This document shows positions 1 through 64,000 of a stretch of DNA of 64,000 nucleotides, piece by piece. The notes under the pieces were generated by a model. The model worked only from the letters and a program-made list of their open reading frames with translations. It was not told where the DNA came from and did not search any database. Both the position numbers and the translations under genes were made by a program. The stretch is taken from NCBI GenBank assembly GCA_958009085.1, contig OY253685.1, forward strand, positions 124,001 to 188,000, written 5' to 3'. The first letter of the stretch is position 1; every line of letters begins with the position of its first letter. The DNA is from Protoeuglena noctilucae. Lineage: Eukaryota.

Positions 1-110
1 CTGCGAAGCCTGTATTGGGCTCATAATCATCTCACCCTCTCCGCCATCGCGGGTGTCGACAGGGCGCGCCGTTGTTGCCTATTCCTGCCCAAGCGCTGCG
101 GCCTCCGCAG

Positions 111-2436
111 ATGCCTACCTCGCCGTCGCGGAGGAGACGGTCAAGGCGGCCCACGATGCGGTCCGGACGTACCTGGTGGAGACCTTCCGGGCCAGGAAGG
201 GCGCTACGCTCCGGGGGCTCGTGACCGTGTCCTGGGTCCAGGACGGCGCGTCGAGGGCGCTGCGGCCCGCGCTCGAAGTGGACCCCGCCTTCCTCCGGCA
301 GCATGGCCTCACGCAGCTCAACCCTCAGTCGAGAGGTGCGCTGCGCCCCTGGCAGGCATGTTGCCCACTACGCAGCTGTGAGCCCGGCCTGCCCATGCTT
401 CGCGCCCTTATGCGATGCGCCCGCAGGGGCCGTCGGCAGGGAGAAGCGGCAGGTGGAGGAGAACCCGACGGCCAAGATCGCCCTCAAGTTCGCACGGGGC
501 CTGAGCCGTGACGACATCGCGACCATCCTCAAGTTCCTCGCAGCAGCCTTTGGCGCAGCCGCCGCACGGGGGGCTGCGGAACTGGACCTGGGGATCGGGA
601 AGCTGGTCGCACGGTCGCGGGCGCTGGACATGCACTTCGGCCCCGAGTTTGCGCGGGGGGGCGGTGCGCCCGTGCGGGCGCCCGACCAGGCGCACGCTGG
701 TGCGAGGGGCGTCGGCGCCGAGTCCCCGGCGCCACGTGGACCGGGCGCGGGGGACATGAGGCGCGGGGAGGCGGGGCCAGGGGCGTCTGCCACGGCTAGG
801 AACGGCGAGGACGCCTCGCACAAGCGGGTCGCCAGGACGGCGATGGTGATGGGCGGCGCGGTGCAGAACGGGCGCCGGGCGCAGGCGGCTGGGGCGGTTG
901 CGGTAGGGGCGCGCGCGGTGGCCGCCCCGGCCGAGCTGCACCTCCAGGGCAGAGCGGCGCGCGCGGCCCGGAGTGGTCTGCGGTCAGACGACTGGGCCGC
1001 TGAGCTGGCGGAGGCGCGGCCGAGGTGACTTAAGGGCACAGCCGGGTCTTAGCATATCTCGATTGGCACCGGCGCATGCGCACGCACTCAGCATGAGACC
1101 CCCATGGCGCCGCTGCCATACAGGGACGCGGAGGTGGCCGAGGCACCTCTGCCCGCAAAGGGGGCGATGGACTCGGTTGGGAAGTTGATGGAGAGGCTGG
1201 GAGACCCTTTCGCGGACGACCGGCCAGCGCGGCGCGTGGCGCCCGAGCCGGACGGCCGAGTTACATCCCTGCCCGGGCTTGCTGACGACAACAACCAGGG
1301 CGAGGTGTACGCCTTCTACCGGCGAGGAATGGGGGCTGACTTGCTCCAGGTGACGACGCCGGGGTCAGCTTAATACGCCATGGTGACCTGCGATGGTCTC
1401 TTGATGGAACGGTGACTTCTGCCTTGTCCGCAGAAGCGAGGGAAGAAGCAGTTCGGGATCTCCACGCACTCAGGGGACCAGGCAGCGAAGGGGATGCGGA
1501 TGGACCAGGGAGAGGCCACGGTCCTGTACTACCAAGGTGCAGTCTCGTCTCGCTCTGTTGGGCCCACGCGCTCGGATCAGGCCGCGCAAGCACGGGGATG
1601 CATGACAGTCCTGGGCTCGAAAGCAGCCTTCATTGACATCTTCCGTAGGCAAGAAGCCCCTCATGGTCGCGAACCGGAGCTTCCAGCGCAAGGTCAATGG
1701 GTTCGGCCAGGGCAACATTGTGTTGGACGACGCGGCGCGCAGGATCCAGGAGGAGAGGTGAGGGGCGAGAGGCGCGGGAAGGGCGGTAAGGATAAGCGAG
1801 GAGTTGACTGACCGCGGCCCGGCGCGCTTCTTGCGCAGGGATGCGGTGCTGCGTGAGGAGAAGGCCAAGGAGGAGGAGATGGAGCGCAGGCGGCTGATGC
1901 TGAACGCGGACGCGCAGGACTTGGTGGCGAAGAAGAAGGACCAGGAGCGTCGCGTGCTGCAGGAGCTCAAGGGGCTGGCGGAGGCCCGGACCAACCAGAC
2001 CCGCCGGGAGCGCCAGGCGGACGTGCAGCGCGCGCGGGAGGCGCGGTTCGGGCCGTCGGTCCCCATGCTTCGCGACGAGATGGAGGAGGAGCAAGCCAGG
2101 TGACCTGCCGTGCGGGCATTGCTCAAGACAAGAAAGGGTGGCATTCCTGGGGGGCCTGCTTGGCAGCGTAAGCTTCGTTGCAACCGCAGGCAGGATCGTG
2201 TGCGGCAGTACCGACAGGAGCTGGAGGAGGAGATCCGGAGGAAGCACCAGGAGAGCAAGGAGTCGCGCAAGCAGAGGATCGAGGCGGACCGGGCGGCGTT
2301 GAACGACGCGCAGGGGGCGCTTGTGGTCGGGGTGATCAGGTCGCGGCAGGAGGAGCGGGAGCGCCAGGAGCTCGAGGAAGCGACGCTGTCCACGCAGGCG
2401 CTGCAGCGGAAGACGGGGGCAGCTGGAGGGAGTTGA
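111..2436 (+). CDS. CCDC81-like coiled-coil protein with N-terminal HU-like domains (5' end probably outside the window); multi-exon
   Basis: Frame-consistent exons 111-335, 427-1024, 1124-1349, 1434-1536, 1649-1757, 1839-2099, 2190-2436, with GT donors at all six visible junctions. Segments 'AHDAVRTYLVETFRARKGATLRGLVTVSW' and 'LSRDDIATILKFL...ELDLGIGKL' resemble CCDC81 HU-like domains. The C-terminus is an E/R/K/Q coiled coil. Confidence 0.6.
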
Positions 2437-2599
2437 CAGCGCCAGTCTCCAGACTGGCATGCCGTGTACTTTGCCCGCCTGCAGCCTGCAGCGGCCGGGA
2501 ACCTGTTACGATGTTTGAAACTCGACCTTGAAGCGTACTGCACCGCGTGGATCGGCTGCGGCGCTTGAACGCGGGTGCACCAGCACTGCGAGGGAGGCG

Positions 2600-3314
2600 A
2601 TGGAGGGGACGGGTGGCGCGGGCCGCACCGCGGTCGCTGCAAGCGGGAGCGCCGAAGATTTTGAGGAGCAACACATCGAGCTGCGCCACCTGAGTACGGC
2701 TGCGGCGGCGAGGGAGCCCGACAAATGGCCGCGCACGCGCCTTTTCCAAAACTAGCCCAATCCCTCCTTGCCTCGCATGCGACGAGGTCACGCGAGCGTT
2801 CCAGACGACCAAGAAGCTGCAGCACGAGAACAGGGAGCTGCTCGGTCGCAAAAATGCGCTCGAACTCAACGGCGTCATGCATCGCGCAAAGGAGCTCCGT
2901 GCGGCCATCGCAGAGCTCGAGGAGAGGTGGGATGCCATAGGCGTGGCTTCAATAACCACGAGACACCTGCTGCGCACTTGACAGAGCGCGTTTGATGTGC
3001 CGCTGTGGCCTCAGGTCGGAGCATCTCGAAGGTACGCTGACGAAGGCCCTCCAGAGCGAGTACAACAACTTGTATCGAGAGCGCGGCGCCATCATCGACC
3101 AGCTGCGGCAGATGAAAGTCGACGCGGCGGAGAAGCACAGGGCAAGCGGCACGCACAGCCACGACGATGCTGGCAGCCGATGGACGACACGCTGCGCCTT
3201 GCGAGCCAGCAACTTCAAGCCTGAAGTTTCCTCTCCTTCCGCATTCAGGAAATCAGCGAGCAAATGGAACGCGCCTACGCCAGGCGAGTCGCCGAGGGAG
3301 CGGCGGAGGCGTGA
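2600..3314 (+). CDS. Small coiled-coil protein of unknown function (4 exons)
   Basis: Exons 2600-2707, 2805-2926, 3015-3141, 3249-3314 join in frame (MEGTGG...LRHLSTAAA/TTKKLQHENRELL...ELEER/SEHLEG...EKHR/EISEQMERAYARRVAEGAAEA*). The model needs GC donors at 2708 and 3142. Confidence 0.6.
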
Positions 3315-3325
3315 GCCGGGCGCGC

Positions 3326-6096
3326 CTAGTTGTCCGGAAGCGCCGTGCCCCTCTCCAGGTTCGCCTTGGTCTCCTTGGAATACTCCCCGTACGCCCGATC
3401 GAGGCGCGAGTTGAACTTGTCGTTGCGCCAGTTGATGGCGTCGACGTCGCGGCCCTCGCGGTGGGCGCGGTGGCGGTGGAAGACATCCCTGCGGCACAGG
3501 CAACGACGACTGACTGTGTATGAACAACGATCGATGGAGTAGGAGGGAAAGCGGCTGCGAAACTGCCAAGGCATGATGGAGCTGGGGGCAGCCTGCTGTG
3601 TGTGGCCTGTCGGACCCACGCGATGGCCGAGGTCCATGCCAAGCGCTTCAGCGGAAAAACTGCATCCGATGGCTCCCATCCCAATCCACCCTCCTCGCCT
3701 CTTCTTGTTCTGCGCGTCGAGCTCTGCCACCATGCGGTCGATGTTGGCCTCGGCCGTGGCGCTCGACCGCGCCTGCAGGGAGTCCTTCCCCGCGAAGAAG
3801 TGCGGGTCGCTGGCCTTGGCCCTCTCGTAATCCTCCTGCGAATGTGATGGCGCAGGTGGGAGGTCGGGCTGGCCAACACGCCAAGCAGGGTGCCGATACG
3901 CACATGCGTGAGAAGTGGAGCCTCAGGCGAAGGACTCTCCACATATATGCCTCGCGATCCGCATAGTTTAATCTGCATAGTTTAAGTTGCATAGTATCAT
4001 CGATTACTTGCCTTGGTATAGGGAATCCCCTGCACGCGCTTCTCGTACGCCCCCGCCACCCGCTGCACGCTGACCGACTCGAGGCCCTCCACGGCCGCCA
4101 GCTGCGAGGAGACGGGGCGAGTGACGGTGTCGGAACACAGCAAAGCTCGCCGGGCGCAATAATGTCCATTTAGCATGATGCAGACATGCTTCCCATGCAT
4201 GTCAGCGATGAGTGCATGAGTACATGTGACATCCACTCGACCGTCAACAACTCAGCCAACACGACACCTGGTTTGTGGCAACCTGGCAAACCAGTGAAGC
4301 CCACCACAAACTCTAGTCACCTTGGGTTTCTTGTTGGCCATGGCCTCCGCCAACTCCGCGGGCACCAGCCGAATCTCCTGCTCCTCCGACAGACCGTACG
4401 CCTTCAGTTCTCTCTCCTTCCGCTTCTGCTTCTCCAAGTGCCACTGGTATTTGGCGTCCTGCTCCACCTTCTCCTTGTCCGCCATGCGCTGCGGGGGACC
4501 ACGGCAGGCGATGTGTTATACGCAAGGCAGTCTGGTAAGGCCGCCGATACGACGCGAAAGCCATGCCCCGACTTATGAAGCACACTTGCTCAACAGATGC
4601 GCTAGCTTCTGCACCCGCCACTGCCTCACCTCAGCTGCGTCATAGTAGTACTATCCATCCATCAACATGCCCAATGCGCTTCCTCCCTCACCGCGTTGCG
4701 CCGGTGCTCGTCCACCACCGCCTTTTGATTGGCCTTGCGCGACAGCTGGGCCTTCTTGCGCAGCTCAGCCAGCTTCCGCTCCCGTGCGCTCATGCCCTCG
4801 TAAGGGTCTCTGCCCGACCCGCCCTCCTCCCCGTCGCCCTCCTGCCCCTCCCCTGCACCGTCCTCTGCCGCCCCCCGCCCGGCATCCACCCCACGCTCGC
4901 TCTCACCCTCCCTCGGCCCCGCCTCCGCCGCCGCTGCCGGCGCCTTCGCCTGCATTGGCGTGACGTGAGAAGGATCCCCCTCAGCAACAGACCAGGTGCC
5001 CACTGCATGCTTGTAAGCGTACCTTGCCACCATCACACAGCCCTCTACGCACCCGTCCCTCTCATCTGACTTCCCATATCACTCACCTGCCCCTCCAGCT
5101 CCTCCAGCTCCTCCTGTGCCGTCTTGGCGCCCTCGACGCGCTTCATCGGCTGCGACAATGCGCCCCCCGGCACCACCGCATACCCGGCCAGGCGAGCCGC
5201 GCGCTGCTTGGACAACTCGTCCACATTCAGCCCGATCGGGTCACTCCTGGGACATGGAAAACGACGACCGGGCTGTGGACTGTCAGTCGCAGTTATTGGA
5301 TACAGGCACAGCATACCTCATGGAGACATGCAACACAGCAAATGCCCCGTGTCGATGTCAGCTGCGTCATGCACCTGAATTTGTCTTCCTCCTCAATCTC
5401 CCGCAGCCTCTTCTCCACAAGCATCTTAGCGCGGCTGGGGAGCTCCCCGCAGTCCGACACGACCACCCTCTGCGAGGGTTTCCCCGACTTTGTGCCCACC
5501 GCCTCCATGCGCCGCACCACCGCCATGCCCTCCTCCACCCGCCCGAACACGACGTGCTTGTCGTTCAGCCAGGGGGCCTCGGCGGTCGTGATGAAGAACT
5601 GGCTGTTGTTGGTGTGAGGGCCCGCGTTGGCCATCGACAACAGGCCCGCCACGTCATGGCGCAGCGAGAAGTTCTCGTCGGGGAAGCGCGCGCCGTAAAT
5701 GCTCTCGCCGCCCGTGCCGTCCCCGTGCGTGATGTCGCCGCCCTGACACATGAACTTAGGAATGATGCGATGGAACACGCTGCCCTTAAAGTGCAGGGGC
5801 TTGCCCGCCCGGGTCTTCCGCTCGCCCGTGCAGAGCGCCCTGCGGAGACGGCGAGCAAGAAGCGCATCGCGCCTCCGCGGGGCGCACGATCGCGGGAAGG
5901 GCCGCGCGGGAGCGGGGCGCGTGCCGGCGCAGCGGACGCAGACTCGCCGGAAGTTCTCTGCGGTCTTCGGGCAGACGTCCTTGCGCAGCTCCATCACGAT
6001 CCTGCCAGCATCGCTGCCCCCGATCGAGATGTCGAAGAAGACGCGGGGGTTGTCGAGCGTCGCGTCGCCGACCGCGCTCCTCAACTCCTGGTCCAT
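3326..6096 (-). CDS. Cyclophilin-type peptidyl-prolyl isomerase fused to a C-terminal SYF2 splicing-factor domain (8 exons)
   Basis: Cyclophilin motifs: [66 protein letters not shown]. Spliced in frame (introns 5840-5947, 5247-5374, 4950-5086, 4489-4691, 4102-4320, 3836-4011, 3489-3698) to the SYF2 signature '[37 protein letters not shown]'. Confidence 0.88.
3960..3996. repeat. Short 14-bp-period tandem repeat (gcatagtttaa core, about 2.5 copies) in an intron
   Basis: gcatagtttaatct gcatagtttaagtt gcatagtat, inside intron 3836-4011. Confidence 0.8.
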
Positions 6097-6468
6097 GGCC
6101 GCGACCCTGACCTGCTGCCGCCGTGCCCGACAGGGCAAGCGCACGGGTTGCACGAGAACTGTCCTGCGCAGGCACTCCCGACCGCACTCGCTGCGCGAGA
6201 CAGGAGAACAATGAGCACAAAGTCTGAGGGCGGCAACCAGACCTAAATGGCAAGATTCTACGAACGCAGAGCCTGACAAGCCCACTAGCGATTTCTGACA
6301 ACCGTGGTGGTTGTACGGACGCAGTAAGAGCGCGGGAGGACTGCTGCCAGGGCGTCGGAAACCTGCGGCACTGACGCCGACGAGGGTGAACCGGGCGACG
6401 GGAACAGAGGATCCGCCAGTTCATGTGCCCATTCCCATACTCTCCCTTGACTTCTCCCACCGGGTACC

Positions 6469-7440
6469 ATGTCAGCGGCGTTGGTGCGCATTCCGACGCG
6501 ATGCGTCGCCCGTGGCCCCTTGCCTGACGCGGCGGGCCCGGGGCCCAAGAGCCTGCGCGCCGTGAACCTGGCGGGCGCATCTATCAGCGTGTCCTTGCAG
6601 AGCACGGCTGCGCTGGCGGCGTCCCAGTCTCCATCGACCGAGGAGCTGCAAGGCGTGTTCCCTGGCCCAGCACAGTCTCGCGCCGTGCGCCGCACTCAGG
6701 CTGTCCTTTGCTCCTCTGACGGTCTCAATGCGTGAAACCGTTTGTCAGCATTGCGGTCGACTGTTCCACGCCTCCGCAGGGGTAGATAGGGACGCGTGGG
6801 AGGCGAGCGTGGAGGCGGTCTCGAGCCTGGGCGTCGACGACGCGCCCCGGTGAGCCAAGGGGGCGGGCGAGGATTAGATGATATATGAGATACATATTGA
6901 AAGCTTTGGTGGTGCCCAGAATACCCAGAGCGGAGTGAAGGAAGCGTGACATTGCAACCCTCGCAGGGCGCTGCGCCGCGCCTTTGGCTGGTCCGGGCGG
7001 GCGTACTGGCGCAAGGAGCGGGAGACTCCCGAGGTTCCCACGGCTGCGCGCGTGCGCGAGGTGGTCACGTATCTGGAGACTGAGCTGGGCATGTCGCAAG
7101 ATGAGGTCCGGAGCATGGTGGAAGAGTTCCCAGAGGTCCTCGGGTTGTCAGTGGAGGGGCGAATGAAGGCCAACGTGGCACAGCTGGAGAGTCAGTGGAA
7201 GATGTCGATCCCAGGTGCGTGCTGGCGAGGTAGTGCGGGGATGCAGTGGGTGGTCTCCCTGGGTAGGAGAGCTGTGGGGCACGAGGGGTGGCTGTGCATA
7301 GGCTGAGGGAGCGGCACCGTGCTGTATGCTTCGCAGTGATCAAGGGCGTGCTGTTGAGGAGGCCCGAGGTGCTCGGATACAACATTGACTGCCTGGGCGA
7401 CTGTGCGGGGGAGTGCAACCGATGCTGGGTGCGCTTTTGA
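6469..7440 (+). CDS. Small organelle-targeted mTERF-like protein with Cys-rich C-terminus (4 exons)
   Basis: Exons 6469-6652, 6780-6849, 6967-7214, 7337-7440. Transit-peptide-like N-terminus, AFGWSGRAYWR, mTERF-like repeats (MVEEFPEVLGLSVE; LLRRPEVLGYNI), and ending DCLGDCAGECNRCWVRF*. Confidence 0.7.
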
Positions 7441-7657
7441 TTACTATCCATGACATGTTCCGATCCGTACCTCGTGAGCGCGTCTCTTTTTCATAGCCCC
7501 CACCCCAGCGTGGGGTGGACGGCCTCGCTCTGTGCTTTATCACATTCGCTTCAATGCAACTGTGCAGTTTCGACGGCAGAGTGTCCTGTAGACGAATGGC
7601 CCGCGCCAGTCGCCCAGTCCATCATCTACAAGCTCTGCACAGGTCATGAAACTAGCT

Positions 7658-9709
7658 CTACCCGCCCCCCCGTGCCCTGTCCTCCAACACCCGCGTCCCC
7701 AGTCGCGCAAAGATGCCCCCCGGAGACGGCGCAGGAGCTACACCCGGCCCTGGGCTGGCCCCTCGCTGAGACAATGTCCCACTAGCTCCCACCTCATCCC
7801 TTTTGCTAGCTGCTACCCCATCCCTCTCAGCCTCGCCCCGACCTCTCTGCACGTCGCCACCGCCCCCCTCACGACTCTCCCGTTGCTGCCCAGCCCCCGA
7901 CCGATGCTCCCCGTTCGCTTGGCTGCGTTGGCCATCCCTGGACGCAGCCGCGTTATTCGGCCCCCGCTCTCCACCGGACTGCGACCCCTCACCCCCCGCT
8001 CTCCGACTCCCGCCCCCGTCGCCATCCCTGCCCCGCCTCCCGTGCGCATCTCTGCTCTGCTCCTTCTCGCGACTCCGGTGCCGCTTCCCCTCCCTCTCGC
8101 CGCTCCTCCGACCCTCATCTCTGCTACGATGCCGCCTGCCCTCCCTCTCCCTCTCCCGATGCTTCCCCTTATCGCTATCCCGTTCCCTATCTCTCTCCCT
8201 TTCTCGACTCCTGCTTCTGCTCCGCCGCTTGCTGCCACCCCTCTCGCGGCCACTGCCACCCCGGCTGCCGCTGCCGTCCCGGCGCTCACGGTCGCCCCTG
8301 TCACTCCCTCCGGCATGACCCCCGCCCCTCCCGACGTCCTCTCCCCCCTCTGCCGGTCTCGCCTCGCCCCCTGCCCGCCTCCCGAGCACCTCAGACACCA
8401 CCGCTTGGAACGCTCGCCCCGCTTCTGCCACCGCCGCCGGTGCCTCGTCACCAGCCGCCTTCTTCCCCCCACCCGCAGCGCCCGGGCCCTCCCCCTCCGC
8501 GTTCGCCTCCGCCAGCAGCGCGTCGGTGTCCACGCCCCGCTCCTTCAGCCGCTCCACGACTCGGTCCAAATACGCCCGGGCGTTTTTGTGCTCTGGATCG
8601 ACCTCCAATGCCTGGTGGAAGAAGAGAAGAGCCATGGCGTATGAAACAAAGCAAGAGAATGCGCTGGGGCCGGGCGGATGGGCGAGGCGCGGCGAGGCGC
8701 GATCACCAGGGCAAATCGACGGGCGGCGCGCTCGAGCTCTCCGCCGTTGGCCATCGCGGCTCCGACGGCCACGTGAGCGTCGGCATTGAGCGGATCCACG
8801 TCCAGCGCCTGACTGTAGCACCGCAGCGCCGCCGCAAAGTCCCCGGCGCGCGCGTGGGCGGTGCCGCGTCGCACTGCCTCGCTCGACCACTCCCGCGCGA
8901 CCGCCGCGCGGAGGTCCGCACGCAGCTGCTTCAGCGCTCGCGCGCGCTCCTCCTCCTGCAGTCAGGGAAGCGGAACGGACGGTCGCGGGCGACGTGCGAG
9001 CGGCGGGTGCAAGGCCCGGGCCAGCGTGCTGCCTGTTGCCTTGAATTTAGCGGTGCGCTCGCTGAGGCAGGAGCCCGCCAGGCCGGCCAGTGCGCTCTCC
9101 ACGCTGCGCCCGTACTCGTCCGCCATCGCGTCGAGGCTGTCCGGGCTGCGGAGAGAGGCGAGGGCGACGTTACGGGAGCAAGCGCCCCCGCCGCGTCGTG
9201 CGGGAACCTCAAATCCAGCCAACAATGTCGTCATCCAATGCGCATGGCAGCGAACGCTGCCATGACGCGCACCTCGCGAACATACGGTCAAACGGCAGCT
9301 CCTGGACCCAGGGCTGCGCTGGGGCGGCTGCGCTTGCGGCCCCATCGCCGGTGGATTCCCCACCCTGTGCGCTTGGCAATAGAACCCCTGCGAAGATAGG
9401 CGCAAAATCAGTCTGCAGAAGCTTTGCGGGACGCATGCGACAGTGGAGTGCGCCAGTGCAAAGGCAACACATCGCCGCACCCACGGCAAGCGGATCCCGC
9501 CGTTTCCCGCAACGTCTGACCAGCCACGAGGCACACATTCGCATGCACGTCTCACGTGCAAAGCCCCATCTCCTCGGCGGGATGCAGTGCGGCTCCTCGG
9601 GGTCCATCGACGCCAAGCCCGCCCGGTCCAACATCGCGGCGCACCTCTCGTAGGGCAGCTCCCGCAGGCAGCGGATGGCATCCTCGAGAGCGCTTCGAGC
9701 GTCCGCCAT
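7658..9709 (-). CDS. TPR protein with Arg/Ser/Glu-rich tail, TTC14-like
   Basis: TPR motifs 'GDFAAALRCYSQALDVDPLNADAHVAVGAAMAN' and 'ALEVDPEHKNARAYL', followed by an RS/RE low-complexity tail (RRSRSRSRERERDRERD). About 5 exons. Confidence 0.7.
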
Positions 9710-9932
9710 CCCTACAATACCCAGAAACCCAGCGGCATGGGCGCGGGATCTCTCTTTGAGGTCGGCAGATGGCTTCCTGTCCCTAACGACTGGCTATGGT
9801 TGCCGAACTCCAGCGCAATCGTTGCAGAGATGCCACGAGAGTATCAGGTCGCAAACCTTCAAGGCTCTAAGATGTCAGTGACACGGAAAACCCCTGAGAA
9901 CACGCAAGTTGGCGTCGCCAGTCCCCTAACCC

Positions 9933-12900
9933 TCAAGGCCCGAGCCCCCGCCGCCCCCCCGAGGCGACCAGCGGCTGCGTCTCGGCCACCCCAGCCGGAT
10001 GCGACACGCCGCTCGCGCCGTTGGACGTCGGGCCCATCCCCACCCCCTTCCCACTCGAGTGCTCGGGGATGCCGACCGCCCAGAGGCCCGCCTGGGTCCT
10101 TTCCAACGCATCCAGGCGCCCTGAGAGGGACATGGCATGCACGAACGCCGTCAGCGCAAGTTGCTATGATTAACTACGATGCAAAGGCACCTTCACCAGC
10201 GAAGCACCACCCCACTCGCGCACCCTCACATGCGGACACCGCGCCCCTCTATCGCACAGCCTGGCCCTCACCAGCAAAGAACCACCGGGGCGCGAGGTAC
10301 GTGGTGACGATGACGAGCGTGCTCAGCGTGCACCCGAGCAATGTCACGAGGAGGATGCACCGGGGGATGAGGCCGTCGACGCCCAACATGGGACTGGCAG
10401 CCACCGACAGCCCCGCCATGGTCGTGGTGGCCAGGGCGCCGAAGAGGGTCGGGAGGTAGGGGTGCCGGCCCACGAGCTGGGGAGGGAAGGAATGGGCGAT
10501 GCAGTGGGTGGTGGCAGCATGCATGCAGTGGTGTTTGCTTCGTTGTGTGCCGCAACTGCAGGACGCATCCACGGCGACGCCCCACCTGTCCACCCCTCAC
10601 CTGTCCATCTCACATCATGCCATGGCAGACCACCGCACACTGCTGCCACTCACCAGCGGCGCACTCATCTCCTTGTCCACGCGCGTGCACCGCAGCCCCA
10701 GTCGGTACATGACGTACAAGTAGCCGCCCACGGTGCTGCACGTGGCCAGGGAGAGCCACTCCCAGGCGAGGAACATGCCTAAGCTGGGCATGAGGGTGTT
10801 GGGCACCAGGTTCTGAGAGGGAAAGCGGGCATGAGGGCATAAGGTGAGAGGGCACGGTTGCATTGCCTGAGATGTGAGAAGGGGTGCATTGCGATGTACC
10901 ATGTGCGTTACTTGGTCAAGTGATCGACAGCGACGGCAGGTGCCCCCACACATGCTAAAAGCAACAGCATGCAACATCTCAGCACCGCAGCTCACCTTCA
11001 CGGCGAACGCGGCGGCGCCCGTGGCGAGGCCGCACGTGGCCACAGCCGACGCCTGCATGTACAGCGTGCCCATCCACCCCCCGCGGGGCTCGTGCAGCGG
11101 CTCCACCAGCGCTCGCACCACCCATGCCACGCCACCGGGCTGCCCGCGCCCCCCCGCGACCGGGGGTCGCTTCCTGTACTTGAGCTGTCCGGCCTGGGCG
11201 CGGCTGGCGCATCGCGTGCCCCAGAACGCGAGGAGGAAGGGGGTCGGGACCAGCACCCACCGCGCGAACGTGTCGATGAAGCCCTCGCCCCGGGGGTGGC
11301 CCGCGGGGTTCAACGGGAGGTTCTCTCTGCGAAAGTGGCTTGGTACGGGAGGTGAACGAGGGGTGTAGTTGGCAGAGACATGGTATGTGGGTGCTGCACC
11401 CAGGCAGTGCTCAGTGAGCAGGCAGTGACTGGCACGTCATTACCCACCGCCAGAGACTCACCGGAAGGCCACCCAGATGACCGAGGGGGTGATGAGATAG
11501 GGCGTCCAGTAGTCCCAAGGCTTGAAAGGGCCCAGGGTGTAGTGCAGCACGTGAACGGCGTCCTCGGCCATTTTGAACTTGTTGCCGTTGGTGGCAGCCA
11601 ATCCCATGTCAGCATTGTACCTGTGCGAGGGAATAGGACATGGATTAGAATGGCAGGCAACAGCGATGCGCCAACGCACATCCCCTTCCGCCTGCCCTGC
11701 ACTGGCGCTTGGCAACTGCAAACCCTCTCCCATGCATCCACACACCCCGTGCATCCACCCCTCCACACACAACACACACACAAACACACCCGCCCACACA
11801 ACCCCTCACCCCGTGTGCATGCGCATGACCCGGTGCCCCTTGAGCTGTTCGTTGTTCATGTTAGGGTCGAACATGGGCGACTCCAGAAAGTCGGAGAAGT
11901 ACACGTTCAGGAAGCCCTGGTCCCCGCCCGTGTAGGACGGCGTCGAGCTGATCTTGGCCAGCATGTCGGTGAGCACAGCACGGTCGGGGCGAAGGGCCAT
12001 CACGCCCGAATTGAACCGCTCCGAGTGCCGCATCACGACGCAGAGGTTCGGACAGCGGAAGAGGTGGTCCAGGTTGCGGACCACAATTGTGTCGGCGTCC
12101 AGGTAAATGACCTGGGGGAATGAGAGGAGAGTTGATGGGCAGTGGTGACCGGTGGGGCAACCGGTACTGGTGGTGACCCGTACTCTCATTATCGAGAGTA
12201 CAGGGTGGTGGTGGGGCGACTGGAGAACATCCACACCATGTCAAGATGAGCTAACAGAGCCAATAGTGTTCATGGCACGCCTGTCACCTTCTGATATTCC
12301 ACCAGGTCCCACATCATGAGCTTGGAGTACGCGCCGAAGAGGAACTTGGGGAACCCGCCCTCGGGGCGCTTGCCCGGATTGGCGATTAACGCGATGCGCT
12401 TGATGATCCAACCGTCCCCGCGGAGCGTGGCCTCGGCGGTGGGAGACACTGACTCGGTCAGGAGCGCCACCATGTCGCGATTGGTCCCCGACTCGCGGAT
12501 GCTCTGGCCGAGGACCCGGACGCCCAGCAGAAAGCCGTCACTGTACAGTAGCGTCGCGTACGCCTCCTCAGACTGGCGCATCTGCGGCGCGACGGCGTTG
12601 CGGGAGCCGGAAGGGCGGTAGCGCGCCGCGTAGTGCCCCGACGGCAGGGGGATGCCGTAGGCCGTGCCGCCTAGCGCACGCTTGGAAGGTACCGTCCGGC
12701 TCTCGCGCTCGTGGTCCAGGATTTCCGACAGCGGCTGCGGGGAGCGGGGCGGGCTCGTTTGAGCGCGTGGCCTGCATCCTGCCCCGGCGGGCCGCGGGGC
12801 GGTCGGGAGGCGCCGCGACCCACCTGATTGTACATGCTCGTCGAAGTGTCCTGCTCGGACAGTCTCCTCGCGAGCAGCCCTGCCTGCGACGGGGGAAAAA

Positions 12901-13192
12901 GGCGGATGCTGGCGACGCCTGTGTGGCTCTCTGCTGCAACCAGGACGCCGATTTGAGACGCTCTGGGCATCAGCAGCTGCATTTTGGTCAAAAGATGCTT
13001 GCAGGATGAGTCCCCCGGCATGCCGACAGTCCCAGTCGACGCAACAAGATGCGCAAGGTGTACCTGGGCCGTGGCAGGTGCATCTTGGCCCGCCCACCGC
13101 AGCCACTGTGCGCCGTCCGCGAGTAAGGGCAGGAGAAGTATGATGCCGCATAGTGGCGCGAGGATCATCAGGCATCGAGACGCCCGCATCAT
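9933..13192 (-). CDS. IPUT1: GT8 glycosyltransferase with C-terminal transmembrane helices; inositol phosphorylceramide glucuronosyltransferase IPUT1/PGSIP6-like
   Basis: Signal peptide (MMRASRCLMILAPLCGIILLLPLLA), EEAYATLLY..FLLGVRVLGQSIR, DxD motif VIYLDADT, RHSERFNSGVM, SYTGGDQGFLN, VLHYTLGPFKPW, then several hydrophobic exons. Confidence 0.82.
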
Positions 13193-13629
13193 GCCGATGG
13201 CAGCGCGCCGCACGCAGCCCGCCCACCGGGACGCGGGCGATCCCGCCAAGTGACCCAATCGCACACAGGCAGCTAGAGTGACGCAGTGGATGTGGTGGAC
13301 TGCGGTTACACTGACGCGCTCGTACTTCTAGTTTTTTTAGCGCTCTGGCGACGACGCGCTGGTTTCTCGGCGTCGAGTATCCGACGAGCTGCGCAACGCC
13401 GTCACAACCATACCATCGTGGAACTGAGCTCTGCCATATCCGTCTGCGATCGGGTTCTCTCTCTGCTTGAGGAGCTCGCCCTTGTCGTTGTTCTGGGGCT
13501 GTCTCGGGACACCCTTCACTTGTAACGACAGTGTCGACACAGCCTTGCCGAAGGTGTGACGCACCAGCCAGCGGGACTTGTGAAGCAGTCGTCTTTGCGT
13601 CGCGCGCACGAGGGGTTGCGCCGAGCAAG

Positions 13630-15324
13630 ATGGCCCTCGCCGGGGCCGCTGTCCGGCTGCGCCGGAGCCTGCTGTATATGCCGGCCCTGTCGGACAAGAT
13701 GGTCCACAAAGCGGTGACGGAGATTCATCCGGGTGAGCGCCGCGAGCAAAGCAAGCTGGATTCTTTCAGGGCACAAGGCTCTGGAGCGCTCCCCACCGCA
13801 CCATGGCCGCTCGAGACCCGCTCACGTTCTAGCTTACATCACAAAGATTGCTCATCGTTGCTTGGATGGCCCCGATCGGGTCTGAGGAGCGCGCGCACGC
13901 CCCGTGAGCTCTCGCGTTGGTTGCGCCCAAATAATGCCATCTGTCGTGCGCAGATGTGGTTTGCATGGACTGCGAGGACAGCGTGGAGGAGAGTCGGAAG
14001 GGGGAGGCCCGGGAGCAAGTCGTCCGGCACCTTGCCGGGCTCGACTTTGGCCACAGCGAGGCGAGCTTGCTTCTCCGCGACTCTCGCTGCAGCCCGCGAC
14101 TCTCTCCCTCCCGCTCGCGTAATAGCTCGCCTCTCCATCGCTCGTCGCAGGCTGCTGTGCGCATCAACGCCGTGGATGCCGAGGCGTGCCTCCCAGACCT
14201 GGAGGCGGTGCTCAGCGGCCCGCGACTGCCGGACGCGATTGTCTGTCCCAAGCTGGACACCGTCGACCACGTGCGGTGGGTCTACGACCGCGCGGGAGCC
14301 ATCCTGGCCAAACGGGGACCTGAGGAGGCGCGGGCGGGGCCGGGGACGGCAGCTGCCGGTCCGCACACAGGGCATGTGCCAGGCGGGGAAGGGTCGCCGC
14401 GCGTGACGCTGATCGGGATGTGCGAGTCGGCGGGTGGTTTGCTTGCGTTGCCGGAGATCCTCAAGTGGGCTTCGGGCCACGCCCAAAGCAGCCCCGGGCA
14501 CCCCATGGGGCCCATCTCGGCGTTCATTCTCGGTGGCGACGACTTCGCATCCACCATCATGGCCACGAGGCGAGACGCAAATTTGCATGAGACGCCACGT
14601 TGATGCGTCTTTGCTGTTAAATACTAATGTCACTGCGGCCCTGGTAGGAGGTGTGCCTTGCGAGGGCAAGGGAATGCAGCTGTGCAAGGGTCGCAAGTTT
14701 GTATCCTCACGTGCTTTGTGCGTTTCTAATCGTCGCAGGAGCAAGGGCAACACGGAGCTGTTGTGGGCCCGGCAGGCCTTCGTGGTCTCGTGCCGAGCCT
14801 ACCACGTCCAGCCCATCGACATCGTTAACATTGATTACGCATCCGCGGACCAGACGCCACTGGAGCACGAGTGCCGGCAGGTGGGGATGTGCCGATTGGT
14901 TGCTGGTGTGTAATGGTGCCTTGTTTGGACAGACCAACCAACACCCAGTGCATCCGTGTACGCATGGCCCAACGTGCCCATCCGTCAGTGCAGGGCAGCA
15001 TAGAGTACAAATAGTATGCACAAACAGTGCATTTACGTACGTACATCATCCCATCCGCTCCCACCCACGCAGGGCGCCCTGTTCGGTTTCGAGGGCAAGC
15101 AGTGCATCCACCCCAAGCAGGTGCCGATCGTCAACCGCCTCTTCCTGCCACCGCCCGACCGCCTCGCATGGGCGGAGTCGGTGGTAAAGGCACACTCTGT
15201 GCACTCCGAAAAGGGCACTGGGGCCTTCGCGTGGCACGGGCGGATGATCGACGCGCCAACCGTCAAGCTCGCACGGCAGCTGCTGGAGAGGGCGCAGGCG
15301 GGGGGGGTGCGGGAGGCGGACTGA
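13630..15324 (+). CDS. Citrate lyase beta-like / CitE-HpcH family lyase (CLYBL-like)
   Basis: RRSLLYMP, DCEDSV, VRIN, CPK, MCES, LGGDDF, ELLWARQ, IDIV, GFEGKQCIHPKQV, GRMIDAP. Four introns, two with GC donors (14061, 14570). Confidence 0.9.
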
Positions 15325-15495
15325 TTGGTACTCTTGCAGCTTAAAGGTGGTTGTATGGTCACTGTTGTTGGGCGCATGGGTTGGCGTGTGCTAGTGCAGA
15401 GCGGCATGCTCGACGGTTGTATTCAGCTCTAATAGCACAAGCATAGCAGCACGTCTAAGGCCCTTTATACTTCAACACAGCACCATGCACGTCGT

Positions 15496-18296
15496 CTAGC
15501 TCCCCGGCGGGGGCCCAGGGGCAGGGAACCACTGTGCCGGCCGCGGCTGTGCAGCCCCATTGCCGCCTTGCCCGCCCCCAGGCGCCGCCCACCCAGCCCC
15601 GGGCGCCACCCCGCCACCCCCCGCCCACCCCGCACCCTGCCAGCCCCCCGCTGTCGTCCACCCCTGCCCCTGCATGCCCCCACCCGCCCACCCATCGCCC
15701 CCCGTGGTCCACCCACCCCCCGACCCCTGTGCCCCTGCACCCCTGCCACCCCCACGCCCACCCCCGCCTCCGCCTTGTCCCCAAGCAGGCGGCCCTGCAT
15801 AAACGGCCCCGCTTGGCGCCGCACCCCACGCGAACCCCTGCCCAGCGCCATGCATGGGCACAGGAGCCCCCATGCCTTGGGGTCCGTATGCGGGGTGGCC
15901 CTGGCCGGGAGCACCGGGCATATGCATGGGCATACCCGGGTGGAACGCCCCGGGGGGCATATCTTGACCCGGGCCCCTGCAGCGACAGCACGAGGGCAGC
16001 GGAGAGTGTCGCTTTCCGTAACCATGCATGGCGTCAAAGGGTTCATAGCTGCGAGGTTCACGCACCCGATCACGACGCCGGCCATCTGCCCCGCTGCCAG
16101 GTGCGCTTGCGCCTGCACGCCCCCCGCCTGCACGTAGCCGCCCCTGACCCACTCGCTGCCTGGGACACCCGGTCCCCCCGGGCCGCCCCGTCCCCTTCCC
16201 CGACCTCTGGCCCCGCGCCGCCCACCACCCCCACCACCCCTGTCACCCCCACCTCTCCCCTGGTGGCCAGATGCATCTGCGCCCCTGTCGTCGTCCCCGC
16301 CCTCCCCACGCCGCTTCCTGCAGGAAGGTGAGCATGGCACGTTCGAAAACATGAGGCATTATGGGGCTGGGAGGCTGCCACACCCCCTTGTGCCACGCAT
16401 TGCCCTCTCTACCCCATCAACACCGACCCCGTTCCTCACCCTCTCTTCCCACGCATTGCTCTCTCCGCCTCGTCATCAGACGCCTCCTGCTGCTCGGGCG
16501 GCAACTCCTCGTCGTCCTTCCCGGACGCATCGTAGCCCTGCAATGCCACGACAGCTTGACACATCTCATTCACGCCAGTCCGGCTTCCTAATCATCACAA
16601 ATCACTTATGACCATCACTGCACTGCGCCAGCCCCTGCTTCCCTGTTCCACCACCGCCACCCCCGATGACCCACCTTGCTGTAGTACTTCTCCGGCACCA
16701 GAAATTCCGCCGTGCGCCTGACGCAGAAGACCTCCGCGCCGGGTGCGCACGGACTGGGTGTGGCTTTATTGGCAGGCGCGCCCGGTGCAGCATCGGCAGC
16801 ATCGGCATCGTTCGGTGATGGCTCCCCTCCCTCGGCAGGGAGGGGGCGGAATGAGTAGAAAGGTGCGCTGATGGGGCCAAAGACTTCCTGCGACACAGCA
16901 GGGAGGAAGAGAGCAAGGTCGTTACTAGTCACGAAAGGCGACGTCGTGGCAAGTGTGACTGGTCCTCACCTCAACGCGCCCCACCGCCACCCTCGGCTGC
17001 TTCAGGCACAGCACGGTGCCTTCCCCGATGGGCGGGCACTTCCCGTGCGCGTGCACCACCACGACGCCGTCGATGACCGCAGACACGGCACCCACGGACA
17101 CCAACTCGTCCTCGGGGCGCACATGCTCGTCATCTGCATGGCAGGAAGCGAAGTGGGTTGAGCAAGGTGGGTTGAGCATAAGTGCAGAGGGAAAGGTTTT
17201 GTGTGGGTTCTCAGAGTGACAGTGAGAGACGGGCAGCAGGGTCCATGCCATCATGACCCCGCACCTGTCAGTGGGACCACGGGCGGGGGTTGCACCATCT
17301 CATTCTTTGTCCGCGGCGGCTGCCCCGCGTCCGCGTCGTCCTCGTCGGAGCCCCCCTCCACCATGGCCTGCAACAAGAGGGTGAGGCTCAGGAACTGAGA
17401 GAGACTGCCCATGTGCCATCACACGACGAGCGCACCGGCATGCGAACACTGTGTATTGCCGATGCTTCCGATCATCGTCCCAATCTCCGCTGCTCACCCA
17501 GAAGCGCGACTTGTCCTGGAAATTGACGTCGTCGCTGGAAGAGCTGGACGTCTCGTCCGAGGAACTGGGCGCCTGGCTGTCCGTCTCCGCCTCAGCCTCG
17601 TCCCCTGCCGCGACCTCCTGGCCCGCACGCGCTGCAGGGGGCTCCTCCGCGTCGTTTTCTTTCATCTCAACTTCAGAGGCGTTCATTGCTGCGTCTGCAA
17701 CGCCCTCCGTCGCCGCGGGACCCTCGGTCGCGGGGCCCTCGTCTGGTCTTGACAGCTCGGCCCTTTCCGGAGGGGAGGAGGACGCGTCCGACGACGAATC
17801 GGACCCTGAAGACGTGTCCGTGGAAGAAGGGTCCGCCTCCGCTGCCACATGCAGTCGCGGCGCCGTCGCCTCCCCGCCGGCGTGCGTGCCCACAACCGCT
17901 GCCACAGAGGGGCCCGCATGGACTTCCTGCGATGGTACGACGATATTCATGATGTCGTACACATGGATGGCGCACAAGCAGGCTCCATAAGCGCGGCAGG
18001 AGCGGCTACGGGACGTCGACGGGCCAACGACAGGTGCGCCGCCGGGAGCGTTCTTCTGTCGCCCAAAACGGCGGCCACCGCATGCATCCGTGTCGTTATA
18101 CTGCACTCTGGAGAATGTGCTATCCAAAGCGCATCATCATCACCGCAAGCGGCGCGAAAAGCACCTGCTCCTCAGGAGGCAGAAGTCCGCTCTCCTTCAT
18201 CGCCTGCAGCGTCTCTAAAGCAGCACGACGCGCGATCTCCACGTCAGAAATCATTTCATCCTGCTCAGGAGACGCAGTGTCCCCAGGCGCCGCCAT
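15496..18296 (-). CDS. NAF1: H/ACA RNP assembly factor NAF1
   Basis: Acidic Ser-rich N-terminus, Gar1/Naf1 domain (VGAVSAVIDGVVVV...GEGTVLC...VGRVE/EVFGPISAPFY), GYDASGKDDEE...SDDE motif, RGG and Pro/Gly tail. First exon inferred as MAAPGDT...PPEEQ from 18296. Confidence 0.85.
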
Positions 18297-18516
18297 GGCC
18301 GGCAAGCGCTGTTGATGCCCACGCAGTGTGCACCACTGAGCAAGCAAATTGCGGTGATTAAGGCAGCGATGGATGGCGTGGGGGTTCTGCCGTCCTTGCA
18401 TGAGGACAGGAGACTCATCAGGACTGTCACGGCATGCATGCATGTCAGGCAGCTCGTTTCACCACTGGTACAGCTCACATCGGAGGAACTATGCTAACAT
18501 CACAGAGTCATTGGAG

Positions 18517-21137
18517 TCACGAGGACGGCGCTTGATCCTCTCGCCCTGCTTGCTGGCAAACGGCGAGTCGGTCACGGATCAGGAGCACGACGTCACGAAG
18601 CGCCCTCGCCCCGGGGTTACCCTCCACCCACGCGTTGTCCCTGCATGCACAGACAACACTCTCAATCAGATACGCGCCTGCAAAACGTCTCGCGACCCGC
18701 GAGGCCACGCAGCACATTGCCAATGGCATGGCACGTTCGGGCACCTGAGGGTGTTCACGGCCGTCTCGGCGTCCGCCAGCATGCCCGTCAGCCGCGCGTT
18801 CACGCAGTCGAGTTCCTGCTCGCTGGCGGCGAGGTTGGACGCCAGCCGCGCCGCCTTGGCAGCAAGGCCCTCGTAGTTGCGGCGCGCCTTCGTGGAAGGC
18901 AAGCAGCGACCCGGCTGAGCTGACAGCTCGCAAACTAAAAAATGCGCAAAAACACATTGCTGGGAAGTGATGAGGTCTAGAGATGAGGTCGCGCTCGTGT
19001 CCTCACCTCAGCCAGCGCTGCCTCGGTGTCCTTGCCCTCTGCCCGCAGCCTCTCCACTTCGCTGGCCAGCTCCGCCAGGCGCCCCTCGAGATCGGCGATG
19101 CGGCCGTCTGCAGCCTTCTTCTGTGCTTTGTTGTCCGTCTGACCCTCAGCAAACAGACGCTCCGCCTCAGCAGCCCGACCCTCTGCCTCTGCCACCAGCC
19201 CAGTCAGCCGATCCACCTCGCACTCTGCTGCACCAGCCCGACCCTCCGCCTCGGCCACCAGCCCACTCAGCCGCTTCACCTCGCACTCTGCTGCACCAGC
19301 CCGGCTCTGTGCCTCCTCAGCCTGCTTTGTCGCACGCTCACGCGCACTGTCCGCCTCCTGCAATGCCTCCTCCGCGCGTGCCCGGGCGGCGGCTTCCGCC
19401 TTCCTCTCCCCCTCTGCCGCCACCACCGCCGCCCTCGCATCGTCTCTCTCCCTCTCGGCAGCCACCACTGCCGCCCTCGCCTCGTCCCTCTCCCTCTCTG
19501 CCACGTCGATGCGACCCTGCATCTCTTTGACAGCCTCACGCAGCCCCCCCTCCCGCTCCTCCCACTCTGCCCTGGCAGTGGCCAACGCCTGCCGTGCCAC
19601 CCTGCGTCAAGTTGAAAGATACCAAGCTCATTACACGCACAGGTCATCGCTCTGGGCAACCCTCTTGCACGGGCAACAACATCGTCACCCATCACAATCA
19701 CTGGCACCAGCACTCCCTTACCTCGCATCCTCCCGAGCCTCAGACAGTTCCCTCTCCCTACGCTCCCGCTCCTCGCCAAGCTCCTTGCCCAGCGCATCCC
19801 TCTCGGCTGTCATGGACCCCAGGTCCCTCTCCACTCCCTCCTTCTCTGCCCTCAGCACCCCCAGCTCTCCCTCCATCCGCTCCTTCTCTGTCCTCATTGC
19901 CTCGACCTCCCTCTCCCTCCGCTCCCTCTCCACTTCCACCTCCCTGCCCAACGCATCCCTCTCCGCCCTCAGCGTCCCCAGCTCTCTTTCCATCCTCTCC
20001 CTGTCCGCCCTCAGCACCCCCAGCTCTTCCTCCATCCTCTCCCTCTCCACCCTCAAAGTCCCCAGCTCCCTCTCCATCCTCTCACGCTCTTCCTCTGCCT
20101 CCTGTATCGCCCCCTCCATCTCCCCCATCCGACGCCGCGTCGGCTCTGGCGTGCCTGGGGGCGGCAGCGCGGCCAGCTCCCTGCGCAAGTGGGCCGCATC
20201 CCCCTCCAACGCTGACAGGGCCTCCTGCAACCTGCGGGAACAGGCAGATGAGGGGAGTTCGCAGTCCATTCCGCAGACGGAAACGTTGTCAGTCCGGGTC
20301 ACCCTCACACGCGCAAACCGTGGCCTGGGCTAGGGGCCCAACGTTGCTGTCATCCCATGTCGCCCACCCACCTCTCGCGGTCGCACGCCTGCCGTCGCAG
20401 CTCCTCCCTCAGCCCCGCTGCCTCCGACTCCGCCTCCCCCGCGCGCCGCTCAGCTTCCTCCCGTGCACCTCCCGCGCTCTCCGCCGCCGCCTCGGCTGCG
20501 CGCGCCCGCTCCTCCGCGGCGTCCGCGCGGTCCCGCGAGGCCACGATCTCGCGCGCCGCCGCCTGGAGTTTCGCCAAAAGGGTCTCGACTTTCGCCTCCG
20601 CCCTCTCGCGGCCCTCTGCCTCCGCTGCCACGCGCTGCGAGGCGCCGTCCGCCTCCGCGCGGACCTCCGACAGCCGCCGCTCGGCGTCGTGCGCGTGCTG
20701 CCGCTCGGCCTCCGCGTCGCGCTCCAGCGCGCGGATGCGCTCCAGGGCCTGCCGCATCGGGCGGTGCGACGCGGCCAGCCGCTGCAGCTGCGCCTCCGCC
20801 GACTCCTGCGCCGCGTCCACCTCCTCCAGCTCACGAAGCAGGCCGTCAATCTCCGCACGGGCGCCCGCGGCGTCCCTGCGACGAGTTCGAACCATTGCAC
20901 GCTCCGGGCGACAACGGGGTGGGAAGGGCGCTTGCTCCGCGCCGGAAGACTGACTCACCGGAGCCGGTCCGCGACCTGACTGCATTTCTTAATCGCATTC
21001 TCGAAGTGCGTCTCCGGGGGCGTCGCGCATTCTGTGGGTCGCGCCGCGGGCCGCCGCTGCGTCTCTCCGGTCCCAGGAAGCCCAGCCAGGGCCGCGGGGC
21101 TGTTGGTGGATACCTCCCTCAACACTGCATCCGACAT
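18517..21137 (-). CDS. Long coiled-coil protein with internal peptide repeats, unknown function
   Basis: Successive exons encode A/E/R heptad-rich sequence (ORF fragments 20350-20985, 19718-20308, 18977-19600, 18666-18902) flanked by splice sites. Start and stop are inferred. Confidence 0.7.
19165..19310 (-). repeat. Coding 63-bp (21-aa) tandem repeat, RAGAAECEVxRLxGLVAEAEG, 2+ copies
   Basis: Visible in the ORF 18977-19600 translation and as repeated DNA (cacctcgcactctgctgcaccagcccg). Confidence 0.8.
19770..20100 (-). repeat. Coding 42-bp (14-aa) degenerate tandem repeat, ERERMExELGxLRA
   Basis: Repeated units in ORF 19718-20308; strongly purine-skewed coding strand. Confidence 0.8.
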
Positions 21138-21788
21138 GATTGGATAGTTGGCAAAATCAATGGCCGACGGGCCTGCTGCTGTGCTCACAACACCAGGAAG
21201 CGCTGGCCTCTCTCTGATGACGTATAGGAGCTATGCGCGCGTGATCATGCAAAGAGACACTTGATTGTAGGATGTAACTCTCGCGGCTTTAGCACAGTTG
21301 CCAGATGTCAGTCGCCGGTTCCGTGCCAGGGGGTTTGACCGCGCCTTCAGCCGAACCCACGGCCGGCATGCGTTGCTCCATATCGCTGCGGTGTGCCTTA
21401 CCAATGAGGTGCGCTTGGGTAGGCAACGAGCACGTTGCCGTGTGCATTCGCATTTAGTCGCCTCCCCCATTTGCTCTTCCAGCGCCGACAGCGGACCAGA
21501 GGTCTTTCGTTTGTTTCTTAGCATAAACGTGATGCTGCAGCATGCGTAGGGGCATCTAGAAGACGGTGAGGGACGGTGGAATGCACACGCTATGGGATGT
21601 ACCTGCCAGCCTTCGTCGCTGCCGGTCGCGTTTGGCTCGACGGATGCACGTGCCGACTCCTTGAAACTTCGTTATGCGTGCGCGCTGTCTGAGGCAGCCC
21701 GTAGCCCCGCGGGCGCACGCGCCTCGCTAACCGCACTCGCAGGTGTGCCTGGCGAAGGGCCGCGGGCCGCGACGCTGGCGCCTTCTCG

Positions 21789-24700
21789 ATGAACGGCAAC
21801 GCCATCTCCTCCGCGGCGCTGAGCCGGGAGGAGTACGGCGAGTCGGACGCGCCGTCGTCGCAGCCGTCCCTGTTGCAGCGTCAGCTGAGCACAGCTGAGA
21901 GCGAGCAGGAGGGCGCGGCGGCCCCGCGTCGCCGACGGAGGCGCTACCCTGCCGTCCGCATCAACCTGGAACACTGCAAGTACGAGGTGCTGCGGCTGGC
22001 GGCCAAGGACCTCGGCTGGCGACGCGTGGAGGCGTACGTGAGTGCGCGGCATTATCCCAGAAGCGGAGTGGGCGGCGCAGGGAGCGTGCGACGGATGTGC
22101 GATGGTCGCCTCGCGCGCAGGGAGAGGACTGGGACGTGTGTTGGATGGACACCTCGGTGGGCCTGGACCGAATCATGAAGCTGCAGACGCACCAGCGCAT
22201 CAACCACTTCTCAGGCATGCTCGAGATATGTCGCAAGAACTCCATGGCGCGCAACCTGATGCGCATGGCCGCCCGAGCCCCGGAGAGCTACCGCTTCTTC
22301 CCCAGGCGAGCCACGGCTGGCGGTCACGCCTGGGCGCGCCCACCATGCCTCTCCCCACTCGCCCTCTCCGCACGTGACCCCGTCTTTGCCACTCATTGCT
22401 GCTTGACCCGCTACCAGCAACCCCGCCCGACCCCATTCACACCACCGAATCAGTACTCCCCCACCCCACCCCACGCGACCCCACCTGAGTGACCCCTTCG
22501 CATCCCCTTCTCCCTTCAGGACCTTCGTGCTCCCCGAGGACACCCATGACTTCCTGCAGCGTTTAAGCAACTCCTCCCGCGGCAAGCCGAGGCCCACGTG
22601 GATCCTGAAGCCTGACGCGGGGTGCCAGGGCCGGGGCATCCGACTTGTACAGACGGTCGACCAGGCAAAGGAGGTGCTGGACGAGTACACGTTGTCGCAG
22701 ACGGTCAACGTGGTGGCGCAGAAGTACGTGGGGAAGCCCTACCTCATCCACGGCACGAAGTTCGACCTGCGGGTGTACGTGCTCGTGCTCTCGGCCGACC
22801 CCCTCCGCGTCTACGTGTATGACGAGGGACTCGTCAGGTGATTATTTGAGATGGGGTGGTTAGGGCCCCCTCATCCACATCTCTAGTGTCGCTTCCTCTC
22901 CCCGCCACTCACTCCTCGCCCATGCCTGCCCCATCTCACCTCTCAGCCTATCTCAAACCATCTCTGGCCTCTCAGGTTCTGCACGGAGCCGTACGAGGCC
23001 CCCAAGGGCGCCAATCTGAGCAAGGCCTTCGTGCACCTGACCAACTCGGCCGTCAACAGGCGCAACGAGGCATACCAGACGGCCGCGGACGCCCAGGACT
23101 CGTCGGGGGCCAAGGTGAGGGGAAGTGGAGATAGAGAAGAAAGGAGTTGGGGAGATGGGGAGATGGGAATGGAAGGACTCGTCGGGGGCCAAGGTGAGGT
23201 GGTGGTGCATGTGTGTCTCCCTGCGGCTGTTTAACAATCACGCCCGACCCTCGCACCGCTCACGCTTGGCCCTCGCACGGCTACCACCCGCACGCAGCCC
23301 ATCACCACCACCTTAACTTCCACCCTATCCCCCCCCGTGATCTTCGCAGTGGGGTTTCGGCGCCTTCCGCACCCACCTCGAGTCCGAGGGCCACTCCTTC
23401 GACGTCCTGCTGCGCGACATCGGGGACATTGCGGTGCGGGCGCTGGTGGCCGTGCAACCCTTGCTGAAGTCTGCGTACTGGTCGGCTGTGGGTCCTCAGC
23501 ACGACGCGTTCGGTTGTTTCGAGCTGCTGGGGCTGGACGTGATGCTGGACGAGGGGCTCAGGCCCGTGCTGCTCGAGAGCAACCACATGCCGTCGTTAAA
23601 CACGGGTGAGGGGGCGTATGTGCTGTGGCGATGATGCGTGTTAGCAGGTGAGCCGCCGCGCAATGCCACGCCTTCTTGTCACGGTCGCAAAGGCGCGTGA
23701 CATGCCACGACAGGCGCTGTGCTGTTGACTTTGCCCATCTGTCATGCATTCACTTACCACCGTCTCGCCTCGTCCCTCCAGACTCCCCCCTAGACATGCG
23801 CATCAAGCGCAAGCTGGTGGTCGACACGCTGCGGCTGGTCAACATGGAGCCCGACCGAATATGGTCGCTGAAGAAGGCAGAGGCCAGGGCGTCCAAGGCG
23901 CGCCTGCTCGACCGACCCGCCAAGGTGCGTTGCGCAGTGTGGATGCTTGAGGTAGGAAGGGCCTGGGTCGGTCGTGGCGGGCAGTTCTGGCCGTGACAAC
24001 GCGGGGTGGGTTGTCATCGGTAGCACTATGCATAGCTGTGCATGGCCGCCACCCCTCAGCTGTGCAAGTGCCACCATCCACAGTCGTGGTTGCTGCCCCA
24101 TCGCACCCCTTTGCCTCCCCAACCACAGAAGCCCTCAGCCGAGCAGGTGTCGCAGCGTCGCGAGGCGGAGAACGACCGTCGCCGCCAAGCGGAGGAGTCC
24201 CTGTTGTCCCAGACCGGGTACCTGAGGGCGTACCCATCGGGGGACATGGCACGGGACGCCGAGGTGGAGCGGCTGATGAGGGTGGCCGAGGAGATATTCC
24301 AAGAGACGGACGCCGTGAGTGGTGGGATGGTGGTTTATATGTGATGTGTGATGTTAGTGACACTGATATGGACTGGCTGCATTGACAGCGCATACACACA
24401 GCAGCCCAACGCAACCACCTCCTAATCCTGTAACCAACTCTTACTACCAACTCCTCGTCTCTTTCACAGGCCCGGCGTGCCAGGGATGTGTTGGCCAGGG
24501 TCAACCTGCAGAAGGCTGCCGAGCAACGGCAGCCCAGCAAGCGCCCCGCGCCCCCACGGCCGTTCGCCCTCCCAGCCAAGCCGCCCCCTCCGCAGCCAGC
24601 CGACGGCGCACCGCCGCCCGCGGCCGCTCCCGCCCCTCGCCGCTCGCCCTTCGGCGTCGAGCCAGGCGCCCTGCCTTGCCTCCCACGTGAGCTTGCAAGT

Positions 24701-26983
24701 GCAGCTGCATTATGTGGGAGTCACCGTCACACGGACCTGTGCGGCTAGCCAGCGGTGCGTTGGATGGATGGTCGCATTGTCTCGCAGACCAACCACGTCA
24801 CCCTTGTCACACCCCATGCCTTGGTGTGCCTCGCAGTGACGACGGAGGGCGCCCAGGACGCCGGCGTTGTGCCTGGAGCACTGCAGCACGCTGCATCAGA
24901 CAACGATGGCGACGGCAGCAGGGGCGGTGACGTGGGTTCGACTGCCGCGGCAGGCCCGCATGTGGCAGCCAAGGCGCTGTGGGCTGGGCCGGGGCCGTCG
25001 GGCAGGGCTGGGGCGATAGGCGGCGAACAGAAGGAGCACGACAAGGGTACCAGGGGGGCGGGGGACATCAGCGATGAGTGTGCGCACAAGGGAGTGCTTG
25101 ACGGGCAGCCTGCGTCAGAGGGGGGGGAGGTGCATGGGTCCCAAGGGCGCGCATCAAGCGCTTGTGGGGACGTGTCGGGTGCAGCTGGGGTGGGGCTGGG
25201 AGGGGCCCGGGGGGGATCGCTGCCAGAAACAGAACGAAGGGCAGTTGTGGGAGATAAGGGGGAGCCTGGGCAACTGTCGTGGGGCCCGTCGCCTGCACAG
25301 TCGGGGGATGAGGGTGTCAGGGGTGGTGACAGAGATGGGAGTGGTGGGGCGGGGGCGAGGCATGCGGGTGGGGAGCAGCGGAGAGTAACGGGGCAGGGCA
25401 GGGTGCGTGCGGGGTCTGCGGGGCCAGCTGTGCGGAGAAGGGGGGCGGCGTGGGGCGGGGATGCGGGCGGTGTGGGGCTGGGCGACGGTGGAGGTGCGGG
25501 GCAAGAGCTGGCCGTCGTGGGGGGTGCGGGAGTGGTCGGGGTGGGTGTGGGCGGGGCGTCTTCTGCGCATGAAGGGTCACGGGACCGAGACACGGGTTCC
25601 CATCATACTAGGTGCGATAGATGGGTTCTCCTGGGCATGGGAGATGGGGATACGTGTTTGGGACTGTACGTGTACTAATTTGATGGTTGTTACGAGTGCA
25701 AATGGCAATATATGTTGTTATTGATCCATGTTTAAAGTGTTAGCGTGCCACTCTCCTCTGCAGTGTGGCTCCCGTGGGTTGGCGCCCGCCTCGGGTGAGG
25801 GAGGGCCACGCCGTGCACCTGGTGCATGGCCCGATCCCTGGGCCGTCCTCCGGTGCCTGGAAGCCCCGGCTGAGCAACGAGCATTTAATTGCGAATGGCG
25901 CAACTGCGGGTGGTGGTATCGGTGGGGCTGCGGGTGGTGTTGGGACGAGCAGCGCCGATGTGTTCGCTCATGAGACCAGAGGCGGAGTGGAGGGGTCGTC
26001 GGCGGCGCTGACGCTGCGGCACGCATCGGGGGCGGCAGCGACGGGGCCCGTGGCGGGACGGAGGGCCGCAAGCCAGGACGGGCCTGCAGGGCGAGTAATG
26101 GTGGCTACTGCTTGTTGTTTCTTTCCATAATCCAGGCGTCCATTAGATGGGCTAGGTTGGTCCCACGTGCTTTACATCAGTCACTCCCGCTCTTTCGCTG
26201 CGCTCACACCTCTCGTCGCCCCTCCACCTCTGCAGGCCTAGCCCCCGCGCCGCATCCATTCTCCGCCAGCTCGGCGCCGTGCCTCCCAGCCCAGGCTCCA
26301 CCTTCCAGGGCCGGCGCCCGGGAGTGACCCCCAACAACCCCGCCACCGTCAACACCGGTGCCCCCCCCGTCGCCCCTTCACAGCCAGAGAGGCCCCGGGA
26401 CACTCCCTCAGCCCCCGTGGCTGCCGCGACCCGCAACAACACCGCAGGCGCCGCCAGCGATGCGGAGTGCTTTGCGTCGGAAGGGTCTGGCACCCAGGTC
26501 CAGAGAACCGCGTCGATCGCAGCGGCGTCGGCGTTCAGTGCCCCGCCCCTGCGCGCATCCAAAGATTCCCGAGGGTCCGGGTCCGAGGGCTGGCGGCCTG
26601 CAGTGCACCCGGCAGCCAGCAAGGCCCCTGCAGCGGTGCACGCAATGGCGACTGTAATGGGAGCGCCGGAGGGGCTGCGTGCGCGGGGATCGGCGGTCGG
26701 CCCCGGGTGGAGCCGGCCCGTCGCCTCTGGGCCTCTGATGCAGGGGATGGGAGTGGGTGCTGGGTGGACGTCCAGGGAACCTGCATCGCTGCGCCCAGTG
26801 AAGAGTTTGGACCCCGAGAGCGGAGCCAGGCTGAGGGCGGAGGTGGAGGGAGTGGAAGGGGCATCTCGTGCAGGGGCGGGGGAGGGCAGGGGAGGCAGAC
26901 GGGGCAGCCAGGTTGTCAGAGGACGGGCGGTCGGTCAGGCGGTGCTGCTGGGGGTCACGGGCGTGGGTCTGTCGAGCAACTGA
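21789..26983 (+). CDS. Tubulin polyglutamylase (TTLL6/13-like) with long low-complexity C-terminus
   Basis: TTL motifs: WDVCWMD, QRINHFSGMLEICRK, FFPRTFVLP, WILKPDAGCQGRGI, QKYVGKPYLI..TKFDLRVYVLV, EGLVRFCT, HLTNSAVN, CFELLGLDVMLD, LLESNHMPSLNT/DSPLD. Gly/Ala-rich tail exons are less certain. Confidence 0.9.
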
Positions 26984-27128
26984 GGCGCTCTGGTGGGCGT
27001 TGTCGGCTGTCTTGATAGGTGCGACAGTACAGCTGCTGGCAGCCATGGCGTGGCGGTACGACGCGACAGCCGTCAAGAGACTTTCCGTGATTTTGAAACA
27101 ATGGCGACAACCAACGCCACAAAGCGGC

Positions 27129-28313
27129 TCAAGGTTTCTTGGCTTTCGCCCCAGCCACCGGCGCAGATGCGGGGGCCACGGCCGCCAGCAGCGACCCGTG
27201 AGGGGCGCGCAGCCACGCCGGCTCTTGGCGCCCTCCCTCGGGGCCCCCCGCGGGGCCGTGGTAGTCTGCCCGGCCGTCGCGCCATTCGATGCCCTCGTCC
27301 AAAAGCCGCGCCTTTCCCGCCGCGACCTCCTCCACCCAGTGCTGCTCGCCGTCGGGCCTGGGAGCGAAGCGAGATGTGAAGGAAGGATGCGTGAAGCACG
27401 TGGCTTGTGTCTGAGCTGCCCAGGAAGGCCTCTGGGTCGCAGGATTGGTGAGAGCTAGTGACAAAGTATGCAACGCGGGCCCTCACTTGTGCCTCCGGAC
27501 CCAGAAGAAGGCCGAATTGCAGTCGAGGATGGGGTGGCGTGCCGGGTCGCGCATGCCCGCCCGCGTCTGCACGGCCACCTCCTGCAGCTGACCCCTTGAC
27601 TGCGGCAGCGACTAAGGGAGGTGCTCTTCTGCCGCAAGCTGCCGCGAGCGCGGAGGGGGCGACGAAGCCGACGCCCGGCCTCAGTGTAAACTCGCCTGCC
27701 CGCGCGGCATGAAAGCGAACGGATGGTCCTCGGTCGGGAAAATCCTCAGACGCCGCATCCAATCCTTCCGGAGGTTGTTGCGCGGGAGCATACCCCACAC
27801 GGCCTCCTCCACCAGCGCCTCCGGCTCGCGCTTCCAAACCTCGATCGCGCTGCGCTCTTTCAACCCTCCCGGATACCCTGCGATTGGCATGCGATCCGAT
27901 CCGCACCCACGGCCGCCTGCTGCGCAGCGCTCGCGACGGGCGGGGCCGGCACGCACCCGTGTACCACGTGTGGTGATGATGCAGCCACTTCTTCCCCGTG
28001 AGCTCCACGTACTTGGCGTTGACGACGATGACGACGTCGCCGTCGAGCTGCGATGGCTGGTATGTGGGCTTATCCTTCCCCTGGAGCATCGTGGCAACCT
28101 GGCTGGCCAGACGGCCCAGCACGTTGCCCCGGGCCTGCGGGCAGGCGGCGCGCGGCACGTCCCGGGCGATCGTCGGCAGCCGCAGCAGCACGCGCGCGCT
28201 AGCCCGCTGCCCGCCCTCACGTCCACCAGCCGGAACGTGAGCCGCTCTGGGTTCTCGATCCCCCGCAGGAGCCTCCGCAGCTCCTTGGTTGCTTGCGCTG
28301 CCTGCGGCTGCAT
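27129..28313 (-). CDS. MRPL13: Mitochondrial ribosomal protein uL13 with C-terminal extension (5 exons)
   Basis: LVD/ARGNVLGRLASQVATMLQGKDKPTY, GDVVIVVNA, T/GYPGGLK, AVWGMLPRN, RLRIF. Two further in-frame exons follow a GC donor at 27695 and a GT donor near 27486. Confidence 0.85.
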
Positions 28314-28847
28314 CTCTGCTCACGCCCGCATCCTCCGGCCCCGTGGGAGCCCGCCTCAGGTGGCGGACAGCGCCGACTTTGCCGTGCGCTTGGCCTGCCC
28401 TCTCTTTGCGACGAGTGAAGGCGGTGCCGGGTTGCGGGACTCCTTGGCACGGCAAGCTCAGTCGATAGAAGCGTCTGCAGGAAGAGAGTGGGCTCGAAGC
28501 AAGCTCGCAGTCAGCGAAATGGGGGAGAACCTGGTGCCAGTCGCCCGCCACGGACTCCCTGAACCGCGTGCCGCCGCCGTCACCCACTCTGAAGCTGGAA
28601 CGAGTGACGGGGTGAACGACTGCGCGAGCCTCCGATATCGACTCGCGCGGAAGTGTCTCGGAACGGTTGCCCGGCGTCTCGCAGCTTTTCCCCCTCGCAG
28701 CGGCACCTGGACCTTCCGGACGCCGGCGTTCTCGATTCTTTTTCTTTCTTACGACAAGAAGGAGGCGACCGAAGCCATCGAGCCCGCGCCATCGTGCTCC
28801 AAAGCGACCGCAACCCTTGTCGGGGCTGGAGGCGCCTTCCTGCCTCC

Positions 28848-29937
28848 ATGGCGACGCGCTGTCAGTTCGAGAACAGCAACGACGTCGGGGTGTTCGCGAA
28901 CCTCACGAATGCGTATTGCATCGTCGCGCTCGGGACCTCGGAGAACTTCTACAGGTGCGCCGGGCGGGTACCGGCTCCAGATCCGGGCTGCCACGCGCCT
29001 GCTCGCCCATCCCCGCGGCCGACCCGGCTCTCGGCGTGCTCATCGATCGCTGGTGTCGTCCTTGGCGCCGTGGAACCCCGCTGCTCCTCCCTGCAGTGTC
29101 TTTGAGGGGGAGCTCGCCGACCACATCCCCGTGATCAAGACGTCCATCTCCGGGACGCGGCTCGTGGGACGCATGACTGGTGAGTTGGTTGCCGGGCGGG
29201 GCGCGCACGCTCCTTGGCCCTGCGCCACTTGAGTCGTGGTCACGGACGAGGTCGCCAGGCATCGTCAAGCAAGCCGACCGGGTCCCCCCTACCGCCTGCA
29301 GTGGGCAACCGCAACGGTCTCCTGGTCCCCTCTTCCACGACGGATCAGGAGCTGCAGCACATTCGGAACTCCCTGCCGGACGAGGTGGTGGTGCAGCGTG
29401 TGGAGGAGCGCCTGTCAGCCTTGGGCAACTGCATCGCGTGCAACGACTACGTGGCGCTGATACACCCGGACATCGATCGGGAAACCGAGGAGATCATCGC
29501 CGACGTGCTGGGCGTCGAGGTCTTCCGGCAGACCATCGCGGGGCAGGTGTTGGTGGGGTCGTACGCCAAGTTCACCAATCGGGGCGGCATCGTGCACCCG
29601 CAGACGACGATCGAGGACCTCGACGAACTCTCCAACCTTATACAGGCGAGGGCCTTGTGGGGAGGCGGGGGTGTTGTTTAGAGGGTGGCGCGGCAGGCTG
29701 TAATGCAAACGGTGGTGCATGTTGTGCGTGCAGGTGCCGCTGGTGGCGGGGACGGTGAACCGGGGTTCGGATGTGGTGGGCGCGGGCATGTGTGCAAATG
29801 ACTGGTCGGCCTTCCTGGGCCTGGACACGACATCGACGGAGCTGAGCGTGGTTGAGTCGGTGCTGAAGCTGAGGGACAGCCACCCGACCAACATCATCGG
29901 GGGCATGCGGGACGCCCTTATCGACCAAATGGCATGA
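28848..29937 (+). CDS. EIF6: Eukaryotic translation initiation factor 6
   Basis: [63 protein letters not shown]. Three introns, the third GC-AG (29646-29733). Confidence 0.97.
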
Positions 29938-30114
29938 GGGAGGCTGGACTTAGAGGCAGTGTTCAGTCCGTGTAGGTGCTTTGGCCCAGCACAGGGCCTT
30001 GGCTGTCGGCCTCCCACATACGCCGGCAAAGTTGAATGCGGAACCTCGCATATGTGACGAATGCCATTCAACGAGGTAGGTAGATTAGCACGCGAATGGC
30101 AGGGGGGTGGGATG

Positions 30115-31710
30115 TCAGTATGTGGCTGCCGTGACCTCCTCCAGGGGGGCTGAGCGCAGGGCCCGCTGCAAGAACGCAAAGCACGAAATGCGTGTTGGCT
30201 GTATGAGGCATCAACGATCTGACAGAGGTGTTAGCAAAGAATAGGTCCAGTCATGCACACTGAGTATACTGCCGTGTGATACAGGACCCTCTCACGCGAC
30301 ACACCTGGTTGCGGTAGGCGGGGTCGGCGGCCCACTTCTGGTAGTCCTGGGCGAGCCGGCGTAGGAAGACGGGGAGGAGCAGGGACGTGGTGGTGGCGAG
30401 GACCGCGTTGCAGGAAGCCTCGAGGAACTCCCGGGGCATGAGGTTGAAGGGGGGGACCACCTCGCACCACACGTCCAGCTGCAAGCAGGGGCGCTGGGTG
30501 ACAGGTCGTGACGTGGGGCGGGGCTGGTGTCAATGCGTTGGCAGAGCAAGGGGTGGGAGTCTGCAGAGTGGGTCGGCACCCTGCGTGGCTGCAATAACAT
30601 CCCAGCATCAAACCCTTCCGCACTGCGGCCTCGCCTGCGCGCTCGCTGTGATGGCCCCAGGCCCACCGGGTCCCCCCGAGGTCCATCGCATGTCCGTCAC
30701 CATCTTCATGCTGAACCGACGATCCAGCTTGAGACCCTCCACCTGTGGCAGAATCCGGTTTGCTTCTGCCTGGCTGCTCAGCCCATGCACATAGCGCTAC
30801 ACCTGGTACTCGCACTGCATCCCCACAAGGCAAGGCACCTGGCTCGACCCCCGCAGCCGGCACTTCTCCGCGACGAGCAGCACCCGCGGCGGATTAACCG
30901 TCTGCTCCACCACCACCTCCACGAGCGGCTCCAACCACAGGTCGAACAGTTGCATGCGCGACACCTGCAGGGGAAGCCAAGCAGGCCAAGATAAGATGGC
31001 GCTAAGCGGGGGCGTTGAGCCCGCAGGATGCGGTGGGGGCGCCGGACTAGCACCCCATCTCCTCGCACCTGAAGGGAGAAGCGGTTGCCGCCCAGAGAGC
31101 GGATGCTGTTCGCGTCCAGCACGAAGTACTGCTCGACGGGCAAGCGCATGTACCGCTCCAGGCTCACGTCCCCGCCCGCATCCACGACCTGCGGGCGGCG
31201 GCGGGGCGGCGGTTGCGAGGGCGCGCCGTCCTGCACGCCACCCTGCAGTGCGGCAGGTGCGATGCCCCACCTCCACCGTCCGCGAGGCCGAAGTGCCGAT
31301 GTGTGCGGGATCCCTCAAGCTCTCCTTGTCCACCCTGGGCCCGAATATCGGGTCGACATCCGCGGCGGACGCGCGGCAGACGACCTGCAGGGGCCGGGGC
31401 AGCGGGGCGCCCTCGTGTGAGCACGACGGCGCACCCTCGGGGGGCGCGGGGCGCTGGGCATCGCGGTGGCCATCGCACGCATCGCGACGGTCGAGGCGAT
31501 GGCTGCTGGCGCTCGCTCGCTGGCGCAGACACAGCCGTGAGAGGCTGTCCTCGTCCCAGCCCCGCAGCTGGGCCGCCCGATAGGCAGGGGCGGACACCGG
31601 CGTGACAGTTTGCAAGCATCACACGTCCTCACCTTAGGTGCGGGCCGTCTGACCGCAGCAATCCGCGCGGCGAGCGAGGGCTGGGGGTGCAGGAGCCCCA
31701 CGCGCCCCAT
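30115..31710 (-). CDS. DUF1997 family protein (START/SRPBCC-like), probably plastid-targeted
   Basis: SLERYMRLPVEQYFVLD...LGGNRF, LDVWCEVVPPFNLMPREFLEASCNAVL...FLRRLAQDYQKWA, and a transit-peptide-like N-terminus. Start is uncertain. Confidence 0.75.
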
Positions 31711-32224
31711 GTCGTCACGCGACCACCTCTCTGGCTGCGATTGACAAGGATATCGCAATCGGCTCTAGAAGCTCGTCTCCCTGCTGTCTGAGTGCGCCGC
31801 TGGGGACCCAAAGATACGCAGCCGAGCGAAAGCGTGAGTCCAACAGCTGCCGGGAATGAGATCATGAGCAGCAGTTCGTAGTGGTGGCGCGCATTGCCGC
31901 ACATGGCGACCACTCAAGCGCCCCGGTCCACCCTTTCACTGGCACACTGGCGTCGAGCTCAGCTGGAGCCAAAGGGAGCCCTCAGGAGCGCAGACCGAGC
32001 CAGCCAGGTGGCAATCGCGGCGACGCTTAGCTCCAGCAAGCGCAATCCGCCTATATCTGCCGGTACGCTCCATCTGGTGGACGTTTGTGACGAAAGTTTG
32101 CAGCAGTGTGTTGGTGTGCTGGCCTTCCCCTCCACAAGTGGCACATCCGAATTTAGGCCCGTGCCTGGAGCTTGAAGCGTGTGCGGCCCCGCCGCCGGCA
32201 CGGTGGCGCGCATGGGCTCATGCC

Positions 32225-34344
32225 ATGGGTCGCAACCGGGTCAGTTATTACTATGACCGGGAGATCGGGGCGCATTACTACGGCGCCAACCATCCCATGA
32301 AGCCACACCGGATGACGATGGCCCACCATCTGGTCCTCGGCTACGGCCTCCACGAGCATATGGAGGCGAGGGCTCGCCGGTTGCAGCGGGGCTGCAGCTG
32401 CGCGCGGCTCCCGTCACGTGCGAGGCTCCCCCCGGCACGCGAGAGCCACGGCACATGTGTGTTACCTCCGCAGGTGTTCCGGCCCCGCCGCGCGCACCCG
32501 GTGGAGCTGGCGCAGTTCCATTCGGAGGACTACGTCGATTTCTTGGCGAAGGCGAGGCGCTCGTGCGGTGTGGACGTGCATATCGCTAAATGCACAGCGA
32601 TATGCGATCACTCGCATCTCCCTCGCCCCGCAGGTCACGCCCGAGAACGCGAACGAGTACATCACGCAGATGCAGATGTTCAGCCTGGGCGAGGACTGCC
32701 CCGTCTTCGACTCCCTCTTCCGCTTCTGCCAGCTCTACGCGGGCGGGTCGATCGAGGGCGCTCAGCGTCTGTGCCACGGCGCGTGCGACGTGGCGGTGAA
32801 CTGGTCGGGCGGCCTGCACCACGCCAAGAAGTCTGAGGCCTCCGGCTTTTGCTACGTGAACGACCTCGTTCTGGCCATCCTGGAGCTCCTAAAGACCCAC
32901 GCGCGCGTGCTGTACATCGACATCGACATCCACCACGGCGACGGAGTGGAGGAGGCGTTCTATCTGACGGACAGGTCAGGGCATGGGCGGGGGTTGTTCA
33001 TTGAGCAGTGTGGGGTGGGTGGGCTGGGATGGACGATTGGAAAGGGTTGTGGATGTGGACACAGGGTCAAGGAAAGGGGTGGGAACTGAGTAGCTGGGCT
33101 TAGCAGGAGCAGAGAACGTGCTGCGTGAGGTGGGATGGAGTGGGCTGCCCAACGCACAGCTCTCTCCTGTCTCCTGCTTCCCTGCAGGGTCATGACGGTC
33201 TCCTTCCACAAATACGGGGATTACTTTTTCCCCGGCACGGGGGATCTGGCAGACATTGGGGAGGGCCTGGGGCGTGGGTACAGCGTCAACGTGCCATTGA
33301 AGGACGGAGTGGACGACACCACCTTCATACGACTCTTCCGGTGACTGCTTCATTGCTTCTTGAGTCATGCCAATCTCCTTATCCCACACACCTTCTCATC
33401 GCAGCCCCTTGGCAACTGCACAGACTACCCGCAGCCCTCTCTTCGCACCCCCACATCATCCACACCCCCTCCGCCCTCTCCCCGCAGCCCCATCATGACT
33501 CGCGTCATGGAGGTGTTCCGCCCCGGCGCCGTGGTCCTCCAATGCGGCGCGGACTCTCTGGCCAACGACCGCCTCGGGTGCTTCAGCCTCAGCTTGGATG
33601 GTCACGCAGACGCGGTCAAGTTCATGAAGACGTTCGGCGTGCCCATGCTCGTGACGGGGGGAGGGGGGTACATCAAGGTGACTTTTGATGTGAGGGAGAT
33701 GCCAGCGTGGGGATGGCAAGGAAGGTTTGTGAAAAGTCTTGCTTGCTCTTCACTTCTGCATTGTGGTTCTGAAAGCACGAACGTAGCCTTGGCGATTTCT
33801 CTGCAGGGTGTTGTAAAACTACCACCACTCACCCTTCCCCATCTTCCTTGTGCCTCTCAGAGCAACGTGGCGCGGTGCTGGGCGTACGAGACGGCGGCTC
33901 TCTTGGACCGCCCCATCGACGAGCACCTGCCCCGCAACGACTATTACGAGTACTACGCGCCCACCTACCGCATGCACGTGCCGCCGCCCTACGTCATCCC
34001 CAACGCCAACACCCGGGACAGGCTGGATCAGGTGAGAGGGAGAGACGGGGCGAGAGACAGAGGCGGCAAGAAGACCATGCAGATGCATCAACAACACAGC
34101 TGCATGCCATGGTGTGACTTGGTGTGTTCGATTGCGTGTCCAATTGCAACCATTAGTGATCCTGCATTGCATCACACGTTCGTGTGTTGCACCCCCTCAG
34201 ATACGCCAGGAGGTGATGGAGAACCTGCGTCGCATCCAGTGCGCCCCGTCCGTGCAAATGCAAGAGGTGCCGCCAGACTGGTACATCCCCGACGAGGAGT
34301 GCGAGGAGGAGGCGGACATGAGGATGCCGGACGACGGGATGTAG
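32225..34344 (+). CDS. HDA9: Class I histone deacetylase (HDA9/HDAC3-like), 7 exons
   Basis: [89 protein letters not shown]. The first two introns are GC-AG (32366-32473, 32552-32633). Confidence 0.93.
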
Positions 34345-34577
34345 GGGGTGGTATAGCGCACGACATATGGCCCGGCTTGCACCAACACGCATGTGCGTCT
34401 GTGGCTCAGTGATAATCGGACCCGATTCTCGTTACTAGGTGCGGATTATAGATTGTGGGGCGTTCTGCACGTCATCTCCCGCGTCCCTTTCAAACCAACG
34501 CTGGTGACCTCATCCGCTGCTACCAGTGCCTGGGTCAGGTCCCGACCCACTCAGTAAGGCAGCCTTGCATTCAACCA

Positions 34578-37500
34578 TCAGTCTCGCCCGTCGAGTGCGC
34601 TGACTTCTGCCATGCGGCGAGGAGGGCCCGGGGACGCTCCTGGTGTGCCTGCGGCGTGGTCAGCCGGGCACGGGGACGGCTGCGAAGGGGGCAGCAGGGG
34701 CGAGAACCACGGCAGCCCTCCAAAGCTCGAGCACGTCAGCTCCACACCAATGGAGTACATCTGCGAGGCAACAGTCGGGGGGGGGCAGTAGAATGGGCAT
34801 ATCCAGGACACCAGACCAGTGTTAAGAAGAGCTTGCTGCTCTCGTCTCACCTCAGAGGGCTCAACTGTTGTGCCTGGGCCATGGGTCGTCTCACAACCAG
34901 CGCCACGGCAGTCATCCACCGAGTGCCCCAATTGAAAACGAGGTGACTGGACTGCCGCAGCGGGGGAGGACGTAACAGCAGCGTCTGCCAGAGATGGCTG
35001 TGGTGTAGATGAAAGGGCTGGCACGGTCGGTGCTGCCGCCACAGATGACCCCGAAGGGGGCGCCGACGGTGCTTGCCCCGTCGTTGCCGGCTCACATGTC
35101 GCCGACCCCGATGGAGCCGGGTCCGATGACGATCGCGATGTCGCCCGTTCCAGCCTCGGTGCGGGAGCATCCACGTCCCGCTGGCCGTCCCAGTGGAGCA
35201 TGCGAGGCCGAGCCACGCGACCCGGCCCTGTCATCGCGGTTGTCCCCACCCCCACCCCAGCCGCGATGCCTGCTTCCCTCTTGTTCGCAACCGCAGTCGT
35301 CGACCCGTCTGGGCCTTGTGATTCCTCACTCCTGTCAGCTCTGCTGACAGCCCTCGTCCCGTCTGCACCCTGTGCTGTCGACTCGCCATCGGCCCCACCT
35401 GCACCCCCAGCCTTGGCAGCTCGATCCATGCTCGTGCTGAGCGTGTCCTGCCCGCTGAGCTCGCTGCAGGCGCTGGTGCTGAGACAAGACCCCAGGGGAG
35501 AGTCACTGTCGCCGCCGACAGCAAAGGGCGATGAAGCCTCGTCCGCGAATGCTTGCGTGCGGGCAGCGGGGTTGGCCACCGCCTGCGAGCGCAAAAACAG
35601 CAGTGGATCAGGCTGGTCGGCCGGTAAGCGGGAACATGCAGTGGCATCCATGCCCTGACAGCGGCAACATAAGTGCTATTGTGTTCCATAAACAGTCACC
35701 TTGAACGACGAGCTGTTGGTGGGAGCCAGGTACCCCGGACCGCGCCTGTTGGCATTCCCTTTCTCCCTGCCCCCCGCGGCGTCACTCGCAGACCGTGGCT
35801 TGCCCTGGGACGGCGGCGTCAGCACCGAAGCGGCCCCAGGTGCTGGGTCCCACGCAGTCGGTACGGCCGCGTCTGCAGGGCTGCAATGCTCGCCCGCGCT
35901 TGGGCTGGCGCCGTCCACGGCCGCCAGGGCAGAGATGGGCCGAGGATGCCCTCCCGTTAACGTCGCAGCCGAGGGAGCCCGGCTGGGCCCAGCCGGTTGG
36001 TCGCGGCTCGCGCTGCGCAACTGCGGGGTGTGGTTGTCGAGGAACCTCTCCATGAGTCGTTGGCGCACGCGGGTGTCCTCAGCTGACGTCGTGGTGCCTG
36101 ACGCAGGGCGCGACCATGGGCGGGCATCCACCGCTGCCTGGGGCGCGGCGCGGGTGGCCCTGGCGCTGCCCGCCCTGGGGAGCCGGACACGGTTGCTGGG
36201 TGTCAGTGGTATCCATGGAGCTGATGGGCTACTGTTGCAAAGCGAGCTCAATGCCATGACGCGCAACAAGTCCCTGTTCCATTCTCACCTGGCCCGAGTG
36301 AGGCTCTTCTCGGACTCAGCAATGGCCTCTCTCCCAGAAAACGTCACCGGCATGGCCTGGGATCACGGTGGGGTGAGGGTGGTGTGAGTGGGGTTGAAAC
36401 AAGTGAGGCAACAGGTCTGAGCAGAGCATGGGGCACTTGCCTTGTCTTTCAGTCGCCACGCGGACTGGTGCGTGGCCCTGGCGAAGGACGGCGCCTGGCT
36501 CTGCTCGCGCTCCCGGGATGCGATGCGCGTCTGCGGGCGATGACGGAGCCGTGTCATGTCAAGGACGACCAGCAGAATACTCACGTAGTTGCATTTGCCA
36601 CCATTAGAATTTGCAAGCTCCCTTGGACCAGTCCCACATCCACAGAACGATGGCTTGACCACCCGACCCGGCACTTTGTGACGGATCTCATTCCGAACTC
36701 CTGCCTCACCAGTGCCGCCGTCGTGATGCTGGTCTCGGATGGGTCTGAAGAGGCGGGGGACGCCACTCCCAGGGCCTCCCCCGCGGTCGAGTAGGCCGCC
36801 CCGGTCAGCTGATGGGGCGTCGTGACGGACTCTGTGTGAAGCAAAGGGCAGAGATGGAGATGCGCATGATACGGGTGGAGTGCATCTCGTGTGGGTGAGG
36901 CTGGGATGATAAGACGGATGGACCAGGCCTGGCAGCCCGACAATCCCTGTCAGTGATGGTGCTTAAAGGGCATGCAGGAAAGAGGAATTGGTTGGCTCAC
37001 CGGGGGAGAGGTTCGACGACCATCGGTCCAGGATGCGCAGGGCCAACTCCAACTGCCGGCCCTCTGAGGCGACGGGGCTGGAGCCGTCAGAGACCGTGGT
37101 TGTCTCCTGCATGGCACGATGTGACGCAACGTGACAGTCAAACAAACCATTGTTATGCTCTCCTCAGAAAAGATTGCGCCAAGCAGCAACGAGCAATGAG
37201 ATGCGTCCCCGCCAGCCCCAGCCCTGCGCCTCTGCAGTCGCTCACCGACCCCCGTGGTCCCTTGGCTCCCTGGCCAGCCCCGCCACGCTCCCGTGCCGAC
37301 GCCGGCGCAGTTGTCATCGTCCTTGCGCTAGCCGAGCGCCTCTTCGCACCGCTGCGCTTCTCGCCAACTGTCCCGTCCCTGGTCCCGCTGTCGGCATCGC
37401 CGTCTGCCCCCGCTGCCTCGCCCGCGACCGCCTGCTCTGACAGCGACGGGCGCTCCTCCCACCCAAACCACACCTCCGTCTTGCCCGACTCACCCCTCGC

Positions 37501-38304
37501 GGCTAGCTCCTGAGCAGCTGCCACCGACGCAGCTTGGCTGAGGTCGCGGATGTGGTCCCGGAACAGCGCGGGCTTGGGAGGCAAGGGCCCTCGCACGCGC
37601 ATGGCGTCCAGCAGGGCGCCCCCGGGGTCCGCGCCACGCAGAGATGATGGAACAGGCGCAGCTCCCCCGACCACCAGGTTCAGCTGGTGGTGGCGGCGCT
37701 GGCTGGCCTCTCGTCTCTCGCGTGGCGGGTGCAGCTCGGCGATGCGCTGGCTGGTCTCCACGGCCACCCGCCGCGCCCGCATCGCCCGCGCCTCCTCCCG
37801 CATCTCCGCAGCCGTCCGGCGGTCACGGCGGTGGCTGGGGCCTACCGCTGCTGCCGTCGCCCCCAGCTCAGAGCTGCGAGGGGAGAGTAGTGAGGCTTGG
37901 TGGCGCCCAGCATCCGCTGAGGGTCCAGTTTTCGCGAGATTCACATCCCTCACCTGCTGGCAGTGTCTGCAAAGAGCTCCGAGGTCGTGGGCACGATGCA
38001 CCGCGCCTCCGGGGGCAGCTCGGGCTTGGCGTCCGGCGTCCATCCCAAGAGCTTGTTAAACCCGACCACATTCCTGAGCTTGAGTGGCTCCGCAGACGCC
38101 CTGCGGATGGCGAGGGAAGGATGCAGTGCGTGACCCGCTCTCGTGTCTTTTTACCTCGCTGCAGGCCGCACGCGAGGGCAAGCACCTTTTAATCGCCTCT
38201 CCGCCATTCGGGCCCCACACCGCGCTCGATCGCGACCCGCCTAAGCCGATGAAGCGCCGGGCATCAGGTCGCTCGACGCCCGTCCAACCCGCAAGGTCCA
38301 CCAT
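34578..38304 (-). CDS. Multi-exon hypothetical protein, largely Ser/Ala/Pro low-complexity, no recognisable domain
   Basis: In-frame spliced path MVDLAGW...AIKR/ASAEPLKLRNVVGFNKLLGWTPDAKPELPPEARCIVP.../SELGATAA.../...ALDGRD* with GT-AG sites. No family recognised. Confidence 0.5.
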
Positions 38305-38656
38305 CGCTTATCTCTCTGACGAACGCACGCTGACGGCAGACAGCAAGTCAGGCTATATGCATTTCAATTACTGATAACGGCGAGAGATGTCGCGCGTCGC
38401 GTCGTGGCCAGGAGCGAGCGTTGTTAACACGTACTTTACGCTCCCACCCTCGCGCGAGTGATGACGCCCTGGTCACTCACACGAGCGACGCGAGCAGAGT
38501 GGTCATCATAGATGGCGTGAAGAGTGATAATTGCGGTTCAGGGCTGCCGGCAGCAAAGCTGCAGCACATTGTCTTGCCAGGCGAGGTGTTTCCATGAAAG
38601 GCTCACTGCTTCTTCTTCGACAGGCTGTTGATGCAAAGCAGCAACTCGCGGGGGCA

Positions 38657-39898
38657 CTATCGAGGCGCTGCGCCCCCCCCCAAAGCCCCGCTGCCGCCCA
38701 AAGCCCCGCCCCCGCCCGGAGCCCCGCCCTGCGCCCGGCCTCTGCTCTTCTCGCGCCGTTTCTCCACCACGCGCAGCTCCTGTGCCTGCTTCTGATCGGC
38801 CTTGCTCTCCAGCCCCACCTTGGCCGGCGTCGCATCCCGCGTCCACAGGTAGTACAGCTTGCTCTGCGAGCGCGGCAAGAGACCCCACGCTCCCACACTG
38901 GTAGGGTGCTGCCATTTCGAGCGATGCGCCGGCGCCTGACCCACACCTTGGTGCTGCAGTTGGGCATCAGGCCGACGACCTCGATCTTCTTCACCTCAGG
39001 GCAGTACAGGGGGTAGTGCTCGTACCACACCTCGTCCCCATGCGCACGCAGGCATTGGAAGGACGACCGCGGGCCCCGGTTGCGCCGCCCGATCACCAGC
39101 ACCTTGGCCACCTCTGCGGGTGCGTACAGGCCCAGCCGCGGGTCGGTGACGCATGGACAGCGTGGGCTGGCACTGATGCCACCCGAGCCCAAGCGCCTCG
39201 CCTGGCCTCGTCGACCCGTCGTCCAGCGTGAGCCGCAGGTAGTGCCCTGCCCTGAAGTGCGGCACTTTGTACGGCAGCTCCTCCGCCAGCTTGTTCTTGT
39301 ACTCTGCCTCCAATACCTGGACGATGTGTGCGCCCCTCTTAAAGTAGTTCTTCCGCTTGTCCAGCTCCTGGCTCGGCGTCCAGGGCGCGTGCCGCGGAGG
39401 ATACGCATAGTAACTGCGGAGTTAACGAGCGGGGCGGGTCATCGCACGCGTTGCAACGGAGAACATGGGGCATGAAGGCAGAGCGAGGCTAATCGCGCAC
39501 CGGGGTGGGTTCCACTTCAGTTCCGGCAGGGCCGGGAGGTCGCCATTGCCTGAAGAGGATGTCGATGGTGCTGTGGAAGTGGCCCGCGCGCTCGTTTTGG
39601 CGCGACGGGGTCCCGAAGACGCCTCACTGCGGGACGGGGGAGCGGCAGCGTATGCATCAGCGGAGGGGCGCGCCAAACGACCGGCCAAGGTTTGCCCGGT
39701 ATTCAGGCATAAACGACCACTCTGCCCGCCCTATCCGTCTCGCTCCGGGGCCCCCGCTCTTCCTCGCAGCGTGGCTTGCCTGGTCGAGGCCCCTCCTGAG
39801 GCCGCTGCGGCGCTCCATCGTCGCAATGCACGTCCCCAGTCGTCCTCGCCCCCCAGCCTCGCGTCGAGGATGCGACGGCAGGTCCGCGCCAGGGCCAT
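38657..39898 (-). CDS. Mitochondrial ribosomal protein bL19-like (5 exons)
   Basis: Arg-rich presequence (MALARTCRRIL...), then VPHFRAGHYLRL, VIGRRNRGPRSSF, YPLYCPEVKKIEV and SKLYYL, which match the L19 pattern. GC donors at 39779 and 39201. Confidence 0.75.
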
Positions 39899-40307
39899 CG
39901 GGCCTCTGCGCGCGGCGGCGGCTTTGATGCAGGCGGAGCAGCCGAGCTATTGCAGATCCCAACGTGTCCTCTCGTGCATCAGCTGAGCATCGATGGCAGC
40001 AACGAGGGAGGGGAGGGGCGGCGGACGTGACGCTGCCGGCGGGTCTGACGACGCGACGCTGGTCTCGCCGTGTCGGTCGAGCGTGTCGCGATGCGGGCAG
40101 CATCCCGGCGCCGATGCGCACTCGCAATGCATTCTTCTACGTCGAATGTGCCCATCGGTTGCCTTGGCAGAGCTCAATCTTCGCTTAAGACGCGGATTCC
40201 CAGGTTTGCCTCGGAACAGGCAACTTTGGCCTGTTTTCTGAACATTTGGTGCCAGACAAGGAGTACAGAGCTGCTGAGATAAACGCTCTCTTGCCCGCCG
40301 GCCCGGC

Positions 40308-41894
40308 ATGGCCGACCCAGCGGCCGCGGGGCCAGACGCACCGAGCGTGCTGACGGTCGAGGACACGCCCAGCCTATGCGTGCTGCTGATCGACACTTGC
40401 GGGATGTTATGGTCCGCGTACGGTCTTTCTCCCAGCGATGAGGCCAAGGGCGGACCCGAAGAGCCGCTGCCGCTGTCGCTGGTCGTCGAGGCGCTCATCA
40501 TGTTTGCCAACACGCTGGTGAGCAGACCTCCGCATTGTGCAGACGTGTCCTTGCTATCATCTATGTGAGCAGGTAAACAAATTCTCGCCTTGCCCTCCTC
40601 GCCCTCCATCTGCAGCTTCTGCAACACGAGGCCAACCAGCTGGCGGTTTTCGCGACCAACGACATGGACTGCCAGCTGCTGTGGGAGAGCAAGAGCGTGG
40701 CGAGCCTCTTCGACCCAGAGGCGCGGGGTGCGCAGAGCGTGCAGTGGCGACTGCGGTACCCAGACATGCGTGGGGCCATCGAGCAGGGCGTGCGGGCATC
40801 CGGTGAGCTGAGTGTGACGAGCGCACACCCCACAGCATGTGTGCTTCTATGGCACAGAAGGGCCCGCTTCACGTGTTCTCATCCATGCAAGCCGCTCTTC
40901 CATCCATTGTCACACCCCTCCCCTCGCAGTGCGCCAGTCACTTGAGCGCGCTGCCAGCCACGCCGGGGCGTCTGCCAGGAACAGCGGGGACCGTGCGGGC
41001 CCTCCCCGGCTGCAGCTGGCAGGCGGGCTGTCCAAAGCGTTGCTGTACGCGCACCGGGTGCAGGCCGCGTGCCCGCCGCGCAACGACACGCGTGATGCCG
41101 AAGGGGCACGGTCGCGGATCGTGTGCGCAGTCGGCAGCCCCGACGTCCCCAGCCAGCACGTGGCCCTAATGAACGCCACGTTTGGGGCCAGGAAGGCCGG
41201 CGTGCTCATCGACGCGTGCATGCTGGGCCACGCTGAGAGCGCCTTCCTGCAGCAGGCAGCGCACATCACGGGCGGCACCTACGCACGGCCCAAGGTGGGT
41301 GTTACAAGAGCCGTGGAGGGATGATGGCAGAGAGCGTTTCTGTGCATCGGACGCCTCGCTTCGCATCACCCCAACTCCTCCACGCCCTTCCACCCCACCC
41401 TGCACCCGTTCCCTCGCCTGCAGCACCCCGGTGCCCTCCTCCCCCACCTCCTCGACCTGCTTTCATCCAACCCCGACGTGCGCCCCATTCTGGCACACGT
41501 GATGCCGCCGAGCGACACGGCCGGCCACGACCGTGCGGTTGATCTCTCTGCTTCGTGCTTCTGTCACAAGCAGCGCGTCCGGAAAGGATGGGTGTGCTCC
41601 GTCTGCCTGTCCGTCTTCTGCACCTACCGACCCCAATGCATGACGTGCAAGGTGGGTGACGCGACATGAGCGCTGCCTGTGGTGTCTGTCCATCGCAGTC
41701 CCACGTGCTGCGTCACCCCCAGTGTCATGCTTTCATGCTTACTCCTGCAGGCCATCTTTGTGGACCCGTCAAAGAAGCCGGGAGATGAGGGGGCAGTTGC
41801 GGGTGACAAGCGCAGGGATGCTGGGGGGGCTGGCGGGTCAGGACAGCCGCCCGCCAAGAAGCCCGCACCAGGCACACAGGCTGGCACGGCTTGA
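40308..41894 (+). CDS. GTF2H3: TFIIH subunit p34/Tfb4
   Basis: LCVLLIDT, LAGGLSKALLY, QHVALMNATFGA, IDAC, FLQQAAHITGGTY, and the C4 zinc finger VDLSASCFCH...GWVCSVCLSVFC...CMTC. Four GT-AG introns. Confidence 0.92.
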
Positions 41895-42102
41895 TTCAGC
41901 TTGTCTTTGGGCATCGCCATCGCATCGTGTCGTGTTTGAATGTATCACGCGTCAATTGAACCGCGTCGCTCGCGTGGACGCTGGGCTACCTAGCGATGAC
42001 CTGGGCCAATCGTCGATGCCATCCACGGCCACTGCCATGACCTCTACAAGCGAGTCTACAGTGTTCCCATCACTACTAGCACTGCTTCCATTATCACCAT
42101 TC

Positions 42103-45100
42103 CTAGCCCTGCACTGAGGCCTGGGACTCTCGGATGAGCCGCGACGACATGGGCCGCGCAGGCACATGGGCCGCCACCCCCTTGCTACCCCCCTGCCGCG
42201 ACCGCGCGCTGCTGAGCCCGGTGCGGCTGGTGCGGCCAGCCACGGCGGGCAGCTGCTCCCGATCTGAGGCGCGAGCCGCGTCGATGACGGTGGCATACTC
42301 GCTCGTGCCACGCCACCCTCCCGGGGGCAGGTGGGGGCCCACCAGGTGCCCCGGGACCTTGTCCGCGGGCGGCCCGTGCTGCTCCAGGTACCAGTTGGGA
42401 GTCTGGCGGCCTGGGAGCGGAGGGGGTGACAGCGGGGGTCGGCAGGGGTGGGGTGTGTGGTTCGCCGACAATGGGCATCTAAGAGCTGTGGTTTTACCAA
42501 ACAGCGCATTTTTGCTCACAACACAAGGCAGCAAGTCTGCTGTCGCTGTTGCTCTCTCACCCGGCGAGGGCGACCCCCTGGGCGGGGACTCGTGGGGCGA
42601 CGTGGACCGTGCGGGGTGGGAGGACTGGGGGCGAGGAGGGGTGCTGTTGCGGGGCGCCGTCTGCGGGGAAAGCGAAGAGAGCAGAAAAACGTTGGAACTG
42701 GATAGAAGAGTGCGGAGCATGGCATTTGCAGGTATGGTTGCGATGACTGCGTGGTTGTCGTCCAGAGTCCCGACGACCGCACCATCGATCATAACAGCGC
42801 CAGCGTCTTTTGCCACCGCTCACCTGCGTCGCGTCGAGGGTCGAGTGGTCCCCCGTGCCTCCCTTGGATTTGAATCCCGCGGGGTCGGCGGTGCGGTGGG
42901 GGAACTGGTGGGACGGCACGAAGGGGCCGGCGCTGTTTTGCACCTCGTCGAGGGGCCTGGGGGGGCAGAGATGGTAGATTGATGATGAAAGGGTCGATAA
43001 GTGCGATTGCTATGTTATTGTTGAGTCAGAGTGACAGCATGCATGGTGCAGCGAACGCGCCCACGACCGCAGTCCCAGAACCGTGTATCCCGCCCCACCT
43101 GTCGCAGCTCATGCATCGCAGTCCGAAGAGAGGCTTGGAGCTGAGGATGGCGTGGTCGCCGTCCGCCATCCGCGACCCCGCCTTGGCCGCCCCCTCCTTC
43201 TGCGCCAACTGCTTCAGCTGACGACGCAGCTTGGCGATGTCCTCCTGAAGTTTCTTGAGCTGCGGCGGTGTACACGAGATAGCAATTAAATACATACTGC
43301 GGCTATGTGCATGAGAAAGCAGTCAAACACAGATTCAGTTCTCATTGCCAATTATAAAGTAATAAGTAAGTAATAGTAGTAATAGTAATAGTAGTAATAA
43401 GTAAGTTATTGTATCGTGGCATGGTGCATCATCATCATCATCGGTCCCCTTCCCCTCACCCGCGCCGCCCAGTCCGCGTCCTGCCCCCCTCGCAGCATTA
43501 CGTTGTCGTCCACCCACTCCGCCAGCCGCCTCAGAGCCGACTTGTCCCCCTTCTCCTTCACCAAGCCCTTGTCGAGCAACTCAGCCAGGACCTCCAACGC
43601 CTCCGCGGGAGAGTCAGGGGAGCCAGAGACCCCAGGCACGCCGCCCTCCGTCGGAATCGCAGCCGAGGCGGGCGCACCGCCCGCCGTGCCCGGCCGAGAC
43701 CCCGCACCACCATCGCCCGCATCCGCCACGCCTGATGCCACCGCCGAGGACCCCCGCGCGCCGCCCGCGGAGTCGAAGCGGGGCCGGAACTGCCCAGCCG
43801 AGGAGTCCGCCCGGCCCCGCGACCCCGCCGCCCCGTCCGCCAGGCCGCTGACACGGCCGCGCCCGGTGCTCGCCGCCCCGAACCCCGCTTCCGCTCCGAG
43901 CCCGCCCTCGCCCGTGCCCGGGCGCGAGGGCGGCCGGGAGGTGTGGTGGTCGGCGCGCGCGCCCACGGCGAGCAGGAGCAGCGCGTAGGCCGTCTGCGCG
44001 GTGCCCTGCTGCAGCTGGGCCATTCGGTCTTCCAGCTCCGCGCGGAGTCTGTCCACGTTCTGGGAGTCGCTCTGCGCGACGCCGAAGAGGCCAGTGCCCC
44101 TGGGGGTCTCTCCCCGGTCTGCCTTGGTCTGGGCCAGGCGGTCCACGTCCGAGCGCAGGGGGCGCACCTCGGCCCTCAGGGTCGCGTGCTGCGTGGCCAG
44201 GTCCTGCGAACGACGGAGCAGAGGATGCAAGAGATGATGCAGGGGTGGGGAGGTGGACTGGGAAGACAGAAGAGCGGAGTGGGGCACGAAAGTGGCGAGC
44301 CATCCCCCGGGTCCCTTCCATGTAGCCCCCTATCCCTCATCTGCGTTTCTATTACTCCACCACTGCACCACTCGCACGTCACACCTGCATGTCCTTCTTG
44401 GCCTTCTCGACGTCTGCTGCCAGCGCCGCCACGTCCGACGCCCGCGCACACCCGTCCACGCCGTCCCTGAGGGCAGCGAGGGCCAACTCCAAAGCCTTGA
44501 TCCGGCGCCCCTGGGCGTTCAGCGCGTCGGCCACCTCGCTCCCGGCCGCCCCCTCCGCGACCTCCCCGACTGCCGCGGTGCCTGGGCCCTCGGCCATGGC
44601 AGCCAACATGGCGTCCAATTGGCTCCGGTCCGCCTTGCGGGCGAGCTCCTCGCGCAGCGCATCCAGGGCCGAGCGGAGGTCACCCAAGGCGTCCGCTGCG
44701 AGCACAGGGACGACGATCGCGGTCAAAGCGAGCGGTGTCGACTTGAGATGAGCGCGCATGGTACACAGACACAGGCACGTTTCTTCAGCTAACCGCAGCC
44801 TTGATGCATCCCTCACCGGCCTCCTGCACTCGGCTCTCCAGCTGCCGCATCCTCTCGAGCTCCTCTTCGCTCGGCGCCGCACGCTCGAGCGCAGGGGGCA
44901 GCTCCATGGCTTCCCCTCTGCCCATCGCCTCCAGTGCCTTCCTGGGAGCACAAAAAAACGAGTGGAATTGAGTCAACTACAGACCGAGTAGGCAGCAGGG
45001 CTGTTGATAGATACAATAAGATACCGTACAGTCCGTCTCTCACCTCAGCGCCTCGACCTGCCCTTCGATGTCCGCCACGCGCGCCGTCGCCTGTTGCGCC

Positions 45101-46026
45101 CGCGCCTCCGCCGCTCCCGCCGCCTCCCCCGCCCCAGCCACTGCGGCCTCCAGCTGGTCCAGTCGGTCCCCGTCCGGCCCACCCACCGTCGTCTCCAGTG
45201 CACCCAGCCGCTCCGCCAGGCCAGGCATGCCATCGGCCGCTGCACGCACCCCGTCCGCGTCCAGCGCCGCCACCGCCGCCACCCGCGCCGGATCGATGTC
45301 CGACAGCGCTCGCAGGCGGTCGGAGTCCAGGGACGCCAGCTCCCGCAGCTTCGCAGGGTCGATGCCGGCCAGCGCGCCCAGCTGGCCCTCCAGGGACGAC
45401 ACTCTGCAACGCGGGGACGGGAATGCGGTAAGTGCTATTTAGGCGGTTGAAGTAAAGTTCGCAATGGACCGAGCGGGCTCCTCACCGGTCGCCCAGGGCC
45501 TTCTCGCGCTCGGCCATGCCCTTCACGAGCCCCTCCAGGTCGCCGTTGCGGCCCTCCAGGGCAGCAATGCGGTCCGCTTGCTCCTTCAACTTATCCGCAA
45601 GGTCGTCGGGAGCCGGGCGAGACTGCGGGCGCGGAACCGGGCGGAGTTGCGGGGCAGGCAGGGCGCACGCGACAGACGGCCGCTTGAGCCGACGTCTTCC
45701 CGAGTCCGCGGCCTCACCCGCAGCTCTCCAATACTATCCACGACCCATCGGAGCGTCGCTTCGAGCTTCTCGGCGTCGACGGACGCGACCACCTCGACCT
45801 GCAAAAGATGCGTGCCGGGAAGCTCAGCGCAACACGCCGCGGCTGCGCAACGCTGACGCGCATGTCGCTTCTCTCCTCGGGCAGCATGGGCACGGAAGCG
45901 CCGAGGCGGACCGCCGCCAGGGGTCTGTGCTCATCTCTCGTTGGCCATCACATGCCGCTTGCTCGCCTTTGCAATCCCAAGCCCTCCGCCCTTCAGCTCG
46001 ACCTCCGCAGGAGAGGCAGACGACAT
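42103..46026 (-). CDS. Long coiled-coil protein with KAD repeats and a C-terminal RCMSCDR motif (QRICH2/DUF4795-like, possibly flagellar)
   Basis: Coiled-coil exons with 'LARKADR' and 'LAQTKADR', and 'DGDHAILSSKPLFGLRCMSCDR'. First exon MSSASPAEVELKGGGLGIAK is joined through a GC donor at 45966. Confidence 0.6.
43348..43410. repeat. AT-rich (TAA/TAG)n microsatellite-like island in an intron
   Basis: aagtaataagtaagtaatagtagtaatagtaatagtagtaataagtaagttatt in an otherwise GC-rich window. Confidence 0.85.
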
Positions 46027-46590
46027 CGTTATCGCTGGGCGGTCTCAGAGGCCAGCGCCAAGCTCGAGCGACGCAGCAAACGCCCGCTCCAGCTGGGGGC
46101 CGCACGAGCGACGGGCACCCGACCCCTGGGGGGCACGCCGTGCGCCGATCCCTCAAGACGAGAGACACCTGCCACCTATGCAATCGAGGCAGACACGGGA
46201 AAGCGTGCGGTGTCGCCGTGGCTGGGGATGCTGACCGGCGGATGCTGACCGGCAGCGCTGATTGGCGTGTTCGCGTACCAGCTGCCGTCCGAGTCAGCTG
46301 CCCGACTTCATAGCCGCCAAACACCGCCGTCCCTTGCTTTGGGAACGAAGCGACCTTTTGGTGCGACCCTTCTGGCGTTTCGTCGAGCCAGGAAGCGATT
46401 TTGGGCCTCGGATGCTCCCTCACCGTGCACTGTGATGCATTTCGCGAGTCCGAGCGTACCCAGCTGTGCGTTCACCCGCACCAGTTGCTTGCAGAGCTGT
46501 TCACTTCCGTGTCTTGGCTCACCGTTGCCTGAGTGGGCCACCTGGACACCAAGAGACACTTCCGTGACAGCCTTCGGCGACTGGCTGACA

Positions 46591-47590
46591 ATGAGCGAGG
46601 AGGAGGTGTCGACAGCGCCTGAGGTGGAAGCTGAGGACGCCCCGAAGAAGACGCTGCTGGTCGTGAAGTACCATCCCATCACGGGCATTCCTGAGGAGTT
46701 CAATGACTACCTGCCCAAGGACACGGAAGAGTACAAGCGCTTGAAGGCGCACCAGGTGCGGCGGCCATGGGCCCCCAGACAGCGCCGCGGCAATAGGTCC
46801 GCCGCTTCCGGGATCTCACCCGACGGACGCTGGTGTCGTCGTGCAGGAGGCGTCCACGGCCGGCGACGGAAAGGCCAAGGGCGACGCCAAGGAGGGCGTG
46901 GAGAAGGACTTGGTCCCCGGCGTGGACAATCTCAACGTGGACGAGGCGCCCAAGGAATCTAAGGTGCGAGATAGGTTTTTTGATGCCATCGCTTTATGTT
47001 GGCAATTTGCTGGCCAAGCGCCGAGCACATGTTGATCGCCGGCGGGCGCGCGTTGGTGTCTGCAGTCCAAGAGCAAGAAGGCGAAGCCCCGGGAGGTCTT
47101 GGTGAAGGTGGAGCAGCGCAAGGGCAAGAAGATGACTACGATCGTCACCGGACTGGATCTCTTCGGCCTCAAACCCGCCGACTGCGCCAAGGTCTTCAAG
47201 AAGAAGTTCGCGTGTGGGTCGGGCGTGTCCAAGAACGCGGAGGGGAAGGACGAGATTGAAATCCAGGCGAGACGCTGCGAATTGTGATTGTGCGAAGGGC
47301 TCTTTGTCGCTGTGTCGTGGACAGCTGCGCCAATCTTCGGCCCTTGGCACCGCAGGGGAGCTTCATGGAGGACGTGGGGGCGCTCGCGGTGAAGGAGTGG
47401 GCTGCGAACGACGTGCGGGAGGAGAACATCTTCTTTGTCGTGAACAAGGTGAGCGCATGCGGATGTCGCAATTGCCACACATGTGCTTGTGTGCAAAGGG
47501 TGAACAGGTAGCTAATTTGGCACTGCTTGCACTTGCGACTCGCAGAAGAAGGTGGCGATGCGGGACTACGCGGGGGAGGACTCCGACTAA
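46591..47590 (+). CDS. DENR: Density-regulated protein DENR/Tma22 (SUI1 domain)
   Basis: VKYHPITGIPEEFNDY, RKGKKMTTIVTGLDLFG...AKVFKKKFACGSGVSKNAEGKDEIEIQ/GS. Four introns, one GC-AG (47267-47355). Confidence 0.9.
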
Positions 47591-47844
47591 GCCCTTTGTG
47601 GCAAGCTAGGGTGTCAATGGTTCAGACCCCGCAGCGCTGTGTGCCAGCATGCGCGGCAGCACGCCGCCTTCTCACCCAACGCCTGCGCGGCGCATTCAAC
47701 TCAGAGCGCCAATCCTTGTTCCATGGCTAGCTGTTCCATGAGCGCTCGCTCTCAGCCCCTGCTGTGCCCGGCTGGTAAGCATAACCGGGCCTAGAAGCTA
47801 AGAACCGTCTGACACAGGATTCGATCATGCCATCATGGCAGCTG

Positions 47845-50800
47845 TTAGAACCACACGTCGCGCTGGTACCTCCCCCCCGCGCTCATGGCCGCCAGATACT
47901 CGGTCGCGTATTCGATGCCCTTCCCCGACTGCGATGGCAGAGCGCGAGTTCGGGGGTTGTTGATGTGAGAGCGCAGGAAGTGTCACTTTGCCATGTGACA
48001 TGGGCCGCTTCCATTGTCATGCAATGAACTCCATGATATCAGTTATGCAATCTCCCATCACCACTCTTGTCACCTGTTTGGCGATGATGCCAAGGAGCGC
48101 CTTCTCGACCGCCCCTGCCATGGACCCCGCGTCACCGCACACGTAGAAGTGCGCCCCCTTGTCCAGCAGCGACCACACCTGCACCGCAGACTCCGCCAGC
48201 CTGCGAGAGACGGGGCTTGCACGTGCTTGAAATCAAAACAACATCATATCGTATCACCCGCGGTGTCTCATCCACTGACACCGACACACACCTGTCCTGC
48301 ACGTAGACCTTCTTGGCCCCTTCCCGCGAGAATGCCGTGAAGAGCGTGACCTGCCCCTCCCGATGCCACGCCTCCAGTAAGTCCCCATACAGGTAATCCT
48401 GGTCGCGACGGCGGCACCCAAAGTACAGCAGGGCCTGGCCGCAGGGGGAACCCGAAAGGGTTCGGTCCTTGAGGAAGGAGCGGAAGGGGGCCAGGCCGGT
48501 GCCGGGGCCGACCATGATGATGGGGACCGCGGGGTCGGTGGGCAGGCGGAAGTCGGGGTTGCGAGAGACGTAGACGGGCACACGCATGCCGACCTGGGTG
48601 GGAGACCAGGTGACAGAGGTGTGAACGGTTAGGAATGCATGAGGTGTAGAAGGTACAGAGCTTGCTTGCCTCCTTCACTGCTGTACACACCACCCTCACC
48701 TCACCCCACCACCGCCCTCACCTCACCCACCACCGCTTAACCCTCACCCCACCACCGCCCTCACCTCGAGCCTCTCCCCGCAGTAGGTGGAGCACACCCC
48801 GACGCGCTCGTGCCCCAGGGACTCGTACCGCACCACGGCAATCGTGACTTGCACCTTGCGAGGGTCCTCCCGCATGGAGCTGCTGATCGAGTACATGCGG
48901 GGCTGCAGGGGTCGCAGGCAGGGCAGCACGGCAGAGACGGGGAGGGTGCAGAACTCCCGGAAAAGGTCCACCAAGTGCCGCGGGGTGAGATACTGCTCGG
49001 CATCGGTGCGGCTGGACGTGAGCTGCAGGGGCGGGGAGGGGTTGTGGTGGAGCGGGTGTGGGTGTGGCGAAGAGGGTGGGGTGGAGCGGGGACAAAGGAA
49101 CGGGGAGTAGCAGTGCAAGAGAGCTTGCATAATCTTTCATATGTTGCTCTCGTGTGTTTCTGACACTCCATGCACCTTGGCCAGGATCGCCTCCTTGTCG
49201 GCTGCCTTGCCGTTCCCCACGCCGTTGCTGGCCGGGCCGTGACCATTGGCGACGTGGCCATTGGCAGCGTGGCCGTTTGCAGCGTGGCCATTGGTAGCGT
49301 GGCCATTGGCAACGTGACCGTTGGTGGCGTCGACGTGGATATCCACAACCCCTCCGTTGGCCTTGGCTGAGCGGGCCTGCAGGGCCTTGAGGAGCTCCCC
49401 AAAGATCTCCGGCTGCAGAGCGAGATGGGAATACGAAGTTGATGGCTGGTAAGCCCAGTCAAGATGACAGCTCCCTTCTCAAGCAGTGATGCGCCGATCG
49501 TCGCCATCTGTTCCCATCTACACACACATCACAGTTCCACCAAAACCCCTCACCTTCGGCTCCCGGATGTCGTAGCACCTCTCCAGCGCCTCCCTCAGCG
49601 GCAGGGTCGTGCGGTCGTGGGCGGGGGCGTCCCAGTCCGGCGTCGCCACCGTCTCTGCCCCATCCACGCCCCACACCTCCAGCAGCTCGGCCACCTTGCC
49701 CGGGTCATTCAGCGGCAGGATGCCCAGGGCGTCCCCGGGGCTGTACTCGATGCCTGTGTTGAAGAAGAGAGGGTGGGGCATGCTAGTTGGTGAGCGGATG
49801 GCACAGCGCCAGGAAGATAGCGTGGGTGGCGCAACATGCAACATACGACGTGAGCAGCTTTGCCGGCACTACACCATCCAACAGCAAGGTTTCCATGCTA
49901 TGTCACCACCCCCATGCTCACCCGAGTCCCCCAGGTCCAGCTCGACCATGACGGTGTCCTTGTCGGCCCTCTTGTCACTGACGTTACACAGGCCCCGCAC
50001 CCGCGACACGGACGCCAGGTACGGGTTCGCGCGGTTGAAGCGCTTGCGGAGGGGCTGGGCGGGGGCTTCGTTGGACAGGAAGGGGTTGTTAACCGGGGTG
50101 AGGCCAAGCGTGGGCAGCGCGGTCAGCACCGCCGCCAGCCACCCGTCGATCGCCGTCCAGTCCTCGCGGTCTGGGAGGGCGACGGGGGTGGCGAAGGATA
50201 GGTGACTGGATAGCTGATGAGGCGTGCATGCGTTTGCACTGCAGCATCGTTATTGTCCATGGCGCTACAGGTGCTGCTGCCTACAACACATAGTGGACGC
50301 AAGAGCGAAGAGAGTTGGTCCTGGCCGAGACCCCACTGCGCTTGCGCTACCGTTTCACTCACATCATGTACCCCCACCGTCAGCCCCATTCCACCCACCC
50401 ACCCCCGCCCCTCACCGATATCCACCCTGTCCACCACACGCCTGCCCCCCAGCTTCTCCAAAGCAGCGTCCACGCGCTTCCCGCACGCGGCGAAGTGCTC
50501 GTAGTTGCGATCGCCCAGGGCCAGCACAGAGAAGGGGAGACCGGGGAGGGCTGGGGCCTTGTCCAGCCACTCCACTGCGGAGCGGGTGAGGAAGGGGTGA
50601 GGTGAGGTGAGGTGAGGTGAGGTGAGGTCATGTGAGTTTCGACGGTGAGAGTAGTACATGACACAGACAGATACTGTCGAAAGTCGACGATTCATTGTTA
50701 CGAAGTGTCGGCAGTCAGCTCATCGACACACCGAAGTCCCTGGCCTCTGCGGGGGGCACGCCGTCCCCCTGGGTCGAGCAGACGACGAACAGGCACTGCT

Positions 50801-51817
50801 CCGAGGCGAGGTCGTACCCGCTGGGGTAATCGCCCATGTCGATCAGCTTCGGGATCACGTCCCCGCGCTCCTGCGCGCACGCACGGGGCCGTGGCTCAGG
50901 GCAGCGAGGGCTGAAAAGTACAGGCCACGTGCTGGCTGCCAGTGAGCAGAGCACGTACGCAGCTAGTCAGTGAGAGCAGTCACGTGTGCAGCTGAGTCCC
51001 TTCACCGACCCCATCACCCACAGACACCCTCTCGCCTTCAGCTGCTGGCACAGCTTCTGCGCAATCTCCTTGCTGAACCCATACTCCGTCCCGAACGCGA
51101 CGCAGACGGGGAGACCCTTGTCTGGCAGCCCCGCCAGCAACGGGTCCGATGGCCGCTGCCTCTCCGCTGCGTCCCCGCCCTGGGCCCCCGCCCCGGCGTC
51201 CTTCAAAAACGTCCCGAACGACTGCGGCAGGGCGGGGGGCGTGTCGACAGCGCTCGGTTACAGGCCGGTCACAGGTTGCACTTGCAGCCGCGCGTCGCCA
51301 CTCACGGTCGAGTCGTATTTCTTCTTCTTGGGGGCGTCCGGGAGCGGGAGCGGCTTGCGGAGGAAGCCCCCGAAGTCTTGCGGGTCCTGGAGATTCCCCT
51401 TGAAGGGATCGGAGGACGATGAGCGGCGGGGGGCGAGGGACCACAGCAACAGCAAGGCGCCGCCTGCAGGGGTCGGGGCCGCGGGGACATGGCCGGGCGC
51501 AGGGCGCGTGGGACGCGCGTGGCGCATGGTGCTTTTCCTGCTCAAGCGCGCGGGCCCCGGGCGCGGCGCGACGCGAGCCCTCGCGCGCGGTTCCGGCGGA
51601 GGCAGTGGCCCCACGTTCGGAAAGCGAGCTGCGCGCCGCGGGCGGGGCGCGCGGGGCTGCCGGCGCGCGCGCGGCTAGGAACGCGCGCGTTCCGCCGCTG
51701 CGCCGACGCGCTCCCTCTCGCACGGCCCAGGCGGCCCGCGATTGGCCACGCACCTGTTGCCACTGCTGTCCGTGTCCAACTCCACGAGCCGTCACGATCT
51801 CGCAGCAGCGACCGCAT
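47845..51817 (-). CDS. NADPH-dependent diflavin (FMN/FAD) oxidoreductase, CPR/CysJ family, with predicted N-terminal membrane anchor
   Basis: Flavodoxin motifs FGTEYGFSKEIA, STQGDG, LALGDRNYEHF. FAD/NADP motifs LQPRMYSISSS, GVCSTY, MVGPGTGLAPFRSF, LYFGCR, KVYVQD, YVCGDA, RYQRDVWF*. Intron 51464-51753 joins WSWTRTAVAT to GGALLLLWSL. Confidence 0.88.
49239..49325 (-). repeat. Coding 15-bp tandem repeat, six copies of xxNGH
   Basis: TNGHVANGHATNGHAANGHAANGHVANGH in the exon seen as ORF 49137-49346. Confidence 0.9.
50596..50630 (-). repeat. (CCTCA)n pentanucleotide repeat in the branch-point zone of an intron
   Basis: ggtga x6 on the + strand, 20-50 nt upstream of the 3' splice site at about 50575 of the - strand reductase gene. 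Confidence 0.85.
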
Positions 51818-52315
51818 GGCAGCGTCACAAATTGCCGGTCCGGAGGACGAGGCGATCTATCAGCGGGTCGCTCCCGTCCCTCGAGGCGGAGGAGGGCGGC
51901 GGGCTGCCCAGCTTCCTAAAATCAGAAAGTGCCTTCTTGGAAAGCTCTCTGAGTGATCCGTCGGTGCAACACTACAAGGGAGGACAAATGGGGGCGGAAT
52001 GCGCTGGAGACGGCGGATCATGATGGCAGCGCCACGCCAGTAATTGCGCTTGCGCTTCTGGACCTGAAAGCGCCGCATCCACGCCCCCTAGACAACGCGC
52101 AAAGCCTGAGGAATGACACCCCCGAAAGTGCACATCAGACAATCGCCGCTTGCATCTTACGGGCGGCTCATATTCCCGACTTCTCCCCATCCTTTGGCAT
52201 CCGAAGGACAGGTAACACCCACCGCCTGCGCACGATGATACCAAATCTGGCGCGTGACCTCGTTGGAGCCCCGGCCGGCGACCCTGGGCGCCGTCGGTGT
52301 GTGCTGCAGTGAGCG

Positions 52316-54815
52316 ATGGACGGGGCAATTCCTGCCGGCACCGGGGCGAGGAGTGGGGCGGGCCCAGAGGCGGAGTGGGCGATCGCGGAGGATGAAGTGG
52401 AGCTGGGCGCGTTGCTGGGGCGGGGCGGGCAGGGCGAGGTGTTCCGGGGCCGATGGAAGGGGCGTGACGGTGCCGTGGCGGTCAAGCGGCTGGACGCGGA
52501 CATGATCGGCATGGTGGAGGGGTCGGAAAAGGAGGCGCTGGAGCGGGGACGGGAGTAGCTGCGGCGGATCGCGGCGGCATGCCAGGGCTGCAAGCACCTG
52601 TGCCCGTGAGTGCGCGTGCAGCGGCTGTGACTGTCCGTGGGCGTGGCTAGTTCCGCGTGGGCCGGCTTGCTGACGCGTCGGGAGAGGCAGGGAGCGTCGG
52701 GCATTGCGCGTCAGTGCTGCTGTGGAGTGAGGTCTTCTTACCTCACTCGGCATGGCTGCCCTTGTGATATGCAGGGTGCTGGGCGTCTGATGCGAGGTGG
52801 ACAGTTGCACGTCGTCATGCCGCTGTACGAGAGGGGGTCGTTGGCGCGGCGGGTCGCGGAGCGTGGGGCGGGGCTGCGTGCGGAGGAGGTGGCGGTGCAG
52901 GTGCTGGGGGGTCTGGCGGAGCTGCACGAGCGCGGGGTGGTGCACCGGGACGTGAGGCCGGGGAACGTGCTGGTGGAGGAGGGGGGCGGGGCGGTGGTGG
53001 CGGACTACGGGCTGGCGACGGTGGCGGAGAGGATGGGGGCGCCGGTGAGAGAGCGTGCATGTGTGTGGGAGCATGGGTGTGGAACGGCGCATGTCAGTGA
53101 GCGCGCGGCTGACGGTTGTGTTTGCACATGTGACCCGCAGCCGAGCGGGCGGGGTGGCGCGGGGCGTGCGGGGGCGGGCAGCGCGCCGTACCTGCGCCCG
53201 AGGAGTGGGATTCGGAGCTGGGGGCGCCGACGGCGGCGTCGGACGCGTACGCGGCGGCGGCGACGCTGTGTTTCGCGGCTTTGGGGCAGGCGCTGTTCGG
53301 GGCGAAGAGCGTGCCGCAGATCATGGCGGACGTAGTGATGCTGGGGCGGTTCCCGGAGGTGCCGGCGTCGGTGCCGGAGCCGCTGCGGTCGGCGGTGCGG
53401 GGGGCACTGGTCAAGCACCCGGTGAGCGGACGGGGGTGGCGGACATGCTGCGGGCGGCGAGGGAGAGCCGGTGAGGGGCGGGCGGGGAGCGTGGTGGCTC
53501 GGTGTTGTTGTTGGTGTGGCACGTGGGCAGGTGCAGCAAGGTAGTGGCGCACCTTCGTGATGTGGCTGTGTGCAGGGATGGACTGGCGGGCGTGGCGAGG
53601 GTGCAGCGGGGGCTGGCGGCCGTGAGCATGGCGGAGGAGTGGACGGAGGGGTGGTGGGTGGCGCTGGTGTGCGTGCTGGGACAGCCGAGCGAGGTGCGGC
53701 GGAGGGCGGCGTGGGAGGCGGTGGCGGGGACGGCGGTGACGGGGGCCGCGAGGCTGGAGTGGGCGGAGGTGGAGGCGAGGGTGCGGGCGGTGGAGACGAG
53801 GCTGGTGGGGTCAGCAGGGGCGTTGGGCGCAGGCGGGGCTGTGAGAGTGTGGACGGAGGAAGAGGTGGTGGAGACCGCGGCGAGGGGCGGAGAGGTGGAC
53901 CTGGGGGGAATGGAAGTCGAGCTGACACGCGTGGTGGTGGTGAAGGGCGTAAACAAGGCGGCGACGATCCGCAATGGGACGCTGCGGGTGTCGACCGTGA
54001 ACGCTGAGATGGGGAATGGGCTTGCTCTGGTGGTCGAAAACGGTGGCGGGCTGCGTCTGGAGTGCATGCGGGTGGTGGGGACCGGGGTGTCGTGCAAGGG
54101 GGGGGGGCGAGTGACGCTGGTGGACACGCACCTGACGGACGCACCTATGTTGGGCGTGGCATCTGTGAACGCTGGAAGCAAGGTGGTGGTGCATCGAGGG
54201 TGCATAGCAGGGGCCATGAAGTATCACGGGGTGTTCTGCGGGAAAGGCGGGCAGGTGGAGCTGGTGGACGTGGAGATCGCCGACTGCAAGAACTCTGGTG
54301 TGGTCAGCGTTGGCCAGGGCAGCAAGGTGGTCATGCAGGGGGGCCGCATCACGGGGTCCAAGGAGGAACACGGGGTGGGGTGCCAAGAGGGCGGGCAGGT
54401 GGAGTTGCGGGGCGTGGAGGTCGCCGATTGCAAGGGATGTGGCGTGGTCAGCCTCGGGCAGGGCAGCAAGGTGGTCATGCGGGGGGGCTGCATTACGGGG
54501 TCCAAGGAGGAACACGGGGTGGGGTGCAAAATGGGGGGATATGTGGAGCTGCGGGATGTGGAGGTAGCCGACTGCAAGATGAGTGGCGTAATCAGCCAAA
54601 GCCAGGGCAGCAAGGCGGTCATGCAGGGGGGCTGCATCACGGGGTGTAAGGAGGGTTTTGGGCTCGGCTGCCGTGAAGGCGGGCATGCGGAGGTGCGGGA
54701 TGTGGTTATTCGTGACTGCAACCGTCACGGCCTGTACTGCGACAGTGTCAGCACCCTCCGTCACAGCGGGTGCACCGTGTCGGGGTGTGGGTTGGGGTCC
54801 CAGGACGGCTGCTGA
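52316..54815 (+). pseudogene. Ser/Thr kinase (TKL-like) fused to a right-handed beta-helix repeat domain; disrupted (pseudogene or assembly errors)
   Basis: LGRGGQGEVFRGRW, VAVK, HRDVRPGN, DYGLA, (A)PE, SDAY motifs. In-frame TAG at 52556-52558 and apparent 1-nt deletions at about 52789, 53194 and 53420. The last exon, 53576-54815, is open. Confidence 0.8.
54174..54750 (+). repeat. Coding 144-bp (48-aa) tandem repeat, about 4 copies, parallel beta-helix type
   Basis: cagggcagcaagg recurs at 54315, 54459 and 54603. Unit: GSKVVMQGGxITGSKEEHGVGCxxGGxVELRxVEVADCKxxGVVSxGQ. Confidence 0.92.
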
Positions 54816-55925
54816 GGGGGGTCACTACGGGGCGCGTGCATGGAGGTGACCTCCATGAGGCTGGCGTGGTCTTGTCGAGCATCACGCCATCCATGCCGGT
54901 GGGCACAGGCGTTGAGAGATGCTGCGATGGTTGCCTAGGGAGCCATGCTTGCCGCTAGTTTGATCGTCATGAGCGCCATCTTGGTGTGTGAAGGTGCATG
55001 GAGAGGGGCAGAGAGGCATCGGCTTGGTCAGTTTGGAGGGGCGAGTGCCACGTTGATGGTCTGCATGCTTGCGTGCCGGTGCATGGGGCAACGCGCGCGT
55101 GGATGGTTGGGGCAGGCGCAGGCAAATTGGGCGAGGGTTGAAGTCACGTGAGATGGCTACATAACCCAGCAGCGCGGAGGCCTGCGCGGTCGGGGGTCCT
55201 CTGCAGCACATCCGGGAGACCAGAGTGGGCCGGACACAGTGCACCGCTCCGCATCGTCGGCCGACCCCTTGGCGGCGAGCGATGACTGGCCAGGCCGGCC
55301 CGCACCGCCCGGCCCTTGCAACGTGCCATGCGCATGGGTGGCGAGGACGGGAGGTGCTGGGCAAGTGATGGTTTCGTCAGATCGCGTGGTCACCACCAGG
55401 CTCGCTGTATGATGCTGCGGACCGTGCGACAGGACCGAATTGATGGTCCGCGCATCGCCTGGCACCAGCAGGCTGACTGGCGTGTAGGGATCGACACGGA
55501 CTTTCAGCCGCTGTTAACTTGGACCGGCATGATAATGTGCCCTCTTTCTGCGGCTCACGCCATGACTAGCGACAGCCCCTTGCCCCGCTAGCTATGGGCA
55601 TGAGCGGGGGCAACGGCCATTGACACGCTGCGACGAGGCTCTCTTCGAGTGGCCTGTATCATGTCCAAGATAATGGTGAGAAGAATGAGCCGGGATAGTC
55701 GTTCCGGCGTTTCCCATTTCCTGGAACGGGCACGCATGTTTGCCGCTGGCTTTGGGCGCGCAACTCGGAAAGCGCTTCCATGGATCGCGCTGTGCCGCGC
55801 CGAGACCGGGTTTATTATCGGAGGGTGCAACCGTCACGCTTGATTCCGCGAAGACGGCCTGGAGTGGCGCAGAAGGGGCCCCATGCTGTGACTGCGCTCC
55901 GCCGCAGGGGGAGCGACGCGCGGAA

Positions 55926-58900
55926 ATGCCGCCGCGCCCGTCCACCGACACTAACGAGAGGGTGGCGAATCGAGCGCAGCCGCCGGCGGGCGCCGAGTTG
56001 ATGCGCTCCCGCGCTCAGCCCTTTGGGTGCCGGTACGCTGAGCTCGTCCGCCGCGTGCAGGCGACGATCCCAGGTGCGGTGGGCGTGGTCATCGCGTGCT
56101 GTGATTTTTTGCCTTCGGCCCAGCCGCGGCCGCCGTTTGCATGCCTGCGAGTCGTTGAAACCCAATCACGTCCGGCGCAGAGCCCTCGCTCGCGGAGATC
56201 GCCGCGCATCTGCACGCCCTCGCATTGCTGCTCCCGGAGGAGGCATGGTTGACACCCGCATGCAGCGATCCCCAGATGCCCACGTGGCGTGGCCCCGGCG
56301 CGACATTCTTCGGCACGCCGCTCGTGGGCGCGCCCCTGTCCGCGTTCGGAGATCGTATGCCCGCCGCGTGCCCCCGGCACGTCTGGCAGCTCACTCTTCA
56401 CCTCAGGTAATGGTCGGCGGCCGCAGCGGGCGCCCTTTGCCCTGTGTGCGCCGTCGCGGTCTGCAGCATTGCGCTCGCGCCTTTCTGGCCCCGCGCGAAT
56501 CCCGCGCGCCGCTCCCCGCCCGCAGCGAGGCAAGCAAATCTTCTTTATCCCTAGCATCCGTCGCCGGCTCCCTCGAGTGGATCGAGGCCTGCATTTGCAG
56601 CGATTACTTGTCGTGGGAGTGGGCCTACGGTGCCCGCCGGCGCTTCCTCGCCCGCTTGGCGCAGGCCGCGGGGCCTAGGGAGATTCGCCGTGCGCTCCTG
56701 CAGCTGCTGATGCAGGGCCTGGACGTGGACAAGCTCGCGTCGCTGGTGGGCGGGCGGCCAAAGCAGCGACGCTGGGCTCCATTTTGTTCGCGCTCACGCC
56801 GCGGCGACCGGCTCCCCCTCCCTTGCGGCGCAGGAGGCAGCGGTGCGGCAGCCCTGGGCGGCAGCGTCGCTTGCGACGCCCTACGGCCGGCTGTCGTGGT
56901 CGGAGCGGTGGTACCGAGCCGGCATGTGGCTCATTTGGGTGGCCGAGACGACCAGCTGGCTCTGCGTGGCCACGCAGCAGCCGCAGGCGAGGGGCTGGGT
57001 GGTTTGGCACTCTGTGATGCACAGTGACTCCATGCATGGGCCACAGCACAGTCTGTGCGCGCCACGCATGGCAATGGCAGTGCACTCTGCCACCTCCGCC
57101 CCCTCGCGCGTCCCTGCCCACCCGGTTCCCTGTCATTCCCGTCCCGCAGTGGTGGCAGGCGTGGAAGTCGGCGATCGAGTCATCCACGGCCACCCACGAC
57201 CTGGCCGGCCTGAAGCGGTGCGTGCGTGACCTGGCCCACGAGTGCCGCCACGTCATGGACGACAGGCGAGTGGTCGACGAGGGCCACGCTGCCACGGTGT
57301 CTTGTTGCGAAGTGCTGGCGCACCAAGACATGGTCACGTACCACGCTGCCACGGTGCATGATGACGATGGGATCGGGTGCCATGACATGATAGCGCACCG
57401 TACCGTCACAAATCGTGCTCTCTTGAGACAAAAGACGCCTCAGTACAGGCAGTTCCATTGCCGCTGTTACTCAACTCATGCCCTCTGCGACTGCAGTTGG
57501 GCGGCGGTGGAGCCCCGGTGGACGCAGGCGCTGTCGGAGTGCCAGGGGCCCATCAGGCGAGGGGCGGGGACAGATATGGATTGCAATGAGAACTGGCTTG
57601 TTTGTCATTCATCACCACGCAGCCTGCATATTGCGCTACGCACCCCACATCTCACCTTTCATGTCACCTCCGCCGCTCACCCCACCAACCACCCACCGCT
57701 CCCCCAGGCTGGGCCACTTGGTCAAGAAGCTCTTCGCCCACAAGATCCCCGCATCTTCGTCCTCCTCCTCCTCCCCGTCTGAATCCGACGACTCTGACAG
57801 CGACGACGAGAGCGGGAGCGGGAGCGAGAGCGACCGGGACCAGGCGGGGTCAGAGGGGACGCCATCGGTGTCCGTGGAGCCGTCCGAGGCTGCGAGGTGG
57901 GAGGAGCTGGACAGCACGGCGCCTGTGGAGCACCACGGAGCGCTGCGTGGTGCGGCGGGGTCACTGGGGGGCTCCAATGCGCAGTCGGGGTCGTCGAGTC
58001 CAAGAGAGGCCAAGCGGCGGGGAGCAGGGGCGCAGGCGCGGGGTAGCAAGCAAAGACGGGGCCCGCCGGGGCGCGGGGCGGGGTCTGGGGCGTCCGGGTC
58101 GGGTGCGGGTGCGGGGGCGGGGGCGGGCGAGGGGTTCCGTGCGGGAGCGGAGGGGACCGAGGGCGACAGCGGGACGACGGATGAGCGGGAGTGGGCGCGG
58201 GGGCGGGGCGGGTCGCCGCGGCGGTGGGTGGACGGGGCGTTTGCGGTGGCGCCCGGTCCAAAGAGGCGCGGCAGTGGCAGCGGTACCCAAGGGGGCGGGG
58301 TGAAGCGGGGCCGGGGTGGGGGGGAGGGGCGGGGGGCCGGGGAGGGTCGCAAGCGCGTGCGGGGGGTGCGGAGGGGTGGTGGCGGGGCGGGGCAGGAAGG
58401 GGCGCGGAAGGGGCGGCAGGAATGGGACGCAGGGTGGTGGCTCGATGGGCTGGTGCCGGAGCGGCCTGACAGGTGCGTGGGTGCTTGAGAGGGCACACGC
58501 TTACAGCCTCACTGCCACCTCCAGCGCCACCCCCACTGCCACCCTCACCCTTGCCATCTCACCGCAGTGACGACGAGGTCGATGACCCCTCGGAGCCCTG
58601 GGCCCGCGAAGACCCCGCGGACCTCATCGCCACCCCAAAACATGAGTCAATGCACCCATCCCTGCCACAGCACCCATCCCAGCGCCCCTCGTCCCTCACT
58701 GCGTCGCCCGCCAATGGTCGTGCGGACAGTCGATTAGACGATCAATGCCAACCCCAGTCCGACTGCCTCCCCACGGCCTTCTACCTCTGGCAGCCCGGGG
58801 TGGAGGCGTCCGTGTCCGTGACGCACCCTAAGGCCGGGTTCGAGTCGTATGTGGTGATGGGGGAGGCCGTGGGGAAGGCGGTGGCCAAGGCGGCAAATGA

Positions 58901-61782
58901 GGCGCTGTTGGGGCTGAGGAGATCGAGGGTGAGTGGGGTGGGAGTGGCAGTGTGAGGGTGTAAGGATGAGGGTGAGCGAGTGAGTTTGTACGTGACCTAT
59001 CAATAGTCAACAGTCATTGACGTCAGTCCTCGCTTCGGATGTGCCTGCACTCTCATAATACCCCACTCACTACTCCCATCTATCGACATCTACAGCTCCC
59101 CCTCGTCGCCCCAGTTGAGCTACGCACCCCACGGCCTGCTCTACACCCCTGAGCCCTCGGACCCATTCACGGCGTCGCTGGTGGCGCAGCTGCTGGAGAA
59201 GGAAATCCAGGCGCCGAGGAGGGTCACGGCTGATGCGGCCGCGAGGGGCGGGCGGGGCGGCGCGCGGTGAGGGGTGGGGTAGCATGAGGGGTGGGGTGGG
59301 CCACTGTGCGGGAAGTGCTGTGACATCAGTGGCGGGAGGTCTGATGTGATGTGGATACGAGAACTGTCACAACGAGTGCTAGTGCTGAGTGCAGTGACAG
59401 CAACAGGTAGAGTAACTGATTGCAAACGTGGCCTTTTTCTGTGGTCAATCAATCAGTCATGTCTCTTGTCGCCTCAGTCGCGGCTGGCCCAATGCCGAGG
59501 ATCTGGCCAGGCACAGGCGGGGTTGCGAAAGAGATGGTGATGACGGGCGGTGGGAGGGGGCGTGTGAGGGGGCGAGTGGCAGCGACGGAGGGGAGGGGTG
59601 CGAGGGGTGCGAGGGTTGTGAGTGGTGCGGGGGTGACAACTGGGCAAAGGGGGGATCGTGGAGGGGCGAGCCGGGCGTGGAGCAGGGCGTGAGCTCGATA
59701 TGGTGAGAGGAGACTGGTCGGTGGGGGTGGTTATGGGTTCGATCCTCACGGGTCCCCTGCTGTGACATTGCATTATCAGCTGATATTGCTTTATCCTCCT
59801 CTCCCCCGCAGCGTCGTGGTCGACTGCGTGGCAGAGGACGGACCGGAGGCCACCTCTCGCGACATGGGACACACAGCCACAGCCACTGCCACTGCAAACA
59901 CTGCCACCACTAACACTGCCAAGGCCACTGCCACCGCCAACGCTGCCACCGCGATTGTTACTGCAAACACAGCCACTCCCACCAACCCCGCCACCCTTGC
60001 CACCCCCCCTCCCATCCAAGGCTACCTCCGCACCGTCGCCCGCCCCCGCCTTCTGATCGACGACCGCGTGCCCCCCAGCCGACGCCTCCCTCGCCTCTCC
60101 GACCCCCTCGGCGACTTCGAGTGTTTCTGCACCCCCAACTCCGTCATTGGGCAGAGACTGTTCAACGCCTACCGTCGCGCGAGGGGGGTGGCAGATGCGC
60201 CCACCGCCTCGGCCCCGTGCCTCTGGGCGGCCGTGGCGATGCTCGGGGGCTTCATCCCCTGGCGGCTGAGGGTGGAGAGGGTGCCGGGGAAGGGGCTGGG
60301 GTGCGTGGCGAGGTGAGGGGCGGGAGCGGGGGTGGGTGGGGGTGTGGGCGAGGAGGAGTGGTGTGTGAGATGGCATCACGCGGGCTTACCCCGTAAGAGC
60401 AGGTAGCAGGTAGCAATCAAGCAAGCGTCGACAAATTCATAGCGATTCTTATCTGCATCGCAGGGAGTTGATCCCTGAGGGGTCGATTGTGGTGGAGTAT
60501 GTGGGGGAGCTGGTGACGGAATCAGGGGCGCATCTGCGGCAGCACGGGTGGGGGAAGAGGTGAGGGATGCGGGGGTGGGGAGTGGGGCTATTACTCGTCT
60601 CTCTCTCTTGTCTGTCTCAACCCATCTCCCCCACCATCTCTCTCACCTCTCACCCATCTCGCCCACCCATCTCCCTCACCGTCCCATCCTGACCCCCCGT
60701 CCCTCCGCTCCCCCCAGGGGCAACGGCAACCGCCGCTTAGACCACTCCAACCACTTCACCCTCCAGATCCGCAAGATGGGCACCAAGATCCCCAAATGCT
60801 TCGTGCTGCACGACGTCAAGTGCCGCGCCGTGACCGACCCCACCGTGCGGGGGAACGTGGCAAGGCTCATCAACCACAGGCGAGACGTGGCTAGCATAGT
60901 TATTGCTAGTAACTAGGCTTTGTAAGTAACTAGGCTCATCAACCACACAGGTACAAGCAACCCCAGCCCACGCCTCCGTCCCCGCACCACTCATTCTCCC
61001 ACCCCATGTCACCCCGCAGTCAGTCAACAGACCCTACGCCTAAGCTATGTACCCTCAAAATACGCAGTTCCATCATCTCCCCCGCAGCTGCGACGGTGGC
61101 AACCTGGAGGTCTGCGAGCTCGGCCCCTGTCAGCGTGCTTTGGCTTCCCTCACCCAGCTCAAGCCCCCCACATGGCTGTGGCGGTCGGGGTGCCACGGCT
61201 GGGCGCCCCCGGACCCCTCGGGAGCGATGGGCGGTGAGGGGGCAAGGAGCAGCGGTGGGGGTTGAGATGAGGGGTGCATGGTGGGGTTGCAATGGGTGCA
61301 GTGGGGGTGAATCACTGCTGTAAGTTGTATATCTTAGACTCTGTATAAGATATGAAGTCACTCACTGCCCTTTCATCTCCCCCCAGACCGCCGCCTTCTT
61401 TGGGAGGACGCCCCCCGGCCGAGCTGGCTGGGTCAGTGGCTGCCCCGATTGGTGCTGATGGCCAAACGTGACATCTACCCGGGAGAGGAGCTCACGTATG
61501 ACTACAACATGTTCGGGGACCGGGAGAACCGGTGAGCAGAGACGGGGGCGATGGACGTGGTTCGCAAGTCACAAACATGAGCATCTGCGTGGGATGGGTT
61601 GTGCAACCGATCTCTTGCGCTGAGCCACCGGCTGCGCGGTTGGCTGCGATGCATGGCATTGCAAGTGAGCGAGTGAGCTCTTTGACTTGCACATGTGGCT
61701 GCGTGTCTCTTGCACCTGCAGGGGTGCGTACTTCAAGCGGTGCCTGTGCCGGTCCGCCAAGTGCCAGCAGACCATCGCATGA
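55926..61782 (+). CDS. SET-domain lysine methyltransferase with post-SET cysteines and N-terminal Trp-rich helical (WHIM/WSD-like) modules
   Basis: GKGLGCVAR/ELIPEGSIVVEYVGELV, GNVARLINH/SCDGGN, KRDIYPGEELTYDY, CLCRSAKC. Linkage of the N-terminal exons to the SET exons is inferred from orientation and splice sites. Confidence 0.8.
59868..60010 (+). repeat. Coding Ala/Thr low-complexity tract (gccact-type repeats)
   Basis: TATATATANTATTNTAKATATANAATAIVTANTATPTNPATLAT in ORF 59762-60316. Confidence 0.8.
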
Positions 61783-62085
61783 GTCGCCCAGGCAGTGACT
61801 GAGCTGTCAGCTTGCGGCTAAGTAGCCAGATTGTTGTACAAGAGTCAGCTTGTGGCTGACCGAGCCGTCGACCGAGCCATCGGGACGACGTTGCCGCGTC
61901 GTGTCAAACTCGCGCCCATGTTCATGCAGTAGCATGCATACAGAATTGTCCACTGAAGCTACTACGCGCGTGCGTGAATGAAGGATCACCTAAAGCAAAA
62001 GCCACAAGACCACGATGTTGTACTCCGACACTGGCGGTGCTGACACTGTCATGTGCAAGTGTAGGAGACCTCAACCCAACCTTCA

Positions 62086-63465
62086 TCAAACACCTCCCCT
62101 GGCCTGCCGCATCGCCTGCCTCGCGTAGATGGCACCGGACCAGGCCGTGGTGCCCACCGCTGCCCATGACAGGCCTTGCACGGTCACTTCGAGTGTAGCG
62201 ACGCACGACTGGGGGTCGCCCCACGCCACAGCCCACCACTGCAGTGCGGGAGAGGGGGCTGCGGTGCAACATTAGGCTCGGCCTTGCAGTTGCCCACGCC
62301 CACGCTCTGTGCAGCAGCCTCACCTCCCCCGCTTGTGCAGCACACTGGCCCAGGGCCGCCGCTCCCAGCGCCAGCTGCAGGCACGTGTTGACCTTGCTGA
62401 CCAGGTGGGGCTCGACGCGACGGGCGGCAGTACCACTCGCCTGGTCCCTCCCACCACTGCCACCACTGCTGCCACCACTGCCACCCTCACCCCTCTCACC
62501 GCCGCCCTTACCGCCCCCGACCCTCCCAGCCCCCTGCGCCCCCCGCAGCGCAGCGTCCACTTCAAAGAACGCTCGCCACCCGCGCCACCTGCCCCCCAGC
62601 TCCGCGTGCCGCAGGGCCAGGGCCCCGAGGACCAGCCCCGTGTCCCTCGCCAGAAACGCCCCCACCGCCCACCCCGGGAGCAGCCCGTGGTGCAGCAGGC
62701 CCATCGCCGTGCCCGCCACCAGCGCCTTGTCCGCGAGGGGATCCAGATACGTGCCCAGCGTCGACTCGAGACGATACCTGCGGGAGGATAGGATACAGCG
62801 CCATGCAGCACGTGGCGTAATCACCCAAATGGCTGGCATGCGTCACCATCGACACCACAGGGCCGATATGCAGGTCCTCGTTTTGCTTATTGCAAAACCG
62901 TCTCGCCTGCGAGCCAAGTAGCCGTCCAGCCAATCGGAAGCACCCGAGATGACCAGGCAGGCGGCAGCAGGGGTCCAGTGCTCCGTGGCGATGAGCCAGA
63001 AGATCCCCGGCGAGGACGCCAAGCGCGCCTGCGAGTTGCAAACAAGGCTCAGGCGCTGCAGACACGCGGAAGCAATCGCTGCAGACAGAGTGCTGCAACA
63101 GCTGCCCGCCGTATGCCTCACCAGCGACACGAGGTTGGGTGCCTGCAACAGCTCGTCCAGCGCAGTCAACCTCCGCGATGTGCAGAATCCTCTGCGCGCG
63201 ACAGTCCATCGATCGCGGCCGCGACAGTGCGCGGAAACGGAGCGGTCGCCGCTCCATATGCTGCATCGTCTGAATCCAGCCGACTGCGAGCACTAGAGGA
63301 CTGATGCCGGGAGCTGAAGAAGCTACATGCTCTTAACGTTCCCCTGAAAGCGAAGTGAAACGACAAATCCATTCCAAATGCATAACTTCATGCCTCATGA
63401 CGACGGCCCAGACTGCACGCGCTGCTGGCCGCTTCGCACCCTTCCCCCGGCCTCCGCGAGGCCAT
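62086..63465 (-). CDS. CDP-alcohol phosphatidyltransferase, cardiolipin synthase-like
   Basis: PNLVSL/AR, SDWLDGYLARR, LGTYLDPLADK, ARD, PHLVSKVNTCLQL, TTAWSGAIY, and a presequence-like RRGFCTSRRL. GC donor at 62906. The first exon and start are uncertain. Confidence 0.82.
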
Positions 63466-63922
63466 ATTGTGACGCACTGCTTATGCAGCAGTGCTGTTGG
63501 ATCCGCACATCATGGCGCGCGGCTCCCTCGACTACCGACGAAGCGTCTTCGCGCGGTCCCCTTAATCCGTCTGATGCGGAGGCGAGCCCACGAGACAGGC
63601 CAGGGTAGCACGAGGGGAGGGTGTCGCAAACAGAACGGGTCTCGAAGATCAGCAGGGAGCCTCGGGGGAGGCGGCGCAGGGGCATGCTAGGGTTGCGGTG
63701 GCTGCCACCAGCTACCAAAAGGTCAGCGCTGCTCACACGTCGTGGCGAGCATGCATGTGTGCACGTAGGAATCACTAGCTCGTTTCAATTCGCTGGGGCC
63801 GACTGGCACCACGCGGCGCCAGAGGTCAGCGTGACAGAAACTCCGTGCTCTCACGCAGCCTCAGTACACGAGTGCAAAGCAAGAGCAATCCACTGCTGCT
63901 TGCGCCCCTAGCAGCTCTCGTC

Positions 63923-64000
63923 ATGTCATCGCCCGAGGGAGCCCTGAAACAGCCCGCTGAAGAGCTGTGGGTGCGGGCTCGCGTCCGCCAGGGGCACGGG
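63923..64000 (+). CDS. Possible start of a further gene running off the window
   Basis: ATG TCA TCG CCC GAG... is open to the window end and sits divergently from the cardiolipin synthase gene. Confidence 0.25.
   Translation, partial: MSSPEGALKQPAEELWVRARVRQGHG

Follow-up and report, generated by a model that had tools for sequence, protein, structure and literature searches.

U2-type GC-AG introns are put at about 1% in human, where a T-to-C change at the second intron position (+2) is a mismatch to U1 snRNA and the remaining consensus of GC 5' splice sites is stronger on average (Kralovicova et al. 2011, PMC3167603). The literature already documents a raised share of GC donors in a handful of other marine algae with GC-rich genomes. 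For Micromonas pusilla CCMP1545 (about 65% G+C), van Baren et al. (2016, PMC4815162) report 25.6% GC donors, most of which had escaped the initial GT-only predictions and came to light through RNA-seq; 79% of the GC donors lie in D-IE1 introner elements, and regular introns show 9.7% GC. The share reported for Emiliania huxleyi (65% G+C) is about 60% (56-65%); ESTs, RNA-seq and RT-PCR verified GC donors there, gene models biased to GT were wrong, and the authors credit the GC content of the genome for the donor shift (Feldmesser et al. 2014, PMC4028052). Predictions put GC-AG introns at 14-17% in Aureococcus and Pelagomonas, both pelagophytes; this too is credited to GC content, and the figure for a low-GC relative is 0.32% (10.1101/2024.10.30.620910). 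A survey of 121 plant genomes describes GC-rich green algae as conspicuous for 'major non-canonical' splice sites (Pucker and Brockington 2018, PMC6310983); arithmetic on its table yields 8.5% for Ostreococcus tauri, 7.0% for Micractinium conductrix, 5.7% for Chlorella sorokiniana and 5.6% for M. pusilla.

Here we describe a 64-kb stretch of DNA (the window) in which about one-fifth, and at least one-tenth, of the introns have a GC donor. The window has a G+C content of 65% overall and of 63-68% throughout, and the best named matches of its proteins are green algae. The source looks like a chlorophyte green alga; the 120 best matches of the eIF6 exon include no Micromonas protein under a named entry, so the organism is a different one from M. 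pusilla. Genes were modelled with our own gene finder, in which GT and GC donors were weighted alike and the splice matrices were trained on 17 RNA-backed introns, and the models were afterwards edited by hand. This gave 121 introns, around five per gene, comprising 90 GT, 24 solid GC and 7 doubtful GC introns, the last having GT alternatives of equal quality; an earlier note on this DNA had counted about 25 GC donors. Twelve of the 24 solid donors have independent support and the other twelve do not; 12 or more of some 121 modelled introns are GC introns backed by independent evidence. In nine genes of conserved families, for which that note had tallied 13 GC donors in 39 introns, we recounted 13 in 37, versus 11 in 84 for the remaining genes, a difference that may reflect the choice of genes in the note or model errors. 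The GC-AG introns are as follows (a slash marks the start of the intron).

3489..3698, minus strand: GC-AG intron, SYF2 part of the cyclophilin-SYF2 gene; gag/GCGAGG; Pfam SYF2 positions 108 and 112 flank the junction
3836..4011, minus strand: predicted GC-AG intron, SYF2 part of the same gene; aag/GCAAGT; gene model only
5840..5947, minus strand: GC-AG intron, cyclophilin part of the same gene; ccg/GCGAGT; solved cyclophilins
6653..6779, plus strand: predicted GC-AG intron, mTERF gene; aag/GCGTGT, a weak motif; gene model, one run only
14061..14150, plus strand: GC-AG intron, CitE-like gene; gag/GCGAGC; gapless alignment to homologues P0002 and P0003
14570..14738, plus strand: GC-AG intron, CitE-like gene; gag/GCGAGA; gapless homologue alignment, Pfam HpcH_HpaI continuous
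18261..18609, minus strand: predicted GC-AG intron, coiled-coil gene; ggg/GCGAGG; gene model only
22306..22519, plus strand: GC-AG intron, TTLL gene; cag/GCGAGC; Pfam TTL positions 45 and 47, with a split codon between
27600..27695, minus strand: GC-AG intron, uL13 gene; cag/GCGAGT; RNA joint 27599>27696 in four runs
29646..29733, plus strand: GC-AG intron, eIF6 gene; cag/GCGAGG; RNA joint, Pfam eIF-6 positions 171 and 173
30479..30634, minus strand: GC-AG intron, DUF1997 gene; cag/GCGAGG; RNA joint 30478>30635 with ends CT..GC
32366..32473, plus strand: GC-AG intron 1, HDAC gene; gag/GCGAGG; RNA pieces end at 32363
32552..32633, plus strand: GC-AG intron 2, HDAC gene; aag/GCGAGG; RNA pieces start at 32632
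39114..39201, minus strand: GC-AG intron, mitochondrial bL19 gene; cag/GCGAGG; exons align to 7pkt_n and 8a22_An
39627..39779, minus strand: predicted GC-AG intron after exon 1 of the bL19m gene; cag/GCAAGC; hand model, open frame
45799..45966, minus strand: predicted GC-AG intron, second coiled-coil gene; aag/GCGAGC; gene model only
47267..47355, plus strand: predicted GC-AG intron, DENR gene; cag/GCGAGA; gene model
50871..51035, minus strand: predicted GC-AG intron, CPR-like reductase gene; aag/GCGAGA; gene model only
53457..53575, plus strand: predicted GC-AG intron, kinase/beta-helix gene; gcg/GCGAGG; gene model only
56987..57149, plus strand: predicted GC-AG intron, SET-domain gene; cag/GCGAGG; gene model only
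57266..57496, plus strand: predicted GC-AG intron, SET-domain gene; cag/GCGAGT; gene model only
57557..57707, plus strand: predicted GC-AG intron, SET-domain gene; cag/GCGAGG; gene model only
60880..61087, plus strand: predicted GC-AG intron, SET-domain gene; cag/GCGAGA; gene model
62778..62906, minus strand: GC-AG intron, CDP-alcohol phosphatidyltransferase (CLS) gene; cag/GCGAGA; Pfam CDP-OH_P_transf positions 50 and 53

The most direct evidence comes from RNA. Assembled contigs of four marine metatranscriptome runs (X1-X4, from one study and at most three samples) were aligned to positions 22000-41999, giving 38 splice joints, 15 of which were listed. Twelve of these 15 were GT-AG and three were GC-AG, the latter exactly at donors 27695, 29646 and 30634 of the earlier note; each listed joint was supported by one contig per run in all four runs. 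At a true rate of 1%, at least three GC-AG introns in 15 would occur with a probability of 0.0004, and at 2% with one of 0.003, placing the frequency in this part of the window far above 1%. Two of the joints print as CT..GC on the plus strand, that is, as GC-AG on the minus strand (donors 27695 and 30634). The eIF6 joint 29642>29731 was printed as 'CA..TG' with four ambiguous letters, and an intron running from GT or GC to AG is obtained only at a shift of +3, which gives GC..AG with donor 29646; the spliced eIF6 protein has 245 amino acids and is colinear with green-algal eIF6. Contigs of all four runs skip 27600-27695, 29646-29733 and 30479-30634. In the HDAC gene, the ends of the RNA pieces, read with a two-letter AG ambiguity, fit donors 32366 and 32552; both joints lie outside the 15 listed, their support being those piece ends, and at intron 2 the Pfam Hist_deacetyl positions are continuous to about one. 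GC-AG introns are absent from mature RNA, as seen directly for the uL13, eIF6 and DUF1997 introns; for GC introns beyond the RNA-backed set, removal would follow from homology or from the gene models.

Seven further donors (3698, 5947, 14061, 14570, 22306, 39201 and 62906) are supported by homology, through positions in Pfam profiles and alignments to solved structures and to homologues, with junctions fixed to the exact residue or to within two residues. Against solved cyclophilins, the read-through translation at donor 5947 aligned as two blocks flanking 36 intron-encoded residues that have no counterpart in the cyclophilin chains (three alignments listed of 143 matching chains), and no GT..AG pair yields an identical join. 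At donors 3698, 22306 and 62906, the Pfam profile positions are gapless over the junction, a split codon plus two residues lying between the flanking positions in SYF2 and a split codon plus one residue in CLS. The spliced CitE-like protein aligned without gap to both homologues at its two donors, and within 45 nt of 14570 no alternative GT donor would keep the frame. At donor 39201, continuity holds within two residues in the mitochondrial bL19 chains. A GT alternative was looked for at 22306, 39201 and 62906, and none was found.

The other eight of the 20 donors listed in the earlier note (4011, 6653, 39779, 47267, 56987, 57266, 57557 and 60880) come from models. Among these, the exon downstream of intron 3836..4011 aligned from its first residue to residues 464-509 of chain 8xi2_M. 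The intron at 39779 was not picked by the gene finder; RNA depth is present there, and the joint is outside the 15 listed. In DENR, the SUI1 domain extends to the final residue of the exon upstream of donor 47267, and the downstream exon has a coding score in the modelled frame only. Joining at donor 60880 restores an ..NH/SC.. motif, which we take to be typical of SET domains; neither flanking exon, searched alone, matched Pfam or PDB, and no homologues were found for the part of this gene around 56987..57149.

With three of 15 RNA joints being GC-AG, independent support from RNA or homology for 12 of the 20 donors of the earlier note and none of the 20 refuted, the very high GC-AG frequency claimed there is borne out. 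To the idea that these donors are artefacts, whether of misplaced junctions, of sequencing errors at +2 or of RNA from a related organism, we give almost no credence. The eight model-only sites and the seven weak calls with equal GT alternatives speak for it, but it is contradicted at 12 sites: the RNA pieces differed from the window by no letter across hundreds of bases, the three RNA joints have no GT..AG placement inside their ambiguity range, and homology pins seven more junctions. In addition, DNA runs X5-X8, possibly the source data, contain all sampled words of 26500-36499. A GT-only run of the gene finder gave wrong structures at all five RNA-backed GC introns, split DENR in two and truncated CLS. 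GT-only prediction thus breaks many genes in the window, and standard gene finders would be misled, just as the note had warned.

The GC donors proved uniform: 20 of the 24 solid ones read AG/GCGAG or AG/GCAAG, as previously described, and nearly all of these are AG/GCGAG. In the models, AGGCGAG and AGGTGAG, with 35 occurrences each, were used as donors 18 and 17 times, respectively, while the near-variants AGGCGCG and AGGCGGG were never used as modelled donors in the window. All of positions -2, -1, +3, +4 and +5 matched the consensus in 5/5 RNA-backed GC donors versus 2/12 RNA-backed GT donors (Fisher p = 0.0034); this RNA subset (n = 17) is the only comparison free of circularity, the full-set comparison being partly circular because the matrices were trained on the same introns. 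Within the model set, donors with all five other positions matched numbered 20 GC and 18 GT (20/38, 53% GC), and those with four matches 6 GC and 57 GT. The 53% is near the C/(C+T) of intron interiors (0.58). Since acceptor strength, pyrimidine tract and intron length are alike in GC and GT introns, compensation is located in the donor itself.

These counts bear on the cause, for which the earlier note had offered either relaxed recognition of +2 or T-to-C pressure at donors. The parity of GC and GT among otherwise perfect donors, which is far above that of animals or plants with comparable donors, would be accounted for if the splicing machinery of this lineage were altered (U1 or U6 snRNA, U1C, Prp8) so that +2 is read loosely and GC is recognised nearly like GT. 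That tolerance differs by lineage is also clear from the 14-65% GC donors reported for unrelated GC-rich algae (PMC4028052, 10.1101/2024.10.30.620910, PMC4815162). Nevertheless, GC donors are the stricter class, both among RNA-backed donors and in the counts of donors that depart from the consensus at a single position, a pattern expected if a +2 C still costs a base pair, and we regard altered machinery as unlikely. Of the two proposals, GC-biased (T-to-C) pressure agrees with the 53% and the 0.58, whereas a changed U1 base pairing with +2 C is a poor fit: the consensus required of GC donors is better than that of GT donors, so +2 C still acts as a mismatch.

The splicing appears to be of the ordinary U2-type GC-AG kind. 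GC..AG ends were placed by RNA joints in three introns and by homology in seven and fit RNA piece ends in two, and outside +2 the donors conform to the U2-type consensus AG/GYRAG, GC donors more strictly than GT donors. The major (U1/U2/U4/U5/U6) spliceosome is predicted to remove these introns. A search of the 64-kb window for Rfam families, snRNA genes included, and for tRNA genes gave no match. U12-type donors have the consensus /RTATCCTT. The 24 solid GC introns start with GCGAG, GCAAG or GCGTG and in every case lack ATCC at +3 to +6, which rejects a U12-type assignment.

A mobile family of introner elements carrying a GC donor could also have spread such donors, as M. pusilla CCMP1545, likewise a marine green alga with 65% G+C, might suggest with its 25.6% GC donors (PMC4815162); moreover, eight letters, GCGAGACG, are common to four GC donors here. 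This origin is extremely improbable, as an all-against-all BLAST of the 121 introns (E <= 0.001) gave four weak hits, that is, two reciprocal pairs and no family, the longest match having 63 bases at 75% identity. As the GC introns are unique in sequence, with unrelated interiors, none is a copy of a mobile intron; introns here number about five per gene, not about one. The GC-AG introns were found in unrelated housekeeping genes.

This last observation counts against selection for GC donors as weak sites of regulated or alternative splicing or of intron retention. Among introns that undergo alternative splicing in human, nematode and Arabidopsis, such donors are reported to be over-represented (PMC2490688, PMC3167603), and in E. 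huxleyi high intron retention is reported to accompany them (PMC4028052). Here they lie in genes such as uL13, eIF6, HDAC, bL19m and cyclophilin-SYF2, and the spliced form is the form assembled in all four runs, although RNA contigs cannot measure retention. We consider selection of this kind highly unlikely.

We favour, as the probable explanation, that these are U2-type introns of a GC-rich, intron-rich alga, by its looks a chlorophyte, in which C at +2 is offset by perfect U1 pairing and GC-biased pressure favours C. In this model, +2 C would still mismatch U1 snRNA and would be tolerated only where the remaining U1 helix is perfect. In such a context, T and C would be nearly neutral, leaving GC-biased mutation or fixation pressure to set their ratio, and selection would keep T at donors with an imperfect consensus. 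In other eukaryotes, mutation bias alone may yield less than the 53% GC seen here among perfect donors, and a degree of lineage-specific relaxation is therefore possible. Only tentatively, and as something we think rather doubtful, do we propose that in this green-algal lineage +2 is effectively neutral given perfect U1 pairing, GC donors drifting to the C/(C+T) of the genome. If this is true, no set of ordinary, non-mobile introns yet seen in green plants would be richer in GC-AG, and the finding would imply a lineage-specific relaxation of +2 proofreading by the spliceosome, beyond mutation bias.

Within this window, the locus shares with the algae of raised GC-donor share a G+C content in the range of about 63-70%, a share above 10% and transcript evidence. 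As in U2-type GC-AG introns in general, the ends are GC..AG, +2 mismatches U1 and the rest of the donor is stronger, but the frequency is about 20 times the human share (PMC3167603). The shares derived from PMC6310983, which depend on annotation and pool GC-AG with AT-AC, are all below that of the window. The pelagophytes have GC-rich genomes like this one, but they are intron-poor stramenopiles (0.1-0.9 introns per gene) with prediction-based figures (10.1101/2024.10.30.620910). E. huxleyi belongs to the haptophytes and has GC at 56-65% of its donors (PMC4028052), whereas here the share is about 20% and the best named matches are green algae. In M. pusilla CCMP1545, most GC donors are described as lying in repetitive D-IE1 elements, and genes have about one intron each (PMC4815162), whereas the introns of the window are unique and number about five per gene.

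Across the entire 64-kb window G+C ranged from 63 to 68%, and intron-rich eukaryotic genes were densely packed. They were located by Pfam scans of open frames and are given below, in window positions where an interval was assigned.

3.3-6.1 kb, minus strand: SYF2 and cyclophilin
Within the window: mTERF
Within the window: TPR protein
Within the window: GT8-like transferase
13.9-15.3 kb: CitE/HpcH
21.8-24.3 kb: TTLL
Within the window: uL13
Within the window: eIF6
Within the window: DUF1997 protein
Within the window: RPD3-type HDAC
Within the window: bL19
Within the window: Tfb4
Within the window: DENR/SUI1
Within the window: CPR-like reductase
Within the window: kinase/beta-helix protein
Within the window: SET-domain gene
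Within the window: CDP-alcohol phosphatidyltransferase (CLS)

No Rfam family matched the window at the gathering score and no tRNA genes were found in it. The best named matches of the eIF6 exon were green algae (Pedinophyceae sp. YPF-701, 88%; three Tetraselmis, 85-86%; Chlorella and Micractinium, 85%), Chlorella sorokiniana being closest at full length (84.5%), while the named matches of the Tfb4 exon were Chlorellaceae only (best match 56% identity, full coverage). In the searched collections the window's proteins had no near-identical annotated counterpart, and the organism looks like a chlorophyte that lacks a close sequenced relative there. Emiliania huxleyi was rejected as the source, given the green-algal matches of the eIF6 exon and the lack of a near-identical protein. 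An Atlas search returned bacterial and viral beta-helix clusters only. Both the cyclophilin and the SYF2 exons matched one chain, of 563 residues, in the C* spliceosome of Chlamydomonas reinhardtii (8xi2_M; PMC11833078), residues 1-187 corresponding to the cyclophilin part and 464-509 to an SYF2 exon. A joined model gave eight exons and an open frame of 528 codons (3326-6096, minus strand), so that what the earlier note had listed as two genes is probably one.

The earlier note had claimed an extremely high frequency of GC-AG introns, listing 20 GC donors, and RNA evidence confirmed the observation. A search of public runs for 26500-36499 yielded four marine metatranscriptome runs (X1-X4; one study, at most three samples) in which 37-44% of the sampled words of this interval were present. 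Their contigs differed from the window at no letter over hundreds of bases. In 22000-41999, 15 of 38 joints were displayed, selected by their support without regard to the type of donor. Twelve of these 15 were GT-AG (appearing as CT..AC on the plus strand where the gene lies on the minus strand), and two read CT..GC on the plus strand, that is, minus-strand GC-AG, with donors exactly where the earlier note had put them. A further joint, in eIF6 (29642>29731), was printed as CA..TG with four ambiguous letters; in our reading of the sequence, a G[TC]..AG intron is obtained at shift +3 only. The displayed GC-AG introns were as follows.

Donor 27695, minus strand: GC-AG joint in uL13, from RNA contigs
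Donor 30634, minus strand: GC-AG joint in DUF1997, from RNA contigs
29646-29733: GC-AG intron in eIF6, from RNA joint 29642>29731

Three or more GC-AG introns among 15 would be expected with p = 0.0004 if the true rate were 1% and p = 0.003 if it were 2%. In the HDAC gene, RNA pieces stopped at 32363 and resumed at 32632, with a two-letter AG ambiguity; these ends fit those predicted from GC donors 32366 and 32552, both joints being among the 23 not displayed.

The same runs gave several further observations. In one X4 contig, 32965 and 33189 were bridged by ten other letters, the modelled HDAC intron being 32975-33187; either strain variation or another splice form could account for this. RNA contigs covered 25762-26089 and 26235-26842, with a loose end at 26050 common to three runs. 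Our gene finder placed no coding model on either strand of 25762-26842, and the RNA there may come from a UTR or be non-coding. RNA depth was absent from 34673-37340 in all four runs, and the sole gene model around this interval was a weak one (36963-38207, minus strand). A loose end of 30 letters at 39282 in run X2 had no match within the window.

Homology supported GC junctions in a second way. At the intron claimed in cyclophilin at 5947 the reading frame is open throughout, and solved structures were therefore searched with the read-through translation. This gave two aligned blocks with 36 unmatched residues between them (three alignments printed, 143 chains matched), and only a GC..AG placement removed the 36-residue stretch exactly. 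In exon-by-exon scans, Pfam positions were contiguous across GC donors 3698 (SYF2, 108|112), 22306 (TTL, 45|47), 29646 (eIF-6, 171|173) and 62906 (CDP-OH_P_transf, 50|53), as they were across GT junctions (e.g. TTL 141|143 and L13 65|68). The spliced CitE model aligned with two homologues free of gaps over GC junctions 14061 and 14570, the bL19 exons either side of 39201 were continuous within two residues in two mitochondrial bL19 chains, and the spliced eIF6 protein (245 residues) had the length and colinearity of its green-algal homologues.

Altogether, 12 of the 20 listed donors had support apart from gene models and none was contradicted; the other eight (4011, 6653, 39779, 47267, 56987, 57266, 57557 and 60880) come from models only. 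Solved structures gave no match to individual short exons from DENR, SET and SYF2, and three protein searches returned no spliced near-identical protein to fix the junctions. Donors 56987, 57266 and 57557 are among the eight because no homologue was found for the N-terminal part of the SET gene: with its 254-residue exon (57708-58472, plus strand) as query, 1.84 billion cluster representatives yielded the window's own ORF and nothing else. Judged from this search, the N-terminal half of the SET gene is orphan sequence.

To count donors over the whole window we used a small dynamic-programming gene finder of our own, in which GT and GC donors were scored identically. Codon usage was trained on Pfam-matched stretches and the donor and acceptor matrices on 17 RNA-backed introns; penalties and strand segments were set by hand, against neighbouring genes chaining via tiny false exons. 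Of the 17 RNA-backed introns the program reproduced 16 exactly; in the other one the donor was correct but not the acceptor. Four corrections were then made by hand, to the RNA acceptor, the bL19 model, a single Tfb4 intron and the joining of cyclophilin to SYF2, after which there were 121 introns, of which 90 had GT donors, 24 GC donors with a good motif and 7 unreliable GC donors. The GC share was 20% (24/121), bounded by at most 26% with the weak calls included and at least 10% from the 12 independently supported GC introns alone. The seven weak calls (9039, 9542, 38196, 51293, 51518, 58629 and 59859) were set aside for their weak motifs, and for several of them a GT alternative was equally good. 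A possible in-frame CitE intron (14328-14456) was left uncounted because of its poor ends (GCGCGG...GGAG). Compared with its homologues, the CitE-like protein carries two low-complexity insertions (14151-14569, plus strand), one of which coincides with this possible intron, and its true N-terminal exons seem to lie upstream of the model.

The 24 good-motif donors come close to the figure of about 25 suggested for the window from sequence alone, and the 13 of 39 introns reported for conserved families became 13 of 37 in our count. The remaining genes had 11 GC donors in 84 introns, so the earlier sample was enriched in them. This contrast may come from the way the genes were chosen, from errors in the models of poorly conserved genes or from a genuine link to expression level. 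The prediction that GT-only finders would mis-annotate this DNA was borne out: run with GT donors only, the program scored 1622.6 vs 1825.4, a loss of 203 units, gave wrong structures for each of the five RNA-backed GC introns, broke DENR into two and cut CLS short.

We then considered donor context. AG|GCGAG was the sequence of 18 of the solid GC donors (24 in total) and AG|GCAAG that of 2; 3 had CG| or GG|GCGAG and 1 had AG|GCGTG, while GT donors were looser (GTGAG, GTGCG, GTGAC, GTGGG or GTGTG after AG, CG, GG or TG). When consensus matches were scored at -2, -1, +3, +4 and +5, all five RNA-backed GC donors were perfect vs 2 of 12 GT donors (Fisher p = 0.0034). In the full model set, perfect donors numbered 20 GC and 18 GT, and those with one mismatch 6 GC and 57 GT, C at +2 being rare in an imperfect context. 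C/(C+T) in intron interiors was 0.58; therefore, in a perfect context, the ratio of T to C at +2 is about that given by composition alone. A census that depends on the models found AGGCGAG used as a donor at 18 of 35 occurrences and AGGTGAG at 17 of 35, with AGGCGCG and AGGCGGG never used and frequent within exons. G occupied +3 in 97% of GT and 87% of GC modelled donors over the whole window, and the donor consensus is therefore GTGAG/GCGAG and not GTAAG; AGGTAAG occurred just twice in the window. GC and GT introns were alike in acceptor score, pyrimidine content and length.

This pattern is textbook U2-type GC-AG behaviour, set apart by its frequency. A T-to-C change at +2 loses one base pair with U1, for which the rest of the donor compensates (PMC3167603). 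GC-biased mutation or fixation in a genome of 65% G+C would raise C at +2, a position that would be nearly neutral when the other U1 pairs are intact, and this would be the simplest cause. A change in U1 that enables it to pair with C at +2 is unlikely, since GC donors would then need no better consensus than GT donors, and here they do need one. To a broader relaxation of +2 checking we assign a small but appreciable probability. The earlier interpretation was half right: composition pressure with compensation by the donor is supported, and altered snRNA as the cause is disfavoured.

If this genome were annotated with GT-only models, a large proportion of its genes would be cut short or broken up. 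The first gene sets of Emiliania huxleyi and Micromonas pusilla were also mis-modelled by GT-only prediction (PMC4028052, PMC4815162), GC donors of M. pusilla having been missed by such predictors according to its authors (PMC4815162). Large proportions of GC donors have already been published for GC-rich marine algae: 56-65% is reported for E. huxleyi (PMC4028052), 14-17% GC-AG for Aureococcus and Pelagomonas (preprint 10.1101/2024.10.30.620910) and, for M. pusilla CCMP1545, 25.6% overall, rising to 43.5% where the intron is an introner element and falling to 9.7% where it is a regular one (PMC4815162). The top shares of "major non-canonical" splice sites in 121 plant and algal annotations, by our own arithmetic on a supplementary table, are 8.5% in Ostreococcus tauri and 7.0% in Micractinium conductrix (PMC6310983). 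Pico-prasinophytes, described as intron-poor (PMC13213038), were for that reason rejected as the source of this DNA. Nephroselmis pyriformis, with 64.2% GC and 0.27 genes per kb (PMC12718437), a pedinophyte with 70% GC (preprint) and Auxenochlorella with 5.1 introns per gene (PMC12636532) each resemble it in part. Our literature search found no intron-rich green alga with unique introns and a GC share this high, although subscription papers or genome-paper supplements may hold one. The introns of the window formed no sequence families, so they are not introner elements. An intron-rich alga lacking introners strengthens the case that base-composition pressure, and not mobile introns, is enough for GT-to-GC turnover, and it offers a system for measuring the fitness cost of C at +2 against U1 complementarity. 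P. noctilucae joins the few GC-rich algae with many GC donors, as a green alga rich in introns that are not introner elements.
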